DNA from: Chamaesiphon sp.
Lineage (GTDB): Bacteria > Cyanobacteriota > Cyanobacteriia > Cyanobacteriales > Chamaesiphonaceae
Assembly (NCBI GenBank): GCA_965246715.1
Contig: CBDFFH010000022.1
Span: 96,001 to 160,000 of the forward strand
Direction of reading: 5' to 3'
Length of the DNA: 64,000 nucleotides
Position 1 is the first letter of the stretch; every line of letters begins with the position of its first letter. Under the pieces are notes generated by a model. It had not been told where the DNA came from and made no database searches. It was given only the letters and a program-made list of their open reading frames with translations. Shown piece by piece: positions 1 to 64,000 of this stretch. Both the position numbers and the translations under genes were made by a program.

Positions 1-82
1 CGGGATTATCTCTATGTTAGTACTTCTGCTAAGTTAGTTTGTTTGACGATCGGCAAGTCAGATCCCGAACTGATGCTAACTA

Positions 83-165
83 ACGTGAGTTCGGGATAAG
101 AGGAGCATGGAGACTGAAGTCTCGGCTACTGGTGCGGAGCCAATATCCTTAACCCGAACTGATGC
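83..165. mobile_element. MITE family A, short copy; abuts a further partial copy at 1-76
   Basis: Inverted ends ACGTGAGTTCGGGATAAG / CTTAACCCGAACTGATGC; TAACTA on both sides (77-82, 166-171). Confidence 0.85.
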
Positions 166-279
166 TAACTAGCAACTTAAGTTAGTGCCCGTGCAGTGCC
201 AAGCTAATGAATTTTCGCAATAATCCGAGTAACATGATAATGAGCCACTTACTCATTCCCATCGAGTCCGAATCAATTT

Positions 280-1110
280 ATGCGCAGCGACATCGATCCA
301 ACGGCAGTAATCGATCCGAGCCTTACCGAACGGCTTGCCAGATTTGCGATGTCGCCGCAAACAGGAGTCTGGAATCATTTAGACAAACAACAGATCGTCA
401 ACGATCTGCGCGATCGCATCGCCGATCCCTTTCAAATTCAACAGGGCGAACAGCCATTTTGTGGCCCTGCGGCGGTAGTATTCGAGCTGATTCGCAAACA
501 ACCACATCGCTATATCGATATCTGCCAAAGTCTATACGAACATGGCAGCTTTGATGGTTTTACCAAAAAAATTGTGGCAGCGGGGCGGTTGTGCCGCAGC
601 TATGGCAATCTCCGCATGGCACAAGCTGATTGGATGATCCTAGCGACGCTACGAGACTGTGCGAATATGGTCGTTCCCGTGCATCCCAAAGCACCAAGAC
701 TCGTCCGCGAATTTGGTGGTATGACTAAACCCTGGGAAATGAGCGGCTGGGTGCGCGAGTTACTGGGATACTCTGTTGCTAAATCTTATCCCACACCACT
801 CTGGAATGAATTTCGCGCTCTTCAGGAGGCAAATAATATCATCAATTCTGGTGGTGTCGCGTTTGCACTGATCAATTCGCAAGGATTATTGGGGAATAAT
901 TCCTTGCTGGCATCGCGATTTCATCGGATCTATCCCAACCATTGGGTCACAATTTTAGGAAATATCTCGATCGAGCCATCAACTCAAGTTGTGAAAAAGA
1001 AGCGCACTAGAGTCAATTTTGATATCTATTCCTGGGGTAGAAAAATTCAAGTTAATACCGATGCAGCCGCGATTAGAGATTATTTCTGGGGCATAACTAT
1101 CGGCAAGTAG
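280..1110 (+). CDS. hypothetical protein, possible papain-like cysteine protease fold
   Basis: 276-aa ORF with Q..FCGPAA, NHWV and YSWG motifs. Confidence 0.7.
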   Translation: MRSDIDPTAVIDPSLTERLARFAMSPQTGVWNHLDKQQIVNDLRDRIADPFQIQQGEQPFCGPAAVVFELIRKQPHRYIDICQSLYEHGSFDGFTKKIVAAGRLCRSYGNLRMAQADWMILATLRDCANMVVPVHPKAPRLVREFGGMTKPWEMSGWVRELLGYSVAKSYPTPLWNEFRALQEANNIINSGGVAFALINSQGLLGNNSLLASRFHRIYPNHWVTILGNISIEPSTQVVKKKRTRVNFDIYSWGRKIQVNTDAAAIRDYFWGITIGK

Positions 1111-1286
1111 CGATCGAATCCCCGTCACGATCGAGCTTCAATCAGATAGCGATCGATAAGAGTTGGTGTGCAAAAAATTAGTATCGATCCTCGATCGATA
1201 TAAGTTTACCCACCCTACATCTACATCTACTAAATTCGATCGAGAAACATGTGCGCTGGAAAGCTTGCTCCGCATACATTTGAGCT

Positions 1287-1307
1287 GTGGGCAATGCCCA
1301 CCCTACT
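1287..1307. repeat. REP-like palindrome GTGGGCAATGCCCAC-CCTAC
   Basis: Hairpin with GTAG foot; related copies near 1853-1873 and 12326-12342. Confidence 0.6.
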
Positions 1308-1719
1308 GGCTGATTAAATGATTATTACATATATTTAAACCTATTAAGCCTCCGCTTATTAAAACTAATGTATTTATTGCAATTCCAACTAGTGTAAACA
1401 GCACAGTCCAAAAATATATGTAAGTCTTTTGAGCATTATCTAATATGTTATCTGGAGGAGAACCTTTGATTTCTTTTAAACAAAAAGGAACTACGGCTAG
1501 AAATGCTGTTGTAAAATGAATAACATATAAATCATTAGCTGATACATTTTCAGTTAGAGCATATTTTGTAATTATAGACATGGCTGCAATTAAATAGTAG
1601 TAATATGCGAGCTGAAATACAGCATATTCTTCAGTGTTTATGAAGTAAATTAATAACAGTAAAAATCCTGTAATTCCTAATGTTATATCTACGCAAAGAT
1701 TTACACTACTGGTATTCAT
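1303..1719 (-). CDS. AT-rich hypothetical membrane protein
   Basis: 138 aa, about 4 hydrophobic segments, much more AT-rich than its flanks. Confidence 0.6.
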   Translation of the reverse strand: MNTSSVNLCVDITLGITGFLLLLIYFINTEEYAVFQLAYYYYLIAAMSIITKYALTENVSANDLYVIHFTTAFLAVVPFCLKEIKGSPPDNILDNAQKTYIYFWTVLFTLVGIAINTLVLISGGLIGLNICNNHLISQ

Positions 1720-1980
1720 GAATTTAGTATTGTATTGAAATAATAGAATAAAAATTAGAAGGGAAATCCATATTTAAACTGCAATGTGTTCAACACATCT
1801 CTGTCGTCTAGCAATCCATTATGACTAACCCCTTTTTTAGCTCTAAAGAAATGTAGGGTAGGCAGTGCCCACCGAATGGGTTTCAGGGATTATCTATTCA
1901 ATAAATAATCCCACTTACCTACTTATTAGGTAAGTGTTCTATCGATATCCTTATCCTTACGATCGAAAAGTAGCTAATAA

Positions 1981-2535
1981 TTAAGCTCCATGAGCGCGAG
2001 GATCGGTTTTAGGGCTTTTGTTGCTGTTAGGAGTAACTTTAGGCGTGAATGCGGAAACTTCCCCTGTTTCCGAACTGGTAGACAAGGTTTCCCCCGTTGC
2101 TAACGCTGAGAGCTTGGCTGCTAAAATCTGGCGGGGTTGTTCGCCGATCGCTTGCGCTAGCACCTGCCCCTGGCGATCGAAAAAGACAAAATGTGGAATC
2201 CCATCAACGCGGTATTTGGTGACTTCTGGGAGCCATTTAGTATTGTCCACATTGAGCATTGAGAAGTTGACTCGATCGCCAAATTCTGATTTGACTGCTG
2301 CCAAATCTGCGGCCATTGCCTGACAACTGGTACACCAATTTGCATAAAATTCCATCAGTGTTGGCTTGCCATTACTTAGGGCGATATCGATCGGTTGAGC
2401 CTGTGCCGCCTGAGCCGCTAAGCTCGTACCAGAGTTTTGGGTACGAACGCCCAAAGCGAGTGCAACTACCAACACGATCGCCATCGTCGCGATCGCAAAG
2501 TTACGCATTCGTTGCGGAGCAGAAGTAGTTTGCAT
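1981..2535 (-). CDS. txlA: membrane-anchored thioredoxin-like protein TxlA
   Basis: N-terminal TM segment, WCTSC active site, VDGIPHFVF. Confidence 0.85.
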   Translation of the reverse strand: MQTTSAPQRMRNFAIATMAIVLVVALALGVRTQNSGTSLAAQAAQAQPIDIALSNGKPTLMEFYANWCTSCQAMAADLAAVKSEFGDRVNFSMLNVDNTKWLPEVTKYRVDGIPHFVFFDRQGQVLAQAIGEQPRQILAAKLSALATGETLSTSSETGEVSAFTPKVTPNSNKSPKTDPRAHGA

Positions 2536-2737
2536 ATAAATAAATTTAAAATTTGGGAATAGTCGGTAACTTAAATATATCCCTAGCTCGCTCCAAAGTC
2601 AGCCCAGAAATATCCGCCTCACCCCCTAATTAAGCCTCGCCAATCCCAAGAACATTCCCAGCCCCTAATCCCGATCGCCTAACATGACCCCAAATCGATG
2701 TAGGATCTACAATGCATCAACCAGCGATCTTTTATCG

Positions 2738-3355
2738 ATGTTGTTAATCCCGACCCTAGCCGAATCCCATCACCAAATTGTCGAGTCTCTAGCTAAGTAT
2801 AGCGATCGAGAATTAGTGAGCTTACATCAGTTACATCCCGACCAAGGCAAATTTTTCACAGCCTTGTTTTGTCGCTACGGCTCGATCGTTTATAGTGTCG
2901 TCCAACATGCCGCCGAATCACCGATCCAAGTTGAATACCTATTTGCGATCGCCTGGCGACAGATTTTTCACGAACTGCACCGCGTACAGTTATCGTCAGA
3001 TGCTGAGGTCACTAATTGGCAAAACTGGCTGATCGATATTACTGGTAATACGATCGACCAGATCGAAGTGCCTTTTCCCGCACAGATCCGTTATTGTCTT
3101 AGCGATGCACCGCCACCATTATGGTGCTATCTCGAACGTGGACTCGATCGGATTCCGCCACTATCGCGACTAATCGTTGTCATGACTCAAAACCTCAAGT
3201 GGAACGAGCAGCGGATCTCGGCTTATCTGCAAGGGGAAGGCGAGACGATTTCGCCAACTGCAATTCCGACTTATCTCGAGACAGGTTATCAGCAACTGAA
3301 AGCTACTTTACCTCAAGATATTCGCGAGATTTATCTAGCGATCGACAGCAATTAG
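2738..3355 (+). CDS. sigma-70/ECF-like conserved cyanobacterial protein
   Basis: FTALFCRYGSIVYS region-2-like segment and C-terminal HTH-like segment; start uncertain (ORF opens at 2684). Confidence 0.6.
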   Translation: MLLIPTLAESHHQIVESLAKYSDRELVSLHQLHPDQGKFFTALFCRYGSIVYSVVQHAAESPIQVEYLFAIAWRQIFHELHRVQLSSDAEVTNWQNWLIDITGNTIDQIEVPFPAQIRYCLSDAPPPLWCYLERGLDRIPPLSRLIVVMTQNLKWNEQRISAYLQGEGETISPTAIPTYLETGYQQLKATLPQDIREIYLAIDSN

Positions 3356-3412
3356 TAACTGACAAATAGCGCCGCTAAGATTTGCTAGTGCAGGCGAGCG
3401 TCGAGTTGAAGT

Positions 3413-4779
3413 TTATGTGGAACTGATGACAGACTTTTTGAAAGTAATCGTTACAGTGGTACCCACATTAATTTGACTATCGATCGCGATTTCACCCTGA
3501 TGACTGGCGACGATCGATCTGACAATCGCCAAACCCAAGCCAGATCCGCTACTCACGTCCGAAGTCCCCGCTGTCCGAGCTGGATCTACCCGATAAAACC
3601 GATCGAATAAATATGGTAGTGCGGGATCGGGAATACCGATCCCAGGGTCTCGAACTTGCACTTGCAGATAGGGGAGTTTTGGCGCAGCAGTTGTTCGAGT
3701 CGGACGATAATCTCTGCTGGACGATCTGCTCCAGGGGGCTGCACGGGTGTATATTGAATTGCGTTAGTCAGTAAATTGGTAAATAGCCGCACCAAGCGAT
3801 CCCAATCTCCATTGATATTAAATACATCGAGTTCGCCGTTTTCTGGGTGTATGAGCGCAGGCGGCAGATCGATAATTTCTAGCGTAAGTTTAATCCCCTT
3901 ATCGGTAGCAGCCGATTGTTGTTCCTCGATCGTTTCCATGAGTAAGGCATCCAAAGGCAGCGGACTAAATTGCGGCGCGAGTGAATTACTATCTTGCCGT
4001 GCTAAAAACAACAGATCGTCAACTAATCGCCCCAATCGGCGGGTCAAGCGTTCGATCGTCTGAAGTTGTTGGCGTTGGAGTGGTGGGAGTGGTTCTTCAG
4101 CGAGGGCGACTTGGACGTTAGTTTGAATTATTGCGATCGGGTTGCGGAGTTCGTGGGAAGCGTCAGCGGTAAACTGTTTGAGTTGTTGGTACGATGCCTT
4201 GACGGGTTCGATCGCAATCCCTGATAAAAACCAGCCGATCGCAGCGACGCTGGCAATAACTAGTGAAGTGCCAATTGTCAGATCGACGATCAGTAATTCA
4301 GTCGGTTTAGTTACTTCAAACCACGGATGGCTGACACGCAAAAAGCCGATTAATTGGCCGTGGGATGTGACTGGGGCAGTGATTTGTCGGAGAATGAGGT
4401 CGTTGTGCGCGCGGACAGTCTCGCCAGCAAGATTGACCCAAACTGGGATTCCGAGAGGTTCGCGGAGCGTAGACCAGAGCAATTTTCCACTGAGGGAAAA
4501 CAATTCTAAATCGATCCGATCGTCTTCCAATCGATCGGAGTCATCTTGAAAACTGGCCGCGACATTAATCTCAAATCGAGCTGGTGCCGAATGGTTATCG
4601 ATTTTGTCGATCGCGATCGACCGACTGACTACTTCAACGACATGATTTAAGGTATCATCGATGCGTTCGATCAGTGTACTGCGCACGTAAATATACATGC
4701 CGCTGGCAAATACTAGCAACACAATCGCCGTGACGATGGTATACCAAATCGCCAAACGGCGGCGGGTCGTTTGGAACAT
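3413..4779 (-). pseudogene. membrane sensor histidine kinase, frameshifted within the HATPase domain
   Basis: H-box FTADASHELRNP and N-box lie in ORF 3586-4929; G1/F/G2 boxes (DPGIGI, LFDRFYR, GSGLGL) lie in another frame, ORF 3413-3661. Confidence 0.85.
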
Positions 4780-5010
4780 AACAAACCGAACATAGATATC
4801 TTCAGCATAAAACACATACCACCCTAAATCTAATGCTGTTGCCGTAAAATCGATCGAGCTAAATCGTTGGCGCTGCTTGCCACGCTCGGGATCTCCCAAC
4901 TCGTCAACCAGTGACAGATTTTTTCGCAAGTAAAAAGAGCGGAATTAGATATCTACCGGATAAAATAGTTAACACGGCTCATTCACTCTGTTATCGCAAC
5001 ATCTACCTTA

Positions 5011-5352
5011 ATGAACAATCAGATCGACATCGACTGGGAACAACTTCACCAAGTTTCAGAAGACGATCCCGAATTTGAACTGGAATTACTCACAATGTTG
5101 GCTGAAGATGTCAAGATTCACATCGAAGATCTCAGCAAAGCGATTGTCGATCGCGATGCGAGCGGCATCGCGCATGAAGCACATTATATTAAAGGTGCCA
5201 GTGCCAATCTCGGCGCGATCGGGATTACCTCCCTTGCCAAGCAAATCGAACAACTCGCCCGCGATCGCGTTACTGCCGATCCCGCTCCTTTCGTCGAACA
5301 AATGAAGATCGAGCTGAGTCATCTCGAAGCCTATTTAGCAACTAGAACTTAA
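5011..5352 (+). CDS. Hpt phosphotransfer protein
   Basis: AHYIKGASANLGA Hpt motif. Confidence 0.9.
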   Translation: MNNQIDIDWEQLHQVSEDDPEFELELLTMLAEDVKIHIEDLSKAIVDRDASGIAHEAHYIKGASANLGAIGITSLAKQIEQLARDRVTADPAPFVEQMKIELSHLEAYLATRT

Positions 5353-5495
5353 CAGCTACCACGATCTGGATCTGGTGGATGGGTAAACTAACGATCGGGA
5401 TAGCATTCAGCCCGATCGGGAAACTCAACTTAGTCATTAGCCACTACTTGATATAATCGCAGTGTGTCTACTAAATTTTATGGAACTACATCACT

Positions 5496-6869
5496 ATGAC
5501 TATTCGCCGTCAGTATAGTTTGCCGAACTGTACCCTTGTTCTCGACGGGTTGAGTGATGGCAACTCCGCCAGTGGCATCCCCGATTCTCGTCCGGTAATG
5601 TCTAGTTTATTTAATGCCGAATGTCACTTTGTCGGTCGCGAACAACCGCTGTTGGGCGGTAGAGAGTTCTTGACTAGTTTGGTATCGACAGTTAGCAACT
5701 ATGCGCAAGAATTATTGAGTGGAATACATCATCCCGTACCCCCGACATCAGTGACCGATAGTTTAGTATCTTTGACTAAAGGCGATCGCGAAAATACACA
5801 TTATCTGCAAGCCAAGCTCGACCCTAGTACTAATCCTACCGCTGATGGTACTGCAGAAGTCAAGCTATCTACTATTGAGCTATTCGACCTATTAGAAGCG
5901 ATCGATCAGTTTCTCGCGGATCGACGCACGTTACCAGATCTGACGATCCCGCTGCGCCCAGTTACAAAGGCGATCGCGCAACCAATTTCCGCACAGGCAA
6001 CACCGATCGGATTGGGACTCGCTAGCTTGGTAGTCGCCAGTCTCATTGGCTATGCCTTACCCGCTCCCAAAGTTTCAAAACCACAACTCGGCACCCCCGC
6101 GCCGATCGTTGCACCCAGCACTACAAAACCTTCAGGAACGCCACCAGCAACAGCACCAGTACCAGCTAACACCAAGCCGACACCACAACCTGCTGCAACT
6201 ACTACCCCATCACCCACCAGCGCCATCCCTGCCAAAACAGGTCAGATTGTCGAAGCAACCTAGCTCGGCTTCCTCGAACGCAAATTGCGTCGCGATCTCG
6301 ATCTAAATTGGCAGAATCGCGCCCGCATCACCCAACCGCTAGCTGTTAACATCGGTGTCGATCGAGATGGTCGGCTTGTCGATTACGAACCGATCGGGCA
6401 AGTCGCTTTAGCGACTTTAAATCTCACGCCATTATCTAAAATTACTACTCCTAGTATCGATCCAGAGCGCGCGCGCGGGAAGTTCAAGGTGGTATTCAAC
6501 CCGACTGGCAGCTTAGCAATCGAGCCGATAGCTACCTCGCAGGGGACGATGAGTCTTGGCAAGCAGATCGCCGATCCACAATTAACAACTACATTAGCAC
6601 AACAACTACAAACTCAATTGCAGCAGTCAGCCATCACGCAAAAAGCCACTTATCCTCAAAATCTCAACTACCGCGTCGCGGTCACAAAAGCTGGAGTAAT
6701 TACCGACTACGAACCCCCAGATCCAGTCGCTACGACGAATCAGGCTAAAACCCCCCTGCCTGAATCAGTCAAGTTCGATCCCCAAGCGGCGATTTCCCAA
6801 GAAGCATTGGCTCAGTACAATGTCGTGTTCTTACCAAATGGCAAAGTCCAGGTTTCCCCCAGACAATAA
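5496..6869 (+). pseudogene. DUF4335-family membrane protein with an internal in-frame TAG
   Basis: RRQYSLPNCTL N-terminus; TAG at 6261-6263, then the same frame continues to 6869. Confidence 0.75.
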
Positions 6870-6952
6870 CTATTCTCTCGGTGAATTTTTGAGCTAAAAC
6901 TGCCAAAACACCATACTCTATAACTGGCTTAGAGCAACTAATATCAAAAGTT

Positions 6953-7133
6953 GGCGTTGCTGAATATGGGTATAATTTTTGTAGGGGTGCTCCTGTCTTG
7001 TCGTTTTTTTATTCGGGGGGAACCCCCGAATAAAAACGCCGCTTGTGGGTACCCTGAATCGATGCGGGGTAAGCACGAGGCATTACCCCTACAAAAATTG
7101 TTTGTGCGTTTCATACATTAATTCAGCAACGCC
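6953..7133. mobile_element. MITE family B, inserted in a partial family A element ending at 7287
   Basis: TIR GGCGTTGCTGAAT / ATTCAGCAACGCC; 8-bp TSD CAAAAGTT; near-identical to 55548-55729. Confidence 0.9.
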
Positions 7134-7312
7134 CAAAAGTTCTCTTCAGAGAACTGCCCAATTGATTAGTTCGTTGAAACGAACTTTTGCTATTAGCCCG
7201 TTGGCAAAGCCTCTCGGAACAAGACACTTATAGTTCAGGGCGGTGCTTGAACGGAGCAAATCAATTTTCCTTATCCCGCACTCACGTTAACTAACCTTGT
7301 CGTCGCTAAAAT

Positions 7313-7355
7313 TAAAAGCTCGTATTCCTCCGTTAGTCAGGAGTGCGGGCTTTTA
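7313..7355. terminator. imperfect hairpin downstream of tyrS
   Basis: TAAAAGCTCGTATTCCT...AGGAGTGCGGGCTTTTA. Confidence 0.45.
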
Positions 7356-7390
7356 GGGTGCGAGCGGGTCGATATCTAGATACTAACCCC

Positions 7391-8629
7391 CTAGCTAACT
7401 AACTTTTTAAACCGTTTTTTCCCAACCTGCAATACCTTCCCGACTAATTGCCCAGCATCATCATAGGCAGTTTCGATATCACTAATTGCTACCCCATCCA
7501 ACTTCACCGCACCACCCTGAATCTGGCGTTTGGCATCATTGCTACCCGTACACAATCCGCTCGCCGCCAGAATTTGGAACATCTTCGTGGGAAAATTGAC
7601 AGAGCCGATCGAAAATTCGGGAATACTCTCGCCACCAGCATTTTTACCAGGTTTGGTAATCAACGCGATCGCATCGGCTTGGGCTTGTAATGCTTGTTCC
7701 CGTCCGTGGTACTGGGTGACTACCTCTAGCGCGAGGAGTTTCTGTGCCTCTCTGGGGTTCTCCGGCAGTCGATCGAGTGGTAAGTCAGTCAGCAGAGTAG
7801 AATAATCTTTGATGAGGCTATCGGGCGTTTTCTCGAGCTTAGAGTACATACTCAGCGGATCTTCGCCCATCCCGACATAATTATTCAGCGATTTGGACAT
7901 CTTTTGCACGCCATCGGTACCGAGCAAGATCGGCATCAACAGTCCAAATTGCGGCGTTAGTCCGAAATGCTTTTGGAGATCGCGTCCGACGACAAGATTG
8001 AATTTCTGATCGGTACCGCCGAGTTCGACATCGGCTTTGATTGCAACTGAATCATAGCCTTGCATGAGGGGGTAGAGAAATTCGTGGATGAAGATCGGGG
8101 TTTCTTTGGCATACCGGAGTGCAAAGCCTTCTTTGGCAAGCATCTGTCCCACTGTCATCGTCGAGAGCAATTCGAGCGTTTCGCCGAGATCGAGCGGGGA
8201 TAGCCATTCGGAATTGTAGCGAACTTCCAATCGTCCGGGTGTATCGAAATCTAGGATCGGTCGCACGCGATCGAGGTATGCTTGGGCATTAGCCGTCACC
8301 TGTTCCACGGTTAATTGCTTGCGGACTTCCGATTTGCCCGTCGGATCGCCGATCCGAGCGGTAAAGTCGCCGATGATTAATACCGCAGTATGTCCGGCAT
8401 CTTGGAAAGATCTGAGCTTCCGCAGGGGAATACTATGACCTAGATGGATATCTGCGCCAGTCGGATCGATGCCGAGCTTGACTCGCAACGGTCGATTGGT
8501 TGTCGCTAGCCGCTGGGCTAGATTTTCAGCCGGATCGGTAGAATTGGGCTGATGGGGAAAAATCTCAGTTATGCCCCGAAATAACCAATCGAACCGATCT
8601 GATGTAGGCACGGATACACTCGCAGTCAT
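7391..8629 (-). CDS. tyrS: tyrosine--tRNA ligase
   Basis: HLGH and KMSKS motifs, GGTDQ, C-terminal S4 domain. Confidence 0.97.
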
Positions 8630-9084
8630 AGGATGAAAATCAAACGGGATCTGAAAATAGTCGCAGGTTAAGCTTATTATAGTTACTACAGAAACTGAAA
8701 TATTTTTACACGCTTTTTAACTGTCGTTAACATTTTGAGCTACCAATCGACCTAAAGGTGCTGTCGATCGTCTACGATTGCATTGATGTCGATCGATCCC
8801 CAATTAATTAAATCGAGATTTACACTGTGGCAATCGCGACTTATCATCTTTAGAATCCCCGTTATCGACTAGCTTGCCAATCTTACACTTTGCCCTAGTT
8901 CGAGCGATGCGATCGAGAGAGACTACGCCAACGAGATGTAAATTCAGTATAGTTCCTAAATTATTGAGAGCAAAAGATCCCAACCGATCGATGGCAAGTC
9001 CACTAACGATTTAACTGCGATGAACGGCTCGGTTTACAACCAGCACTCATCATTAATCATCCATCATTCTGCGGAGCCTTACTA

Positions 9085-11013
9085 GTGTCTTCTAGAGCTG
9101 TAAACAAAAAGAAACCCAACCCCAAACTCAAGCCAAACGATCGCCCGCCAAAGAAAGGTAATTTTTTTGGCGGCATCGGCCAAATTGCTGGCGGCACGAT
9201 GCTGGGTGTCACGATGTTGGTTAGTTCGATCGTGGCTGGGGGATTGGTGGGGCTAGCGATTAGCTTCCGCAACTTGCCTGACGTGCGCGTCCTCCGCAGT
9301 TACGCACCGACGGAAACAACTTATATTTATGATGTCAACGGTGTCGAACTTGCCAGCCTCCACGATGAAGCCAATCGCGAAGTTGTCCCGCTCAATCGGA
9401 TTTCACCATATTTAAAACGTTCGTTACTAGCGATCGAAGATAGCCATTTTTACTACCATCAAGGTGTCAACCTGACTGGCGTAGGGCGGGCGGTGGCCGC
9501 GAATTTTAAGAAGGGTGGCGTGAGCGAAGGTGGTTCGACGATCACGATGCAGTTGATCAAGAACTTATTCCTCTCCCAAAAACGCCAATTCAGTCGGAAA
9601 TTAGCTGAAGCCGTCCTCTCTATTCGGCTCGAGCAGATTTTCCGCAAAGACGAAATCCTCGAAATGTACCTCAATCAAGTCTATTGGGGTCACAATAACT
9701 ATGGGGTCGAAACTGCCTCTCAGAGCTATTTTGGCAAACATGCATCCGAACTCAACCTTGCTGAGGGCGCAATGATGGCTGGAGCGATTGCTGCACCCGA
9801 GCGATACAGTCCCTTTGTCAATATGAAAGCAGCAAAGAAACGTCAAGGTGAGGTGCTGACGAGATTACGCGAGCTGAACTGGATTACGATCGAAGAGGAG
9901 AAAAAAGCCAGAGATTATAAAATCAAGCTCGGTAAAATTAAAACTTGGCAGACGAGCAAATTACCGTTTGTGACCGATGCTGCGATCGAAGAACTCAATC
10001 AACGTTTCGGCAGGGAAACCGTCCGTAAAGGCGGGATGCGAATTCAGACCACGATCGACTATAACTTCCAAATCGCCGCTGAAAAGAATATTCAAAATGC
10101 ATACGAGCGGTTGGGACGCAATAAATATCAGATTGCGCTAGTTGCGATCGATCCGCGCACGCATTTTGTCAAAGCGATGGTGGGTGGGGTCGATTACAAA
10201 AAAAGTAGCTTCAACCGCGCCATTTACGCCAACCGTCAACCCGGTTCGTCGTTCAAACCGTTTGTTTATTACACCGCCTTTGCCACGGGTAAATTTACCC
10301 CCGAATCTACAGTCTACGACTCACCCGTCCGGTATCGCGATGGTAATGGCTACTATGCACCGCGCAACTATGGCGGCGGTTATTCTGGCCCGATGAGCAT
10401 TCGGAATGCCCTGATGGTCTCAGCGAACGTCCCCGCCGTGAAAATGGGGAAAGAAGTCGGACTAGATAAAGTCATCCAAACCTGTCGGATGCTGGGAATT
10501 AAAAGTCCGATCGAACCCGTCGTATCGCTACCATTAGGGGCGGTGGGGATTACCCCGATCGAAATGGCAAGTGCCTTTGCCACCTTTGCCAGCAACGGTT
10601 GGCAATCAGAAACTACTACGATCTTGCGTGTCACCGATAGCGATGGCAATATCCTCTTAGATAATACGCCCAAGCCAGAACAAGTACTCAACCCCTGGGC
10701 TACCGCTCAAATCAATAGCGCACTCCAATCAGTCGTCAACGGTGGTACTGGTAAAGAGGCCGCACTCGGTCGTCCGGTCGCCGGAAAAACCGGAACCACC
10801 TCTTCCGAACGCGATGTCTGGTTTGTGGGCTACGTGCCCCAGCTAGCTGCCGCTGTGTGGATCGGCAAAGATGACTTTACGCCGCTCGGTCAAGGTGTAA
10901 CGGGTGGTACCTTTGCCGCACCAATCTGGCGCAACTTCATGCGCGAAGCACTCGTAAACGAACCCGTAGAGGCATTCCAGTCTCCAGCCAAGTTCAAACG
11001 ACCAGGAACTTAG
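9085..11013 (+). CDS. class A penicillin-binding protein (PBP1A family)
   Basis: Transglycosylase motifs EDSHFY and GGSTITMQ; transpeptidase motifs SSFK, SAN, KTGT. Confidence 0.95.
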   Translation: MSSRAVNKKKPNPKLKPNDRPPKKGNFFGGIGQIAGGTMLGVTMLVSSIVAGGLVGLAISFRNLPDVRVLRSYAPTETTYIYDVNGVELASLHDEANREVVPLNRISPYLKRSLLAIEDSHFYYHQGVNLTGVGRAVAANFKKGGVSEGGSTITMQLIKNLFLSQKRQFSRKLAEAVLSIRLEQIFRKDEILEMYLNQVYWGHNNYGVETASQSYFGKHASELNLAEGAMMAGAIAAPERYSPFVNMKAAKKRQGEVLTRLRELNWITIEEEKKARDYKIKLGKIKTWQTSKLPFVTDAAIEELNQRFGRETVRKGGMRIQTTIDYNFQIAAEKNIQNAYERLGRNKYQIALVAIDPRTHFVKAMVGGVDYKKSSFNRAIYANRQPGSSFKPFVYYTAFATGKFTPESTVYDSPVRYRDGNGYYAPRNYGGGYSGPMSIRNALMVSANVPAVKMGKEVGLDKVIQTCRMLGIKSPIEPVVSLPLGAVGITPIEMASAFATFASNGWQSETTTILRVTDSDGNILLDNTPKPEQVLNPWATAQINSALQSVVNGGTGKEAALGRPVAGKTGTTSSERDVWFVGYVPQLAAAVWIGKDDFTPLGQGVTGGTFAAPIWRNFMREALVNEPVEAFQSPAKFKRPGT

Positions 11014-11239
11014 CGGGATAAGAGGAGTTATGAATTACCCGATCGTCAGTTAGGCTCAGCTTATAACTCAAACGATGGTAATATGCTGAAATCGATGCGG
11101 CGGGAAGTTCTCACCCTATTTCATCTCTTGAATGAACCTGCTCGAATAGTAAAAATAGTTGTCAGGGATTTTCCAGTCAAATAAGGAATCCACTCACATC
11201 AGAGGTTTCAGCATTTCAGCTCCTATAGGGACTTGCTTG

Positions 11240-11383
11240 TCAAATAAATTTTGATGAATTTTTGGCGTTAGGGTAGATTTGCCAAACCCACACGTTCGTA
11301 TCAACGAGAAAGATATCTGATTGCTGTGGGCGATCGAAAACAATATCAATTACCTCCGCTTCAACATTGAGATCGATCGTCAT
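11240..11383 (-). pseudogene. PIN-domain protein N-terminal fragment (47 aa)
   Basis: Hand translation MTIDLNVEAEVIDIVFDRPQQSDIFLVDTNVWVWQIYPNAK..; FLVDTN is PIN-like. Confidence 0.55.
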
Positions 11384-11386
11384 AGT

Positions 11387-11653
11387 CTAGAAGCTGGCGG
11401 CATATTGTTCCATAACGGAATCGACTGTACTCAGTCCGATCCCTCTGCTAATGGTTTTGATTGCGGTACTGTTTCCAGTTTGAAACGCCCATTCTAGGGC
11501 TTGGGCTGAATCTAACGATCGATTTTGAGGTAGAGATCGAACGTTATTGGCGATGCCCTGCCCAAAATCAACAATGGTTAGGTGTAGCTCTTTCTTTGTG
11601 GGGTAGTTTTGCCCGCAACTGAACACACCAAGCGAGGAGTTGCTATGTTCAAA
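11387..11653 (-). pseudogene. HATPase / anti-sigma-kinase-like fragment
   Basis: FEHS...IVDFGQGI...GNST...RGIGL; 5' part cut off by an IS remnant. Confidence 0.65.
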
Positions 11654-11855
11654 CCTACATTCCGCTAGTTGAATAGGTCGTCAAAGAATTAAAATAGAAG
11701 CTCAACCCAAGCCAGAGTGGAAAGAGGTCATCATCAATTCAGTAATTAGCGTAGAAAATCTAGACCATCTGGGCATCGTGGCGGGATTGGTAGATGAAAT
11801 CGGCATAGTCGAGATCCTCAACAAAAGACTAGGCATAGATCCCAGAGAGAATGTC
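11654..11855 (+). mobile_element. IS1634-family left end with transposase N-terminal fragment
   Basis: From 11733 translates to INSVISVENLDHLGIVAGLVDEIGIVEILNKRLGIDPRENV (DUF4277-like); ATC where a start codon is expected; putative end CCTACATTCCGC. Confidence 0.75.
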
Positions 11856-12155
11856 TCGCTCAATTAATAAATCGACTACCTCATTTGAGTCTTGTTTATA
11901 AGCATACACAGCCATATTCAGTAAAGTATAGCCATCGTCATTCCTAGCATTAAGATCGAAACCCCGATCGAGATATTCTTTGATAATTTTAGGATCTCGA
12001 CTGCGAGCCATTGTGGCAAATGGTTCTTTAGAAGCAATACCTAGTTGTGATAAGAAAAAATACTTATAGCTATCGAAAATACCGATAGCGATCGCCCCAA
12101 CGATTAACAATTTAATCGAACTGGATAATTTTTGAATTGGATTGAGCATATTCAA
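11829..12155 (-). pseudogene. ankyrin-repeat protein, 3'-truncated
   Basis: GFDLNARNDDGYTLLNMA...VVDLLIER, then runs into the IS remnant. Confidence 0.65.
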
Positions 12156-12537
12156 GATTTACGAGTTAACTTTAGTAGGGTGACGCGATGTGCAACTAAG
12201 GGATGGAAAGAAAAGTAGTGGAACGACACGACTAAAACTGTGGGCATTCAGAACTCTGAAAAATACAATTGGTAATATTTTGAGCGATCGCTTTACCCAC
12301 GTTTTTAGTCGTGTCGTCCCAGTATGGTGGGCAATGCCCACCAATTTAAATCGTTACGGAGCAACGACTTTGGCTTTTTCTATCACTCGATTTAAGCCAC
12401 TCGATCGCAGTTAATTCGATCGCTTTGACTCGATCGATTATATTTAGGAGTTCGATCGCTTAGGTATTTTCTAATTGCGATCGAAGAGATTGTAATTGGT
12501 CGATCGATCTCAAGCAGATATTTACAATTCTCGCTCA

Positions 12538-12923
12538 TTAGTACGATTGTTGTTTATCGATAGCTATCACCCCCAAATCCACACCACCCACTATTCTTGC
12601 TTCTATACTTCGTTGAATATCTGAATATTTCTCTCTTTTTTTAATAGTCTCCTTCTCAATCTGAGGCAATCTAATCTCCTGAAATGTATTCCACTTTGGA
12701 TCGGCAATATTTATCTCCACTCCCGTAGGGATGGCCAAATTAATTTCAATCCCATAACGGTACCAAACACTCAAACCCGCTCTGTCAATGCTGGAACTCG
12801 GCTAGCATAATAACTCGCCCAGATATTAATTGCCTGACCACCAACTAAAATCAAGTCTAATTCTTCCCGATCGATTGCTTGGAATAGTGAGATAAGATTT
12901 TCTGGAGTAAAAATTCTATCCAT
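12538..12923 (-). pseudogene. nucleotidyltransferase-like gene remnant
   Basis: Hand translation MDRIFTPENL...LILVGGQAINIWASYY stops after about 50 aa; a second fragment follows in another frame. Confidence 0.5.
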
Positions 12924-13107
12924 ATCTAATCTTCTAGTCGATTGTCAAGCAAGCTCAGAGAGTTGAATTCAAACCCACTACTAAAATCTGGCTTTAATAA
13001 AGCTGGGTCGATTACTCGATCTAACATTCCTTGAGCTGTTTGAGAAAGAAAAACTAAGGCAGAAAATCATGAGAGCAGTCGGCCCAGTAGGGTGGACACT
13101 AGCTTGT

Positions 13108-14316
13108 TTAATATGCAGATGACCGCCGATCGATCTTACGATAGAGCGAGATTATTTCCGCGCCCAATCGATCGCGTTGAAATTTATTTTTTACCGTAAT
13201 TCGTCCGGCTTTACCAAGCGCAATTCGGAGATCGGGTGATGCGATTAACTCTCGGATTGCAGTGGCTAAAGCTACCGGATTGCCAGGAGGAACGCCGATC
13301 GCCTCTAGTCCTTCGGTAAATAATTCCGCCGCTCCACCAGCTTTGGCAACGATGACAGCTTTTTCACAAGCCATCGCTTCGACGATCGTGCGTCCAAAGG
13401 GTTCGGGTTTAGTACTGGCATGAACAACGATATCTAACATATTATAACTAGAGACGATATCGCGCTGAAAATCGATAAACTCTAACCAATCTTCGACATC
13501 GAGATCGCGCGCTAATTGTTGTAATGATGTCCGCGAATGTTGGGATCGATCCGTTTCATAAATCGCTCCACCGATAATATAAAATTTGACAGTCGATTTC
13601 AGTTCGGGACATTGCTTCGCAATCTGGCCGATCGCCTGAATAAAAATATCGTGTCCTTTCCAGAGTGAATAGGTGGCAATTAAGCCAATTTTTACAGCGC
13701 TAGAACCTGATGTTGTGGTTTGTGGCTGATATTTATCGATATCGATCGCATTATAGATCGTCTCGATCGTTAGCTGGGGAAAAACTGCTTGCCAATCGCG
13801 GGCGATTGCTTCAGAAATTGCGACGGCAACAGTAACTTTGCCGACAAATAATTTTAGTAATTTGTCGCTCAGCGCTCGCGAACCGATGAAGTCTCGCAGA
13901 TGCCAGATAATCGGCATATTAGTACCCAAACTAGCTACTAATAAGTGAGTCTTCAGACCGTTGGAATGAATGATATCTGGGGCGATTGCGGTAACAGTCC
14001 GCCGTAAATTTTGCCAGTATCGACCAAATTCAGCTACTCCCGATAGCTTGCTGGCAATGGCGAACAGACTGACTATCTTGTTAACACGACCTTTTAAGTC
14101 ACTATCACCCAATTGGGCGATTTTCTTTGGTAATTCTAATAAGATAACCTTCACCCCGATCGCGATTAATTCAGTGACGAGTGGGCCATCAGCAGCAGTA
14201 ATTAAGACGATTATCTCGATCGCTGGATCTCGATCGCGGACGGCACAAATAACATCGATTAGACTGCGTTCGGCACCACCGAGCTGACTGGAAGGATTGA
14301 CGTAAAGTATTTTCAT
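13108..14316 (-). CDS. GT4-family glycosyltransferase
   Basis: GGAERS, KGHD and EPFGRTIVEA motifs; start taken at MKILYV. Confidence 0.9.
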   Translation of the reverse strand: MKILYVNPSSQLGGAERSLIDVICAVRDRDPAIEIIVLITAADGPLVTELIAIGVKVILLELPKKIAQLGDSDLKGRVNKIVSLFAIASKLSGVAEFGRYWQNLRRTVTAIAPDIIHSNGLKTHLLVASLGTNMPIIWHLRDFIGSRALSDKLLKLFVGKVTVAVAISEAIARDWQAVFPQLTIETIYNAIDIDKYQPQTTTSGSSAVKIGLIATYSLWKGHDIFIQAIGQIAKQCPELKSTVKFYIIGGAIYETDRSQHSRTSLQQLARDLDVEDWLEFIDFQRDIVSSYNMLDIVVHASTKPEPFGRTIVEAMACEKAVIVAKAGGAAELFTEGLEAIGVPPGNPVALATAIRELIASPDLRIALGKAGRITVKNKFQRDRLGAEIISLYRKIDRRSSAY

Positions 14317-14345
14317 TACCACAAGGCGATCGCGAGATTGCAAGA

Positions 14346-16310
14346 TTAGGTGGACATCAAACTTAATTTCAGCTCGCGCGATCGCGCATCCGGTAATTCC
14401 AGGCGATGACGTTGACAATAATCAGCAAAAATTACCAATCCCAAAATTTGTAATGGTGAAATGCGACGATCTCCTTGTTGAAATTTGTGCCAAAGCGATC
14501 GCACGGCATTCGGCTCGAATCCGAGTGCGAGCCACAGCGTCCTATCGGTTAAGACTCGATCGATCCGAGGGGCGAGATCGCCGCGCAACCATACCGCCCA
14601 GGGAAATTGAAATCCGCGTTTGGGTTGGCGGGCGATGTGGTGGATTAGATCCGTGCCCACGGCATCTACTAATAAAGGTTTCAGTCGAGCGCGATCGAGT
14701 TTGAGTGCGGCCGCCAAGGGTAATACGGTAGCAATCAATCGATCGTCGAGCAAGGGTACCCGCAGTTCCAATCCGGATTTCATGCTAAAGACATCAGCAT
14801 CGCGCAGCAGCATATATCGCATGTAGAAACTCAATTCGAGCTGGGAGATTTGATTGAAAGTCTCCTGACCATTAGTTGCCGCGAGTAATCGATCGGACAA
14901 TGAGTGCGGAATACCATGTGCGGCATGGAAATCGGGTGGGAGTGCGTGGAGTTGGCGACGTTCCTGGATCGTGAATAATTGACGGCGCAAGTAGTAGAGA
15001 TCGGGTACCCGATCGGGCAATCGCCACGCTGCGGCTAGTTTGGGAATGCCCCGACTGGGGACGATCTCCTTTAGCGCGGCAAACATCCCGGCGGCAATCG
15101 GCGCTAATGGTGCCAAAGATCGGCGCAACTGCAGCAAGCGCGGCAGATCGCGGAAACTAGCATAGCCACCGAATAACTCGTCGCCACCCAACCCACTCAG
15201 AGCCACTTTAATCCCCAATTTATGCGTCGCGCGGGCGACAACAAAGGTGTTGAAACCATCGACAGTCGGACTATCCATTGCCGCGAGAATCTCATCAAAA
15301 TCTCGGACGATCTCCGCACCTGAAAGCGAGATCTTCAGATGTTCGGTACCCAGCGATCGCGCGGTGGCAGCGGCTTGCTCGGTTTCATCAAAAGCGGGTA
15401 CGTCAAACCCGATCGAAATAGTTTTAATTTTATCTTGGGCGATTTCAGTAGCTAGAGTGGCAATCGCGGTGGAGTCAATCCCCCCCGATAAAAATACCCC
15501 GATCGGTACGTCAGCCAAGAGGTGACGAGCGACGGATTCGCGCAACACTTGAGCCACTTCTGCCACGACTCGATCGCGAGTGGGCGCAGAGAGACTGGGC
15601 GCGGTACCTTGGCGCTCCAACTGAAAATATTGACGTTGCGATCTTTCGCGACCAGTCCAGTCGAGTTTTAGCAGCGATCCAGGCGATAATTGCGTGATGC
15701 CATGAATGATATTGAGATCGCCACAAACTGCACCCTGTGCTAAAAATGTCTCTACCGCCCCGCGATCGAGATCGGGTAGGACGAGATCGGCTCCCGCTGC
15801 CAAGATCGTCCGAATTTCTGAGGCGAAAATCAGTCCGCCACTCGCCGGACGGTATAAATATAACGGTTTGATGCCCAAGCGATCGCGACAGAGCCAAATT
15901 TCTTGGTTAGCGGTATCTGCCAAACACCAGGCAAACATTCCCTGCAACCGCTCGACACAATCCGCTCCCCACACTCTAAAGCCATTGAGGATCGTTTCCG
16001 TATCGGATTGGGTGCGACAAGCCCACGGCGTATCGATGAGATCTGCTTGTAAATCTCGGTAGTTGTAGATTTCACCATTAAATACGACCCAATTGGGGTC
16101 GAGATCGTCGCGATCGCGCATTGGCTGGTTGCCTGCTGGTGACAGGTCGATAATCGCCAAGCGCGCGTGTAGCAGTGTCACAGAGCCATTTTCTAACACG
16201 ATCTTGCCACTAGCGTCTGGCCCCCGGTGGGACATTGCCGCCAGCATCTTGTCGGCTACTCTAACTTGGATGTCGCGATCGATTCCAATTAATCCAGCAA
16301 TTCCACACAT
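14346..16310 (-). CDS. asnB: asparagine synthase (glutamine-hydrolysing)-like amidotransferase
   Basis: MCGIAG N-terminus, HRGPD, FNGEIYN, LSGGIDS, SGLGGDELFGGY. Confidence 0.93.
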   Translation of the reverse strand: MCGIAGLIGIDRDIQVRVADKMLAAMSHRGPDASGKIVLENGSVTLLHARLAIIDLSPAGNQPMRDRDDLDPNWVVFNGEIYNYRDLQADLIDTPWACRTQSDTETILNGFRVWGADCVERLQGMFAWCLADTANQEIWLCRDRLGIKPLYLYRPASGGLIFASEIRTILAAGADLVLPDLDRGAVETFLAQGAVCGDLNIIHGITQLSPGSLLKLDWTGRERSQRQYFQLERQGTAPSLSAPTRDRVVAEVAQVLRESVARHLLADVPIGVFLSGGIDSTAIATLATEIAQDKIKTISIGFDVPAFDETEQAAATARSLGTEHLKISLSGAEIVRDFDEILAAMDSPTVDGFNTFVVARATHKLGIKVALSGLGGDELFGGYASFRDLPRLLQLRRSLAPLAPIAAGMFAALKEIVPSRGIPKLAAAWRLPDRVPDLYYLRRQLFTIQERRQLHALPPDFHAAHGIPHSLSDRLLAATNGQETFNQISQLELSFYMRYMLLRDADVFSMKSGLELRVPLLDDRLIATVLPLAAALKLDRARLKPLLVDAVGTDLIHHIARQPKRGFQFPWAVWLRGDLAPRIDRVLTDRTLWLALGFEPNAVRSLWHKFQQGDRRISPLQILGLVIFADYCQRHRLELPDARSRELKLSLMST

Positions 16311-17447
16311 TTAAAATTTTCCTGCTGCGAGTTGGGCATAGGCGGCCATAATGGTTCTAGCGTAATTTTCCCAGGTGTAACGCGCCGCTACGGCCAGTCG
16401 GCGATCGATGGCTGGGGCGCGATCGGGAGTAGTTATCGCGGCGAGCGTGCGCTCGATCCAAGTCTCGATATCGCCCACCGGACAATAAACAACGGCATCG
16501 TCGCCCACTTCGCGCATCACGGGAATATCACTGGCTAAGACGATCGCCCCACAAGCCAAGGCTTCGATGATGGGCATCCCAAAGCCCTCGGCATCGCTAG
16601 TCATTAGCACGATTGCAGCCTGCTGGTGCAGTTGGGCGATCGTTGAGTTCTGGAGATCGGTCAGATGCACGATCGATTCTGCTAGTGCCAATTTATCGAT
16701 CTGTTGCTGCTGTGCGTCCGTCCATTTCCCCCCAACTTTGACTAACTGCAATTGAGGCAATTCGGCGCGGAGTGCGGCAAATGTAGCTAGCAACACATCG
16801 ATCCGCTTGCGGGGAATGCAGCTACCCACATGTAAGATAAATGGTTTGCCCTGCAACCGGTGCTGTAGTGCTAAGATCTTCGGCTCGGCAGGTAACGCCT
16901 GGGACTGATATTCTGGCGATACTCCCGGCGGCGCAACGACCAGCAGCGCCGGATCGACAAGCTGATAATGTGCGAGCTGACGACCGATTTCTTGAGTTGG
17001 ATGGAACACGATCGCTGCTTTTTGTAGCCCTGTCAAAATATGCTGCGACATGTGGCGAAATGCCCACGAGCGCGGTTCGCGCTCGGGTGCGAGGATCGAT
17101 CGAAAGGCATCCGCATCATGACAATAAACTCCCGTTCTATCCGCTGGCAAACCATTGATGAGATGGGCGTATGAGTGATCGGCAACATGGAACAGATCGT
17201 AATCTGGCGAGTGCGATCTTAAATACTGGGGATAATCGACAAAGCGATTGAGAAAACGATCGCCATTAAAATACTGGGGAATATATTTCTGTAAGTGTTT
17301 CAATCGCCACTGAAACGGCGGACGGATCTGCATGGTTTGGATGTCGAGATCGGCGATCTTCAAGGCGCGATCGTGCAACATCTGGGCGCAGATATCCATG
17401 CTCATCCAGCCCTCTTCTAAATAGTCGCAAACAATGCCGAGTTTCAT
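16311..17447 (-). CDS. GT4-family glycosyltransferase
   Basis: PRKRID and EGFGMPIIEA. Confidence 0.9.
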   Translation of the reverse strand: MKLGIVCDYLEEGWMSMDICAQMLHDRALKIADLDIQTMQIRPPFQWRLKHLQKYIPQYFNGDRFLNRFVDYPQYLRSHSPDYDLFHVADHSYAHLINGLPADRTGVYCHDADAFRSILAPEREPRSWAFRHMSQHILTGLQKAAIVFHPTQEIGRQLAHYQLVDPALLVVAPPGVSPEYQSQALPAEPKILALQHRLQGKPFILHVGSCIPRKRIDVLLATFAALRAELPQLQLVKVGGKWTDAQQQQIDKLALAESIVHLTDLQNSTIAQLHQQAAIVLMTSDAEGFGMPIIEALACGAIVLASDIPVMREVGDDAVVYCPVGDIETWIERTLAAITTPDRAPAIDRRLAVAARYTWENYARTIMAAYAQLAAGKF

Positions 17448-17449
17448 GA

Positions 17450-17615
17450 CTGGAGTTAGGCCAAGCGCATCTACATGCTGAGAGTTCTATATGATTAGAG
17501 TTCCCAGAATGTATTACCAAATCTCGCTCTGACGTAAAATCGGTTGCTTGGGTCGGGTTGCTGGAGTTAGAGCAAGCGCATCTACCTGCTGAGAGTTCTA
17601 TTCGATCGGAGTTCC
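17450..17615. repeat. imperfect ~55-bp direct repeat, period 111 bp
   Basis: CTGGAGTTAG..CAAGCGCATCTAC.TGCTGAGAGTTCTAT at 17450 and 17561. Confidence 0.8.
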
Positions 17616-17702
17616 CCCTCAAACTCTTTCGGAGCGACTTCTCTATCCTTACTCGTTTGACCTTAAACGATCGCCTGTCATCATCTATACAAGATCTATA
17701 CA

Positions 17703-18066
17703 ACCCAAGTTGCTACCTAACGTGAGTTCGGGTTAAAGATGTCCACTTAATGACTCCTAGCTTCGTTTCTGAACCGCCCTCAAATGAATTTGCGGATGGA
17801 ATCGCGCTGAGGTTCCCTCAGCGTGCGTTCCACCAAGCGGGGCTAATAGCAAAAGTTCGTTTCAACGAACTAATCAATTGGGCAGTTCTCTTGAGAGAAC
17901 TTTTGCTATTAGCCCGAACTTATAGTTCAGGGCGGTGCTTGAACGGAGCAGATCGATTTTCCTTATCCCGAACTCACGTTACCTACACTCACAGCGGCAA
18001 CAACCGAACTTTGCAGAATTAGCCACGATTTCAATCGTTGGCATTCTGGTAGGTAGCAACTGGGGT
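17703..18066. mobile_element. MITE family C containing a nested family A copy (17720-17979)
   Basis: Outer ends ACCCAAGTTGCTACC / GGTAGCAACTGGGGT; inner element flanked by TACCTA on both sides. Confidence 0.85.
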
Positions 18067-18107
18067 TATGTAGCGAAGATTATTCTTCGACTTCTTTTGA
18101 GACATCT

Positions 18108-18380
18108 TCATCTATTCTTTCTGCTACTCGTAGATGGGTCGATCTCACTTTCAAGATAGATTTCATCATTAGCGCTGGATTTGCCTTCTACTAAGGATAA
18201 TAATTCTGCTGTTTTGAGTAAATTGCGTAGCAATCCTATTTTCAGGTCTTGGTTCCGATGAATAGAAACGGAAATCCTAGAGGGGTTTCCCGCTTTGCCG
18301 TAAATGTGATGACTACCTTGAATCCGACATAAATCCCAGCCGTTAGCTTCTAATAGCTTAGCTAAGTCTTTACCTGACAT
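18108..18380 (-). CDS. hicA: HicA-family toxin
   Basis: LEANGW...RIQGSHHIY...H.NQDLKIGLL. Confidence 0.85.
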   Translation of the reverse strand: MSGKDLAKLLEANGWDLCRIQGSHHIYGKAGNPSRISVSIHRNQDLKIGLLRNLLKTAELLSLVEGKSSANDEIYLESEIDPSTSSRKNR

Positions 18381-18385
18381 CGATT

Positions 18386-18614
18386 TTATATCGCCAGTTC
18401 TAAGACTTGAGATTTATCATCAACTGCTAGTTGGCTAGGATCGATCGATAAACAACCTTCGTTGGCAAAGCCTCTCCCAAAGGAGAATCGCTTCATGTAG
18501 ATTGGATATCAATTCATCCCAGCTATCACCTTCAGTTGCACAGCCTGGGATCGCGGGTACTTCTGCCCAATACCCACCTTCGATCGCTTCATGGACGATT
18601 ACGGTTAGTTTCAT
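18386..18614 (-). pseudogene. hicB: HicB-family antitoxin interrupted by a 25-nt insertion
   Basis: MKLTVIVHEAIEGGYWAEVPAIPGCATEGDSWDELISNLHEAI|EGCLSIDP..; removing 18462-18486 restores a 67-aa ORF. Confidence 0.85.
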
Positions 18615-18686
18615 CGATCTCTTAACACAAACTTTATCTTAACACTAGACATACTGTGGGTATATAACTGCGAATCATTCGCCTGA

Positions 18687-19826
18687 CTACTCGACGATCG
18701 CCTCAATAATATCGCGTGCCATATCGTCCCAAGTATGACGACGCAACGAAGTTGAGAGATCGATCGCCTGTTGGCAATAGTAGGGATACTGCTGTTGCCA
18801 TCCATACAACCGTTTGACGAGATCTTCAACATTATTGGCATCTGGGAGGAGCAGATCTTGCAGTTGGGTCGAGTAGCGTTCGGCGACTCCAGCCGTCGCT
18901 GTGGTCAGCGCCGGAAGACCGCAACATAAAGCTTCGTGTACTCCCAATCCATATGCCTCGTAACGCGTTGGTGCTACCAAGCAATCCGCCGCGCGGAGAA
19001 TCGAGGGTACATCGCGGCGAAAGCCCATAAACTCAATCCGATCGCTCAAACCCTCAGCTTGGGCGCGTTGTTGCCACAGTGGGAGTTCGGCACCGACACC
19101 GATGACGACCAGATTGGCATTCCAATTGGGATCTGTACAGAGTTGTTGCCACGCCCCAAATAACGTATCGAAACCTTTGCGTCGATCGCCTAAAGCACCG
19201 ATAAAAGTGACGATCGGGCGATCTAGATCCCAGCCATATTCCAATCGCAATTGTTCGCGTTCGGCAGCGGCGGCAGGATAGAACACAGTGGAGTCGATGC
19301 CATAATAAATTGTCTTGACTTTACTCGGTTCGAGATCGAGTAAATCGATGAGGTGATTTTGGGTCAGGAGCGAGTTGGCGATTGCGATTCTCGCACCTTG
19401 GAGGGCGACACGTTCGGTGCGGAGTGACAGTTGGCGATCTAATTGTTGTTTTAATTTGGCAGCGATGCCCATGCGACTGTCGGGTTGATAGGCAGCGTGA
19501 ACGTAATGTACCCAGTTGATATCTGGATACGGACAATTACCGCCGTTGGCAATCGTGTATGCGTCGGGGTTGCTGCTGAATCGATCGCCGATTTTAACAC
19601 CTGCGCTCGCCAAGCGAGGCGCACCTAAAAAATAGGAATTCAACGGTTTTGGCACCTGATGGACGGTGACAGTCGATCGATCTGCCAGTGCTGGATCGAC
19701 GCGATGGGCGACGAGATCGAGCGGATAACCTTGACGGGCGATATAGTCGGCCAACGCATAGTTGGCGCGATCCATGCCACCAGTGGGCACGAAATCGCCA
19801 GTAACGATCGAGAATTGAGTAGTCAT
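18687..19826 (-). CDS. GT4-family glycosyltransferase
   Basis: GGMDRAN, RKGFD, YEAYGLGVHEA. Confidence 0.9.
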   Translation of the reverse strand: MTTQFSIVTGDFVPTGGMDRANYALADYIARQGYPLDLVAHRVDPALADRSTVTVHQVPKPLNSYFLGAPRLASAGVKIGDRFSSNPDAYTIANGGNCPYPDINWVHYVHAAYQPDSRMGIAAKLKQQLDRQLSLRTERVALQGARIAIANSLLTQNHLIDLLDLEPSKVKTIYYGIDSTVFYPAAAAEREQLRLEYGWDLDRPIVTFIGALGDRRKGFDTLFGAWQQLCTDPNWNANLVVIGVGAELPLWQQRAQAEGLSDRIEFMGFRRDVPSILRAADCLVAPTRYEAYGLGVHEALCCGLPALTTATAGVAERYSTQLQDLLLPDANNVEDLVKRLYGWQQQYPYYCQQAIDLSTSLRRHTWDDMARDIIEAIVE

Positions 19827-20022
19827 CTTAAAATATCCTTAATCAATTTAGTAACTTTTTCGTGTCGATCTTCGAGATTAAATTCGGCGATTTCGCTAAT
19901 AATTTGTTGCTGTAACGATCGAAAATTGAGTAGTCATCTCAAAATATCCCCAATAAATCTAGTAACTTTTTCGCGCTGATCTTCGAGATTAAATTCAGCG
20001 ATTTCGGTCGGAATGTATTGCT
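19801..20022. repeat. diverged 111-bp tandem duplication of a gene junction
   Basis: GTAACGATCGA.AATTGAGTAGTCATCT.AAAATATCC.. at 19801 and 19912. Confidence 0.9.
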
Positions 20023-21025
20023 GTTTGGCGATAATTTCGGTGGGAGTCAGCGTTGCCATCAAGTCAGCTAGCTCGGTAATATAGCGCTCATCCCAAGGAT
20101 TATTACCCGCCAGACACCACGACCAACCAGACAATAAATCGTAAGTCATCGGTACTTGCCCGATCGCGATCGGTAATTTGGCGGCTAAATATTCGCTCAC
20201 CTTGGTGGTGTACCGAAAACTGCCGACACCATCGACACTCTGAGGCAGGCTGGCGACATCCATCGCCGCCAGATATTCAAATACGCGATCGTTGAGAATA
20301 TTACCCGTGAGGATAATTTTGGTACCCAAGAGATCTGCCGCCAATGTTTGTAAATGCTGCATCCCCGTACCGTCGCCGACGATAATTACATAGATATCCG
20401 CACTCCGATCGATTTTTTGTCTGGCGCTGACTAGCTCGACTCCATAGCAATACTGAAGTTTTTCGACCCAACTGAGCGAGCCGACGATCCCATAGACGAT
20501 CGCCTGTGGGGGAATGCCCAATCGTGCGCGGGTCTGCTGCCTAAAGCGATCGAATTCCTCCACACTATAATTTTTGGGCGACCATCCCGCTGCAGTCACC
20601 CCCCTCGGCGCACCAAAGGTCAGCGCCCGACCGACTAAATAAGGTGTCCAGCCGATAAATCCCGCACAATAGCGACATAATAGTTGCTCGTACAATTGCG
20701 CGAAGTAGCCAACGAGATGGTTTGATTTCATCGCAATAAACGGCGCGACGGCATCGCCACTGCTGACTACATAGGGGATGTTTAGCGACCAGCGCAATAT
20801 CAAACAAGCCAGTCCGCCTGCGACTCCAGTTCCTTCCATCACGATTAGTGAGGGTCGATCGCTAAAACCAGATTTAATTAATTGCCAGCAACTACGGATT
20901 TTGAGGCGCGCATCAAACGCAAATCTGGTAATTTTAAAATTATCTAATAAAGCTAAGATCCTCGACTCATCATTAGTATTTTCGCCTTTAGTGGCAAATA
21001 CCAAGATTTTATGTAGACTATTCAT
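19934..21025 (-). CDS. glycosyltransferase (GT-B fold)
   Basis: IIVGDG, YLAAMDV, KVSEYLAA. Confidence 0.85.
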   Translation of the reverse strand: MNSLHKILVFATKGENTNDESRILALLDNFKITRFAFDARLKIRSCWQLIKSGFSDRPSLIVMEGTGVAGGLACLILRWSLNIPYVVSSGDAVAPFIAMKSNHLVGYFAQLYEQLLCRYCAGFIGWTPYLVGRALTFGAPRGVTAAGWSPKNYSVEEFDRFRQQTRARLGIPPQAIVYGIVGSLSWVEKLQYCYGVELVSARQKIDRSADIYVIIVGDGTGMQHLQTLAADLLGTKIILTGNILNDRVFEYLAAMDVASLPQSVDGVGSFRYTTKVSEYLAAKLPIAIGQVPMTYDLLSGWSWCLAGNNPWDERYITELADLMATLTPTEIIAKQQYIPTEIAEFNLEDQREKVTRFIGDILR

Positions 21026-21072
21026 ATTAAAGTTTCGATCGTTTACTCAATTACCCTAATCTCCAGAAACTG

Positions 21073-22170
21073 ATGTCAACAATTTTGTCGATCGTACCCA
21101 GGCTTCCACCTGTTGTAGATGGAGTTGGCGATTATGCCTGTTTGTTATCGGATGCTTTAGCCGCGCAGCATGGGATTTCAACTAAATTTATTGCTTGCGA
21201 TCCGTTACAGCCGATCGAGTCTCAGCCAGGAGCTTTAGGCTCGGTTCAACTAATGACAAGATCGCGAGATTCACTATTAGATATCCTCGATCGCTGTGAT
21301 GACATAGACACTTTATTTCTCCACTATGTTGGTTATGGTTATGCTAAACGTGGTTGTCCGTTGTGGTTGGTAGCTGCCTTAACTAAATGGCGGCAAGCTA
21401 AACCATCTCGACGACTGATGGTGATGTTTCATGAGGTATATGCCAGCGATCGTCGACCTTGGAATAGTCAGTTTTGGACATCACCGCTGCAACGCCAGAT
21501 TGCCAAATATTTAATCGAACTTGCCGATGTCGTCATGACTAGCAATCAAAGATTTATCAATTTAATCGTGGGTTTGAGTACCAAGCATCGTGATAGAATT
21601 GCAGCTTTACCAGTATTTTCAACGGTGGGAGAGAGTAACGAGCCTAGACCGCTGAGCGAACGCAAACCCTGGTTGGTTACTTTTGGTAATAGTGGCTTTC
21701 GCAAGTCTATTTATACTAATTCTCTCGAACAACTCACAACAGTATGTCAGCAATTAGAGATTAGCGAAATCTATGATATCGGTCATAGTTCGACAGAAAT
21801 AGTGCGATCGATTCCAGGTGTTAAGGTAAATGCAATGGGTATTCTACCCGCCACCGAAATTTCTGAAATTTTTAGTCAGGCGCGGGTGGGTTTTATCAAC
21901 TACCCGATTCCATTTATTGCCAAGTCCACGATTTTTGCGGCTTACTCCAGCCATCAACTGCTATCGGTATTCGATCGAGCTAATCTCGGCGATAACTTAG
22001 ATGGTGTCGAAATCGATCGAGATTATTGGGTGGTGCGATCTGATAAGTCGATCGATCTCCAGACAGCCCAGAAACTCTCGAGCAACGCTTATCGATGGTA
22101 CGAGCGACATAGCCTCAGAGCGGTTGCTGAGCTAGTAGCCGAGCTACTCACTCAAGTTTCTGCAGGCTAG
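21073..22170 (+). CDS. glycosyltransferase (GT-B fold), opposite strand to the cluster
   Basis: PPVVDGVGDY, MFHE, AKSTIFAAY. Confidence 0.8.
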   Translation: MSTILSIVPRLPPVVDGVGDYACLLSDALAAQHGISTKFIACDPLQPIESQPGALGSVQLMTRSRDSLLDILDRCDDIDTLFLHYVGYGYAKRGCPLWLVAALTKWRQAKPSRRLMVMFHEVYASDRRPWNSQFWTSPLQRQIAKYLIELADVVMTSNQRFINLIVGLSTKHRDRIAALPVFSTVGESNEPRPLSERKPWLVTFGNSGFRKSIYTNSLEQLTTVCQQLEISEIYDIGHSSTEIVRSIPGVKVNAMGILPATEISEIFSQARVGFINYPIPFIAKSTIFAAYSSHQLLSVFDRANLGDNLDGVEIDRDYWVVRSDKSIDLQTAQKLSSNAYRWYERHSLRAVAELVAELLTQVSAG

Positions 22171-22188
22171 CAAGTGTCATAGACTAAC

Positions 22189-23514
22189 TCAATCCACATA
22201 TATTTGCTGTTGTTGGGAATTTGCAGCTACAAAAATTGTGGCATTGAGCAACCAGAACTCCATACCTGTCTGCGAGATAAATACTGGATAATTAAATGTA
22301 ATCATCACGATTCCGATATTATATGCAAAGATGACCGCACCCCAAAAAGACAAACCATCCATCCGCTGTTGGCAAGCAATTTTGAAGGCATAATAGCAAG
22401 CTGAAAATAATGCACCACTGTAGGCAATTATCAATGGGATCCCACCATCTAATAGCCAGCCAGTCCACTGAATTTCTACCCAAATCGGGTCGGTAAACGG
22501 ATTGCCATTCTTGCCAAAATAACCATACATCATTCCCCAGCGCCCTAACCCAGCACCCCAAGGATACTTGGGCACTAATATATTGATGGTATCTTCTAAA
22601 AACCGTCCTCTATTCTCGTGATAAACTTGGTCGGCACTGCCAGAAAATAGCGAAGTTATCCGATCGAGTGTCCCCGCACCGCCTACAGCAACCGCCCAGC
22701 CAAACGTACCCAAAATCAATGGCTGGAGCGTCGCAACTAACGTTATCGCGCGCTTAAAATTGCGGCTGACCGATAGCACGAATAACAAACATCCAATACA
22801 CAAGCAAGTAACGATCAAAATATTCCGAACCTGCGACATATAGATGCAGAAAAAGCCGATAAAAGTACTCAGGATCCCTAATCCGGCCACGTACTTATTT
22901 TTGCCTTCTAAAAAGAATGCCAGTCCCAGTAAGACAGCATAAAATCCGGCTAATGCGGCTCCACCTGGCGAATCAGTCAATCCTGACGGACGAAATACCG
23001 ACGTACCGTTTTGGAGGACTATTTTGAGATTTTCGCCACCGTAGGTGCTATTTTCAATTACCGATGATAGTTGAAATTGAAACTGTCCGGGAAAATAGAT
23101 TTGCAGCAACCCAAATAAGACACTAACCGATTGAAACACCCAAACTAGTGCGAGTAAATTGCGAAATCCCGCGGCAGACATCGGTAATTTAGTCGCCCAA
23201 AATAACGGTCCAAGAATTGCTAAATACATTGCAATTTGACCCAAGGCAGCAAAAATTGAATTGTTCTGAAAATTAAAGCAAAATGATAAGCATAAAATTG
23301 CCATAACTCCATAAGCCATCCATTTAACTGGATAGTCGATCCCTCGCTCTTTGGTCGTGGCTAAAAGATAAAGACTCAGACCAAAACAACCGATCCGCAG
23401 TACCGTGCGAAGCGCCCCGATCCCAGGAACTAGCAGCAAGAGCTGTAAAATAAACTGCAACAGCATAAAGTTATGCGCCCAGTTCCATTCATCTCGTTTG
23501 AGTCCAAAGAACAT
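22189..23514 (-). CDS. Wzy-like polysaccharide polymerase / O-antigen-ligase-like membrane protein
   Basis: About 11 TM segments, RPSG..DSP and GAGLG; lies in an EPS cluster. Confidence 0.65.
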   Translation of the reverse strand: MFFGLKRDEWNWAHNFMLLQFILQLLLLVPGIGALRTVLRIGCFGLSLYLLATTKERGIDYPVKWMAYGVMAILCLSFCFNFQNNSIFAALGQIAMYLAILGPLFWATKLPMSAAGFRNLLALVWVFQSVSVLFGLLQIYFPGQFQFQLSSVIENSTYGGENLKIVLQNGTSVFRPSGLTDSPGGAALAGFYAVLLGLAFFLEGKNKYVAGLGILSTFIGFFCIYMSQVRNILIVTCLCIGCLLFVLSVSRNFKRAITLVATLQPLILGTFGWAVAVGGAGTLDRITSLFSGSADQVYHENRGRFLEDTINILVPKYPWGAGLGRWGMMYGYFGKNGNPFTDPIWVEIQWTGWLLDGGIPLIIAYSGALFSACYYAFKIACQQRMDGLSFWGAVIFAYNIGIVMITFNYPVFISQTGMEFWLLNATIFVAANSQQQQIYVD

Positions 23515-23567
23515 ATCAACCTAAATTAGTAATCGGGGTCATCTCCAAGATACATTTTTTGACTGCA

Positions 23568-24329
23568 TTATCGTCGATCGAATGGCTTGCAGATAAACCA
23601 CACTTGACTACTAAACCAGCCACCCGACCAGGGTAACGGGGAGAAGATTGTTTGCTCGACGGTCAAATGCTCCCGGACTCGCTCGCGCATCGCCCGCCAG
23701 TTGAAACCATAATGGGAGTGAGAAGGCTCATCTGGTTCGCCATATACCGGACGGTCTACTATGGTATTCTCTCCAGCACAAATCATCTTGATGGCATTTG
23801 ATAGTGAATAGGATTCATAGTAGCGGTAATCGCTCAAACCCCGCAAAGCAGCAAGCTTGCGGAGAAATAACTTCAACAGGAACGTTGGCCCAATTTCGAT
23901 CGGCACGCTAATAATTACCCGTCCATCAGCAGCGACGAGTCGAGCTAAGTCTTTGAGTACGATTTCCACTATTGGATCCGTACAATGTTCGAGTGCTTCC
24001 ATACAGGTGACGACATCGTAAGACGCTACATGAGCGGAATCGGCGATTTCGGAAATGGTGGAAAAGCGAATATTCTGGAGATCGGCAAAGCGAGTCTGAC
24101 AGTCTTTGACTTGATCTGCTGCAATATCTGCTCCGTAGCCAGAAGATAACTGATTTGCAGCCATCGAGAGAAAGGTGCCGTCGCCACAACCATAGTCCAG
24201 TAATTTCTGCTGCGAGCCAATCAAGCGCAGAGCTGCCTCAAACCGAGATCTGTGACTCCAAGCAATAATATTGCTATCGCAACCAAATTGCTTCTGGTAA
24301 TATTTTCCTTCAGTAATAGCGTTCAACAT
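23568..24329 (-). CDS. class I SAM-dependent methyltransferase
   Basis: LLDYGCGDG, EALEH. Confidence 0.9.
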   Translation of the reverse strand: MLNAITEGKYYQKQFGCDSNIIAWSHRSRFEAALRLIGSQQKLLDYGCGDGTFLSMAANQLSSGYGADIAADQVKDCQTRFADLQNIRFSTISEIADSAHVASYDVVTCMEALEHCTDPIVEIVLKDLARLVAADGRVIISVPIEIGPTFLLKLFLRKLAALRGLSDYRYYESYSLSNAIKMICAGENTIVDRPVYGEPDEPSHSHYGFNWRAMRERVREHLTVEQTIFSPLPWSGGWFSSQVWFICKPFDRR

Positions 24330-24420
24330 AGATATCTCCGATGATAAATGAATGATTGATTAGATAGATACAGGTGTTGTAATATTTGCTTGGGTAAAAT
24401 TTAGTTTCCAATAAAAAAAA

Positions 24421-25107
24421 TTATTTTTTTGTAGCTGATAAAATTACGTTATCGCTAAAAAGTCTACCTTTGCAGCCCAGAAAATGCGGCCAATTCCGAT
24501 CGCTGCCAGGTATCCTCCCCGAATCGGTATAATGAATTTGAATGTCCGAGAGCTGACATTCAGCGGCAATTCGCTGCAAATCGATTTCGAGTAAGGCCGT
24601 AATATGTGCGGGATAGCAGCCTGGAGTTTCTTGGAAGGCATTAAACTGGTTTTTAAATACCAAATTCAACTTACTTAGCAAACTTAATTGATTGGGAGTG
24701 GTAACGACAATCGTCCCACCAGGTGCAGTAATTCTCACTAATTCCCGCATAAAAGTGCGCGGGTTTTCTAAATGCTCGATCGTTTCGATCGAACAAACAA
24801 CATCGGCATAATTATCTGGTAACTTAATCGTACAAGTATCTAAATCGGACTCGATAAATCTACAATCTTGCGGAAATTCTGGATAGCGAACGATGTCAGC
24901 ACCGATATACTGCTGTTTAGATAAATCCAGGAAGTTAAGAAAATTACCTTGGCCGCAACCAACATCTACTACATTGCCAGAGTAGTCGCTAATTAAATTA
25001 GCAACCGATCGATAAATTGCAACGTTGCTTTGCCCAGCACTGATTAATGCTCTGTCTGTTTTTAATTGAGTTTTCATAGTTGGATTATCGAGTAAGTTTC
25101 TAGACAT
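24421..25107 (-). CDS. class I SAM-dependent methyltransferase
   Basis: VVDVGCGQG, ETIEHLENP, TTPN; start uncertain. Confidence 0.9.
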   Translation of the reverse strand: MSRNLLDNPTMKTQLKTDRALISAGQSNVAIYRSVANLISDYSGNVVDVGCGQGNFLNFLDLSKQQYIGADIVRYPEFPQDCRFIESDLDTCTIKLPDNYADVVCSIETIEHLENPRTFMRELVRITAPGGTIVVTTPNQLSLLSKLNLVFKNQFNAFQETPGCYPAHITALLEIDLQRIAAECQLSDIQIHYTDSGRIPGSDRNWPHFLGCKGRLFSDNVILSATKK

Positions 25108-26224
25108 GACATACCCCACGAGCGAGATCGATCGCCTCTTTCAATACAAATATTTGTTGGCGTGGCTCACATAATTCTGTAGCTCTGGCAATTGCCGATG
25201 TCCTAAACTGTTGACATTTAGCTGGCTGCTGGACTAATTCCCGGAGTGATGAGGCAATTTCGCCGATATTCCCTGGCTCGACGGCATAGCCACACTCAGG
25301 TGTCACGATCTCACCACCACCGCCGATTGCCACCGTTACTACGGGCAATCCCGCAGATAAAGCTTCAATAAAAGCAATCCCAAACGGTTCGGCACTCAAG
25401 TTGGGCTGACAAAAAATATCGGCCGCTACGAGTAAATCTGGGACATCTTGACGTTCGCCTAAAAATCGCACCCGCCGTTCCAAACCCAGTTCTTGGACTT
25501 GGTGCTGCAATCGATCGGAATATTCGCGCTCGCTATCGCGCTGTATTCCTCCTACAATCCAGTATTCCCAATTTGGGAGGTCTTGTATCTGGGCTAATGC
25601 AGCAATCGCCAAATTATGTCCTTTCCAGCTTTCCAGCCGCGATACTTGAACGATAACCGTTGTATCTACTGCCGTTCCTAGTTGCTGTCGGACTTGTTGC
25701 CGCACCTGCTGGGGATGAGCGCGCTCGATCGGTGTAACCGGGCAGTAGATAACGCGATCGGGGATATTCGGATACAGGCAATTCAAATGCTGTTGGGTAT
25801 ACCGACTATTCGCAATTACTAAGTCTGGTCGCGTGAATTTAGCCAATCGCTCGATCGTGCTTTGCCCAGTCGGGATATCATGACACCAAAAGATAAGTGG
25901 TATGCCCATCTGTTTGACCGTGCTACCAAAAATCGCCTGCGGCCAACAGGCATGGCAAATGACTAAATCGATCGATTCTTGCCGAATGACACGCTTGAGC
26001 TGCGCTCTGGCTTGAAATGCTTGCCACGGATTACTGAGCTTCACCCCTCCAAGCTGATGGATTTTAACACCAGTAGTCGCTAACTCCTGAGATAATCTGC
26101 CCTCAAAACATAAAGCAAATTGCGGCTCCATCTCTGGGCAGAGATGCCGTTGGCGAGCTAGTGTCACCAGTAGCGTCTCGATCCCGCCAAATAAATTTCC
26201 GGCATATACATGTAGAACTTTCAT
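25100..26224 (-). CDS. GT4-family glycosyltransferase
   Basis: FGGIET, WKGH, EPFGIAFIEA. Confidence 0.9.
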   Translation of the reverse strand: MKVLHVYAGNLFGGIETLLVTLARQRHLCPEMEPQFALCFEGRLSQELATTGVKIHQLGGVKLSNPWQAFQARAQLKRVIRQESIDLVICHACWPQAIFGSTVKQMGIPLIFWCHDIPTGQSTIERLAKFTRPDLVIANSRYTQQHLNCLYPNIPDRVIYCPVTPIERAHPQQVRQQVRQQLGTAVDTTVIVQVSRLESWKGHNLAIAALAQIQDLPNWEYWIVGGIQRDSEREYSDRLQHQVQELGLERRVRFLGERQDVPDLLVAADIFCQPNLSAEPFGIAFIEALSAGLPVVTVAIGGGGEIVTPECGYAVEPGNIGEIASSLRELVQQPAKCQQFRTSAIARATELCEPRQQIFVLKEAIDLARGVCHV

Positions 26225-26337
26225 GATTAGACCTTTTGTAAAAGTAAAAATATAGTCTTTTTTAGTATTTTTGTCGTCTAAAGTTCCGCCTGTATTAATT
26301 CACTAAACCGTCGGAAAACAACAGAGTGTGCGAATCG

Positions 26338-26372
26338 CTATTCCCTATTCCCTATCCCTTATTCCCTCCCCA
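26338..26372. repeat. heptameric STRR-like tandem repeat (CTATTCC)n
   Basis: CTATTCC CTATTCC CTATCCC TTATTCC. Confidence 0.7.
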
Positions 26373-26373
26373 T

Positions 26374-27588
26374 CTAGGCTTTCTGCTTGACTCGCAGCGT
26401 TGGAGCCTCAAACAAGAGATAAAAAACATAAGCGAAACCGATTGTCAACGGTAATACGATCCCAGCACGTACCAACCACTGAGCAGTGAGATCGATCGAT
26501 AAATTCGGCTCCACGAGCAGCGACCAGCACGAGACGATAATGGCATGAGTCAAATACAAGCTATATGAAAAACTAGCTAAGAACTTTGCTATTTTCCCGC
26601 TCAAACAAGCCAGCATCCAGTTCCCCCACTTCGTTCCTTTACTGCTCGCCTGCACCGAGGTCAGATACAGTAAAAATGCCAGTACCATCCCGCCAACACC
26701 ATCATCTTTACCACTTTGGAGCACGTAAGCAAATAGTAATGGTACGCGATCTAATAACTGTCCATCGCCACCGATGCGGAACGAAACGATCGTCACCACC
26801 AATGCAATGGTAAATAAGCGAGAAATGAGGCGGTGATAACTTCTGCGCGGATGTTTGAGGATCTGGTGTGCCCAAATCGCCCCTTGCATCCCGATCGCAA
26901 ACAGGCCGATGTACCACGGGCAAGCGACATAGACATCTTTGCCCCACCCAAAAAATGCTGGAACTATTCCTAGCCCAATTCCTATAGAGACCATGATGAA
27001 GGCACCAAATTTACGATAGAGCGGCACAAAGACTAATGGCAGCAGGAAATAGATCTGCCATTCGGTGGCGACACTCCAGTGCGTGAAGTTGATGCTATTA
27101 CTCCAGGCTGGATTGAGATTGTGAATCAACAGCAGGTGAGAGACGATCGTATCAGCACGCAAACCGCTGGCAACATCAGTAGCTGTAGCTGCGGAGAAAA
27201 ATTGCTGTCCGATCCACAGAAAAATTAGCGAGCCAGCCAGTGCAGCATAATAAGGTGGCATAATTCGTTTTGCCCGCCGCAGGATATAGCCTTTAAACCC
27301 GCCCCGAATTTTGAGCTGAGGATTGGCAAGTACGCCTAACATCAAACTCAAACCGGAAACAACGATAAAAATACTGACCGATGCGTGCCCGAATCGCAGT
27401 AGATTAGATGCGACCTTAATTGGCAATGGCAAAGTCTCTAACGATCGATGCCAAAATAAAAAATGATAGAAAGTGACATACAGTGCCGAAAAGCCCCGGA
27501 CTCCATCTAGAAATTCCAACCGTATTGTCGGGTGATGAGTATGAACATCAGCTTGGTTTTTAGTTATGAGTTCGGATGAGGTCAACAT
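26374..27588 (-). CDS. membrane acyltransferase (Acyl_transf_3 / OafA family)
   Basis: LDGVRG, RRAKRI.PPYY, HWSVATEWQIY, SYSLYLTH. Confidence 0.92.
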   Translation of the reverse strand: MLTSSELITKNQADVHTHHPTIRLEFLDGVRGFSALYVTFYHFLFWHRSLETLPLPIKVASNLLRFGHASVSIFIVVSGLSLMLGVLANPQLKIRGGFKGYILRRAKRIMPPYYAALAGSLIFLWIGQQFFSAATATDVASGLRADTIVSHLLLIHNLNPAWSNSINFTHWSVATEWQIYFLLPLVFVPLYRKFGAFIMVSIGIGLGIVPAFFGWGKDVYVACPWYIGLFAIGMQGAIWAHQILKHPRRSYHRLISRLFTIALVVTIVSFRIGGDGQLLDRVPLLFAYVLQSGKDDGVGGMVLAFLLYLTSVQASSKGTKWGNWMLACLSGKIAKFLASFSYSLYLTHAIIVSCWSLLVEPNLSIDLTAQWLVRAGIVLPLTIGFAYVFYLLFEAPTLRVKQKA

Positions 27589-27623
27589 AATATCTCGTGT
27601 CGGAGCGTGATTGCGGTTTCCAT

Positions 27624-28847
27624 TTAGGGGGTAAAGTCTCCGGAAATTTCTAACTCGCTGGATGCCATCAAACTTGCCGTTTGTCCGAGTTGGCGTTCCT
27701 TGGCAAACCGCTGGTAGATCGCTAAACTCCGCTGTGCCATCATCGAATCGCTAAACTTCTCTGCCCGGAGTCTCGCGCCTCGAGCGAGGCGTTCGCGGAG
27801 TCCTTCCTCTTCGAGTAACCGCCGCGCCGCTTCGCCAAAAGCCCGTGGGTTATCGATCTTTACCGTCAAACCCTCTCGCTCGTGTCGACATACCCACGGC
27901 ACGCCACTCCCGGAAATATCACAATTGATCGCGGGACAACCGCTGGCCATCGCCTCTACTTGCACCATTCCAAAGGCTTCACTGCGAACGTTCGAGGGAA
28001 ACCATAACGCTGTCGCAGCATGATAGGCGGCAACCAATTCCACATCGCTAGTTTTGCCCAGCCACACTACCCGATCTGCGACATTTAATTCGTAGGCAGT
28101 TTTTTGTAAATCGTCCATTAATGGCCCAGTACCGACGATTAATAGTTTGCCTGGGACGTGTTGCAGTGCGGCGATCGCAATATGGAAAGATTTGTAATAG
28201 ACCATTCGCCCTACTGCCAGCCAAATAACATCCCCATGTTCGGCTTTTAATTGCTGCGCTCGATCGAGTGTACTTTGTGGGGGATTGGTAAAGGTCGATA
28301 GCTCTAACCCGAGCGGCAATACATTCAATTTCTGACGGTAAAGTCGTAAAAATTTCGAGCCTTTTTGGTATGCTTTACTGGTAGTCAAGATAATTTTTGC
28401 TTGGCTATAAATGAGATGTTCGATCGGCCGAAACAAGTACTTGAGCACTTTTTGCCGGATCGCATCGCTATGGTGGGTAATCACTAAGTTCCGGCGAATC
28501 TTCCCCGTCAGCATCAATGCAAGTAACATTGTGGGATTGGGAGTATGAACGTGAAAAATCGTATCAGAGAACTTAGCAAAGTATCGAATATAGAAAAATA
28601 ATGACGGGCAAAAATCTAACTTTAAGAATGAAGCAATTCTCCCAACTTTGATTACTTGTACTCGATCGTTAAAGGTAATTTCTGTTTTAGTGTGCTGCGA
28701 AAGTTGGGCCTCATCGTTAAAACTATTTACACAAATAATACAAACATCCGCACCTAATTTAGCTTGCTTTTGAGCTAATGTTTCGACATGACTTTCCATC
28801 CCACCGTAGAGCGGCGAATGATATTTAGCTAGGTGAACTATTCTCAT
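27624..28847 (-). CDS. GT4-family glycosyltransferase
   Basis: GGMESH, SEAFGMVQVEAM. Confidence 0.9.
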   Translation of the reverse strand: MRIVHLAKYHSPLYGGMESHVETLAQKQAKLGADVCIICVNSFNDEAQLSQHTKTEITFNDRVQVIKVGRIASFLKLDFCPSLFFYIRYFAKFSDTIFHVHTPNPTMLLALMLTGKIRRNLVITHHSDAIRQKVLKYLFRPIEHLIYSQAKIILTTSKAYQKGSKFLRLYRQKLNVLPLGLELSTFTNPPQSTLDRAQQLKAEHGDVIWLAVGRMVYYKSFHIAIAALQHVPGKLLIVGTGPLMDDLQKTAYELNVADRVVWLGKTSDVELVAAYHAATALWFPSNVRSEAFGMVQVEAMASGCPAINCDISGSGVPWVCRHEREGLTVKIDNPRAFGEAARRLLEEEGLRERLARGARLRAEKFSDSMMAQRSLAIYQRFAKERQLGQTASLMASSELEISGDFTP

Positions 28848-29018
28848 GATTTACTAATGATAGTATCGATTGATTGATGAGTTTTACTCGATCGGCTAGC
28901 GACGAGTACAGGAGCGAGCCGATTTTAAAATGATTAAAGCGATTGACAAAGTAAGGTGACGAGATTCAATTTTTAATCCGCCACCATTGCGGGCTATTTT
29001 CAATTCAATGTTTAACTG

Positions 29019-31349
29019 CTAAATCAATTGATGTTTTTGACGATCGATTGCATATTTTTGATTAGATTCTTGATAGTATTGGTAGTGCTCTTGATATCCA
29101 GAATGCTCGGTTTCTACGCGATTGATTACCAATCCTAAGACTGGAGTTTGAATCGATGAAATAATATCGATTGCTCGATCGATCGTCTGGCGTTGTGCGA
29201 CATTCAGACTAACGATATAAACCAACCCATCTACCAAAGTGGCAATCAAGCGAGTATCGCTAACTCCGACGATCGGTGGCGTGTCGAAGATCACATAGTC
29301 ATAATCGTTGCGCCAGCGATCGATCTGTCGTTTGAATTGTTGAGAATTAATTAACGAAATGGAGTTCACCAGCATCGGGCCAGAAAACAACACATCTAAA
29401 TTAAATTTAGAACTCTTCTTGATAAGATCTTTATAGTCAAATCCATTGACGATAGCATTAGTCAATCCCATCTCATCCGCACAATCTACAGATTTAAATA
29501 ACTCTGAGTTATGGCACAATTTTGGAATCGTGGATTTATGTAGATCTAGATCGACTAATAAGACGCGATAGCCGAGTTCGGCTAAGGTGATACTAGTATG
29601 AAAACTAATCGTTGATTTACCTTCCTTCGGTACTGCCGAAGTCATTGCCAATACTTTGCCACATCGATCTTCAGTATCACTAACTAGTCCGATATCGAGT
29701 ACTAGCATCCGCAACGATTCGAGGAAGCTCCAGTAAGAGTAGTTCTTAGTGTTGCTCGTTGTCGCTGGGAGGACATCATTGCCCCCACGTAATGCGAGCT
29801 GCTCTAGATCGGCCATTTTGGGTACCAGAGTTAAGATCGGCATCCCGGTCATTGCTTTGAGAGTATCTGGATTGTCGATCCGATTATTTTGACTATTTCT
29901 GAGTTTATTTAATCCAACTGCCGCACCGATCCCCAGTACCAAACTACCTAAAGCACCCAATAATAATTGTTGGCTGACATTTGGGAAAATTGGGATGTGA
30001 GGTAATTCTGGCGGGTCGAGTAAAGTCCACGGTACGACTTGCTCGGCATCCGCAATTTTTAACTCTTGCAACTTTTGAAGAAAGGCATTCAACTCTTGAG
30101 AGGACATCGTATATTGCCGTTGCAATTCGGTATATTGTTGTTGCAGGCTGGGCAATTGGGCGATTTGGGTTTCGATTTCCTGATAAACCTTTTCCAAACC
30201 CTGATATTGAGCGGTTTGAGCAGTTAAAAGCGTTTCGATATCTGCTTGCTTATTGGCGAGATTTTGGGCGAGACTGTTACCAAAATTAGCAATACCACCA
30301 TTGGTTAAATCGGTATTCGATACATCGCGTTTGAGAACTTGCTGCGCTCTATTTTTAAGAAGTGCTAGCACTTCATCGCGTTTTTCCCTAACACTTATCA
30401 AACTTGGACTATTGTCAGTCAGTCGGAGTTTTTCTTGACTGTATAGTAGTTCCAGTTCGTTAAGTTTTTTGAATAACTCTTGATAGGCGGTATCTTGAGT
30501 CAACATCGTCGTACTCAAAGTATTATTTGCAGTCAAGCCAACTTTAGTTAATTGTTTTTTGAGCTGCTCGTCTTGTTTGAGCGTCTCTTTATACTTGACT
30601 CTATTTTCGTTCAAAGATTTTAATACTTCTTGACGATATTCTGCTAGCCCTTTAGCGGAGCTTTCGGGATCGATAAACCGATAACTGCGCCGAAAACCTT
30701 CGAGCTGTTTAGAGGCAGTTTTGAGCCTTTGCCGCGATTTGGGGATCTGCGACTCGATAAAGCCGATCGAATTATCGGTTCTGGCTTTTTTAGTTTTAAT
30801 CCCGTAATCGATATAAATATTACTTAAGGCATTAAGATTGGCGACGATTCGTTGAGGATTGGTATCTGTATAAGTAATCGTTAAAGTATTGGTAGTTTGT
30901 CCGGTTTGAATCGTAAGATTTTGTACGACCGTATCTACCGAGGAACGCAAATTGGGATCGGGGATCGTATCGATCGCTTTTTGAACGATCGTTTTACTCT
31001 TCAATTTTTGGACGATCGTATCCAGTGTCGTACTGCGATCGTCGCCTATCCCAGCGCCAGTTCCACCTGCTACAACGCTGATTTTTTCAGCGATCGATGT
31101 CGAATTTTTCAACTCGATCGCAATCTGGACTGAAGACTTATAGATCTTAGGTTCTTTAAATGTTTTATAAGCGATTCCTGCCATCAATAGCGAGCTGACG
31201 ATCGCCGTTACATACCAATACTTGCGTAAGCTAGTCAGAACCATCCCCAGGCTCATTTCCCGCTCTGGTGATAAGCGGATATTACTGGAGGGAGTGATGA
31301 TTTCAGAAGTTGAAGATCGACTGATTCGATCGTGGGATGATTCAAACAT
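29019..31349 (-). CDS. wzc: Wzc/GumC-family polysaccharide co-polymerase with tyrosine kinase domain
   Basis: Two TM segments around a coiled coil; SAVPKEGKST, VDLD, FDTPP; Tyr-rich tail. Confidence 0.92.
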   Translation of the reverse strand: MFESSHDRISRSSTSEIITPSSNIRLSPEREMSLGMVLTSLRKYWYVTAIVSSLLMAGIAYKTFKEPKIYKSSVQIAIELKNSTSIAEKISVVAGGTGAGIGDDRSTTLDTIVQKLKSKTIVQKAIDTIPDPNLRSSVDTVVQNLTIQTGQTTNTLTITYTDTNPQRIVANLNALSNIYIDYGIKTKKARTDNSIGFIESQIPKSRQRLKTASKQLEGFRRSYRFIDPESSAKGLAEYRQEVLKSLNENRVKYKETLKQDEQLKKQLTKVGLTANNTLSTTMLTQDTAYQELFKKLNELELLYSQEKLRLTDNSPSLISVREKRDEVLALLKNRAQQVLKRDVSNTDLTNGGIANFGNSLAQNLANKQADIETLLTAQTAQYQGLEKVYQEIETQIAQLPSLQQQYTELQRQYTMSSQELNAFLQKLQELKIADAEQVVPWTLLDPPELPHIPIFPNVSQQLLLGALGSLVLGIGAAVGLNKLRNSQNNRIDNPDTLKAMTGMPILTLVPKMADLEQLALRGGNDVLPATTSNTKNYSYWSFLESLRMLVLDIGLVSDTEDRCGKVLAMTSAVPKEGKSTISFHTSITLAELGYRVLLVDLDLHKSTIPKLCHNSELFKSVDCADEMGLTNAIVNGFDYKDLIKKSSKFNLDVLFSGPMLVNSISLINSQQFKRQIDRWRNDYDYVIFDTPPIVGVSDTRLIATLVDGLVYIVSLNVAQRQTIDRAIDIISSIQTPVLGLVINRVETEHSGYQEHYQYYQESNQKYAIDRQKHQLI

Positions 31350-32010
31350 ATTGTGCCGATCTACAGGTGAACTGTATATTCCTGACTAGATACAATGTCA
31401 CTTAGGGGTGACTGTTAAAAATTTAACATGCGTTTTTTGGGAATACACAGAGGGCTGACGATATTTAGGCTAATTGACTCAGCGAGTCTCATGCATAAGT
31501 AGTAGTCGATGTGACAGTAATGGGATTTCTTCATCCACATTGGGCTAAAACTGGGCTGGCAAAGGTAATTTCCGATCCTCTTGGTGCTGGCAGATTTTTA
31601 TTTGCTTGTACACAATAACCCTGCCTACCGGTTAATTGTGTCGGGATGCCCCTGATGGCAGTGGTGTCAACTTGAGGCTCGAACACACTTGTCAAGCAGA
31701 TTCTGAGAGCGACCGATCGACTGTCGAATAACATCTCCAGCGTTTTAATGCAAGCGTACTTGTCGATAGTGATGCTAGCAATTTATGCTGTTCTACTGTC
31801 AATTCTGTAGTGTAGGATTGAGTCATGACTTCCTAGATAGCTGTTTAGATCTAAGAATTTTATCCAGATTAACAAGTCTAGGGCGCTTTTTTACTAGTGC
31901 TTATTTATATTTTCTAAATATTTTCCGAACACAAGGCAGCGATCGAGCGGGAGCGATGGTAGTAGTCAAAGACTACCGACTTTATTAGTAATAACAAATA
32001 AGAAATAATA

Positions 32011-32859
32011 GTGGAAATTGGCATTGTCGGAATTGGATTGATCGGCGCATCTCTAGGATGGGATTTTCGCCAACTGGGGCATCGAGTAATCGGAGTAAGT
32101 TTACAGACGACTACTTGCGAAATTGCCGAACGGGAAGGAATTTGCGATCGAGCTAGCTGCGATCTCGCTAGTCTAAAAGATACCGAAATTATCTTTATTT
32201 GTACGCCGATCGGGGCGATTTTGCCAACGATCGAACGACTGATGCCCCATCTGCATCCCGAGACAATTATCACCGATGCCGGTTCGGTCAAAGGCGCGAT
32301 CGTCGATCCGGCTACAGCGCTGTGGGCAAATTTTGTCGGTGGACACCCGATGGCGGGTAACTCTGAAAGTGGGATTGCGGCCTTTGAGAAGCGGTTATTT
32401 GCACAGCGACCTTATGTTTTAACCCCGATCGCCACAACGCAGGTGGCGGCGTTAGAACGTGTAGCTGAGTTGGTACGCTCGTTAGATTGCATTCTGTATC
32501 ATGCGACTCCTGCGGAACACGATCTCGCGGTAGCCTGGATTTCGCATTTACCAGTGATGGTAAGTGCCAGTTTGCTCGGTGCTTGTCTGGACGAACCAGA
32601 TCCGCAGATTCTCAACTTAGCCAAGAAATTTGCCAGCACGGGTTTTAAAGATACCAGTCGGGTGGGTGCGGGTAACCCCGAAATGGGAATGATGATGGCC
32701 CAATACAATCGCGATGCTTTATTACGATCGCTACTTAGTTATCGAGATCGATTGGATAATTTAATCGACTCGATCGAGGTAGAAAAATGGACGGATGTTC
32801 GAGATTTATTAGCTCAAAATCAATCCGTCCGTCCTGAATTTTTGAATCCTGAAGATTAG
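32011..32859 (+). CDS. tyrA: prephenate/arogenate dehydrogenase
   Basis: GIGLIGAS, GSVK, GGHPMAG, ISHLP, DTSRV. Confidence 0.93.
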   Translation: MEIGIVGIGLIGASLGWDFRQLGHRVIGVSLQTTTCEIAEREGICDRASCDLASLKDTEIIFICTPIGAILPTIERLMPHLHPETIITDAGSVKGAIVDPATALWANFVGGHPMAGNSESGIAAFEKRLFAQRPYVLTPIATTQVAALERVAELVRSLDCILYHATPAEHDLAVAWISHLPVMVSASLLGACLDEPDPQILNLAKKFASTGFKDTSRVGAGNPEMGMMMAQYNRDALLRSLLSYRDRLDNLIDSIEVEKWTDVRDLLAQNQSVRPEFLNPED

Positions 32860-32941
32860 GCTAATGGCTAGTATACTTTATTCGATCGATAAATACTAAA
32901 TATTAGCAAGTAGTAATTAAATAATCCACAACTCCCAATAT

Positions 32942-33496
32942 CTAATGTCGCATCTTCTCCTGTAACTCAATTTGACGTTGACGCACTTGGCGGTGTTCGG
33001 GATCGATGCCGTCGAAAGTTGGCGGGAGCCAAACTCGCACTACGAGTAACACCGCCATCACCAGCAAGAACGCACAAGTAGCTAAGATTTGACTCCACTG
33101 AACTTCGAGAATGTTATTAACAATAATCTCGCGTAATACTGAAACGATCGCGACTTCTACCGCCACTCCCACCGAAACTCGTTGTTCCTGGAGATAGATA
33201 ATTAGCAGTCGAAATAATTCAACTAAAATCAGTAGGTAGAGGATATCCGCAGTTACATCACGAAAGTGTGAAGGCGGTAACAGCGAAAAAAACATCGCCC
33301 GAATTTGAATCGTCATCACGCTAAATAAGCCGATGCAGAGAGAGACGACAATGATATCTTGGACTGTTTCTAGAATCCCCACGATCGCAGCTTTTGTCGG
33401 CAACAACGATCGACCTTTGACTGTTGATTCGCCAACAATTGGTTGTAATAAATTTTCTGCCCGAGCATCGATTTGGTGCATAAAAAATTGCCTCAT
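32942..33496 (-). CDS. PsiE-family membrane protein
   Basis: LILVELFRLL, AIVSVLREII. Confidence 0.8.
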   Translation of the reverse strand: MRQFFMHQIDARAENLLQPIVGESTVKGRSLLPTKAAIVGILETVQDIIVVSLCIGLFSVMTIQIRAMFFSLLPPSHFRDVTADILYLLILVELFRLLIIYLQEQRVSVGVAVEVAIVSVLREIIVNNILEVQWSQILATCAFLLVMAVLLVVRVWLPPTFDGIDPEHRQVRQRQIELQEKMRH

Positions 33497-33678
33497 GCTG
33501 TGGTCTTGTCACCTACTGTACAAGACATGCTAGCAATCGAGCAATACCGTAAAGATTTGAATCACTGATATGTGTAATTTGGAGAACTAGTAGATGGATT
33601 ATGAGATCGACATTAACACCAGCTAATTATGGATGGTAAAAGTATAAATTTCAATTTAATATTCGCTCGATCGAGCGA

Positions 33679-33720
33679 CAAAAAAGCAGCAACTTATCAT
33701 CGATAAGTTGCTGCTTTTTG
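33679..33720. terminator. intrinsic terminator-like hairpin
   Basis: AAAAAGCAGCAACTTATC-ATC-GATAAGTTGCTGCTTTTT, downstream of the 1032-aa gene. Confidence 0.8.
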
Positions 33721-33741
33721 CTAACAATAAATAACTAGTTA

Positions 33742-36700
33742 CTAGCTAGGATTGGTGCGGATCCATAATGGCGCAGAACGAGCCAGCATTAACCAGCTAC
33801 CAGTGCCAGTTACATAACCGATTTCGGTTAGATAACGCCGTTCGCTCTGGGCGATCGGTAATTCTAAATCCCATGCCGAATCATTACATTCAAACTCTTG
33901 AAAAGTTGTCGGTAACTCGACATTTGGATCGACATCAGTAACATCATAAAGACGCACTACCAACTTTTGACCGCCCTGTTCCCGCAATTGCCGTTTGAGC
34001 CGTACGGGGATTTCCCAATGCGTATAAGCTTGAGTTGGATTGGCAGAAACTAGGGTAATTTGACCTTCGCTATAAAGATTGCCAGAAAGTTCGCCACTGC
34101 GATCGACTGCTGCCGGATCTATCCCTGCGAAGAAAGATTGGAATGCTTGTCCGGCTCCGGCTGCTGCAGCTGCGCCACCAGCTAATGCCGCACCACCACC
34201 TGCTAAAGCGGCACCGCCCATCCCTTTGGCATCATCGAGAAAACCAGTAGATTTTTCGGTTAGCGTGTCAAAAAAGCCGCTTGGATCGGGCTTTTGATTG
34301 TCTTTTTCGATATCCCCTGTTTCTTCACCGAGTAAATCCGATAAACCAGCAAATGGATCGTCGTCTAAACTGTCGAAATCGATCGCTTCTAAATCGCGAT
34401 CGAAGGTATCCAGTTCGGGATTGCGTGATTCTAACTCTGAGATCTCTGATTTGTTGCCACCAAACAATGCGGCACCACCAGCGATCGTTGCGGCTCCAGC
34501 TGCGCCGACTGCGGCTCCACTACCTGTAAAGAAGTCCCCAGCTTTGTCGGTTAAATCGCCGAAGGGGTCACTATCAAGGTCGAAGTTGATGCCTTCAGGC
34601 ATTAAATCCGCAGCTTTGTCCTGGAGTTCGCCAGCTTTGTCTTTAACTGAGTCGAGCGGATTTGACAGATTGAATGGGTCTGGGTTGGCACTATCGCCTG
34701 GTTCTTCCAACCAGAGTCCTTCCGAGATATCTTCTGCTGTTTGACCGCCGAAGAAGTTGCTGACTGATTGACCCGCACCGCCTGCCAAGGCAGCACCCCC
34801 AGCGATCGCGGCACCGCCTGCAGCAGTAGCGGCTGCACCACCATCTTTAAAGAAGTCGCCAACTTTATCTAAAGGATTGTTTGAAGTACCCTCGGGGAGC
34901 AGATCGCCAATACCTTCAAATGAAGAAAAATCGACATTGCCGTCGGGAATTAGCTCTTCAGGCTGGCTTTGGATGCCACCAGCCAACAGATCCGCATCGT
35001 CGGGTGTTTCGAGGCTCAGATCGGCTGACTCTGGCTGGTCGTAACCGCCAAAGAGATTACCAACTGCGTTCCCAGCACCCCCAGCTAAGGCTGCGCCACC
35101 TGCTAGCGCTGCACCACCGAGTGCAGCGGCATTTGCACCACCATCGGCGATCGCATCGCCGACTTTATCCCGAACGCCATCTAATGGATTCTTGAGATCG
35201 AGATTTGGGAGGAGGTTAGAAGATTTATCCGTCAACCCTTCGAGTGGGTTGGAGAGGTCTGGAGTTGCGATTTCTGGCGGGTGCAGTTCGCCTACTGGCT
35301 CGTTCGCACGGTCGAACATGCCTTTACCGATTGCAGCTGCGGCTGCGGCTCCACCGGCGATCGCCGCTCCACCTGCGAGGTTGATATCGTTGGCTTTGTC
35401 TTTAACCGAATCGACTACGCCATTAAAATTAACGTTGGGGGTATTTAAATTGGGTCGTGGCGGTAAAGTACCGGACAGATCGCCCGATCGTAAGTCACCC
35501 GATCGCAGATCGTCTGCCGGCCGGAAGCCACCCAATCCTGAAGATAAGTCGCCAGATAAGTCGCCGGACAAACCATCACCTCGAGATGTCCGCGATGGTG
35601 GTGGTGGATACAGTGGTTTGAGTCCTGGTGGTTGTTCGGGAGTGGTTGTTACTGCCGATCGAGGTGGCTCTTCGGTGGGTTTCTTCCGTCCCAATAGCCA
35701 TAACAATCCACCGCCGATCGCCAATAAAGGTAAGATCCACCACGGGAATCCACCTTTTCCGGCGGTGGTAGTGGTGTTGGTCGTGGTCGTGGTCGTAGCA
35801 GCCGGTTCGCTACTGGGAGTAGTCGTTGGAATGGTTCCCGTAGTCTCGGTACCAGTAGTTCCAGTGGTGCTAGTTCCAGCTCCAGTGGTAGGAGGTGTGG
35901 TGCTAGTCGCTTCAGTTCCAGTGGTGGTAGTTGTTGTAGTGTTAGGCGTTGTGGCTACAGCTCCAGCCGCGATCGCTTCTTTGACTGCTGTTTGACCGGA
36001 GGTATCGCTGACATATCCGAGAAATGCCTTAGCGCCATCGCTAACTTTGCCGCCTTGATTTTTGTAGGCGTAAGCAAGCGGCTGAGAGAAGGGATATTTA
36101 GGATTGTCCGGTTGGGTGCTATGAAGCGTAACGGCTCTAATTCCGGGAATATTTTTGATTTGGTCGGCGGGTGCATACCCGATCCCATCCTCGCCTAATT
36201 TATCGACGACTGCTTGAGTAGAGTCTTCAGTCAGTTTTTGGGCATTACTCCCAGTTCTAAGCTTACCATTTTGAAATACTGGGTAATTAGCAAACGCACG
36301 CCGCGTATCACTAGTCTCAGGTCGATCGATCACTTTGATTTTGCCCTTAGCACCATTGGCACTAGGCAACTGCGACCAATCTGTTACTTCACCCCGATAA
36401 ATCTTGGCAAAATCTTTGAGGGTGAGATTGCCTTTATACGGGTTAGTGTCTTTGACAATAATCGCGATCTTGGATCTACCGATTGTCTTCGCCGCTAGAC
36501 CTTGAGCTTTTTCGGTTTTGGTAAGCGGACGGCCGATCCCTGCCAGATCGGCTTTGTTTGTTTCAACTGCTTTAATGCCGCTGTCGCTGCCCTGATACTG
36601 TGTCGGTATGGTGACATCAGCACCTGGAAATTGCTTTTGAAACCGCTCTTTGAGGCCTTGATTGACAGCTTGCATACTGCTAGAACCATCAATTTGCACT

Positions 36701-36840
36701 TTGGTGCCAGCAGCCACAGATGTAGGCAATGGGAAATTATCGGCAGCCGTTTGGGCGCTAGCATTGAGGCTAGTGCCGCCAGATGCTAATATCAGTGCTA
36801 GAGTTACGATCGAACTACTTTGCTGTTTCATTAATAACAA
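33742..36840 (-). CDS. PstS-like substrate-binding domain / TM / repetitive linker / DUF4912-like C-terminal domain
   Basis: Signal peptide, IDGSSSM and RPETSDTR; TM FPWWILPLL; C-terminal AYTHWEI..VRLYDVT..EIGY..LARS. Confidence 0.8.
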   Translation of the reverse strand: MLLMKQQSSSIVTLALILASGGTSLNASAQTAADNFPLPTSVAAGTKVQIDGSSSMQAVNQGLKERFQKQFPGADVTIPTQYQGSDSGIKAVETNKADLAGIGRPLTKTEKAQGLAAKTIGRSKIAIIVKDTNPYKGNLTLKDFAKIYRGEVTDWSQLPSANGAKGKIKVIDRPETSDTRRAFANYPVFQNGKLRTGSNAQKLTEDSTQAVVDKLGEDGIGYAPADQIKNIPGIRAVTLHSTQPDNPKYPFSQPLAYAYKNQGGKVSDGAKAFLGYVSDTSGQTAVKEAIAAGAVATTPNTTTTTTTGTEATSTTPPTTGAGTSTTGTTGTETTGTIPTTTPSSEPAATTTTTTNTTTTAGKGGFPWWILPLLAIGGGLLWLLGRKKPTEEPPRSAVTTTPEQPPGLKPLYPPPPSRTSRGDGLSGDLSGDLSSGLGGFRPADDLRSGDLRSGDLSGTLPPRPNLNTPNVNFNGVVDSVKDKANDINLAGGAAIAGGAAAAAAIGKGMFDRANEPVGELHPPEIATPDLSNPLEGLTDKSSNLLPNLDLKNPLDGVRDKVGDAIADGGANAAALGGAALAGGAALAGGAGNAVGNLFGGYDQPESADLSLETPDDADLLAGGIQSQPEELIPDGNVDFSSFEGIGDLLPEGTSNNPLDKVGDFFKDGGAAATAAGGAAIAGGAALAGGAGQSVSNFFGGQTAEDISEGLWLEEPGDSANPDPFNLSNPLDSVKDKAGELQDKAADLMPEGINFDLDSDPFGDLTDKAGDFFTGSGAAVGAAGAATIAGGAALFGGNKSEISELESRNPELDTFDRDLEAIDFDSLDDDPFAGLSDLLGEETGDIEKDNQKPDPSGFFDTLTEKSTGFLDDAKGMGGAALAGGGAALAGGAAAAAGAGQAFQSFFAGIDPAAVDRSGELSGNLYSEGQITLVSANPTQAYTHWEIPVRLKRQLREQGGQKLVVRLYDVTDVDPNVELPTTFQEFECNDSAWDLELPIAQSERRYLTEIGYVTGTGSWLMLARSAPLWIRTNPS

Positions 36841-37178
36841 CTAGTTTTGATGAGTATTGTAATTAACAATAGCTTAGATATCCGTTATCTGAATAGATAC
36901 CCAACAATCGACTAAGTAAAGCCGATGTATAGTAAATAACAGAAAATGAGCTAATGATGGACTTAGTTAGATCTAGACTAAACTGGCGGGCAAATCTAAA
37001 TTAATAATAATATTGATTTATCTAGATTTTAAACATATGTTTTTAGAAGTGCCGGACAGCAGTGTAGTTAAATCCTAACCGATCTTTGCAGCGCGATCGA
37101 TTTAAATGTTACATTTCCGTTAAGATACGATCGAATAATAAACATTTCTGTGCCTTTGATTACTAAGCTATTAGTTAA

Positions 37179-39125
37179 ATGAGCGATACCCGCCGGAAAT
37201 CACAGCAATTTGGAGTGCGATCGACACGATCGGCAAGCGATTTCCGAAAACAGCGGCAATCAGCGCTTCGAGATCGATCGACCGATCGCGCTCTGGTGAA
37301 GCATCGGTTAATTACCATCTGGATCGTTTTGGGGTTAGGGGCGCTGGGTTTGGTCGCGAGACTGATCTGGTTGCAAGTCATTGATGCACCAAACTTACAG
37401 CAACGAGCGCGCATGCAACAGAGTACGATCGAGCGACCCTTTGTCCCTCGCCGGACGATCGTCGATCGATCTGGCAATCAACTGGCGATCGATCGGCCCA
37501 GTTATACGCTCTATGCTCATCCCATCCAATTTAGCGAATTAGAGCGCATCAAACGTCCGGGCAAAAAAACTGAAACTAAAATCAAGAAAGTATTGCCAAC
37601 AGATCTGGCTGGGCGACTAGCACCCATCTTGGGTGTCGAGCCAGCTACCTTAATCGCCAAATTTCAACATCAGCAAACGGGAGTTGCGCTAGGTAAGGGG
37701 CTGCGGGAAGATATCGCCAGTCGGATTCGTGCCTTAAAAGTCGATGGTCTGGAGCTGAGCCAAGGTGAGAGCGACTACACCCGCCTTTATCCCCAAGATA
37801 ATATGGCAGCGGAGGTATTGGGCTATCTCGATGGCGAGCGAATTGCCAGAGCTGGAGTAGAATATAGCCAATCGCTGCTATTAAAACGTAAAGTTAGGGA
37901 ATTTAAGCTGACACAGACCGCCAAGGGTGCAATTTTACCCGATGGTGTCACGCCAGATTTTTTACATACCGACGACCTCAATCTCAAGCTGACGATCGAT
38001 CTCCGCCTCCAACGCGCTGCCAGACAAGCTCTCCGTCTCAAAATGGACGAATGGCACGCCCAAAGAGGTACGGTCATCATTATGGAAGCAGAGACAGGTG
38101 CGATCCGTTCGCTAGTGGTCGAACCCACCTACGATCCCAATAATGTCGCTAAATCTCTCGCACGATATGCCAAGCTCGTCGGATCGGAAAAGTCGCTGAG
38201 TTTGCTACAGAATTGGGCGGTCTGGGATATTTACGAACCTGGATCGACCTTCAAGCCGATCGCCGTTGCGATCGCCTTAGAAAATGGGATGATCGAGCCA
38301 ACGAGCACATTTTATGATGGCGGTCTGATTGTGGTCAACCACAAGCCGATTCGCAATGCCGATCTCAATCAAAATGGTCTAATCGATGTCGCCCAAGTCT
38401 TACAACGTTCCAGCAACGTAGGGATGGTCAAAATGATGCAACGGTTGAAGCCAGATATTTTTTATAATTGGTTGCAGCGCATCGGGCTAGGCCAAAAATC
38501 CGGCATCGATCTTCCCTCAGAATCCCGAGGCTCGCTTGTCAGTCGCAAAGAGTTCGTGCGCGACCCGATTTATCCGGCGAATACTGCTTTCGGACAGGGG
38601 ATTTCGATTACCCCAATTCAACTGACAACCCTAATCGGTAGTCTTGCCAATGGGGGTAAATTAGTCACGCCTTATGTGGTTGACGGATTGTATGATAGTG
38701 CGGGAGTACGCACAGACAAACCGACCCATCCCGAACCCAGTCAAATTTTTACGCCAAAGATCGCCAAAACTGTCCTCGAAATGATGGAAACTGTTGTTAC
38801 CAGAGGTTCTGGAGACAAAGCCCAAATTCCAGGTTATCGGATTGCTGGCAAAACCGGAACCTCTCAGAAAGCGATTAAAGGTGGCTATGGTAAGGAAAAA
38901 ATCACCAGTTTTGTTGGTATTTTACCTGTAGATGCAGAACATCATTATGTGGTGTTGGCTGCTGTAGACGAACCCAAAAAGCCTGGTGACAGAGCTTTTG
39001 GGAGTAATGTTGCCGCACCAATTGTCAAGTCCGTCATGGAAGCGTTAATCTCGATCGATGGCATCGCCCCTAGTACGCCGAGTAACCCATTTATTTCAGG
39101 CGAAGTCAACCTCGATCTTGAATAA
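37179..39125 (+). CDS. ftsI: class B penicillin-binding protein (FtsI-like)
   Basis: YEPGSTFK, SSN, KTGT; N-terminal TM and RR.IVDR. Confidence 0.85.
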   Translation: MSDTRRKSQQFGVRSTRSASDFRKQRQSALRDRSTDRALVKHRLITIWIVLGLGALGLVARLIWLQVIDAPNLQQRARMQQSTIERPFVPRRTIVDRSGNQLAIDRPSYTLYAHPIQFSELERIKRPGKKTETKIKKVLPTDLAGRLAPILGVEPATLIAKFQHQQTGVALGKGLREDIASRIRALKVDGLELSQGESDYTRLYPQDNMAAEVLGYLDGERIARAGVEYSQSLLLKRKVREFKLTQTAKGAILPDGVTPDFLHTDDLNLKLTIDLRLQRAARQALRLKMDEWHAQRGTVIIMEAETGAIRSLVVEPTYDPNNVAKSLARYAKLVGSEKSLSLLQNWAVWDIYEPGSTFKPIAVAIALENGMIEPTSTFYDGGLIVVNHKPIRNADLNQNGLIDVAQVLQRSSNVGMVKMMQRLKPDIFYNWLQRIGLGQKSGIDLPSESRGSLVSRKEFVRDPIYPANTAFGQGISITPIQLTTLIGSLANGGKLVTPYVVDGLYDSAGVRTDKPTHPEPSQIFTPKIAKTVLEMMETVVTRGSGDKAQIPGYRIAGKTGTSQKAIKGGYGKEKITSFVGILPVDAEHHYVVLAAVDEPKKPGDRAFGSNVAAPIVKSVMEALISIDGIAPSTPSNPFISGEVNLDLE

Positions 39126-39207
39126 ATTCTGGTGGTGCTGAAATTAGGGTGAAAGGGGAAAGCTCGGAGGGCGATCGATGCCTACCCTCCAGATCTGCAC
39201 CGCTGCA

Positions 39208-40092
39208 CTAATACCCAATATCCAGTGTCACAGCAGCTTCTACTTGCTGTTCCCCACCAACGATCGGTGTAGTGGATTGGGCATCGGCCATCTTAGTAAA
39301 TGTACCTTGACTTACCATTGGGAGTGGCATAGGAGTGGAGTTGCTATTAATTTGAATGCCGATGACTTCTTTACGTTTCAGATTGAGAGTTTCTAGCACT
39401 GCATCGGCTTGACGTTGAGCATCTTGAGTAGCTTGTTTGAGTGCTTGAATTTGGGCATTAGCGATCGCGCGATCTGCTGCGACGAAGCTGACACTATCGA
39501 TCCGCGTCGCGCCACTTTTGACAGCAGCATCCAGGATCGCACCCGCTCGATCGGTTGTCACCCGAAAACTAATGCTATTGGTGGCGGTATAGCCAGTAAT
39601 TTGTGGCGTACCCTTGGGGGGATAAATATAGGTGGGATTGAGATTGATACCTGTTGTTTGCAGTTTTTCAACCTGTTGGGTTTTTAAATACTCCACCACC
39701 CGCGACGAGCGCTTAGCCGCTTCTTGCTGAGCGTTCGTCGGCGTTTTTGCTTGAACTTCGATCGCCAGGCGGACTAGACTGAGTGTTGTCGGAATGGAAA
39801 CGATCCCTCGGCCGCTAGCTGTCAGCGTCCGTGCTGGCTTGCGCTCTTGGGCGATCGCGGGAGCTATGCCAGCCAGGACGATCCAACCAGTTACCAATAA
39901 GATTGCCAAAGCTGGTTGGCGATCGGTGCGAGCCACAGCCGCCTGTCGGAGGTGTGCTCCAGAGGCTGTCAGTGCCAATGAGTCGAACCAATTGGAAATA
40001 GCTAAATACTGTTGAGAAGCGCTCCGCTTGCGTTGCTGCATGTCGAGCCAGATCTTATGAATTCTAGTCATTTGCGAAACTTTAGTTACCAC
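39208..40092 (-). CDS. SIMPL (DUF541) domain protein
   Basis: RTLTASGRG, GYTATNSI, GEQQVEAAV; the true start is probably downstream. Confidence 0.85.
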   Translation of the reverse strand: MVTKVSQMTRIHKIWLDMQQRKRSASQQYLAISNWFDSLALTASGAHLRQAAVARTDRQPALAILLVTGWIVLAGIAPAIAQERKPARTLTASGRGIVSIPTTLSLVRLAIEVQAKTPTNAQQEAAKRSSRVVEYLKTQQVEKLQTTGINLNPTYIYPPKGTPQITGYTATNSISFRVTTDRAGAILDAAVKSGATRIDSVSFVAADRAIANAQIQALKQATQDAQRQADAVLETLNLKRKEVIGIQINSNSTPMPLPMVSQGTFTKMADAQSTTPIVGGEQQVEAAVTLDIGY

Positions 40093-40494
40093 TTATCATT
40101 ACTAGTCTTGACTGCGGGCGATCTCAACATGTTTCCAATCTTCACCAATAATGTGTAGCTAACAACTCGATTGCGATCGAGTGAGAATTTTTCCGTACGG
40201 CGCTTCTACCTTGTCTGACACCGATCGAATTAGTGTTTAGATCGCCATTCTCTTGGGCATATTAAATACAGGAGACAGATAATCTGTCTCCGTAAAAATT
40301 TACGTGTATTTCTGCCTTCCTAAAGACAGCGTTCAGACGCAACTGTCGAGCGTCTCACCACCCATTCAGCCAGATAAAAGCGTTCTCCTCTCTATGCTTC
40401 CACCCACAGTAAGTGAATGTTGGCAAGCGCCATCGAGCATCATCATGCCCAAATGTGCGCTCTCGATCGGATTAGTTAAAATATATCTATACCA

Positions 40495-41586
40495 ATGATG
40501 ACTAGAGTTGTTGAAGCATTAAAAGATATCATCCAACAAGAACTATCGGGACAGTTGATTGTAAGAGACTCCCTTGATGCTTCACTGGCTTGGGAAGCTT
40601 ACTTTGGCAATGGTAAGATCCATTTTGCAACTAGTACATTAGGCCAAAGAGAGCGGTTAATTTACTTAACAAAACATCATCATCCTGACTTTAAATTAAG
40701 CGAATTTACTATCGGTCAATCTGATTATCAATTTATCTGTCATCAGTGGCAATCGGGTAAATTATCGCTTCAAGAAGTTCGTCAATTAGCTTTTACGAGT
40801 ACGCAAGAAGCTTTCGTCCATATTATGGCGATTGGCAATGCTGAGATGGAATTCAATCTCGATGCTAACTTAGATGTGCTGATTTTATCAGCTTCAGCTC
40901 AACAAATAATTAACCCAGTTAAAAAGCTGATCTGGAAATGGCAAAAAATTCGCCCGCATGTCACATCACCATTGGTGAGAGTATATCTATCTAATATTGA
41001 TAGTTTGTATCAGCTCTTATGGCAACAGTTACAAAGCACTAAGGCGATCGAGTCTTACCAAGCCGCACTCACCCAAAATCTCTGCTTATATAGTACGGCA
41101 AGTCAATTAAATATCGATGTTCAACGGCTGAGCGAGATGTTACTACCATTGATCCAAAACCGCAGTGCTCAGATTTCTAGTTATGGTAGCAAACAAGATG
41201 AAGTCCGCCCGTTAATTGCCTGTATCGATGACAGTCAGACGATCCAAAATAGCGTTAGGCTAACTTTGGAATCGCAAGGATATGAAGTAATCAGTTTCCT
41301 AAAACCCGCTCAGGCGATGACTAAACTGATCCGCAGACATCCGATGCTGATTTTGATGGACATTAACATGCCAGAAATTAATGGCTATGAACTTTGCCAA
41401 CTGCTGCGCCGCTCGCCAAATTTCAAACATACACCAATTATTATGGTCAGCAGTCGCGACGGTTTTTTCGATCGACTCAAATCAAAAATGATTGGTGCTA
41501 ATGACTATATTAATAAGCCGTTTACGCCAACAGAGTTAATTAACTTGGTAAATAAATATGTTTCTCAAGCCTTAGTAAATATCTAA
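40495..41586 (+). CDS. PatA-like response regulator (PATAN/DUF4388 + receiver)
   Basis: N-terminal SGQL..WEAYFGNGKIHFA; receiver CIDDS, LMDINMP, KPF. Confidence 0.88.
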   Translation: MMTRVVEALKDIIQQELSGQLIVRDSLDASLAWEAYFGNGKIHFATSTLGQRERLIYLTKHHHPDFKLSEFTIGQSDYQFICHQWQSGKLSLQEVRQLAFTSTQEAFVHIMAIGNAEMEFNLDANLDVLILSASAQQIINPVKKLIWKWQKIRPHVTSPLVRVYLSNIDSLYQLLWQQLQSTKAIESYQAALTQNLCLYSTASQLNIDVQRLSEMLLPLIQNRSAQISSYGSKQDEVRPLIACIDDSQTIQNSVRLTLESQGYEVISFLKPAQAMTKLIRRHPMLILMDINMPEINGYELCQLLRRSPNFKHTPIIMVSSRDGFFDRLKSKMIGANDYINKPFTPTELINLVNKYVSQALVNI

Positions 41587-41693
41587 TCATAATTCAGAGA
41601 TCGGTTGAATCGATCGCTCTGGTTTAAAATAGACATTGACCTCTCTAACTTCGGAACTAATTTTAAAAGAAGTTTGGACTTCACCAAACGGTG

Positions 41694-42620
41694 CTAAGTA
41701 CTCAAGCATTGCTCGATCGTCGCAACGACAGATCTCCCCAAGGAATCAAAATCGTATCCACCTTCTAATCCAAATACAATCTTCCGTGTTAATTGCAAAC
41801 AATAATCGGTAAAGATGCCAAAGTCTTCCGGTTGCAAACAGATATTCGCTAACGGATCGTCATAATTTGCATCGTACCCTGCGCTGACGATTAATAAATC
41901 GGGATCGAACGCTTGCAAGAACGGCATGACTTTCGATTCAAATAACGGGCGATATTCTGCGATCGTACTTCCAGCAGTCATCGGTAAATTCAGAATATTC
42001 TCATATTCGCCAGTATCTTCGGCGCGTCCCGTCCCTGGATAATGGGGAAACTCATGTAGCGAACAGTAGGCAATCTGGGGATTTTTCGCGATTATTTCCT
42101 GGGTGCCATTACCATGATGGACATCCCAATCGAGGATCGCTACCCGTGTCGCACCATGTGCGAGGGCATATCTAGCCGCAATCGCCGCATTACTAAAGAT
42201 ACAAAACCCCATCCCCCCATACGTATCCGCATGGTGCCCTGGCGGACGTGCCAAGACAAATGCGGGTTCGCCTGTCGCCATCACTGTTTCTACCCCATCG
42301 AGCCAAGCATTGACGGCGAGTAAGGCAACATCGTAAGTTTGCGGTGAGACAAGAGTATCGGGATCGATCGAGCCACCACCATTTGTCGCGATCGTGCGGA
42401 CTTCTTCGATATACTTAAGATCGTGAATCTTGGCGATCCAAGCTAGTGGATCTCTGGCTGTGACTGGAGTTGGCGATCGCCAATCGAGCCGATTCGCCCA
42501 TCCAGACTTGGTTAATGCCGATTTTATCGCAGTCAAGCGTTCGGGCTTTTCGGGATGAAATACACCCGTTTGATGCCGGAGAAAATCATCCGAATAAATA
42601 ACTGGAAACGAACTTATCAT
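41694..42620 (-). CDS. histone deacetylase-family protein
   Basis: HPEKPERL, RPPGHHA, DWDVHHGNGTQ, LEGGY. Confidence 0.95.
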   Translation of the reverse strand: MISSFPVIYSDDFLRHQTGVFHPEKPERLTAIKSALTKSGWANRLDWRSPTPVTARDPLAWIAKIHDLKYIEEVRTIATNGGGSIDPDTLVSPQTYDVALLAVNAWLDGVETVMATGEPAFVLARPPGHHADTYGGMGFCIFSNAAIAARYALAHGATRVAILDWDVHHGNGTQEIIAKNPQIAYCSLHEFPHYPGTGRAEDTGEYENILNLPMTAGSTIAEYRPLFESKVMPFLQAFDPDLLIVSAGYDANYDDPLANICLQPEDFGIFTDYCLQLTRKIVFGLEGGYDFDSLGRSVVATIEQCLST

Positions 42621-42731
42621 TTAAATTTTTTTTCAATTAGTCACAGCGCGATATTCGATCGATTTTCTTTGCTTCGAGCTACCCTTAGTTTAAAAGATTA
42701 GGGCGCGCTAAATCCAGCAACATCAATATTA

Positions 42732-44123
42732 GTGAGTTTGCCAGTGAAAATAGCTAACTTATTTACCAGCCTAAATAATCCGATTTTCCGACAGTTGTAT
42801 GCAGCGCAAACAATTAGTCTCTTGGGTGATGCCCTAACTTGGCTGGGTTTGGCATTATTAGCATTTGAATTAGCGGGGAAATCTTCGCCGATAGTCCTTG
42901 CCACTGCATTGACGTTACGGGTGCTCACATTTGTCGTCCTTTCCCCCTTCGCGGGGGTAATTGCGGACAGATTCGATCGCAAGCCGATCCTGATGTTGAC
43001 GCATTTAGGGCGGATGTTGCTAGTTTGTTTGCTGCCTTGGGTAAGCCAAGTGTGGCAGCTGTACGTGCTAGTGTTGGGATTAAATATTTTTAATGCCTTT
43101 TTCACTCCCACTTATCAAGCAACGATTCCATTGGTAATGGGTAAAACAGATTATCCAGCAGCGATCGGGTTATCTAGTACCACATATCAGATTTTGGGCG
43201 TATTTGGGCCGGGGATGGCTGGAGTACTAGCCTTATTTATCGGTGCTAGAGAGCTATTTTTCTGGGATGGTGCGAGCTTTCTGATTGCAGCGCTCCTGAT
43301 TGCGCTGCTCCCTGGCACTTTACGTGTAGATCGGACAGCTGAAGATGATTCGGTAGGAAGGAGCTGGACGGATGTTCGAGCTGGAACGGTAAGATCGTGG
43401 ACGGATGCGCCGATTCGGTATGGTTTGGTAATGCAATTGGTAGCAGCGATCGCTGGTGCTCAGATTTTAGTCAATACTGTCGGCTACGTGCAAGGTACGC
43501 TACATCAGACAGCGGCAGAATACGGTTGGGTGATGATGGGTTTCGGTTTGGGGGCTACCTGTGGCACACTTGCCCTCGGTACTTATCCCCAATTTCGATC
43601 GAAAATCGCGACTCTCCTCGGTGGTGGCTTGCTGATTACGTTGGCATTGCTCCCCGCCAACTACATCGGTTTGGTACCTTTGATTTTACTCTGGTCGATC
43701 GCCGGATTCGGGCAAAGTTTAATTAACCTATCGCTGCAGACGTTAATTGCCGATCGAACCCCGACAGACCTCCAGGGGCGTGTTTACGGAGCGCATTTTG
43801 CGTGGAGTCATTTGTGGTGGGCGGGAGCTTATCCGTTGGCTGGCTGGCTGGGTAGCACCTTTACAGGACAAACTTTTCTATATGGTGGGTTAGTCGGATT
43901 GGCGTTACTCGCGATCGGGCATTTTTTATTGACACCCGATCGATTCGCTCACACTCATGCAGACTTCTGGCATGTTCATCCGCATCACCATCACACCGAC
44001 CATCATCACGAACATCTAACGGATATCGATCCTCAGGAAGGCTCGCATCAACATTCACATTTGCATTCACAGTTCAGTCACGTCCATCCTTACACGGATA
44101 TGAGTCACGAACATCAACCCTAA
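42732..44123 (+). CDS. MFS transporter with His-rich tail (NreB/NrsD-like)
   Basis: About 12 TM segments, GVIADRFDRK, C-terminal His-rich stretch. Confidence 0.85.
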   Translation: MSLPVKIANLFTSLNNPIFRQLYAAQTISLLGDALTWLGLALLAFELAGKSSPIVLATALTLRVLTFVVLSPFAGVIADRFDRKPILMLTHLGRMLLVCLLPWVSQVWQLYVLVLGLNIFNAFFTPTYQATIPLVMGKTDYPAAIGLSSTTYQILGVFGPGMAGVLALFIGARELFFWDGASFLIAALLIALLPGTLRVDRTAEDDSVGRSWTDVRAGTVRSWTDAPIRYGLVMQLVAAIAGAQILVNTVGYVQGTLHQTAAEYGWVMMGFGLGATCGTLALGTYPQFRSKIATLLGGGLLITLALLPANYIGLVPLILLWSIAGFGQSLINLSLQTLIADRTPTDLQGRVYGAHFAWSHLWWAGAYPLAGWLGSTFTGQTFLYGGLVGLALLAIGHFLLTPDRFAHTHADFWHVHPHHHHTDHHHEHLTDIDPQEGSHQHSHLHSQFSHVHPYTDMSHEHQP

Positions 44124-44377
44124 TAAAAAAACTATCTGTCGAAGCTGTTGTCAATTCTGTAGTAATTGAATCGATCGCGATATATTCAGCTTTAATTAAA
44201 GATAATAAATCGCTCGTTACCAAGCCACTGAATCGAGATCGGCAAAACAATGATATTAGTAAAAAATACAATCGTTTGGTACTATATATGTGAAACATCC
44301 CAACTCGATCGCGAGTTCGGCAAATATCAAAAGATAAATATTCCAGTACCACAACTGGAAGATCGGCTAACGTCTGG

Positions 44378-44647
44378 CTATTCGATCGCAACCCCAAATC
44401 GCGCTGCTAAATCGGTATAACCGCCCACCCGTTCGGCACCAAAGAAAACTTGTGGCGTAGTTGCAACTTGGTATTTTGCCTTAAATTCATCTACTTCAGC
44501 TCGCGATCGTAATTTAAGATCTTCAAATGGGATATGGTTGTCTTGCAGCAATTTTACCGCTCGCAATCCCCAGGGACACTCATGCTCGGGCGTGGATATG
44601 CGGTAGACTTTAATCTGTTGTTGACGAGCTAAATCGATTGCGTTCAT
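44378..44647 (-). CDS. glutaredoxin-like protein, possibly a truncated Grx-MauE fusion
   Basis: ECPWG, TTPQVF, GGYTDL. Confidence 0.75.
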   Translation of the reverse strand: MNAIDLARQQQIKVYRISTPEHECPWGLRAVKLLQDNHIPFEDLKLRSRAEVDEFKAKYQVATTPQVFFGAERVGGYTDLAARFGVAIE

Positions 44648-44740
44648 CGGATACCTCTGCGGAAAATATAAATAATATTCCTAATAATATCTATTATCAT
44701 ATAATCAGATAAAAGCAGGTGAAATAGCTAAAAAATAAAA

Positions 44741-44773
44741 TTTCATCTGGTTTTCACATTACGGCGCTATGCT
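44741..44773 (+). promoter_or_regulatory. CopR-type direct repeat plus -10 box
   Basis: TTTCAT-N5-TTTCAC (44741-44757) and TATGCT (44768-44773) upstream of the DUF305 gene. Confidence 0.65.
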
Positions 44774-44833
44774 AAAGAATATTCCTCAGTTAGAGATTAC
44801 CCCGATCGGAAATACCTCGATCTTCCCAACCTT

Positions 44834-45553
44834 ATGATAAATCCTAAAACTCAGTTATTTGCCATCACCACCGTTGCTACTGCCGTATTTAGCCTGGGTA
44901 TCTACAGTGTTGCTAATTCTCGATCGCCGATGGATATGAGTACCTCAATTGCCAAAGAGCAAGGGGGCATGAATCATGGCGGGATGAATCATGGCGAGAT
45001 GAATCATAACGGGATGATGAAACAGAGCGGCGGTATGACTCATAATATGGATGTTGGGCCTGCCGATGCTAACTACGATTTGCGCTTTGTGGATAGTATG
45101 ATTCCGCACCATCAAGGTGCTCTAGTCATGGCTCAAGAAGTACTTGCAAAATCTAAACGTCCCGAACTAATTAAACTAGCAAAAAGTATCATCTCCGACC
45201 AACAGCAAGAAATTACGCAGATGCAACAGTGGCGGAAACAATGGTATCCCCAATCATCAGATCTCCCAGTCATGTGGCATACCGCAATGAAGCACGAAAT
45301 GCCGATGACAGCGGAACATAAAGAAATGATGCAAATGAATATGTCACTAGGTAAAGCAGATGCCCAATTCGACAAAAGATTTCTCGATGCCATGATTCCT
45401 CATCATCAAGGAGCGGTAACTATGGCAAAAGATGCTCTCCAAAAATCTCAACGTCCCGAAATGCAGAAGTTTGCAAAAAGTGTCATCACCTCTCAACAGA
45501 AAGAGATCGACATGATGACTCAATGGCGTAATAAATGGTATGCAAAGAAATAA
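44834..45553 (+). CDS. DUF305 copper-binding protein (CopM-like)
   Basis: Signal peptide, MNHGG repeats, two MIPHHQGA domains. Confidence 0.9.
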   Translation: MINPKTQLFAITTVATAVFSLGIYSVANSRSPMDMSTSIAKEQGGMNHGGMNHGEMNHNGMMKQSGGMTHNMDVGPADANYDLRFVDSMIPHHQGALVMAQEVLAKSKRPELIKLAKSIISDQQQEITQMQQWRKQWYPQSSDLPVMWHTAMKHEMPMTAEHKEMMQMNMSLGKADAQFDKRFLDAMIPHHQGAVTMAKDALQKSQRPEMQKFAKSVITSQQKEIDMMTQWRNKWYAKK

Positions 45554-45600
45554 ATGTTTGGGTTGGCTCTAGCCGAGTTAGACTTACACTAATCTATCTA

Positions 45601-45871
45601 ACCTGAGTTCGGGATAAGAGGAGCCTGGAGACTGAAGTCTCGGCTCATGATGCGAAGTCCGCCTGTCTTGAAAAAGTGCGGTCTTGGGGAAAACCCAAGA
45701 CCGCACTTTTCGCTTCGCGGACTAAGATATTCAGTCCGCCTTCGCGGACTTCGCACTACTAGCACCGATTTGCGGTGCGCGCTCGTCGGGTTTCCCGACG
45801 TAAAAAGCGCAACAAGACACAATCGAGTGCGGTGCTAATGCGGAGCCAATATCCTTAAGCCGAACTGACGT
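45601..45871. mobile_element. MITE family A carrying two micro-element insertions
   Basis: ACCTGAGTTCGGGATAAG / CTTAAGCCGAACTGACGT; flanks TATCTA and TAGCTA. Confidence 0.85.
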
Positions 45872-45877
45872 TAGCTA

Positions 45878-46090
45878 ACGTCAGTTCGGCTTAAAGATGT
45901 CCACTTAATGACTCCTAGCTTCGTTTCTGAACCGCCCTCAAATGAATTAGTTGCTCATAGCAAAAGTTCTCTGAAGAGAACTGCCCAATTGATTAGTTCG
46001 TTGAAACGAACTTTTGCTATTAGCCCGAACTTATAGTTCAGGGCGGTGCTTGAACGGAGCAGATCGATTTTCCTTATCCCGAACTCACGT
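45878..46090. mobile_element. MITE family A
   Basis: TIRs present; TAGCTA on both sides; body similar to 17720-17979. Confidence 0.9.
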
Positions 46091-46141
46091 TAGCTAACAA
46101 GTTACTTTTGTTGAGTTTTTTTAAAACAAGATTATTGTAAA

Positions 46142-46169
46142 ATCCCGACTTCTTTAGAGAAGTCGGGAT
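46142..46169. terminator. hairpin downstream of galE
   Basis: ATCCCGACTTCT-TTAG-AGAAGTCGGGAT. Confidence 0.5.
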
Positions 46170-46203
46170 CTGTCGTTATACTAACTTAGTAGCGGCGATC
46201 GAT

Positions 46204-47220
46204 CTAGCTTTTCCCGATCGATTGTAAAACTGAATTCGAGTTGGAACTTAATTTTTTCTCCCAGTCTAAAGCCGTCCGCACGATGAGATCGAGGTTATTA
46301 TATCGAGGTTGCCAATTGAGTACTTTGGTAATGCGATCGGCCGCAGAAATTACACAAGCAGGGTCGCCAGCGCGGCGTTCGGCTTCGATAACGGTAAAAT
46401 CTACTCCAGAGATTTCTTTGACTTTTTCGATGACTTCGCGAACGCTGTAGCCCTGTCCGTAGCCACAATTTAAAATCTGACTCGGACTGTCGCTATTGAG
46501 ATAAGCTAATGCGTCAACGTGCGCCCTAGCGAGGTCGTCAACATGGATGTAATCCCTAATCCCCGTCCCATCTGGAGTATCGAAATCAGTCCCAAAGATA
46601 CTTACATCCAGACGGCGACCTAAAGCTGCATCGCAAGCAACTTTGATCAGGTGACTGGCTTTTTTGCCCGATTGTCCCAGCTTACCGCTAACTTCAGCAC
46701 CAGCCACATTAAAGTAGCGCAGAATTACATATCTCAGATTCGAGGCTACGGCATAATCGCGAATCAAGCGCTCGCTCATCAGCTTGGAACTGCCATAAGG
46801 ATTGAGCGGCTGGGGTACGGTTTCTTCGGTAATTGGATTAGTTTCTGGTTGCCCATAGACAGCCGCAGTACTGGAGAAGATTAGTTTATTGACTTCAAAT
46901 TCCTGACAGCAATGCAGTAGGTTGAGCGTATTAGCAGTGTTGTTGCTATAGTAAGCTAGCGGTTGCACGATCGAGTCTGGGACAGAAATACTTGCCGCAA
47001 AGTGCAATACTGCATCAAAATTATGTTCGGCAAAGACGCGCGCTAACTGCGATCGATCGGCTAGATCGCCTAAAACTAGCTTCCCATAAGTTAGATTGCT
47101 AGTAATTCCCGTCGATAAATTGTCATATACAACAATCTCATAACCAGCTTCACCCAATTGTTTAAGCGTGTGCGAACCGATGTAACCAGCACCGCCAGTA
47201 ACTAAGATTTGTTTGTTCAT
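46204..47220 (-). CDS. galE: UDP-glucose 4-epimerase
   Basis: GGAGYIGSH, YGSSK, LRYFNVAGA, RDYIHV. Confidence 0.96.
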   Translation of the reverse strand: MNKQILVTGGAGYIGSHTLKQLGEAGYEIVVYDNLSTGITSNLTYGKLVLGDLADRSQLARVFAEHNFDAVLHFAASISVPDSIVQPLAYYSNNTANTLNLLHCCQEFEVNKLIFSSTAAVYGQPETNPITEETVPQPLNPYGSSKLMSERLIRDYAVASNLRYVILRYFNVAGAEVSGKLGQSGKKASHLIKVACDAALGRRLDVSIFGTDFDTPDGTGIRDYIHVDDLARAHVDALAYLNSDSPSQILNCGYGQGYSVREVIEKVKEISGVDFTVIEAERRAGDPACVISAADRITKVLNWQPRYNNLDLIVRTALDWEKKLSSNSNSVLQSIGKS

Positions 47221-47557
47221 TTGGTTCCCAATCTTGTATGATATTTATAGATTTTGACTAACCAACTTTCTCAAATTCCCGATCGGATGTTACTGCGGTC
47301 GAGGCCAAACTATCAAAGTGTCCTGTATGATTACAGCTGACTTCCTTTAGCAATAATTGTAAGAAAGAATGTGTCAGTTTATTATGCCCATTAATATCAG
47401 TACGATCTAAGTAAATAATTATACTATCGATTTAACCATTCACAAGGGGATGTTGCAGCGATCGAGATCGTTGTCAATTTGCAGTATTTAGTTACTAATT
47501 TTACTAGCGATGGACACGCTCAAACCCAATTTCGCAGCGAGTGCGTGTCATAGTCGC

Positions 47558-48010
47558 TTATTTCCAGCGTTTAGCTAACAGTTGTTCTTCTAGCGCAGCG
47601 ATCCGATTATAAGCAGCAGTCAATTGTGCGGTCAATCTTTGGATTTGGATCTGTGGCGATAAATCTTGCCGCTCGATCTGATGGTGCCCGATCTCCATCC
47701 CGCTGCTATCGATGAGAACATCTTGTTGGGAGACAATCCACTCAGATGTATCCTGACGATAGCTCGAACCACCAGGAAGATCGGCATATCCACTATTGCG
47801 ATACTTGCTGCCAGCTTGCCGCAGGCGTTGAATATCATCACGATCGAGCAATCGAGAGGGAGCCAAGCCTCCATTTTGATGCATGGCTCCCTCTCGATTG
47901 CTCGGTTGAGGTTCTAGCTGCGAGAGATGGTCGTGTAAGCGATCGATTACTTGATAAATCCGATCGACTTTTTGGGTCAGGGTTGTAATCTGTTGTTGGA
48001 TTGATTCCAT
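47558..48010 (-). CDS. conserved cyanobacterial coiled-coil hypothetical protein
   Basis: C-terminal QIQRLTAQLTAAYNRIAALEEQLL. Confidence 0.75.
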   Translation of the reverse strand: MESIQQQITTLTQKVDRIYQVIDRLHDHLSQLEPQPSNREGAMHQNGGLAPSRLLDRDDIQRLRQAGSKYRNSGYADLPGGSSYRQDTSEWIVSQQDVLIDSSGMEIGHHQIERQDLSPQIQIQRLTAQLTAAYNRIAALEEQLLAKRWK

Positions 48011-48281
48011 CTTTTTCCCTAAAATAACTTATCCCGATCGTAAGGAATAGATCGATATTTGTTGATATATTGCTGAATTATTTAACTTTTGCAAATAATT
48101 GTGATGTTAATTATTAATTAATTATGGAGAAATTAGCCACTCCCAGCTCGTAGTCATTACAGAATTTAATTGCGATCTTCGTTGATGAGATGTTGCTCGA
48201 TCGAGAAATGACTCAGAGGGAGATAGCGCTTACTTCTGCCGACATTTTTTTTATACCTGGACTCAGCAACGCCAATTATGA

Positions 48282-48917
48282 CTAAGGTGCCAATCGATCG
48301 ATCTGCCATTCCCCAGCAACTAATTGATAGCGTAATCTGTCGTGGAGCCGACTGGGACGACCTTGCCAAAACTCGATTTTCTGCGGAATGACGCGCACGC
48401 CGCCCCAATGTGAGGGTTTGGGAATTTCTCGATCGTGATATTCGGTTGCTAATGCTTGGAGCTTGGTTTCTAGCACGGAGCGATCGGGAATAATCGAACT
48501 TTGCTCGGAAGCCCACGCTCCCAGTTGACTGCTGGCTGGGCGGCTGTGAAAGTATTCTGTGGCCTCTGATTCGGCGACTAGCTCGATTTTGCCCTCGATC
48601 CGCACTTGACGTTCTAAATCGCCCCACAGAAACACCAGCGCGGCATGGGGACAAGCTTGGAGTTCGAGACCTTTTTGGCTGTTGTAGTTGGTATAAAAGA
48701 CAAATCCACGCGCGTCAAATTGCTTCAGCAAAACAATCCGCGCTGAGGGTTTGCCCTCAGCTGTCACGGTTGCGACTGTCATCGCATTGGGTTCTAATAA
48801 ATTGGCCGCCACAGCTTGCTCGAACCATAAACTAAATTGCTCGATCGGATTGGCGACAACATCTGTCTCTAGTAGTCCAGCTTGAGTATAATTTTTGCGG
48901 AGGTCAGAGACTTTCAT
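48282..48917 (-). CDS. pdxH: pyridoxamine 5'-phosphate oxidase
   Basis: ARIVLLK, FYTNYNSQKG, EFWQGRPSRLHDR; start taken at MKVSDLRK. Confidence 0.96.
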   Translation of the reverse strand: MKVSDLRKNYTQAGLLETDVVANPIEQFSLWFEQAVAANLLEPNAMTVATVTAEGKPSARIVLLKQFDARGFVFYTNYNSQKGLELQACPHAALVFLWGDLERQVRIEGKIELVAESEATEYFHSRPASSQLGAWASEQSSIIPDRSVLETKLQALATEYHDREIPKPSHWGGVRVIPQKIEFWQGRPSRLHDRLRYQLVAGEWQIDRLAP

Positions 48918-49015
48918 TGAGGGAATAGGAGTTAGGGGTTGGCAATGAAGAAGGAGAGATCCTCCATTTACCATAACTAATTAACGGCGTTGCTGAATTA
49001 TGGTATGAACTGCCC

Positions 49016-49405
49016 CTTGTATCCCAAAGGAAGGTCAAAGAGTAAAATCTGCGATCGCTTGTCAACAGCAAAAGGCAAAGGGAAATTCGGATTGCCCCTA
49101 GGGACACTAAGCCCGTTAGTGTAGATCGAATCACCTGAGTCTAGACAGTGGTACCAGTCAAAACTGGACAGTATCAGCGGTCGCCAGCTCGTCGATCGGG
49201 TAAACCTGCATTTAATAAGGATAGTTTATCGCCACTAATTGCGGTTGAAGTGGTTCTTTAGCACACAGAAACTAGAGATGAGTAGTTCAAACCAAGAGTT
49301 AGATATACTCGGCATCGACATTCGCAAAGCCAAATTTGCGACCAAAATCGCGCTAAGGTCTTCTCAGCGTGCGTTTTGCTCAAGACGACGTAGCTTTGCT
49401 CTCCA
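49016..49405 (+). mobile_element. IS110-family left end plus truncated transposase
   Basis: CT core + TGTAT junction; ATG at 49278 gives MSSSNQELDILGIDIRKAKF|DVALL after removing 49338-49386. Confidence 0.8.
49050..49240 (+). ncRNA. putative IS110 bridge RNA
   Basis: Guide-like ATTGCCCCT (49091-49099) and GTGTAG (49119-49124); donor guide ACAGTATC (49168-49175) and AATAAG (49214-49219) within an AAACTG/TAGTTT stem; ends approximate. Confidence 0.7.
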
Positions 49406-49445
49406 GATACTCCCAGCACGTCCAAATCTCGAAACTCCTAAACCA

Positions 49446-50267
49446 ATGCCTACAAACCCAATTGTCACCGCTGCATGGCTTCACGATCGATTATGCGATC
49501 CTACCGTTGCACTAGCAATCATAGATTGTCGATTTGCACTGGCAGATCCGGATCTCGGGCGACAGCAGTATGCAGCCGCCCACATTCCCGGCGCACACTA
49601 CATGGACTTAAATCGCGATCTGTCTAGTCCCGTCCGCGAACATGGCGGTAGACACCCATTGCCTGACGCTCGGGTCTTCGGGGACAAATTAGCCGCGATC
49701 GGGATTAACGATCGAACATTAGTTATCGCTTACGATGATTCGCGCTTTGCCTTTGCCGCACGCTTGTGGTGGTTGTTGCGTTATTACGGACACGATCGCG
49801 TGGCGGTATTAGATGGTGGTTATGACAATTGGGCAAAAGCGGGTTATTCGGTGACTGCGGAGCTGCCAGCACCAGCCGAACGCGGCAATTTTCAGCCCCA
49901 ACCTCAGCCAGCGCGAATCGTTGATATCGCCGCAGTCAAATCGCTCCTGCATTCATCAGCGCATGTGCTGGTAGACTCCCGGGAACCCGATCGCTATTTA
50001 GGTAACACCGAACCGATCGATCCCCGTGCCGGACATATCCCCAGCGCGGTCAATTATCCCTGGCAAGCTGTTTCTACACCAGATGGATTCGTGTTACCTG
50101 TCGATCGACACCGCGAGCGGTGGGCGACAATTTCGCCAGATGTGGAACCGATCGTCTATTGCGGTTCGGGCGTGACAGCTTGTGTCAATCTCTTATCGCT
50201 AGAACTTGCTGGCATCACGCGATCGAAGCTCTATCCTGGGAGTTGGAGTGACTGGTGTTCTTATTAG
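49446..50267 (+). CDS. sulfurtransferase (SseA / tandem rhodanese)
   Basis: HIPGA, GRHPLP, YCGSGVTAC, YPGSWSDW. Confidence 0.93.
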   Translation: MPTNPIVTAAWLHDRLCDPTVALAIIDCRFALADPDLGRQQYAAAHIPGAHYMDLNRDLSSPVREHGGRHPLPDARVFGDKLAAIGINDRTLVIAYDDSRFAFAARLWWLLRYYGHDRVAVLDGGYDNWAKAGYSVTAELPAPAERGNFQPQPQPARIVDIAAVKSLLHSSAHVLVDSREPDRYLGNTEPIDPRAGHIPSAVNYPWQAVSTPDGFVLPVDRHRERWATISPDVEPIVYCGSGVTACVNLLSLELAGITRSKLYPGSWSDWCSY

Positions 50268-50270
50268 AGC

Positions 50271-50451
50271 GCCCAAGTTGCTACCTATAAGCAAAGCGGT
50301 TAGAAACCGCTCCTCGGAATGCAAAGTCCGGTTGTTGCCGCTCGCGGCAAAAGCCTGCCTACGCGGACTAACTATCTAGTCCGCGTAGGCGGACTTTGCA
50401 GCATTAGCCGCGACTTCAGTCGCAGGCATTATATAAGGTAGCAACTTAGGT
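50271..50451. mobile_element. MITE family C
   Basis: CCCAAGTTGCTACC / GGTAGCAACTTAGGT; similar to 58376-58554 in inverted orientation. Confidence 0.8.
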
Positions 50452-50492
50452 TACATATACACTAATCGATCGGATTTAGCGTGCAGCTAAAA

Positions 50493-51341
50493 TCACACCA
50501 TTTTCTTGAGGAACGTTTTCAGATTACTGAGAAATGTAGTAGAAACAGGGCGCTGTTTAGAGTCGAGATCGATGGATGGCAAGATTAGTGCCGAGTCGCT
50601 CGGTTGGAGTGGCTGAGGCGGAATTTCACGGATCGTCCCAAAAACACTCAATCGAAAGCTGATTTGACGAACGATCTCGATCGATAGCGCCATTTTTAAT
50701 GCCAATTTAACTAATGGTGTTTTGCCATCAGCTAACTTCCATAACTCTAACTCATGGCGATTGAGTTCAAAATTAGGTTGCTGCGAATTGCATCGTTGAA
50801 TTGCATAATGTGGGTCGGGCAACTTGGCACTCAATCCGCTCCAATCCTTCAGTAATCTAAGGGACAATAATCCTAAATCCTGGGCGGAGGCGCTGATGCC
50901 AGTCAGCTCGGAATTAATTGGCGAGCGACCGGGATCGAACTGAAATCGGCTATTCTTGAGTTCAAATAGTCGATGGATTGGTGAGATTGTTTGAGAATTA
51001 AACAAAAACTTAAGCTCTGCGGCATCTAGCAATCCTTGCGACTTCAAATAAATACCTAGTGGTTGCGGTAAACGATCGAGGATGGTTGTCACTGGATAAA
51101 TTTCAGCTTGGGACATTAATTTCCGCCGCTCGATCTTCGTCAATAGTTCGCTACCGTCTATTCCAGAAGTAACAGCCACAATCCGACCGCTTTCAAACCA
51201 TAAATAATCGTGGTTATTACTGGGAACTGTAGCTAAATTTCGATCGGGAGAAAGTGTGAGTAATCCAGTCCGATTGCCTTCATAAATAAAGCTAAAAATT
51301 TCTGCCAAGGAATATTCTGATAAATACCCAGAAAATTTCAT
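50493..51341 (-). CDS. stand-alone DUF4388/PATAN-domain protein
   Basis: GYLSEYSLAEIF..RTGLL..WFESGRIVA; paralog of 52051-52923. Confidence 0.85.
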   Translation of the reverse strand: MKFSGYLSEYSLAEIFSFIYEGNRTGLLTLSPDRNLATVPSNNHDYLWFESGRIVAVTSGIDGSELLTKIERRKLMSQAEIYPVTTILDRLPQPLGIYLKSQGLLDAAELKFLFNSQTISPIHRLFELKNSRFQFDPGRSPINSELTGISASAQDLGLLSLRLLKDWSGLSAKLPDPHYAIQRCNSQQPNFELNRHELELWKLADGKTPLVKLALKMALSIEIVRQISFRLSVFGTIREIPPQPLQPSDSALILPSIDLDSKQRPVSTTFLSNLKTFLKKMV

Positions 51342-51374
51342 ACTGCTAACTGTAAGATTCTTAGATATTAATAA

Positions 51375-51935
51375 CTAACAAATAATTGCTACTTCTTCAA
51401 CATTAGTATTTGCCATATAATGCTCTACGAGCGCGACCAATGCATCGATGACAGATTCTTCTTCATCGGCATTTACCGACACGATCGGTGGACGCTGAGC
51501 GCTTTCTTGATAGCCTAATGCTAAGGCGATATCTTCATTTCCCCAAGCTCCTTCACAATCACCGTGAGTAATACCGATAATCATCGGAACGTGCGAGCGC
51601 TGATTCATGAAATTCATAATTCGACGTGCGTGATGAAATTCGCCCGGTCGATGTGCTGCAATTAGTAACACATAAGCATGAGCGCGCTCGATCAAAATTT
51701 CCCACATAAAATCGAACCGAATCTGACCGGGAGTGCCATAGATATGTAATGCCATATCTTCGCCAAATTGGAGCGTCCCAAAATCCATCGATACAGTAGT
51801 ATTTTGCTTCATACCTGCCACCTCATCAGTGGCTTTGCGATCGGTATCGACAACTTCAATCTCACTGGCAGAGCGAATAAATGTACTTTTTCCCGCCCCT
51901 ACCGTTCCCGTAACCACTAAACGCATAATTTCCAT
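51375..51935 (-). CDS. MglA/CvnD-type small GTPase
   Basis: GTVGAGKST, TTVSMDFG, YGTPGQ.RF.FMW, THGD. Confidence 0.9.
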   Translation of the reverse strand: MEIMRLVVTGTVGAGKSTFIRSASEIEVVDTDRKATDEVAGMKQNTTVSMDFGTLQFGEDMALHIYGTPGQIRFDFMWEILIERAHAYVLLIAAHRPGEFHHARRIMNFMNQRSHVPMIIGITHGDCEGAWGNEDIALALGYQESAQRPPIVSVNADEEESVIDALVALVEHYMANTNVEEVAIIC

Positions 51936-52050
51936 ATTTTATCGATCCTATTGTGCGGAAAATCAATGAAATTGTTGAGACAGAGATAGAGCTGGTGGTT
52001 ACAAACTTATCTTGCAAATTGGCAGAATAATTAATACTATGTATAGCAAT

Positions 52051-52923
52051 TTAGTTAGTTGCTGAAGTTGAAGACTTCTTGGTTCCTTTTTTAAGAAAAT
52101 TCTTTAGATTGCCCAAGAAAGAAGTAGATATGGGTGAATTTTTAAATCCAGGTTCTAAGACTGGTACTGCTATTTCCGCACTCACTGACTGCATTGGCTC
52201 GGTCGGTATTTCTCGAATCAATCTAAACGAACTCAAACAAAAGCTAATCTGTTGGACGGATTCGATCGGTAGATCCATTTGGAGTGCTAATTGTGATAAA
52301 GGTGTCTCGCCATCAGCTAATTTCCATAACTGTAATTCTTGGCGAACGAGTCTAAACTCTGGTTGTTGTGCAGAGTGCTTTTGGATGGCATAATCGGGAT
52401 TGGGTAACTTGGTAGTCAATCCGCTCCAATCTTTCAATACGCGCAATCCCAACATGCCCATTTCTTGAGCGGTGAGACTGATGCCAGTCAATTCAGAATT
52501 TATTGGTAATCTAGTTGAATCGAAATGAAACTGTCTATTCTTAATTGCAAACAGTTTTTGTACGGTCGCGATCGTTTGAGCATTAAATAATAATTTAAGC
52601 TGCTCGGCATCCAAAAAACCCCGAGATTTGAGATGAATCCCCAGTGGTTGTTTGATTTGCTGAATCTGCGTTTCCAATAGTTCGACAAATTTTGGCGTGA
52701 TAAACTTGCGTTGACCGATGGTCGTTAGCAGTCCTTTTCCGTCTAGTCTAGAGGTGACAGCTACAACCCGACCACCAACAAACCATACATAGCGTGGCTC
52801 ATTCGGCGCGGTAATTTCGTTTGGATCTGGGGATAGTTCCAATAAGCCACTGCGACTTCCTTCATGAACGAAATTAAAAATTTCTGCCAATGAATATTCT
52901 GACAAATATCCGGCAAGTGCCAT
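52051..52923 (-). CDS. stand-alone DUF4388/PATAN-domain protein
   Basis: GYLSEYSLAEIF..RSGLL..WFVGGRVVA. Confidence 0.85.
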   Translation of the reverse strand: MALAGYLSEYSLAEIFNFVHEGSRSGLLELSPDPNEITAPNEPRYVWFVGGRVVAVTSRLDGKGLLTTIGQRKFITPKFVELLETQIQQIKQPLGIHLKSRGFLDAEQLKLLFNAQTIATVQKLFAIKNRQFHFDSTRLPINSELTGISLTAQEMGMLGLRVLKDWSGLTTKLPNPDYAIQKHSAQQPEFRLVRQELQLWKLADGETPLSQLALQMDLPIESVQQISFCLSSFRLIREIPTEPMQSVSAEIAVPVLEPGFKNSPISTSFLGNLKNFLKKGTKKSSTSATN

Positions 52924-53257
52924 CTAGCCCTCCAAAATAATAAATAAGCTTAAATCTACTCTTTAGCTCGAACGATACTCGATCTGTAGCAATCGCCAAG
53001 AAGCTTAGGATGAGTAGAGACGCTCCAATAAAACGTCTCTACCGAATCGATTTGCGATTCATTGCTAGCAATATAAAATCTAGATCGGACGCGAACAAAT
53101 ATTAAAACTAAAGCGGCAAAGCTTGCCAGAAAAGTTCGATAAAAGTCAACATGGATAGTCGATCGACCCATTAAAAATCACAGATCTATCGACTATCGAT
53201 CGCTATCTAGCACATCATGCATCCATTTTAGAAAGTCCCAAGGATGGGTCAACTAAT

Positions 53258-53623
53258 TTAATTTAATGCAGCTTTGATTTCGTTAACGGTACGTTTGATG
53301 TCTAACATCAACAAACCTTGCTTCGCTGAATGACTAGCCAAGACTAGTAAGACGGCATCGTCGCCACAACCCATGAGGATACCGTAGCCATCATCACCTT
53401 CAACCATGACTTTCTCGACGTTACCGCGTGCTAATTCTTTACCGATTCTCTCGCCAAGGGAGAGCATCGCCGCAGACATCGCCGAAGTCCGTTCTTCATC
53501 CATAGTACCTGGGAGACTAGAGGCTAAAGGTAAGCCATCGGGTGATACCAATGCTGCACCTTGGACATCAGAAGTACCCGAAACAAAGCTCTGTAAAATT
53601 CCACCAATTGCACTGACACCCAT
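53258..53623 (-). CDS. roadblock/LC7 (MglB-type) protein
   Basis: AALVSPDGLPLAS..SAMSAAMLSLG. Confidence 0.92.
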   Translation of the reverse strand: MGVSAIGGILQSFVSGTSDVQGAALVSPDGLPLASSLPGTMDEERTSAMSAAMLSLGERIGKELARGNVEKVMVEGDDGYGILMGCGDDAVLLVLASHSAKQGLLMLDIKRTVNEIKAALN

Positions 53624-53682
53624 AATTTCCTCGCTGTGATTAATTTAGATAAGTTAGTAATGAAGTTGAAATCGATCGAGAT

Positions 53683-54153
53683 CTAGACAACGGGAGTAAA
53701 TTCAAATACGTCGTGAGTACCACCGCGTAGAACGGATTCAGTATGCATACCACGCAGTTTTTTGCCAGTGATTTCAGTTAATGCACCCCACACAGCACCC
53801 ATCGTAAAAGTACATTTGCGGTTGGAACCTGGAAGTTCGCCAGCAGAACAAACAGTCTCAGAACAGTAAACTTTGATGGTGTCGCCTTCTTGGACGATTT
53901 TATCCACTGCAGTGAGGCGAGTACCTGCACTACCGACGGCTTCGTTTAACTTAGTGGCGATGGTACTCAAGTCGGCAGTAGAACCAGATAAACCTAGCTC
54001 GATAGCGAGGTTTTTACCACGAGTGCGACCAGCCGCAATCAACGAGATCGCTGTTGCTTTTTCGCCGAGTGCTTCTTCCATACCAGTAATTACTGATTTG
54101 AAACAAACAATACTGCTGAATTCTCCGAGGCTAGGACGAGTAGAAAGTGACAT
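53683..54153 (-). CDS. V4R-like small-ligand-binding protein
   Basis: ETVCS..CTFTMGAVWGAL..HTESVLRGGTHDVFEF. Confidence 0.75.
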   Translation of the reverse strand: MSLSTRPSLGEFSSIVCFKSVITGMEEALGEKATAISLIAAGRTRGKNLAIELGLSGSTADLSTIATKLNEAVGSAGTRLTAVDKIVQEGDTIKVYCSETVCSAGELPGSNRKCTFTMGAVWGALTEITGKKLRGMHTESVLRGGTHDVFEFTPVV

Positions 54154-54700
54154 ATTTAGTAACTTATGGTGTTGTGGATACTGGATGCGATCTACTTGAG
54201 TGTCAGTCGATCGACGCTAATTTGGATTTCAGTCAGTCACTAACTGAAAATGAAAACTGGTGATTTTACTTCGGGAGCATCGCACCAACCAAAATAACTA
54301 TCGATCGGCGATCGATTCGAGCGCCTAGCGCAGATAATTTGATTAAAGTTGAGAATATTGTGTCGATGACAGCCAAAAATAGGTTCTAAGCCCTAAAAGT
54401 ATAATGCCCAGAATTAACCCAGAAATCGCGATCGACAATTAAAGAATATTTATTACTGATACTGGTAATACTTCAGGTATATCCTGCATTTTTAAATTTG
54501 ATATCCGAGATAATGACTATCTTGTCAAACGGCATTTCTCCGTAAATTCCACAGTGAGTGTGGGCAGTGTAGGGACGGATAATAATCTTTCTCTCCCTCT
54601 ATGCTCACCCGTTTCTGCGAGAATGCGTATTCCGACACTCCCTAGATCCCCCGCTCATCAGTTAAACTAGAATTGTAAAGTTAGATTACGTCAGGTATAG

Positions 54701-55318
54701 ATGGAATTCCTATCGCTAGAGACAGTCCAAGAACTGGCAACTCAATACGGATATCTCGCGGTCTTTGTCGGTATTTTATTAGAAAATCTGGGGATTCCAT
54801 TGCCTGGAGAGACGATTACGATTGTGGGTGGCTTCTTGGCTGGGAGTGGCGAACTAAATTATTGGTTCGTGCTCGGAGCTGCTGCTGTCGGCGCATTTTT
54901 GGGCGGGATCTGTGGTTACTTTGTTGGTAAATATGGTGGGTGGAAATTCATGCTCGCTTTTGCCAAGGTATTTCGCATCCAAGAACTGCAATTAGAAGAG
55001 ATCAAGACTAAATTTAGCGATAATTCGATCAAAGCTGTCTTTTTCGGGCGATTTATCGCCATTATCCGTATTTTTACTAGTCCGATGGCAGGTGTTGTCG
55101 AGATGCCGTTTGGTAAATTTATGGCAGTCAACTTCGTCGGTGCGATTACCTGGGCATCGGTGATGACGACGTTAGCATTTTTTGTCGGACGCATCCTTTC
55201 GCTCGAACAGCTGCTGGCATGGGTAAGTAAGTTTGCTATCTTAGCACTGGTCATCGCGATCGCCGCAATTGTCGTCCCGATTTGGCTCGAAACCCGCAGT
55301 GTCAAAGCGAAAGATTGA
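54701..55318 (+). CDS. DedA-family membrane protein
   Basis: ENLGIPLPGE, FFGRFI. Confidence 0.92.
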   Translation: MEFLSLETVQELATQYGYLAVFVGILLENLGIPLPGETITIVGGFLAGSGELNYWFVLGAAAVGAFLGGICGYFVGKYGGWKFMLAFAKVFRIQELQLEEIKTKFSDNSIKAVFFGRFIAIIRIFTSPMAGVVEMPFGKFMAVNFVGAITWASVMTTLAFFVGRILSLEQLLAWVSKFAILALVIAIAAIVVPIWLETRSVKAKD

Positions 55319-55547
55319 TTAAAAGCTATGAAATGTTGGTTGGGAAAAACTATCGATCGGTGCGATCCCAAATCCCTCGAAAGTAGGCACTGCCATTACT
55401 TTCAAATTTATTAATCCCTTCATCGATTTGCGATCGCAAATCGTTTACTGTTGCGATATTCGTTGAGTTAGTTTGTGTAATTATGTTTCGATCGCTCCTT
55501 ATCTTACCCAGTCATAACACTCACACCAACAATATCTAACTCTCTAA

Positions 55548-55729
55548 GGCGTTGCTGAATATGGGTATGATTTTTTGTAGGGGTGCTCCTGTCTTGTCGT
55601 TTTTTTATTCGGGGGGAACCCCCGAATAAAAACGCCGCTTGTGGGTACCCTGAATCGATGCGGGGTAAGCACGAGGCATTACCCCTACAAAAATTGTTTG
55701 TGCGTTTCATACATTAATTCAGCAACGCC
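55548..55729. mobile_element. MITE family B
   Basis: TIR GGCGTTGCTGAAT; 8-bp TSD CTCTCTAA. Confidence 0.9.
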
Positions 55730-55900
55730 CTCTCTAACTTGGTGTCGCTCGATAGTAGTTATCTAGATCCTTATAGATCGCTGAATATTGCACCACCTTC
55801 TGGGATGATTCGCTCGATATGCCGTAGGGATGCCCTTTGTGGGTAACCATTATAGATGTGAATTCATTATCGATGTACCTGCGGGTAGTGGGGCAGTTTG

Positions 55901-56003
55901 TAATACTTCTCGGTTAATCTAAAAACTAGTTAGTCCGCGTAGGCGGACTAGGCTTAACTAGCGGCGACTTCAGTCGCTAGCAGTTCTTAACCGAGAAGTA
56001 TTG
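55901..56003. mobile_element. MITE family D
   Basis: TIR (T/C)AATACTTCTCGGTTAA; 10-bp TSD GGGCAGTTTG. Confidence 0.88.
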
Positions 56004-56227
56004 GGGCAGTTTGGATGCCCATAAGGGCTACTCCGACGAGATCCGCTCGAATCGATATCGATCGATTTAATGTGTGGATAACAGCAGCGGGATTCGATTG
56101 GGTAAATATTGACATCGAGATTACGTCAACTAGCAGACGTAAGTCACAGCGAAATCTTCATGACGTTTGGAAAATAGAGCTAACACAACAGATATTTGCT
56201 AAAGCTGCACCAACCGAGAATCACGCC

Positions 56228-56810
56228 ATGAAAACTAACTCGCTTGTCTCTCTCATTTGCTGTCTGACTGTTAACGGCATCAATTCTTGTTATCAGCCAG
56301 CTGTAGCTCGATCGTTACCGCAACCAAGCCACATTGCAGAAGTTCTGACTTCCACACGGCAGAGTGCTAGTGAGACACATAAAGTTGTGATAGTTCAAGA
56401 AGGCGAGAAGTATAGTTATGGTGATGCTGAGGGTTATGAAATAACCGAGGCGAAATTTGACAACACCTACAAATTTCTGGATGGGTTAGCAGCGGTCAAA
56501 ATTGATGGTAAATAACGTCAGTTCGGGATAAGGAAAATTGATTTGCTCCGCTTAAGCACCGCCCTGAACTGGAAGTGTCTCGTTCCGAGAGGCTACGCCA
56601 ACGGGCTAATAACTCAAGTTCTCTGAAGAGAAATGCCGAATTGATTAGTTCGTTTTAACGAACTTTTGCTATGAGCAACTAATTCATTTGAGGGCGGTCT
56701 GGAAACGAAGCGAGGAGTCATCGAGCGGCAATCCTTATCCCGAACTGACGTTAAATAGGTCTTTATTAATAGCGGCAAGAATACCGTAATTGCGATGCAA
56801 TGAATTATCA
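56228..56810 (+). pseudogene. WG/KWG-repeat protein interrupted by a MITE
   Basis: KFLDGLAAVKIDGK|*VFIN; signal-peptide-like start. Confidence 0.65.
56515..56751. mobile_element. MITE family A
   Basis: Perfect TIR ACGTCAGTTCGGGATAAGGA; TSD TAAATA. Confidence 0.92.
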
Positions 56811-56935
56811 GCATGGTATGTAGTCACCTGCGTTCTGAATTATTGTTAAAAACGATGCTGACGATACATTTGCAAGCAACGGTATTAATATCAGTCCCAA
56901 AATAGTAATCGATCGCTAGTAAATTTCCAAGCTAT

Positions 56936-57574
56936 CTAAAACTGAGCGGCGATCGAAATACTTTTAATTAGCTCATTTTTAGTCAATAACTCTTCCAGCT
57001 GTAAATAGGCAGAGATCGACTCAGTTGTTATTTCGTGTTGCTGCTTGTGCTGAAATACCGATAGCGTCGTGAGAATAGTCAGCACATCTCGCGGCTTGAG
57101 CGGGACAAAATTACCACCGATGTCCTTAGATAATAGCTTCGGTAAACAAGTTGGTAACTGCTGCACATTGGTCATCAAGTCGCGTTGCCGGAGCAAGCAC
57201 AGTCGATCGAGTCCAAAATCCTTGTAAACTAATAGGCGAGTACAATCCTCAGTCACCACTTCAAAATCTGACGAGGTTAAAATGCAAATTCCCAGATGCA
57301 CTTGAATTTTAGTGGGTAGCCGACAGACTAATTTAAAATCAATTAAACCCTGATTGCGTCCGGGGGGATAAATCCGATCGAGTCCTTCGATTTTGACATC
57401 AGCGATCGTCCGACCAACTAGGAATGATAAACATAGTAGTAATCCAGCCGCGATTTTCTCTTTATCATCGATCGCGATTGATAGCTCTGGGATTAATACT
57501 TGGCGCTCGACAGCAAAAGCGGCGCTGGTTTTTTGGAGATCTGAGATCGATCTAGAGGATTCTGGACTAGTCAT
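56936..57574 (-). CDS. hypothetical protein
   Basis: 212-aa ORF; no family recognised with confidence. Confidence 0.6.
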   Translation of the reverse strand: MTSPESSRSISDLQKTSAAFAVERQVLIPELSIAIDDKEKIAAGLLLCLSFLVGRTIADVKIEGLDRIYPPGRNQGLIDFKLVCRLPTKIQVHLGICILTSSDFEVVTEDCTRLLVYKDFGLDRLCLLRQRDLMTNVQQLPTCLPKLLSKDIGGNFVPLKPRDVLTILTTLSVFQHKQQHEITTESISAYLQLEELLTKNELIKSISIAAQF

Positions 57575-57673
57575 TTTAATTTACGATTCAGCATTATCCG
57601 AGACATTGAAGGCGAAAATTGACTAAAAAGTCTTTAAACTAGGATTAAAGATCGAATACCACGCTTAGGCAAC

Positions 57674-58345
57674 ATGACAGAATCAAAATCGGCACAGGAA
57701 TTATTTCAGGCTGCTTACGAAAATCGTTATACATGGGAGCCTAATTTCCCTGGTTATACGGCAACAGTCGAATTAAAACAGGGAAATGAAATATTCACTG
57801 GTAAAGTCTCCGTCAAATCCAATCTGAGTGCGGAAGTAACTGGCATCGATAATGAAGAAGCCTGTAACTCCATTATCGGCCAACTGCGCGAAGTCGCGAT
57901 CCACCGCGTCCGTCGTAGTTTTGCGGAAACCCACGGTAAAAATACCTTTAGCTATGGCGAAACCGATGCCACAGGTGCCGTAGAAATCCTCATGGGCGGC
58001 AAATCCGCAGGCGATCGTTATAAACTGCGGAATAATGAAGTCTGCCACGTTCATCGCCATATTCATGGGATTATGGTGACGATCGATACCTTTAGCAGTC
58101 ACGATACAGGTGCCGGTTATCTATCGCATCGTTACGATTCAGTATATGCCGATCCAGTAACTGGCGAAATCAAAAGCGGCAAGATCGTTTTTGAAGATAA
58201 CTACCAAGCTGTCGGCGGTTTCCAAATCCTCAGCCAACGTATTATCGAGGCTGTCGAAAACGGACAACCCACTACTACTGAGTTTAACTTCTCTGATATC
58301 GAGTTATTAGCCGAGCGAGTAGAAGCTGTCGCCGCTACTGCCTAA
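57674..58345 (+). CDS. DUF3386-family protein
   Basis: AAYENRYTW..FPGY..HRVRR.F..THG. Confidence 0.8.
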   Translation: MTESKSAQELFQAAYENRYTWEPNFPGYTATVELKQGNEIFTGKVSVKSNLSAEVTGIDNEEACNSIIGQLREVAIHRVRRSFAETHGKNTFSYGETDATGAVEILMGGKSAGDRYKLRNNEVCHVHRHIHGIMVTIDTFSSHDTGAGYLSHRYDSVYADPVTGEIKSGKIVFEDNYQAVGGFQILSQRIIEAVENGQPTTTEFNFSDIELLAERVEAVAATA

Positions 58346-58375
58346 ATATCTGGTGTCGTCCAGTTAAATTATGTA

Positions 58376-58554
58376 ACCCAAGTTGCTACCTAGCAATGCC
58401 TACGATTAAAATCGGGGCTAATAATCCAAAGTCCGCGTAGGCGGACTGGTTTATTAGTCCGAGTAGGCGGGCTTTTGCCGCGAGCGGCAACAACCGGACT
58501 TTGCATTCTGAGGAGCGGTTTCTAACCGCTTTGGTTATAGGTAGCAACTTGGGT
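58376..58554. mobile_element. MITE family C
   Basis: Perfect TIR ACCCAAGTTGCTACCTA. Confidence 0.85.
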
Positions 58555-58612
58555 TAACGCATAATTCATAATTTATAATTTATTCCGTTGGGTTGTAGGA
58601 GCGTTCTATAAA

Positions 58613-59701
58613 ATGCTGGGATATCTCTTAGCTGTATTGGTAGGTGGGGGTAGCGCGGGTTTGTATATCGCCGCTTTCTTTTTCCCCGAAATTCATCGCA
58701 AGCCAGATTTCATCTGGGGTGGAGTGGGGTTGTTCTATGCGCTGGTGCTGTGGATTTACGCGCCAGAGCTGACGGGTGGCATTTTAGTCGGGCAAGCAGC
58801 TAGTGTCGCATTGCTAGGTTGGTTTGGATGGCAAACTGTCAAACTCCGCCAATTAGTCCCGATCGATTGGCAAACTTCCCTACCCATCACTAAGACTCCG
58901 GAACGTATCGATGCCAAGCAGGCAAATCCAACTCGTAACAAAGCCGCCGCCAAAAAAACGAGCGGATCGCCGGATATATCGCGCCCTACAACAGCAGCAA
59001 CCTCCGCTTCACAAGTCATTGAGCCAGTAGTCGAGCCAAAATCGCCACCTGCTACCCCAGCCGCTAAATCTACGCCCAAACCACTACCTAGCAATGAATC
59101 CGTGCGGGTAGAGATCGCTACGAGTGTACCAGCAAAGCCACCTTCAACCAGAATTATCCCAGACACCTCGATCGAGCAAGATGATGCAGCTTGGATTAGA
59201 TTGGAAGTTAAACCCTCGCCCGATGCTTCTACTTTGATTAAAGAGGTAACTCGATCTGCGCGAAGCGATGCTCCGCAAACTACTCCACCAGCAAAATCAG
59301 CACCAACTCAAGCACCACCAGCCTCAGCCAAGCCTCAGCCCGATCGATCGATTCCCACTCCACCACCACCGCCACCAGCCAAGCCGCAACCGCTTCCAGA
59401 ACAGACAAGCAAACAAGCTAATTCGGTACAAACCTCAGAGGTGGATAAACCGCCAGTTCGATCGGATATAGTCAAACCTGTCGCCGAGATAACGCCACCA
59501 CCTGCACTCTTAGCAGCGGCGAAGCCTTTAGGTGAAGCAACTCAGCCCCCGACAACTCCACCCAAGAAGATCGAAGCTGTACCTGTACCGATCGAACATC
59601 CTCACCTGCAGCAGATTTCACCAACTGCAAATCACAATGCCCCAACCGAGCAAACGGGGGATCTCGATCGACTAATTGCCGAATTAGAGTCTGAGATTTA
59701 G
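58613..59701 (+). CDS. Ycf66-family protein with Pro-rich tail
   Basis: AFFFPEIHRKPDFIWGGVGLFYALVLW. Confidence 0.8.
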   Translation: MLGYLLAVLVGGGSAGLYIAAFFFPEIHRKPDFIWGGVGLFYALVLWIYAPELTGGILVGQAASVALLGWFGWQTVKLRQLVPIDWQTSLPITKTPERIDAKQANPTRNKAAAKKTSGSPDISRPTTAATSASQVIEPVVEPKSPPATPAAKSTPKPLPSNESVRVEIATSVPAKPPSTRIIPDTSIEQDDAAWIRLEVKPSPDASTLIKEVTRSARSDAPQTTPPAKSAPTQAPPASAKPQPDRSIPTPPPPPPAKPQPLPEQTSKQANSVQTSEVDKPPVRSDIVKPVAEITPPPALLAAAKPLGEATQPPTTPPKKIEAVPVPIEHPHLQQISPTANHNAPTEQTGDLDRLIAELESEI

Positions 59702-59763
59702 ACGATTCGCTTACTTGGCATGATTAGAGCGGTAGAGCATCCGGTAGGAACTGATGTTAATTA

Positions 59764-59994
59764 ACCCAAGTTGCTACTTACTAGAATGCCAACGATTGTG
59801 TCTTGAAAAGATGCTCTACTTGGGCAAAGCCCAAGACCGCACTTTTCGCAAATCGTGGCTAATGTTGCAAAGTCCGGTTGTTGCCGCTCGCGGCAAAAGC
59901 CTGCCTACGCGGACTAAAACACCAGTCCGCGTAGGCGGACTTTGCATTACGAGGAGCGGTTTTAACCGCTTTGAGTGTAGGTAGGCACTAATGT
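59764..59994. mobile_element. MITE family C with a degenerate right end
   Basis: ACCCAAGTTGCTAC left end; flanks TAATTA and TAATTG. Confidence 0.75.
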
Positions 59995-60680
59995 TAATTG
60001 GTTAACCCATGCTCTAATGCATAGCGAACTAATTCAGTCCGACTATTAGTACCTGTTTTCCCAAACAGACGACTGACATATTTTTCGACATTGCGCACGC
60101 TGGTTTCGAGTTGCTTGGCGATTTCCTTATTCATCAATCCTGCAGCGACTAGATCTAGGACGCTTTGTTCGCGCGGAGTCAGATCGATCCGAATTGGTGG
60201 CGGAGTTTTAACAATACCACTGGTAGGATTGAGCATTCCGCGCAATTCTGCTGCGATCTGCTTGGCAATCCCTTCCATTTCGGGATTTTGGGAAGCAGCG
60301 ACAGCGACAGTACGACGTTCTAGCAGGTTTTGGACAATCGCGATCAGTTCGTCAGGATCGAATGGTTTGGATAAATAAGCATCGCAACCCGCTTGATAAC
60401 CAGAAATTCGATCGGCTTTCATGCCGCGTGCCGTCAGGAAAATTACTGGAGTTGCCTTAAATCGATCGTCATCCCGCATTTGCTTGAGAAACTGATATCC
60501 ATCCACCTGGGGCATCATCACATCAGTAATCACTAGATCGGGCAACTGCTGCTGCAATAGCTCCCAGGCATCCTTGGCACTACTTGCCACTTGGACGTTG
60601 TACCCGCTATCTTCAAGATAAGCTTGGACTGCTTCGCGCAATCCTGGTTCGTCATCTACCAGTAAAAGTTTACCTGCCAT
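59994..60680 (-). CDS. NarL/LuxR-family response regulator (Ycf29/Rre1-like)
   Basis: Receiver LVDDEPGLR, DVMMP, KPF; LuxR HTH LTPRE..NKEIA. Confidence 0.92.
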   Translation of the reverse strand: MAGKLLLVDDEPGLREAVQAYLEDSGYNVQVASSAKDAWELLQQQLPDLVITDVMMPQVDGYQFLKQMRDDDRFKATPVIFLTARGMKADRISGYQAGCDAYLSKPFDPDELIAIVQNLLERRTVAVAASQNPEMEGIAKQIAAELRGMLNPTSGIVKTPPPIRIDLTPREQSVLDLVAAGLMNKEIAKQLETSVRNVEKYVSRLFGKTGTNSRTELVRYALEHGLTN

Positions 60681-61108
60681 CGTGTTACGTTCCTATGCCC
60701 TTGCAGTCTTCATCTATCTCACTGTAGCAAAACTTGTACGGTTTAAGCCGAACATTGGCAGGAGATGATGGCATTAAGCTCGTTTAGAGTGTCAAGCGCG
60801 ATCTCCAGGCAACAAGACACTACCTAAATCCTATTGCACTATGTCGGTCTGCAGGTCAGTCGTTTGGCGGATTCCGTTTCAATGGTGTTTGGTATGATAG
60901 CAAATAGGTAAGTAAATTTCTTTATTTATCGCGCTATTGTAATTACGATCGCTGTCAATTATTGGCACTGTTGTTATTACTAAGTGTGGCAATCGATCGG
61001 TTGAATCTTCACAACTCGATCTTCCACAGCGGATATTTCGCGAACGCACCAGCAATCGCGCTCATCAATAGCGCGCTCGACGATTCAGATTAAACTCATT
61101 AATTTAGC

Positions 61109-61678
61109 TTGATGCTGCTTGCAACTAAGGCAACTCCGATTTCACTATTGGTCGCAATCTGGAGCTTACGATCCGTACCTATTTGTTTGTTAATGTTAAT
61201 GTTTGTATTCAATAGTGGCAGTATTCCTTCGCCACATCCGAGTTTACACTTTTGGTTCGATACGATCGCGGTTGCGGGGATTGTCAGTATTATCGTCTAC
61301 TGGGGTCGGCAACAACGCCTACATTGGAATGTCAGTTTAGTTATTTATTTATATATTTTCCTGGTTTTATTGCTGCGCGATCCATATGGAATTTTGACTG
61401 CGGCTAGCAGTGGCAATCTCGCCACGATCGATTGGCAATCCCTATTTAGTAGTTTAGGGGTGGCACTAGGAATTTTTGGTAGTGGGATGCTCGTTGAAGT
61501 CTTAATTTCCCATCTGCGCCAATCCAAAGTTTGGGCGTGGTGGCTGGCACTAATTATCTCAATTGCTTATGTCGCGAGTATCGTGTTCTTTTTTTCAGGC
61601 ACACTAGGCATCTGGAGTTTATTCGACACCGATACCAAACGAATGTTTAAGCGAGCGGTTCGTTATGCCCGAGACTAG
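61109..61678 (+). CDS. hypothetical membrane protein
   Basis: About 5 hydrophobic segments; start uncertain. Confidence 0.6.
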   Translation: MMLLATKATPISLLVAIWSLRSVPICLLMLMFVFNSGSIPSPHPSLHFWFDTIAVAGIVSIIVYWGRQQRLHWNVSLVIYLYIFLVLLLRDPYGILTAASSGNLATIDWQSLFSSLGVALGIFGSGMLVEVLISHLRQSKVWAWWLALIISIAYVASIVFFFSGTLGIWSLFDTDTKRMFKRAVRYARD

Positions 61679-61911
61679 GTAAGTTGTTCGACAGCTAGAT
61701 CGATTTTAGCTGATGGTTTTAGTGACTAGTCACTAGCGATGCGCGCTCCTCGGGTTCCCCGAGGGTTTAGCGCATCAAGACAGTGGCTAGTCATAGTAAA
61801 TATTTGAGGATTATTTGCGAGCTTAATAATCGACTGTCGAACGATCGATTTGAATGCCTGTCAGCTTACACACGGCAGAATTAGCGGAGATCGATAAATC
61901 GAGTGGATTAA

Positions 61912-63054
61912 TTGCTAAAATCGAGACCGTCGCTGCACTCGGTCATCATTTTGAAAAATTCTTCATCGCCCCGACTCAAAATCCTCATCTTATCTACGCC
62001 AGTTGGTGCATTGGGTTCTGGCTTAGGGGGCGGAGTCGAACTAACGATCGCCAATTTAGCCCGAGAACTGCGATCGCGCGGACATGAGATCGATATTATC
62101 GCTCCAGCAGGTTCGATGTTGGGTGATTTGTCGATTATCCAAATCCCTGGCGAACTCCAAATCACGGCCCAAACGCAGGGGCAGACAGCACCGATTATGA
62201 TGCCCAGCGATCCAGTCTTGGCGAATATGTGGGCGAGAGCCAGAGACATCCAAGCTGACTATCAAATTATTTTTAATACTGCCTTTGACTGGTTGCCATT
62301 TTATCTGACACCCTTTTTCCAAACGCCGATCGCGCATTTCGTCAGTATGGGCGCTCAGATTGCCGCAGTCGATTTAGCGATCGAACGCGTCGCGATCGAT
62401 TTTCCTGGCACGATCTCAGTATGTACGCGCGCCCAAGCCGAGACATTTAGCTTTGCCGAGCTTTGTCTGCCGATCGGCGGTAGCGGTATCGATCCGGCTG
62501 TATATGAGTACTGTGGCACCCCAGATAACTGTTTGGCATGGTTGGGTCGAATTTCCCCCGAAAAGGCCCTAGAAGACGCGATCGCGGCCGCTCAACGCAC
62601 CGGAATCGAGCTGAAAATCATGGGGAAAATTCAGGATACCGCTTACTGGGAGCAAATCCAACGGGATTATCCTGATGCCCCGATCGAATATCTTGGCTTT
62701 CTGTCTACCGATCGATTGCAACAAGCGCTCCGTACCTGTCGAGGGATGTTAATGACCCCACGCTGGGTAGAAGCGTTTGGTAACGTCGCGATCGAGAGTC
62801 TTGCCTGTGGCGTACCAGTGATTGCCTATCGGCGCGGCGGTACGGCAGAAATTATCGAGGATGGTAAAACCGGATTTTTAGTCGAACCCGATAGTGTCGA
62901 TGCCCTAGTTACCGCGATCGGTCGGTTGGATGAGATCGATCGGGCAACATGTCGCCATGCTGCTGAAACTAAATTTTCGCAAGCGGCTTGGGGCGATGTT
63001 GTTGAAGCTTGGTTTTATCGGTTGGTGGACGAGCGAACCAACCTTATCCGATAG
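61912..63054 (+). CDS. GT4-family glycosyltransferase
   Basis: GGGVE, GRISPEK, EAFGNVAIES; start uncertain. Confidence 0.9.
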   Translation: MLKSRPSLHSVIILKNSSSPRLKILILSTPVGALGSGLGGGVELTIANLARELRSRGHEIDIIAPAGSMLGDLSIIQIPGELQITAQTQGQTAPIMMPSDPVLANMWARARDIQADYQIIFNTAFDWLPFYLTPFFQTPIAHFVSMGAQIAAVDLAIERVAIDFPGTISVCTRAQAETFSFAELCLPIGGSGIDPAVYEYCGTPDNCLAWLGRISPEKALEDAIAAAQRTGIELKIMGKIQDTAYWEQIQRDYPDAPIEYLGFLSTDRLQQALRTCRGMLMTPRWVEAFGNVAIESLACGVPVIAYRRGGTAEIIEDGKTGFLVEPDSVDALVTAIGRLDEIDRATCRHAAETKFSQAAWGDVVEAWFYRLVDERTNLIR

Positions 63055-63088
63055 GGCATCTCTGAGCGGATGAGAATAAGAAATTTCT

Positions 63089-63357
63089 GCCGTTGCTGAA
63101 TTTAGGATGATTTATTTCAGAGTTTGCCTCTGAAAATAAGTAACGTGAGTTCGGGTTAAGGATATTTGCTTCGTTCTAGTACCGCCGACGATTGAAATCG
63201 TGGCTATTAATACAAAGTCCGCCTTCGCGGACTAATATTCCAGTCCGCGAAGGCGGACTTTGCATCATGAGCAGAGACTTCAGTCTCTAGGCTCTTCTTA
63301 ACCCGAACTCACGTTACTTATTTTTGAGGGTTTTTTATACTACAATTCTACAACGCC
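63089..63357. mobile_element. degenerate family B element enclosing a family A copy (63143-63314)
   Basis: GCCGTTGCTGAATT ... AATTCTACAACGCC outside; ACGTGAGTTCGGGTTAAG TIRs inside. Confidence 0.75.
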
Positions 63358-63385
63358 TAATTCCCGATCCCCTAATCTCTATCCT

Positions 63386-63610
63386 CTAAATTGCTTCCAA
63401 CTCATCCTCACGCAGATGCGCTTTGAGTTTATCGTTGTCGAACTTGACGATCAGGGGAAAATTGGCACTGATAGGGCGACCTTTCCATTCAGTGGCTATT
63501 TTGTCGATCGTGCCCTCTTGGTTTTGAATATCGACAGCAACACCGCGATGTTTAGGGTGATGATAAATAACTACAGATGTCTTGACACGAACGCGGTCGC
63601 CTACTTGCAT
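63386..63610 (-). CDS. ftrV: ferredoxin-thioredoxin reductase variable chain
   Basis: VGDRVRV..VYHHP-like motif, WKGRPISANFP, AHLREDEL. Confidence 0.93.
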   Translation of the reverse strand: MQVGDRVRVKTSVVIYHHPKHRGVAVDIQNQEGTIDKIATEWKGRPISANFPLIVKFDNDKLKAHLREDELEAI

Positions 63611-64000
63611 AATAACTTAAATACCTTGTGACTGATTACAGTTGAAGTGGATGACATTGAATCGAACGGACGAGCTGGTACTGGTCGATCGAGGCTAGCG
63701 CGGAGCGGCTAAGCTAATGAAATCGCTCGCCACAGCTCGATCGTCAGCCGATAGCTGTGCAGCTATACTCGCAATTAGCGCTTGCCACAGCACCAGGTGC
63801 AAGAAAAGAGCATCGCTTCTTATTCTCTCATGAGTAGCCTCAGTCTCGATCGCTCGCCCCCACAATAGAGCCGTCACGCGAGATCGGAACCGCACGATCT
63901 GACTGGGGATCGAGGAACTCGTAACTGGATTATCTTGCGGTAGGCTTCGCCAACGACGATCGCCAGTCTCCCCAAATTACTATCCCCATGCATTCATAAC

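What the first reader, a model, noticed from the sequence alone, without database searches (positions are those of the whole stretch)
6994..61782. ~50-nt TGTCTTG-[variable hairpin]-CGC micro-element that inserts without a clear target duplication
Seen at 6994-7042(+), 55590-55638(+), 45664-45713(+), 59799-59849(+), 45772-45819(-), 61736-61782(-), 49338-49386(-) and, degenerate, 17792-17838(-). The ends are conserved, while the internal stem sequence differs but base-pairing is kept. Empty-site versions exist in the window (AGTCCGCC|TTCGCGGACT near 63216; GATTG|AAATC near 63190), and removing the 49338 copy restores the IS110 reading frame. Most copies sit at the apex of other palindromes. Inference: a structure-conserved tiny mobile element, about twice the 21-27 nt size of described cyanobacterial SDRs, perhaps moved by an HUH/Y1 enzyme or an RNA-based route.
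Basis: partly seen in the sequence, partly recalled or inferred. Interest (0 to 1): 0.75.

Follow-up and report, generated by a model that had tools for sequence, protein, structure and literature searches.

The report
Tiny capped hairpin jumping DNA
A gene-less DNA hairpin of about 50 bases sits in roughly 150 copies in this cyanobacterium, inserted cleanly into repeats, genes and its own copies, and relatives with the same or swapped end pieces occur in many other cyanobacteria; it is likely moved as single-stranded DNA by an enzyme not yet identified.

Summary
Real and recently mobile. All eight copies are at the stated coordinates; the genome holds about 150 (47-52 nt). Both stems covary; the ends and a GG-RNR-CC tip are fixed. 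Insertion is blunt: 49 of 113 flank pairs rejoin exactly elsewhere in the genome, and 10 of 47 alignable copies in a close relative are exact element-length indels. Copies nest in REP-type repeats, heptamer arrays, genes (in frame) and themselves. Corrections: the 17792 copy belongs to a second cap type; only 44% of sites are at a hairpin tip; the IS110 is a short remnant. The same bodies carry three interchangeable caps across cyanobacteria: TGTCTTG, TGCTTGG, and a 45-nt ACG...CTC type common in Nostoc relatives whose cut is shifted 3 nt on a similar target motif. No mover was found: Y1 genes are not flanked by the element, IS110 does not track it, and there is no strand bias. Best guess: single-stranded transfer by an HUH/Y1-type enzyme acting in trans (0.45); an RNA route is the main rival. 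Closest known: cyanobacterial SDRs (paper not readable here). This scan found what looks like the same family twice before, on other DNA.

The parts
6994..7042 (+). Element, TGTCTTG cap, 49 nt, in a GTAG-type REP host; identical to 55590 within a repeated 159-nt composite
   Evidence: exact empty host in genome
17792..17838 (-). Element of the second cap type (TGCTTGG...TCCGC), lacking its first T, in the repeat type that flanks Y1 gene L001
45664..45713 (+). Element, 50 nt, near-perfect hairpin, in the loop of an AGTCCGC...GCGGACT host; shared with G011, where the tip sequence differs (T-rich)
45772..45819 (-). Element, 48 nt, at the G|A hot spot of the CGATTG|AAATCG host; shared with G011
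49338..49386 (-). Element, 49 nt, lacking its first T, inside an IS110 5' remnant; shared with G011
55590..55638 (+). Element, 49 nt, second copy of the 6994 composite; G011 has a different composite at this place
59799..59849 (+). Element, 51 nt, at the G|A hot spot; the whole host composite is absent in G011
61736..61782 (-). Element, 47 nt, in a short heptamer array; G011 lacks it plus one 7-nt unit
63190..63233 (+). Empty host repeats (junctions 63194|63195 and 63223|63224), of the type that flanks Y1 gene L002
49013..49401 (+). IS110 5' remnant (non-coding left end and first codons), a target of the element; reads in frame into the rhodanese ORF ending at 50267

Best explanation
This is a gene-less 47-52-base hairpin element with fixed end caps that has been inserted precisely, without target duplication, at many sites, and it is likely moved as a single-stranded DNA unit by an HUH (Y1/RAYT-type) enzyme encoded elsewhere. 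Shown: the anatomy (5-6-nt 5' tail, outer stem, asymmetric internal loop, 7-bp inner stem, purine triloop, 2-3-nt 3' tail), blunt insertion, recent gain or loss, nesting, and cap exchange between bodies. Inferred: the folded strand is cut at both ends, closes into a ~50-nt circle with a C|T junction, and is joined into single-stranded, often hairpin-forming, target DNA. Also inferred: hot spots such as G|A arise where resident RAYT enzymes already cut their own REP-type repeats, and many copies then spread passively with those hosts.
For: No TIR or TSD, and asymmetric ends. The element's ends would join as C|T, and C|T is the commonest target junction (48 of 76 distinct TGTCTT sites; C|A or C|T in 17 of 19 TGCTTG sites). 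C|T and C|A are the TnpA-REP cut sites, and group 2 REPs are 20-50-nt bulged hairpins behind a short tail (PMC8266576, passages). Excision of single-stranded circles and action in trans are proposed for REPs (PMC3333891, passages). Main hosts are the repeats that flank this genome's Y1 genes L001, L002, L003, L005 and L006. One host site carries 8 different element bodies. Targets are enriched near hairpin loops (44% vs 25%) and between convergent genes (41 of 137 intergenic copies vs 465 of 2662 gaps). There is no bias to transcription direction (40 vs 42). Tips are purine triloops in about 130 of 150 copies.
Against: Only 1 of 22 Y1 loci has a copy within 200 nt (the 30 further Y1 loci were not scanned). 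Y1 genes occur in element-poor genomes too. The published guide rule applied to CTTG predicts C|A, but the main cap type gives C|A at only 2 of 76 sites, with G|A 11 and A|T 6. No replichore bias in two near-complete chromosomes (p 0.68 and 0.86), though GC skew is too weak here to locate forks. The 45-nt sister type has its conserved target bases 3' of the cut, which one simple guide model does not explain. Strand evidence from mismatches is mixed: inner stem 8 G-T vs 1 A-C, outer stem 9 A-C vs 0 G-T. The triloop's closing pair is G-C, and GNA stability depends strongly on the closing pair (PMC3201870, search listing only).
Confidence: 0.45

Rival explanations
1. The element moves through RNA: a transcript folds into the conserved structure, is cut out or recombined at its ends, and is copied back into DNA by a borrowed reverse transcriptase. 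This is the kind of route recalled as proposed for SDRs.
For: G-T pairs are tolerated on the capped strand (8 vs 1 in the inner stem; 11 of 13 at pair 2 of the TGCTT type). 4 of 99 resolvable junctions lack the 5' T. RT matches were more numerous in three element-rich genomes (22, 6, 53) than in two poor ones (2, 2) (five genomes, not a test).
Against: No orientation link to flanking genes (40 vs 42). No long 5' truncations, tails or TSDs. No copy within 2.5 kb of 9 RT loci examined. No Rfam family matches. Triloops rather than GNRA tetraloops.
Confidence: 0.25
2. No dedicated enzyme: host replication or repair excises folded hairpins and captures them at nicks or stalled forks, and copy number grows through host repeats.
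For: No partner gene was found. Tip inversions (about 11 of 150) and perfected hairpins look like template switching. Many other small hairpin modules behave alike in this genome.
Against: The ends are exact and the same two caps recur with unrelated bodies in several families. Bursts are lineage-specific (26 of 26 in g1, 0-2 matches in 9 of 10 sister-genus genomes). Both fit a specific recogniser better.
Confidence: 0.15
3. An IS110 bridge recombinase moves it through a CT core.
For: C|T is the commonest junction. The reverse strand of the cap shares 8-9 nt with the right end of both IS110 families in the genome.
Against: G|A, A|T, T|T and C|A junctions lack a CT core. That IS110 end is absent from element-rich G020 and G336 and common in family f26, where the cap-A pattern is mostly at background level.
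Confidence: 0.04
4. It is not mobile itself, only a variable part of larger repeats that move.
For: 23 of 47 alignable G011 copies differ from G000 by a larger indel that often includes the host. Some composites repeat 8-11 times.
Against: Exact element-only indels between orthologous sites, insertions in genes without a host repeat, and the same element in many unrelated hosts.
Confidence: 0.04

Closest known systems
Small dispersed repeats SDR1-8 of Nostoc punctiforme and relatives (Elhai et al. 2008, Genome Res 18:1484, PMC2527708; not held, content recalled except one passage on SDR5 in PMC4390886)
   Same: Cyanobacterial, gene-less, precise insertion, structure kept by compensatory changes, nesting in heptamer arrays, other repeats and itself, mover unknown.
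   Different: 47-52 nt (45 nt for the sister type) against 21-27 nt as recalled; two stacked stems with exchangeable end caps; not confined to HIP1. Sequence identity to SDR1-8 could not be checked.
REP/BIME/REPIN with TnpA-REP (RAYT) (PMC8266576, PMC3333891, PMC6006769, PMC3116915, PMC3733652; passages read)
   Same: Size, bulged hairpin behind a short conserved 5' tail, C|T and C|A junctions, enrichment between convergent genes.
   Different: No GTAG/CGTC tag, no flanked RAYT gene, moves as one exactly bounded unit, inserts into REPs and in frame into genes, guide rule not obeyed by the main cap.
IS200/IS605 and their non-autonomous PATE derivatives (PATE recalled; IS200/605 rules from PMC6006769 passages)
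   Same: No TIR, no TSD, hairpin ends, strand asymmetry.
   Different: One hairpin rather than separate left and right hairpins; no fixed 4-5-nt target; no replichore bias detected.
Side-hairpin insertions in the Nostoc trnL intron P6b (PMC4476775, passages; earlier 'Nostoc iterated sequence' reports recalled only)
   Same: Short hairpin insertions at recurring positions of heptamer-repeat stems in Nostoc.
   Different: Their sequences were not seen (no motif hit in 4 supplement files held as text), so identity with the 45-nt sister type is untested.

Membership tests
SDR (Elhai 2008) | Length 21-27 nt (recalled) | tested here: not met
   47-52 nt in G000; 52 nt in g127; 43-48 nt sister type
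SDR (Elhai 2008) | Precise insertion shown by filled and empty alleles | tested here: met
SDR (Elhai 2008) | Nesting in itself, heptamer arrays and mini-elements; compensatory changes | tested here: met
SDR (Elhai 2008) | Sequence or structure identity to SDR1-8 | not testable with these tools
   paper not held
REP/RAYT | GTAG or CGTC tetranucleotide 5' of the hairpin | tested here: not met
   5' tails are TGTCTT or TGCTT before the stem
REP/RAYT | Copies flanking a cognate Y1 gene | tested here: not met
   1 of 22 Y1 loci has one copy within 200 nt; the flanks are the host repeats
REP/RAYT | Bulged stem-loop of 20-50 nt | tested here: met
REP/RAYT | Cut site set by guide pairing (C|T, C|A) | tested here: inconclusive
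   C|T 48 of 76 and C|A or C|T 17 of 19, but the rule predicts C|A for CTTG and only 2 of 76 fit
REP/RAYT | Cleavage by TnpA-REP in vitro | not testable with these tools
   needs bench work
IS200/IS605 and PATE | Separate left-end and right-end hairpins | tested here: not met
   single hairpin
IS200/IS605 and PATE | Fixed 4-5-nt target 5' of the insertion | tested here: not met
   only C at -1 (51 of 76), C or T at -3 (62 of 76), A or T at +1 (75 of 76)
IS200/IS605 and PATE | Lagging-strand orientation bias | tested here: inconclusive
   no bias found, but skew too weak to place forks
MITE of a DDE transposase | Terminal inverted repeats | tested here: not met
   ends are unpaired and unlike
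MITE of a DDE transposase | Target site duplication | tested here: not met
   exact rejoin 49 of 113; one extra T 2, one extra C 1; extra 7 or 14 nt only in heptamer arrays
IS110 bridge-RNA substrate | CT core at both junctions | tested here: not met
   28 of 76 distinct sites are not C|T
IS110 bridge-RNA substrate | Co-occurrence with the IS110 sharing the cap-like end | tested here: not met
Known structured RNA (Rfam 15) | Match at gathering score | tested here: not met
   0 in the window; none on the element in 8 loci, the one gathering-level hit being a neighbouring tmRNA

The most novel reading that the evidence does not exclude
A cyanobacteria-wide class of ~45-52-nt single-hairpin transposons in which a swappable end cap sets where the target is cut (after or before the same C-N-C-W motif), moved by an enzyme or pathway not yet described: a minimal, scarless insertion system that needs only a folded 50-mer.
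Probability: 0.3. Interest if true: 0.85.

Novelty: new variant of a known kind. Interest (0 to 1): 0.58.

Why it matters
How gene-less DNAs under 60 bases insert precisely in bacteria is an open question (SDR movers are unknown, as recalled). This family gives exact ends, a covariation-supported fold, three cap types on shared bodies with different cut positions, orthologous filled and empty alleles, and lineages with and without bursts. That is what a cleavage assay and a gene-profiling search need. It also shapes genomes: about 150 copies, in-frame 16-17-codon inserts in ORFs for CobN, MutS2, Pnkp and transposases, and its tip is itself a frequent target of a DDE insertion sequence.

Tried and rejected
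Autonomous partner: 118 half-matches outside full copies were, on reading, nested, damaged or interrupted copies or chance matches; those enclosing an ORF were an unrelated DDE insertion sequence with its own inverted repeats and ~11-bp duplication. Genes with copies on both sides were housekeeping genes or that IS. Y1 and RT presence did not separate element-rich from element-poor genomes cleanly (five genomes each). The IS110 right-end likeness did not track the element. Orientation against genes, GC skew and replichores gave nothing. The covariance model found only 2 of 140 other cyanobacteria, but only 42 candidates per genome were scored; patterns later showed more, so that blank is a sensitivity limit. 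Viral contigs: 0 matches to a long pattern; 0 of 120 loose matches had the fold (that scan covered 12 of 64 parts). Plasmids: no match to one copy. Sequencing runs: no RNA holder listed. Contigs of three runs showed joints skipping exactly 49 and 51 nt at two window copies, but these may come from paralogous empty hosts and are not counted; no circle junction was among the 15 joints shown (71 more not shown). Literature searches that found no description of this element. Sequence look-ups in earlier findings were blank or irrelevant.
Full report
Setting. The window is G000:C22:96001-160000 of a 6.1-Mb genome. HIP1 occurs 2789 times, which marks it as cyanobacterial (inference from established knowledge). 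Intergenic DNA is full of nested repeats.

Observation. All eight copies are as described. A structural scan found 152 candidates genome-wide, 134 with the leading T, against 29, 18 and 12 (11, 2 and 4 with T) in three order-5 Markov genomes. A stricter scan gave 159 hits. I dropped 11 by a tip and length filter and restored 2 of them that were plainly real, giving the set of 150 used from then on. The covariance model confirmed 132 of 150 scored candidates. Interrupted and damaged copies add more.

Anatomy. The element has a 5' tail (TGTCTT or TGCTT), an outer stem of about 7 bp opening with an invariant G-C pair, an asymmetric internal loop, a 7-bp inner stem, a triloop and a 3' tail (GC or CGC). 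On 50 distinct copies, 6 of 7 inner pairs show double changes, and 92% of cells pair against 65% in shuffles (0 of 500) and at most 59% when slid; relatedness inflates such counts. Outer pairs 3-6 are Watson-Crick in 175 of 184 cells for 46 TGTCTT representatives (shuffled mean 76, maximum 102). The evidence is weaker for 13 TGCTT representatives (41 of 52; mean 28, maximum 41). Pair 2 is a T-C mismatch in 23 of 46. Tips are AAA 66, GAA 51 and AGA 9, with about 11 inverted pyrimidine tips, of 150.

Insertion. Of 113 distinct 10+10-nt flank pairs, 49 rejoin exactly elsewhere in the genome; alternatives with one base more or less fit 0-2 each (the 113 include a few false hits, and unique sites cannot have an empty paralogue). 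Of 99 resolvable junctions, 4 lack the first T. G011 is 92-97% identical over most of the window. From 86 loci covering most of its 92 model hits, 74 copies had enough flank: 27 had no orthologue, 14 were scored shared (one misaligned; one shows an extra nested 51-nt copy in G000), 10 were exact element-length indels (two align to diverged, probably paralogous flanks) and 23 were larger indels. In heptamer arrays the difference is the element plus 7 or 14 nt. I read this as array slippage or deletion between repeat units, not target duplication (inference).

Targets. For 76 distinct TGTCTT sites the junctions are C|T 48, G|A 11, A|T 6, T|T 4, others 7; for 19 TGCTTG sites C|A 11, C|T 6, others 2. 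Hosts include REP-type repeats, the repeats flanking Y1 genes, heptamer arrays, insertion sequences and the element's own tail, internal loop, tip and ends. One host junction carries 8 different bodies, so it was likely hit repeatedly. Sites lie within 1 nt of a predicted hairpin loop in 42 of 95 cases against 141 of 570 control offsets. Among 35 of 79 sites inside a perfect palindrome, 24 are on the 5' side, 2 central and 9 on the 3' side. Thirteen copies fall in crude ORF calls; eight examined are 48 or 51 nt and read through, in Pnkp, MutS2, CobN, two DDE transposases and unassigned ORFs.

Distribution and caps. The TGTCTTG pattern is in 26 of 26 same-genus genomes (14-213 matches) and at 0-2 matches in 9 of 10 sister-genus genomes. 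A second burst is in genus g127 of another family (108-247 matches in four genomes, reversed-pattern controls 3-8). The TGCTTGG cap matches in 13 of 121 genomes, with 42 and 18 matches in two further families; a few single matches there look like chance. One inner body also occurs with different ends, ACG...CTC, as a 45-nt unit. Named records with it are mostly Nostoc, Scytonema, Tolypothrix, Calothrix and Microseira. A looser pattern finds it in 33 of 46 genomes of family f7 and not in G000 or G010. Its 87 distinct sites have C at +1 (74), C or T at +2 (82) and C at +3 (82), and it uses the same kinds of host. The capped type has C at -1, C or T at -3 and A or T at +1. I read these as one C-N-C-W motif cut 3 nt apart (inference). 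Within G000, three bodies are shared between the TGTCTTG and TGCTTGG caps, and the g127 element has the body of a 44-nt sister form inside the TGTCTTG cap.

Mechanism. Blunt ends, no inverted repeats, a folded single strand with a short conserved tail and a C|T junction are the features of HUH Y1 chemistry on REPs (PMC8266576 and PMC3333891, passages). The genome has six Y1 matches, two with the motif of the cyanobacterial subclass 1.2 (PMC6006769, passages; assignment by eye). They are flanked by host repeats, not the element. The guide rule does not predict the main junction, Y1 presence does not separate carriers, and no replication or transcription bias appeared. I therefore give the HUH route 0.45, an RNA route 0.25 and host repair 0.15. 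That the element is a real mobile unit I put above 0.9.

Literature. Elhai et al. 2008 was not held; I saw its citation and one passage on SDR5 (PMC4390886), and the rest is recalled. Passages were read from PMC3733652, PMC3116915, PMC4476775 (plus a term search of 4 supplement files), PMC8266576, PMC6006769, PMC3333891 and PMC3610870 (nothing relevant); PMC3201870 only as a search listing. Searches found no description of this element. Subscription papers, figures and the SDR paper's supplements were out of reach and may describe the 45-nt form. The names PATE and 'Nostoc iterated sequence' are recalled.

Earlier scan notes. Two AI notes on other genomes (e1-8547804, e1-8373354) describe 45-57-nt and 51-nt cyanobacterial hairpins with the same behaviour, probably this family. 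I met them after reaching my reading and do not count them as support.

Verdict. A real, recently active, gene-less micro-element; SDR-like in behaviour, but about twice the recalled size and built from exchangeable caps and bodies; mover unknown. New variant of a known kind; interest 0.58.

Noticed in passing
G000:C49:86899-88440; also C40:38978-40458, C9:142612-144092, C47:165715-167195: A 458-aa DDE insertion sequence (IS4-like by my reading; a paralogue matches PF01609) inserts into the tip of the micro-element or similar palindromes with an ~11-bp duplication; 14 of its 27 ends follow such a tip.
   Followed up: partly
G000:C22:95305-95318 and ten other places: The right ends of both IS110 families share 8-9 nt with the reverse strand of the TGTCTTG cap. 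It does not track the element across genomes; it could still hint at the cap's origin.
   Followed up: yes
G000:C35:27498-27566, C44:125566-125634, C2:10099, C15:196929, C12:1627-1675: Several smaller hairpin modules of about 15-22 nt nest inside the element at fixed places; they look like SDR-sized elements of their own.
   Followed up: no
window 49239-50267: The IS110 remnant plus the inserted element forms an in-frame N-terminal extension of the rhodanese ORF; G011 has the same arrangement but lacks that start codon.
   Followed up: partly
L001 and L002 (G000:C9:115803, C14:4559): Y1 genes with the subclass 1.2 motif are flanked by long repeats found genome-wide, including window 63184-63287 and 45876-46096; the table in PMC6006769 lists no REP for that subclass.
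   Followed up: partly
L106, L109, L112, L113, L132: 51-nt copies appear to sit in frame at the same position of orthologous genes in different species of the family, suggesting some insertions are old (frame read by eye).
   Followed up: no
window 33742-36840: A 1032-aa ORF with many Pro/Ala-rich repeats.
   Followed up: no
window 19801-20022: A 111-nt tandem duplication, 86% identical, across the boundary of two ORFs.
   Followed up: no

Follow-up and report, generated by a model that had tools for sequence, protein, structure and literature searches.

The analyzed window, a stretch of 64,000 nucleotides from a Chamaesiphon sp. genome (herein G000), contains a left-end remnant of an IS110 element at positions 49016-49401, located between pdxH and a rhodanese gene (Table 1). 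The remnant comprises the CT core, a non-coding left end of 260 bases, and 25 codons of the recombinase gene, and it lies just upstream of the rhodanese gene on the same strand. All the motifs of the original prediction were found in place: the flank ACTGCCC, the core CT, the arm TGTAT, and the start codon ATG (49278), as well as the guide motifs ATTGCCCCT, GTGTAG (49119-49124), GGACAGTATCA (49166-49176), and ATTTAATAAGG (49210-49220). The recombinase is cut at about 25 codons, as had been proposed, but the peptide ILGIDIRKAKF-DVALL is not contiguous: a hairpin repeat of 49 bp interrupts it. Of the catalytic residues, this fragment retains the first Asp alone.

Table 1. Features of the remnant locus in the window, and left-end stubs in other genomes
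Feature	Position	Strand	Remarks
pdxH (pyridoxamine 5'-phosphate oxidase)	48282-48917	-	PF01243, PF10590; left neighbor, transcribed away from the remnant
Dispersed palindromic repeat, left half (former target)	48986-49015	+	Left target ACTGCCC at 49009-49015; ATTGCCC in sister genome G011
CT core, left boundary of the element	49016-49017	+	Homology begins here in the 7 left ends of the genome
Left end of 260 bp with the bridge-RNA gene	49018-49277	+	Right donor arm TGTAT at 49018-49022; -10-like hexamer at 49020-49025; own covariance model 136 bits
Target-binding loop	49073-49141	+	Left target guide ATTGCCCCT at 49091-49099; inner hairpin 49101-49114; right target guide GTAG at 49121-49124; handshake AT at 49125-49126
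Donor-binding loop	49146-49237	+	Left donor guide ACAGTATC at 49168-49175, intact; right donor guide at 49210-49219, damaged
DEDD recombinase, first 20 codons	49278-49337	+	17 of 20 identical to an intact copy
49-bp hairpin repeat of a dispersed family	49338-49386	+	In the reading frame, causing a frameshift; also in the twin remnant on C41
Recombinase codons 21-25 (DVALL)	49387-49401	+	Element homology stops at 49401
Rhodanese-like sulfurtransferase	49446-50267	+	PF00581; right neighbor
Left-end stub L097	G015:C94:4699-4790		
Left-end stub L094	G005:C4:7077-7171		
Left-end stub L104	G011:C3:2615872-2615965		
Left-end stub L125	G039:C55:32727-32780		
Left-end stubs L129-L131	E. coli, 3' of znuB		

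Downstream of the remnant, the last 30 kb of the contig show no same-strand right end, and over this range a composite element closed by a remote right end was rejected as well. The remnant's own right flank is lost, and no empty pre-insertion site was found, the 16 other pdxH loci in the genus having different neighbors. With the frameshift at codon 21, the stop of homology at 49401, and no right end downstream on the contig, the remnant is not a functional element. Elsewhere in the window, a long near-perfect inverted repeat is located within a short ORF (47836-47913), where spurious matches to Rfam microRNAs fall below the threshold.

In total, 11 matches to PF01548 were found in the genome. 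Four full-length relatives of the remnant, which the original prediction had proposed to look for, were found among the IS110 elements of the same genome; in their left ends they share about 84% of bases with the remnant, an identity that holds over about 330 bp. These elements are 1265 bp long (one of them carries a 220-bp insert) and encode 330-aa proteins with the PF01548 and PF02371 domains. Scanning for element ends yielded 7 left and 5 right ends of the remnant's type, which come from the four full-length elements, a miniature on C54 with an internal deletion, the 49016-49401 remnant, and a twin remnant on C41. The protein of an intact sibling is 44% identical to the IS621 recombinase of Escherichia coli and retains all five catalytic residues (D14, E65, D107, D110, and S246, aligned with those of IS621). 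In the PDB, it matches both ISCro4 and IS621; the best match among solved structures is the ISCro4 recombinase (PDB 9t56, E 5.5e-76), a comparison of proteins only. The proposed IS621-type IS110 left end with a CT core is thus confirmed by homology to the four full-length relatives: the membership is carried by PF01548, PF02371, and the five catalytic residues in the intact siblings, and the remnant itself contributes 17 of 20 codons plus DVALL.

From the ends of the siblings, the donor reads ACAGTAT-CT-TGTAT, which is identical to that of an annotated IS621 record and to the prediction; like IS621, the siblings end in ACAGTAT-CT. Their right ends extend less than 20 bp past the stop codon, and the left ends of 253-260 bp hold the guides. 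The joined ends, read by eye, contain TTGACT and TATCCT separated by 17 bp. The IS1111 group, characterized in PMC11208160 by a short left end, a long RNA-carrying right end, and long sub-terminal inverted repeats, was rejected because of the position of the guides in the left end and the short right end of the siblings. A second family of elements, herein referred to as family B (323 aa), has the same donor as the remnant's family and a different guide.

The target of the remnant's family is 11 nt long, ATTGCCC-CT-AC, and belongs to an abundant palindromic repeat. The sequence ATTGCCCCTAC has 76 exact copies in the genome against about 2.6 expected, and the 11-nt target is mostly found within a 28-bp palindrome (36 perfect copies). 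The 13-nt target ATTGCCCCTACAC, originally predicted, was rejected, having no copies in the genome. Among the complete elements with the same GTGTAG stretch as the remnant, the right flank begins with AC in 7 of 7 and with ACAC in none. The right target guide has 4 nt (GTAG), as does that of IS621 (PMC11208160), so the target reads ATTGCCC-CT-AC. Empty repeats of the variant flanking the remnant are present at C38:16443 and C46:38333. No Y1/RAYT-type transposase flanked by the exact palindrome was found at the 6 loci checked, so its likeness to a GTAG-type REP is a matter of resemblance.

The left target guide of the remnant matches its own flank at 8 of 9 positions, which agrees with the original prediction. 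In the sister genome G011, the flank is a perfect ATTGCCC; therefore, the single mismatch is a later change. The correspondence between guides and targets was analyzed in 26 loci, of which two without the anchor motif and one with a duplicate RNA region were dropped and 23 were aligned. In the 17 distinct guides of these relatives, 105 of the 119 non-core positions match the element's own left flank, a count that includes one misfit (L063, 1/7) and non-independent kin, though the guides differ widely. In 100,000 shuffles, the mean number of matches was 47.9 (sd 6.0) and the maximum was 77. Additionally, of the 20 elements having a right end, 19 carry to the right of the core the two bases that their right guide predicts, the only miss being a doubtful end call, and this guide shifts from GTAG to TCAG where the flank shifts from AC to GA. 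Judging from this guide-target covariation across relatives, the guide is real. Metagenome contigs, scanned for the pattern of the guide stretch, gave no hits.

The predicted two-loop bridge RNA, in the terms of PMC11208158, is also supported, with the loops and guides of the remnant in the IS621 order. In an alignment of 15 close sequences, this structure is 95.2% paired, and 9 of its 29 pairs are changed on both sides; none of 500 shuffles reached this pairing, and slid controls gave 29-50%. The structure was named by hand from the tested alignment, since unconstrained RNAalifold mispaired the guides in it, so the support from pairing and covariation is inflated. Folding of single sequences, suggested originally as a check, gave less: the 260-nt left end alone is no stabler than shuffles (z 0.35), and the separately folded loops of the remnant have z-scores of -1.30 and -1.35 vs. 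-2.71 and -2.11 in an intact copy. The suggested covariance-model search likewise had a mixed outcome, as Rfam gave five weak matches in 47000-52000 and none over the remnant, while the model built here from 23 cyanobacterial left ends scores the remnant at 136 bits. The same model detects the left end of IS621, which is outside the training set (33.2 bits, E 1.6e-7).

These failures of folding and of Rfam, together with the lack of a Pfam match for the 20-codon peptide alone, are what could be expected if the motifs were chance matches or a part of the palindromic repeat with no IS110 end at all. This reading is refuted by the identity to full-length IS110 elements and by the guide-flank covariation, and it also conflicts with the covariation of stems and with the anatomy common with IS621; its probability is negligible.

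Similarity to IS621 (Durrant 2024, PMC11208160; Hiraizumi 2024, PMC11208158) extends to most elements of the anatomy. The CT core, the donor, the bridge RNA's placement in a long left end, the 9-nt left target guide, and the right target guide of 4 nt, GTAG, with AT after it are the same, as are the left donor guide ACAGTATC, the bulged right donor guide, and the use of a palindromic repeat as a target. The left target, in contrast, is ATCAGGC in IS621 and ATTGCCC here, in a cyanobacterial repeat, and the cyanobacterial elements have a longer left end and a shorter right end. Unlike IS621, the remnant lacks the recombinase past codon 25 and the right end, and its right donor guide is damaged. 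Another related system is ISPpu9 of Pseudomonas putida, an IS110 element that, according to PMC12288879, is likewise inserted into palindromic repeats and has truncated derivatives in the same genome. The non-autonomous ssr9 units of ISPpu9 are described there as keeping both ends and forming circles, whereas the remnant consists of a single end; its genome does have a miniature with two ends, but at a separate locus on C54.

Taken as a whole, the locus is very probably what is left of an IS621-type IS110 element inserted into the repeat spelled by its guide: a left end that has lost the recombinase gene as well as the right end and that is likely in decay, with no function. The mechanism of the ancestor is reconstructed by homology with IS621. 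The intact element would have formed a circle whose joined ends created a promoter, with the TTGACT and TATCCT boxes seen in the intact copies. Its bridge RNA would have paired with ATTGCCC-CT-AC through the target loop and with ACAGTAT-CT-TGTAT through the donor loop, and the recombinase would have put the circle into the CT of the palindromic repeat upstream of pdxH. Later, the recombinase gene was presumably broken by the 49-bp hairpin at codon 21, after which the rest of the element would have been lost, together with the right half of the repeat, by deletion or rearrangement. The 8/9 match of guide and flank would be the footprint of the original insertion, 9/9 before the change in the flank. 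Without the right end, the remnant can neither excise nor rebuild its promoter.

The original prediction also held that the RNA region is largely intact and could act in trans, and this part of it is not supported. The right donor guide (ATTTAATAAG, 49210-49219) carries a C-to-T change at 49216 and an extra A at 49214; in its pairing with the donor, a wobble replaces a C-G pair and one more base is bulged. The C in question is kept in 12 of 12 intact elements. Additionally, an inner-stem pair of the donor loop is broken at 49178. The left donor guide still pairs with the donor at 8 of 8 positions, and all four target-guide and left-donor-guide segments survive, together with most stems. G011 has the same remnant in the same place with different lesions: the target guide is changed and the ATG is gone, but the right donor guide is intact. 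Contigs of sequencing runs show the G011-type letters (T in the flank at 49010, loss of the start codon, and no extra base near 49214).

Between the two genomes, 11 of the 181 RNA-core bases differ (6.1%), as do 15 of the 260 across the left end and 5 of the 124 in the dead gene fragment (4.0%). Two neighboring genes differ at 7.1% and 6.2% of third codon positions and at 1.9% and 2.8% of first and second positions. A third neighboring gene has 16.7% at third positions (16.7% and 6.2%), possibly an alignment-edge effect; because of this gene and the few changes, the neutral rate is imprecise. Of the 13 columns variable among three remnants, 7 fall on conserved columns, with about 6 expected (47% of columns are conserved). 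The remnant departs from conserved columns at 4 places, the range in intact elements being 0-17, and it alone among the three remnants has kept the conserved G at 49166. On these comparisons, the RNA region appears not to be kept, its divergence being at about the neutral rate of third codon positions.

An alternative explanation is that the remnant has been retained as a stand-alone bridge-RNA gene, serving or interfering with the recombinases of intact copies in trans. Its presence at the same place in both genomes, and that of intact copies with an identical donor in the same genome, fit such a role. The bridge RNA of IS621 works in trans in the assays described in PMC11208160, and read-through can supply it without the junction promoter (PMC13626964). 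However, without the right end there is no -35 box, the junction promoter cannot form, and no sigma-70-like site was found in 48850-49500. The guide lesions differ between the two genomes, the divergence is near-neutral, and IS621 tolerates right-donor-guide mismatches poorly (PMC11208160). The guides moreover duplicate those of the intact copies, so that acting in trans they would bring no new specificity. A further point cited for this explanation comes from genome G039, in which the site occupied by one element is the one that another resident element's guide spells, but the left and right flanks there are mismatched and the locus may be a chimera. Retention as a stand-alone RNA gene is accordingly considered unlikely.

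It is very unlikely that the remnant was kept for the rhodanese gene, as a 5' leader or an N-terminal extension. In its favor, the ATG at 49278 happens to open a frame that runs into the rhodanese start without a stop, and the order pdxH-remnant-rhodanese was found only in G000 and G011 among 17 pdxH loci; yet G011 has lost this ATG, the divergence of the fragment is that of dead sequence, and the extension would be mostly translated hairpin repeat. Gene callers may add a false 56-residue N-terminal extension to the rhodanese gene (49278-50267).

Several other loci, mostly in this genome, stood out. The twin remnant (G000:C41:88297-88692) is 95% identical to the remnant, has the same 49-bp insert, and breaks off a few bases further on; its counterpart in the sister genome (L034, G011:C3:1242969) has just about 55 bp left. 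The mosaic pattern of changes shared among the remnant, the twin, and the sister copy suggests gene conversion. The miniature on C54 (G000:C54:20138-20247), about 110 bp long, has both ends and both cores without a bridge RNA, is also present in G011 (L046), and could be movable in trans. A different, 220-bp miniature element with a 9-bp duplication is inserted exactly between the target and donor loops of an otherwise intact copy (G000:C43:136217-136427). In the intact copy at G000:C22:94054-95318, with its recombinase gene at 94309-95298, the left and right flanks come from different repeat variants, which suggests recombination between copies or an assembly join. Head-to-head IS110 pairs in adjacent repeats were also found, one combining families A and B (G000:C15:204617-207372) and others with both members of the same family (L053-L056). 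The hairpin repeats (about 49 bp, with a variable stem) occur at many loci within other repeats and, at 49338-49386, inside a gene; a literature search gave no identification for this family.

Truncated left ends of another kind were found in relatives. A pattern search in 39 genomes of the family gave 22 hits, 3 of them chance matches and 19 left ends. Three of the 19 left ends (in G015, G005, and G011) are stubs: they are about 80 bp long and break off exactly at the CT in the DNA copy of the guide. With a fourth stub in G039 and a locus in E. coli, there are five stubs of 70-85 bp, each terminating at the guide's CT. AC comes next in three stubs, like the right arm of the target, and TG in the other two; the G015 stub is directly followed by the right arm of the palindrome itself. 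Of 60 evenly spread E. coli rows, 14 stop at the guide's CT, and the three rows inspected represent one identical 72-bp stub beside znuB, for which an empty allele exists (L136). No further stubs were found among 7 hits in 401 genomes, where only AC-type stubs could match, or among 15 family-B hits in 401 genomes. No description of the stub pattern or of solo bridge RNAs was found in the openly accessible literature.

A tentative explanation, rather doubtful at present, is that the left target guide, being present in the element's own DNA as target plus core, is a built-in half-site of IS621-type elements and that a recombinase crossover there would delete the element, leaving a stub of 70-85 bp. 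Recombination of IS621 with partly matched sites has been reported (bioRxiv 2026.08.31.748434). At the guide position, the E. coli stub has the sequence of the flanking repeat and not that of the nearest IS621 variant seen, so microhomology recombination with the empty allele competes seriously with recombinase-driven mis-excision. Under the tentative explanation, this guide sequence might be a trace of guides being rewritten from targets.

The case in G039 involves L063 (C20), located in a site that is spelled at 9 of 9 positions by the guide of the co-resident L082 (C93) and not by its own. The right flank of L063 does not continue the repeat spelled by L082, and a rearrangement or an assembly chimera is as likely here as guidance in trans.

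The 49016-49401 remnant is an ordinary relic of a known system, likely decaying unused, and in itself matters little. It marks, though, a cyanobacterial clade of IS621-type elements that share the donor of IS621 and have at least 17 natural target guides, a ready source of orthologues for work on bridge recombinases; this clade may already be included among the orthologues tabulated in PMC11208160. If the stub explanation is true, self-recognition at the DNA copy of the guide would be a built-in route of self-destruction for these elements and a constraint on designs in which the bridge-RNA gene is placed in cis, and it would possibly offer a handle on how natural guides switch target.

Follow-up and report, generated by a model that had tools for sequence, protein, structure and literature searches.

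Signalling by bacterial small G-proteins is understood in only two systems, the polarity switch of Myxococcus and the conservons of actinobacteria, and the entry of the signal is open in both. The MglA/MglB pair of Myxococcus xanthus (Group 1) combines a small GTPase, which carries an intrinsic arginine finger and a TVPGQ motif, with a roadblock partner. Actinobacterial conservons/AGPS (CvnA-D, Mfp; PMC13343842, PMC11343762) encode the kinase CvnA as input, a roadblock protein, the winged-helix (wHTH) protein CvnC (DUF742) and a GTPase, with P450 and GAF genes as optional accessories. MfpD has been described as a GAP and MfpC (DUF742) as a GEF (PMC11343762, PMC13343842). A further group, MglA Group 5 (MglB>MglA>PATAN), was listed by Wuichet and Sogaard-Andersen for five cyanobacterial loci, namely tlr1990, Cyan7425_5249, Cyan7425_2399, CYB_1482, and CYA_2865 (PMC4316618 supplement).

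The locus described here comprises five co-oriented ORFs on the minus strand at positions 50493-54153 of the window, i.e. the whole 64,000-nt stretch of Chamaesiphon sp. DNA that was analysed. In reading direction (V4R, roadblock, DUF4388, GTPase, DUF4388), these are:

53683-54153, minus strand: stand-alone V4R/Bet3-fold protein, 156 aa (ORF, structure model)
53258-53623, minus strand: roadblock/LC7 (MglB-like) protein, 121 aa (Robl_LC7, PF03259, E 1e-18)
52051-52923, minus strand: first DUF4388/PATAN protein, 290 aa (Pfam DUF4388, without receiver domain)
51375-51935, minus strand: MglA-family small GTPase, 186 aa (Pfam ATP_bind_1 and Roc/Ras)
50493-51341, minus strand: second DUF4388/PATAN protein, 282 aa (winged helix and amphipathic tail)

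ORFs, Pfam and the V4R structure model agree with the initial annotation, which had named these five genes. The intergenic gaps are 59, 334, 115, and 33 bp in reading order. The flanking genes encode rhodanese and DedA proteins (Pfam); the gene upstream of V4R is the divergent DedA gene, and no CvnA sensor kinase is present as first gene. Promoter and terminator scans gave matches at chance level (6 vs 10.4 and 4 vs 3.9, respectively), and the GC profile contains no clear island.

Judged by its AlphaFold (AF2) model (pLDDT 87), the 156-aa protein has the V4R/Bet3 fold despite the absence of a V4R match in Pfam (PF02830) or NCBIfam; one of three relatives reaches E 0.03 with PF02830, below the cut-off. 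The model consists of a helical layer and a four-stranded sheet, matching solved V4R/Bet3 structures, and VIA-align paired it with PoxR (Z 15.6, rmsd 3.3, 143 aligned), DmpR (Z 14.8), MJ1460 (Z 13.4), and TRAPP subunits (Z 11.6-12.5). H-NOX haem sensors scored well under these matches (Z <=8.3) and were rejected as an identity on fold similarity. The Atlas look-alikes (0.97 and 0.95) are clusters in which 33% and 19% of the members carry V4R. A homologue search limited to proteins of 83-321 aa gave 2448 matches among 8000 scored, and a profile search of solved sequences with the V4R alignment gave no match. Both GxxxG doublets (G42/G46 and G119/G123), which are the V4R/Bet3 criterion of Podar et al. 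(PMC2253512), are invariant in 37 of 37 V4R proteins and, like the fold, are common to PoxR, DmpR, MJ1460, and TRAPPC3 (PMC2253512, PMC10933270). C17, E99, and C102 are likewise invariant in all 37, and cysteines are found at position 97 in 30 and at position 114 in 16 of them. The window protein differs from other V4R/Bet3 proteins in standing alone, in lacking a Pfam V4R match and in an altered cysteine pattern, with Ser140 and Asp148 at what we take to be cysteine positions of the V4R zinc motif. Its fold suggests that it is likely a soluble ligand sensor.

The genes for the roadblock protein and the GTPase are both present as single copies in the Chamaesiphon sp. genome. The closest solved chains to the roadblock protein are 7f8m, 9jue, and CvnB5 (3leq). 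Its D29-G30 motif is invariant in 40 of 40 proteins and is taken as the Asp-Gly pair of Group 5 MglB, on the assumption that the positions correspond. Because the family members MglB and MfpD are GAPs, the protein is likely a GTPase-activating dimer. The GTPase matches ATP_bind_1 at E 3e-13 as well as Roc/Ras, and its motifs are GTVGAGKS (G1), TT within NTTVSMDFG (G2), GTPGQ within YGTPGQ (G3), and THGD (G4); neither the arginine finger at G2 nor the TVPGQ at G3 of Group 1 is present. TT and GTPGQ are conserved in 129 of 131 relatives, and G4 reads THxD in 120 and [NT]KxD in 2 of the 131. As this G4 has no lysine, the guanine specificity of the GTPase is only assumed. A profile search against solved chains returned no match at E 1e-5. 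In a tree computed without Groups 1, 3, and 4 and carrying a long-branch warning, 51 cyanobacterial rows lie on one side of a branch (99/94); nearest to this clade are proteins of Thermus, whose G4, like that in Deinococcus, is TRQD, and a D. proteolyticus plasmid protein, and conservon GTPases fall outside, which places the module GTPases with Group 5 and apart from Group 2. By organism, gene order and length (184 aa), the D. proteolyticus protein is presumably the table row Deipr_2135.

Pfam DUF4388 matches both remaining proteins at residues 4-167 (E 1e-20 and 1e-19). They are 57% identical, and Pfam and further domain searches found no receiver domain in either, which bears out their earlier description as receiver-less paralogs. 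Missed at that time was that both continue into a winged helix and end in an amphipathic helix that is conserved; in the first protein, the PATAN domain (4-167) is followed by the winged helix (~165-243), a linker and the amphipathic helix (267-281). The tail motif was found in 44 of 46 DUF4388 proteins, with a net charge of +2; ranked against all 12-mers of the same protein, its hydrophobic moment lies at the 90th percentile in the median. The best fold matches of the winged helix are GATOR1/SEA subunits (Z 9.7 and 9.1) and a peptidase (8.6), compared with Z <=6.2 for transcription factors; these matches come from the VIA-align wide search alone, which barely covered the N-terminal PATAN domain. 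A profile search of solved sequences with the DUF4388 alignment gave no match. The PatA-type regulators PixE, PixG, and PatA share the N-terminal DUF4388, but they carry a C-terminal receiver in place of the winged helix and tail, and their sequences are distant: the four PatA-type regulators of the Chamaesiphon sp. genome reach <=7.5 bits with the module's DUF4388 profile.

According to the initial annotation, PATAN outputs had replaced DUF742. This view may not hold, since the second half of these proteins weakly matches DUF742 in hhalign (E 9e-5, probability 59%, 55 columns). Among 46 DUF4388 proteins, Pfam matches DUF742 in 3 and HTH_47 in 32, and at E<10 the DUF742 profile picks up 95 out of 134 ORFs with DUF4388. 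The window pair was not among the matches listed for the DUF742 profile in the Chamaesiphon sp. genome, nor was DUF742 among those listed for the reverse search from DUF4388. Since the C-terminal winged helix and terminal helix weakly resemble DUF742, this domain may, on sequence grounds, be fused into the DUF4388 proteins instead of being replaced. As the mycobacterial DUF742 member is an exchange factor, the DUF4388 proteins may have a regulatory role in addition to serving as outputs.

Conservation was analysed in 80 named related loci and 50 phylum-sample stretches, which overlap and stem from one collection, and co-occurrence in 401 genomes, in which related genomes are non-independent. 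Co-orientation of the module genes is complete in both sets (80 of 80 and 50 of 50), more than chance would give. The expected conservation of the neighbourhood holds for the core: among the 80 named loci, 72 have the roadblock gene and 79 have DUF4388, absences being mostly at contig ends, and the corresponding counts among the 50 stretches are 46 and 43; it does not hold for the exact five-gene form, found in only 4 of 80. DUF4388 adjoins the GTPase in 83 of 86 cases in the named loci and 43 of 48 in the phylum sample, a slot that DUF742 occupies in conservons. The pairing of DUF4388 genes had been regarded as part of the module's design; it was rejected as a defining feature because two copies are confined to 6 of the 80 loci and 5 of the 50 stretches, and the second gene is a local duplicate.

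The proposal of an MglA/MglB-type module that lacks a kinase and has a soluble V4R-fold protein at its input is borne out by the gene set conserved across relatives. V4R is nevertheless not the sole input candidate; it belongs to a pair of accessory genes that are interchangeable or additive. The GTPase is encoded in 41 of 401 genomes (~10%), the V4R family in 28 (25 of them with the GTPase) and a stand-alone protoglobin in 34 (31 with the GTPase), so that protoglobin is the commoner partner (31 vs 25 of 41). V4R, protoglobin or both accompany the GTPase in 38 of 41 genomes (18 both, 7 V4R only, 13 globin only) and neither does in 3, whereas each occurs in only 3 of 360 GTPase-less genomes. 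Exceptions include broken copies, such as a transposase beside a truncated DUF4388 gene (G373) and fragments in G097 and G151. The roadblock gene directly follows V4R in 38 of 40 named-locus and 13 of 22 phylum-sample cases, and V4R-roadblock pairs were found away from the GTPase (L204, L206, L207). V4R stands alone in 4 of 14 detached places examined (L201, L202, L205, L208), and 11 of 12 second-globin places hold the globin without any module gene; thus, both genes can persist apart from the module.

The globin family matches Tlr1989 (PDB 8H17; E 9e-82), whose locus tag directly precedes tlr1990 (MglB>MglA>PATAN). On Thermus plasmids, i.e. in another phylum, the gene set is DUF4388-GTPase-roadblock-protoglobin, and a hemerythrin sometimes also partners the module in relatives. 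The globin-roadblock fusion HGbRL of Methylacidiphilum infernorum (PMC4476040) resembles Tlr1989 in that a haem globin is linked to a roadblock, there by fusion and here by heading a homologous operon, but HGbRL contains a different globin type and lies in a methyltransferase operon. The Chamaesiphon window has no globin, and a protoglobin search of the genome (completeness 99.8%) found none, so that a copy elsewhere was rejected and the V4R family only is left.

In comparison with described systems, the locus is closest to MglA Group 5, with which it shares roadblock, GTPase and PATAN proteins, TT at G2 and GTPGQ at G3, and whose cyanobacterial members form one clade with the module GTPases beside Thermus/Deinococcus proteins. 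The roadblock, GTPase and DUF4388 core was already catalogued, and the V4R- or globin-linked form is a variant. It is a variant and not a plain member because its G4 (THxD) departs from the [NT]KxD given for Groups 1, 4, and 5 (PMC4316618). Further differences from Group 5 are the second DUF4388 copy and, in relatives, globin and hemerythrin partners, for which the table has no notation; a search of the text and supplement of PMC4316618 found no mention of V4R. With conservons the module shares the order input-roadblock-wHTH protein-GTPase, the Group 2-5 motifs, a G4 without lysine and the presence of optional accessory genes; it differs in having a soluble V4R or globin protein in the slot of the kinase and a PATAN domain on the wHTH protein. 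As the initial annotation had supposed, a literature search that mostly did not reach subscription papers found no functional work on the cyanobacterial module or on V4R or globin in connection with it.

These comparisons are compatible with a kinase-free small-GTPase module with a roadblock GAP, a V4R ligand input and DUF4388 winged-helix partners of the GTPase at the membrane, a reading for and against which we see the balance as even. The V4R-fold protein would bind a small molecule and adjust the roadblock protein, as the gene context suggests, and the latter would act as GTPase activator by analogy with MglB and MfpD. The DUF4388 proteins would bind the GTPase via their winged-helix half and be held at the membrane by their amphipathic tail. 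In relatives, a haem protoglobin, sometimes with hemerythrin, would fill or share the V4R slot, and for this reason the typical signal of the family is likely O2, NO or redox state. That the winged-helix half works as a CvnC/MfpC-like exchange factor is possible but rather doubtful, and that the PATAN domain relays the GTP state to machinery in the membrane, for example the motor of type IV pili, is a still more tentative proposal.

A Myxococcus-like switch, in which GTPase and roadblock protein set the cell axis and PATAN steers the type IV pilus motor, appears unlikely. PATAN domains of the PatA type interact with PilB1 and PilC and cause phototaxis to reverse, and MglA/MglB near PATAN genes have been remarked upon (10.1101/2021.06.11.447907); PilB/PilT-type ATPases are present in the Chamaesiphon sp. 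genome, the DUF4388 tail is of membrane type, and the module is trailed by a PATAN-receiver gene in L143 and by a receiver-domain gene of similar size in L204. No pilus gene was found among the recurrent neighbours scanned, however, and because the Group 1 motifs are absent, the module occurs in about a tenth of the genomes sampled and the PatA type is only distantly similar to its PATAN domain, the pilus or polarity link in the initial annotation stays a guess. Binding of DNA by the winged helix, gated by the GTPase state as proposed for some conservons, is improbable. It would fit the fold, the HTH-type Pfam matches, the altered gene expression caused by conservons and the HisKA_3 kinase and NarL-type regulator directly upstream in 12 of 50 stretches, but the best fold matches are winged helices other than transcription factors, the tail suggests a membrane location, and DNA binding by PatA-type proteins has been judged unlikely (10.1101/2021.06.11.447907).

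The V4R-fold protein could also be a structural or exchange-factor subunit that forms with the roadblock dimer a TRAPP-like platform loading the GTPase. The fold shared with Bet3/TRAPPC3, the close V4R-roadblock adjacency, the very high conservation of surface-type V4R residues and the residues at two presumed zinc-motif cysteine positions (Ser140, Asp148) speak for it; this role is nonetheless hardly probable given that V4R is missing from 16 of 41 GTPase genomes and alternates with globin, and that its nearest folds are the ligand sensors PoxR and DmpR. That the MglA-type GTPase, the roadblock protein and the winged-helix proteins make up an anti-phage or anti-plasmid system is very improbable. 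In favour of it, the module is patchily distributed, a preprint cites both V4R in immune contexts and a conflict system of MglA, an MglB-like protein and a wHTH-ABC-ATPase (10.64898/2026.10.19.760177), and a few module copies have NB-ARC/TPR or restriction genes as neighbours. This identity was rejected as there was no PADLOC match of note; moreover, no effector domain was found, the GTPase is 63-90% identical across the 80 loci, and the window neighbours are rhodanese and DedA.

In the preferred reading, small soluble proteins are the candidates for the input, and one of them (Tlr1989, from a culturable model cyanobacterium) is solved; therefore, sensor-to-GAP coupling is testable with a set of four purified proteins. 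If V4R, roadblock protein and GTPase form a direct complex, the descent of TRAPP from V4R, which was proposed long ago, would gain a functional counterpart in bacteria. A broader, speculative and rather improbable reading is a eukaryote-like GTPase control set with a Bet3/TRAPPC3-fold protein on a roadblock dimer (TRAPP/Ragulator-like), a GATOR1/SEA-like membrane-tethered winged-helix nucleotide regulator, a Ras-like GTPase and interchangeable soluble sensors (V4R, haem globin, hemerythrin). If true, oxygenic phototrophs would have a means of feeding oxygen or small-molecule state into a G-protein switch without any kinase. In the window, V4R is encoded with roadblock and GTPase genes, whereas the GTPase genes of the Asgard archaeon MK-D1 are reportedly not generally in operons with roadblock or TRAPPC3 genes.

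The module at window 50493..54153 consists of five co-oriented genes, as described in the initial annotation; four of the products carry Pfam names, and the V4R fold of the first was assigned by structural modelling.

ORF 1, minus strand, 156 aa: V4R fold, without Pfam or NCBIfam family match
ORF 2, minus strand, 121 aa: roadblock/LC7 (Pfam)
ORF 3, minus strand, 290 aa: DUF4388 at residues 4-167, without receiver domain (Pfam)
ORF 4, minus strand, 186 aa: small P-loop GTPase (Pfam)
ORF 5, minus strand, 282 aa: DUF4388 at residues 4-167, without receiver domain (Pfam)

The module is flanked by a convergent rhodanese gene on one side and a divergent DedA gene on the other. V4R, roadblock, and GTPase are each present in one copy in the source genome (99.8% complete), which encodes four further DUF4388 proteins of about 400 aa with receiver-like ends. 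An inverted repeat with perfect 14-bp arms and a 6-base loop, seen by eye between the rhodanese gene and the last DUF4388 gene (window 50357-50390), is a candidate terminator or dispersed repeat. Given minus-strand terminator-like and promoter-like matches, which are at chance level, in the 334-bp gap between the roadblock gene and the first DUF4388 gene (window 52924-53257), the module may be split into two transcription units.

Conservation was assessed in two sets, the 80 best loci among 160 related ones and 51 stretches around matches in a 401-genome phylum sample, 50 of which contained a GTPase ORF and were counted; both sets derive from one collection and overlap. Roadblock is present in 72/80 loci and 46/50 stretches, DUF4388 in 79/80 and 43/50, and V4R in 39/80 and 21/50, with all module parts on one strand in every locus and stretch (80 + 50). 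Gene order is variable: the run V4R-roadblock-DUF4388-GTPase-DUF4388 occurs in only 4/80 loci (L008, L013, L015, L026) and 1/50 stretches. As two DUF4388 genes are found in only 6/80 loci and 5/50 stretches, the second gene, whose product is 57% identical to that of the first, is regarded as a local duplication, and the idea that two DUF4388 proteins are a design feature is not borne out. About 90% of the sampled genomes lack the module. At one related locus (L199:4019-7027) a decayed module with globin, V4R, and truncated DUF4388 genes lies next to a transposase gene, and no match to GTPase or roadblock was found anywhere in that genome.

The commonest extra neighbour by ORF clustering is a stand-alone protoglobin of 185 aa (PF11563; 42/80 loci, 32/50 stretches), and a hemerythrin is found in 14/80 and 5/50. 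V4R, globin, or both accompany the module in 52/56 named and 40/47 phylum-sample loci having 1.2 kb on both sides. The GTPase is encoded in 41/401 genomes, 38 of which carry V4R and/or globin; the V4R family occurs in 28 genomes (25 with GTPase) and the globin family in 34 (31 with GTPase), all raw counts from related, non-independent genomes. On the GTPase tree, in which many inner branches are weak, the accessory set requires 21 label changes over 58 rows and therefore appears to have been reshuffled repeatedly. Tight coupling to the module is weakened by a lone V4R at 4/14 detached places and by globins without module genes at 11/12 second-globin places examined. The window locus represents the form that has V4R and no globin, and one of its partner genes is duplicated. 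Since no protoglobin is found anywhere in the source genome, there is no basis for assigning a gas-sensing role here.

The module globins presumably bind haem, as judged from family membership. The module globin matches Tlr1989 (PDB 8H17; E 9e-82) and, less strongly, the sensor globin from a globin-coupled kinase (E 9e-9); tlr1990 is the first gene of a Thermosynechococcus MglB>MglA>PATAN row (PMC4316618). Protoglobin genes lie inside the module at two of three Deinococcota plasmid loci examined, the third having no annotated one, and these globins share only 23% identity with their cyanobacterial counterpart. A Thermus brockianus plasmid locus (L227:3348-8483) contains genes for DUF4388, GTPase, two protoglobins, a globin-like hypothetical protein, roadblock, EAL, and HD-GYP, the last two hinting at a c-di-GMP link.

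The module itself is catalogued: five cyanobacterial MglA Group 5 loci with PATAN (the DUF4388 domain) are tabulated in PMC4316618, and the parts of its text and supplement searched make no mention of V4R. Its function is apparently uncharacterised; in line with the initial annotation, the literature searched yielded no functional work on the module in cyanobacteria; it also includes parts of PMC10933270, PMC3791482, PMC9090330, PMC13343842, 10.64898/2026.10.19.760177, and PMC8534245. New relative to this literature is the accessory sensor slot, of which no description was found, and V4R or globin neighbours may already be noted in Makarova et al. 2006, the 8H17 paper, or preprint supplements.

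Atlas neighbours of the 156-aa protein are in part annotated as V4R. Its model (pLDDT 87) is closest to PoxR (Z 15.6, rmsd 3.3, 143 residues) and also matches DmpR, MJ1460, and TRAPP subunits. Both GxxxG doublets reported for V4R by Podar et al. (PMC2253512) are invariant in 37/37 relatives. V4R is directly followed by the roadblock gene in 38/40 cases in the named loci and in 13/22 in the phylum sample, where a globin gene follows directly in 5/22, and V4R-roadblock pairs are kept at places without GTPase. DUF4388 lies directly beside the GTPase in 83/86 and 43/48 cases. This gene context suggests V4R-roadblock and DUF4388-GTPase as candidate partners. A helical carotenoid protein gene (Carot_N) directly precedes a roadblock gene at one locus (L122:2352-2882) and a lone V4R at another (L201:3194-3745).

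The window GTPase, whose nearest named relatives are Chamaesiphon records (80-90%), has TT at G2 and GTPGQ at G3 and fits the Group 2-5 MglA pattern without arginine finger (PMC4316618). In the tree, the cyanobacterial GTPases form one clade adjoining those of Thermus/Deinococcus (40-46% identical), whereas the conservon GTPases fall outside this group (about 30-35%). G4 reads THxD in 120/131 relatives instead of [NT]KxD, directly followed by cysteine (THxDC) in 107/131 (window 51555-51569, GTPase residues 123-127). The NKCD motif of Ras contains a redox-sensitive cysteine, of which the THxDC cysteine is reminiscent.

In the DUF4388 model (pLDDT 90), the PATAN domain is followed by a winged helix (residues ~165-243) and, beyond a loose linker, by a helix at 267-281. 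This tail is amphipathic and basic, its motif is found in 44/46 relatives, and no other segment measured is as well conserved (column identity 0.70 vs 0.23 for the linker); it is reminiscent of the MinD membrane anchor. The C-terminal half is laid out like conservon DUF742 proteins (winged helix, linker, terminal helix), and the first DUF4388 gene, like the DUF742 gene in conservons, lies between the roadblock and GTPase genes. Comparisons bearing on a possible relationship to DUF742 point both ways. A DUF742 profile built from 9 sequences and run against 3442 ORFs gave 117 matches at E<10, among them 95 of the 134 DUF4388 ORFs, with a best score of 20.4 bits vs 10.6 for anything in the source genome; the two window proteins are not among the matches listed for that genome, and no DUF742 is among those listed for the reverse search. 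The hhalign match is weak (E 9e-5, probability 59%), and Pfam assigns DUF742 to 3/46 and HTH_47 to 32/46 DUF4388 members. In fold comparison the winged helix scores highest against a GATOR1 chain (Z 9.7, rmsd 1.9, 72 residues) and next against a SEA chain (Z 9.1), with a peptidase (Z 8.6) and transcription factors (Z 6.2 or less) ranking lower; as such Z values are barely above the common range, the GATOR1/SEA likeness is a lead.

MglB and MfpD (for MfpD: PMC11343762, PMC13343842) are established GAPs, and by analogy the roadblock dimer most likely acts as GAP of the module GTPase. V4R would most likely be a soluble ligand sensor working through roadblock, a role possibly taken by the globin in relatives; for a published globin-roadblock fusion, a relay from globin to roadblock was proposed by its authors (PMC4476040). 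The DUF4388 proteins might be tethered to the membrane, with the winged helix binding the GTPase and the PATAN domain as outward face. The DUF742 protein MfpC accelerates nucleotide exchange on MfpB (PMC11343762), and the DUF4388 winged helix might act as an exchange factor. PatA-type PATAN domains bind PilB1 (10.1101/2021.06.11.447907), and the source genome encodes pilus ATPases, which would fit a pilus output; the distant PATAN type of the module and its absence from about 90% of sampled genomes speak against one. Of the proposed soluble V4R input and two PATAN outputs replacing conservon kinase and DUF742, the G-protein module with a V4R-type accessory stands, but the doubled DUF4388 is not conserved and the PATAN domain is distant from the PatA type, the module profile reaching at most 7.5 bits on PatA-type proteins of the source genome.

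Further arrangements were seen among the relatives. In one family, represented by one scanned locus, a HisKA_3 kinase and a NarL-type regulator are encoded upstream of the module (12/50 stretches; L121:1613-3492) and an ion-channel gene follows it (9/50; L121:8280-9080). Genomes of other classes of the phylum (G001, G004, others) match the roadblock family 3-6 times per genome, often within a long open frame, and show no match to the module GTPase at 1e-10. Two loci (L157, L160) carry tandem globin-roadblock-GTPase and V4R-(roadblock)-GTPase units that lack DUF4388, with an NB-ARC/TPR gene after them. In genome G141, a 433-residue open frame (L167) has matches to the GTPase family as well as to the roadblock family and is possibly a GTPase-roadblock fusion.
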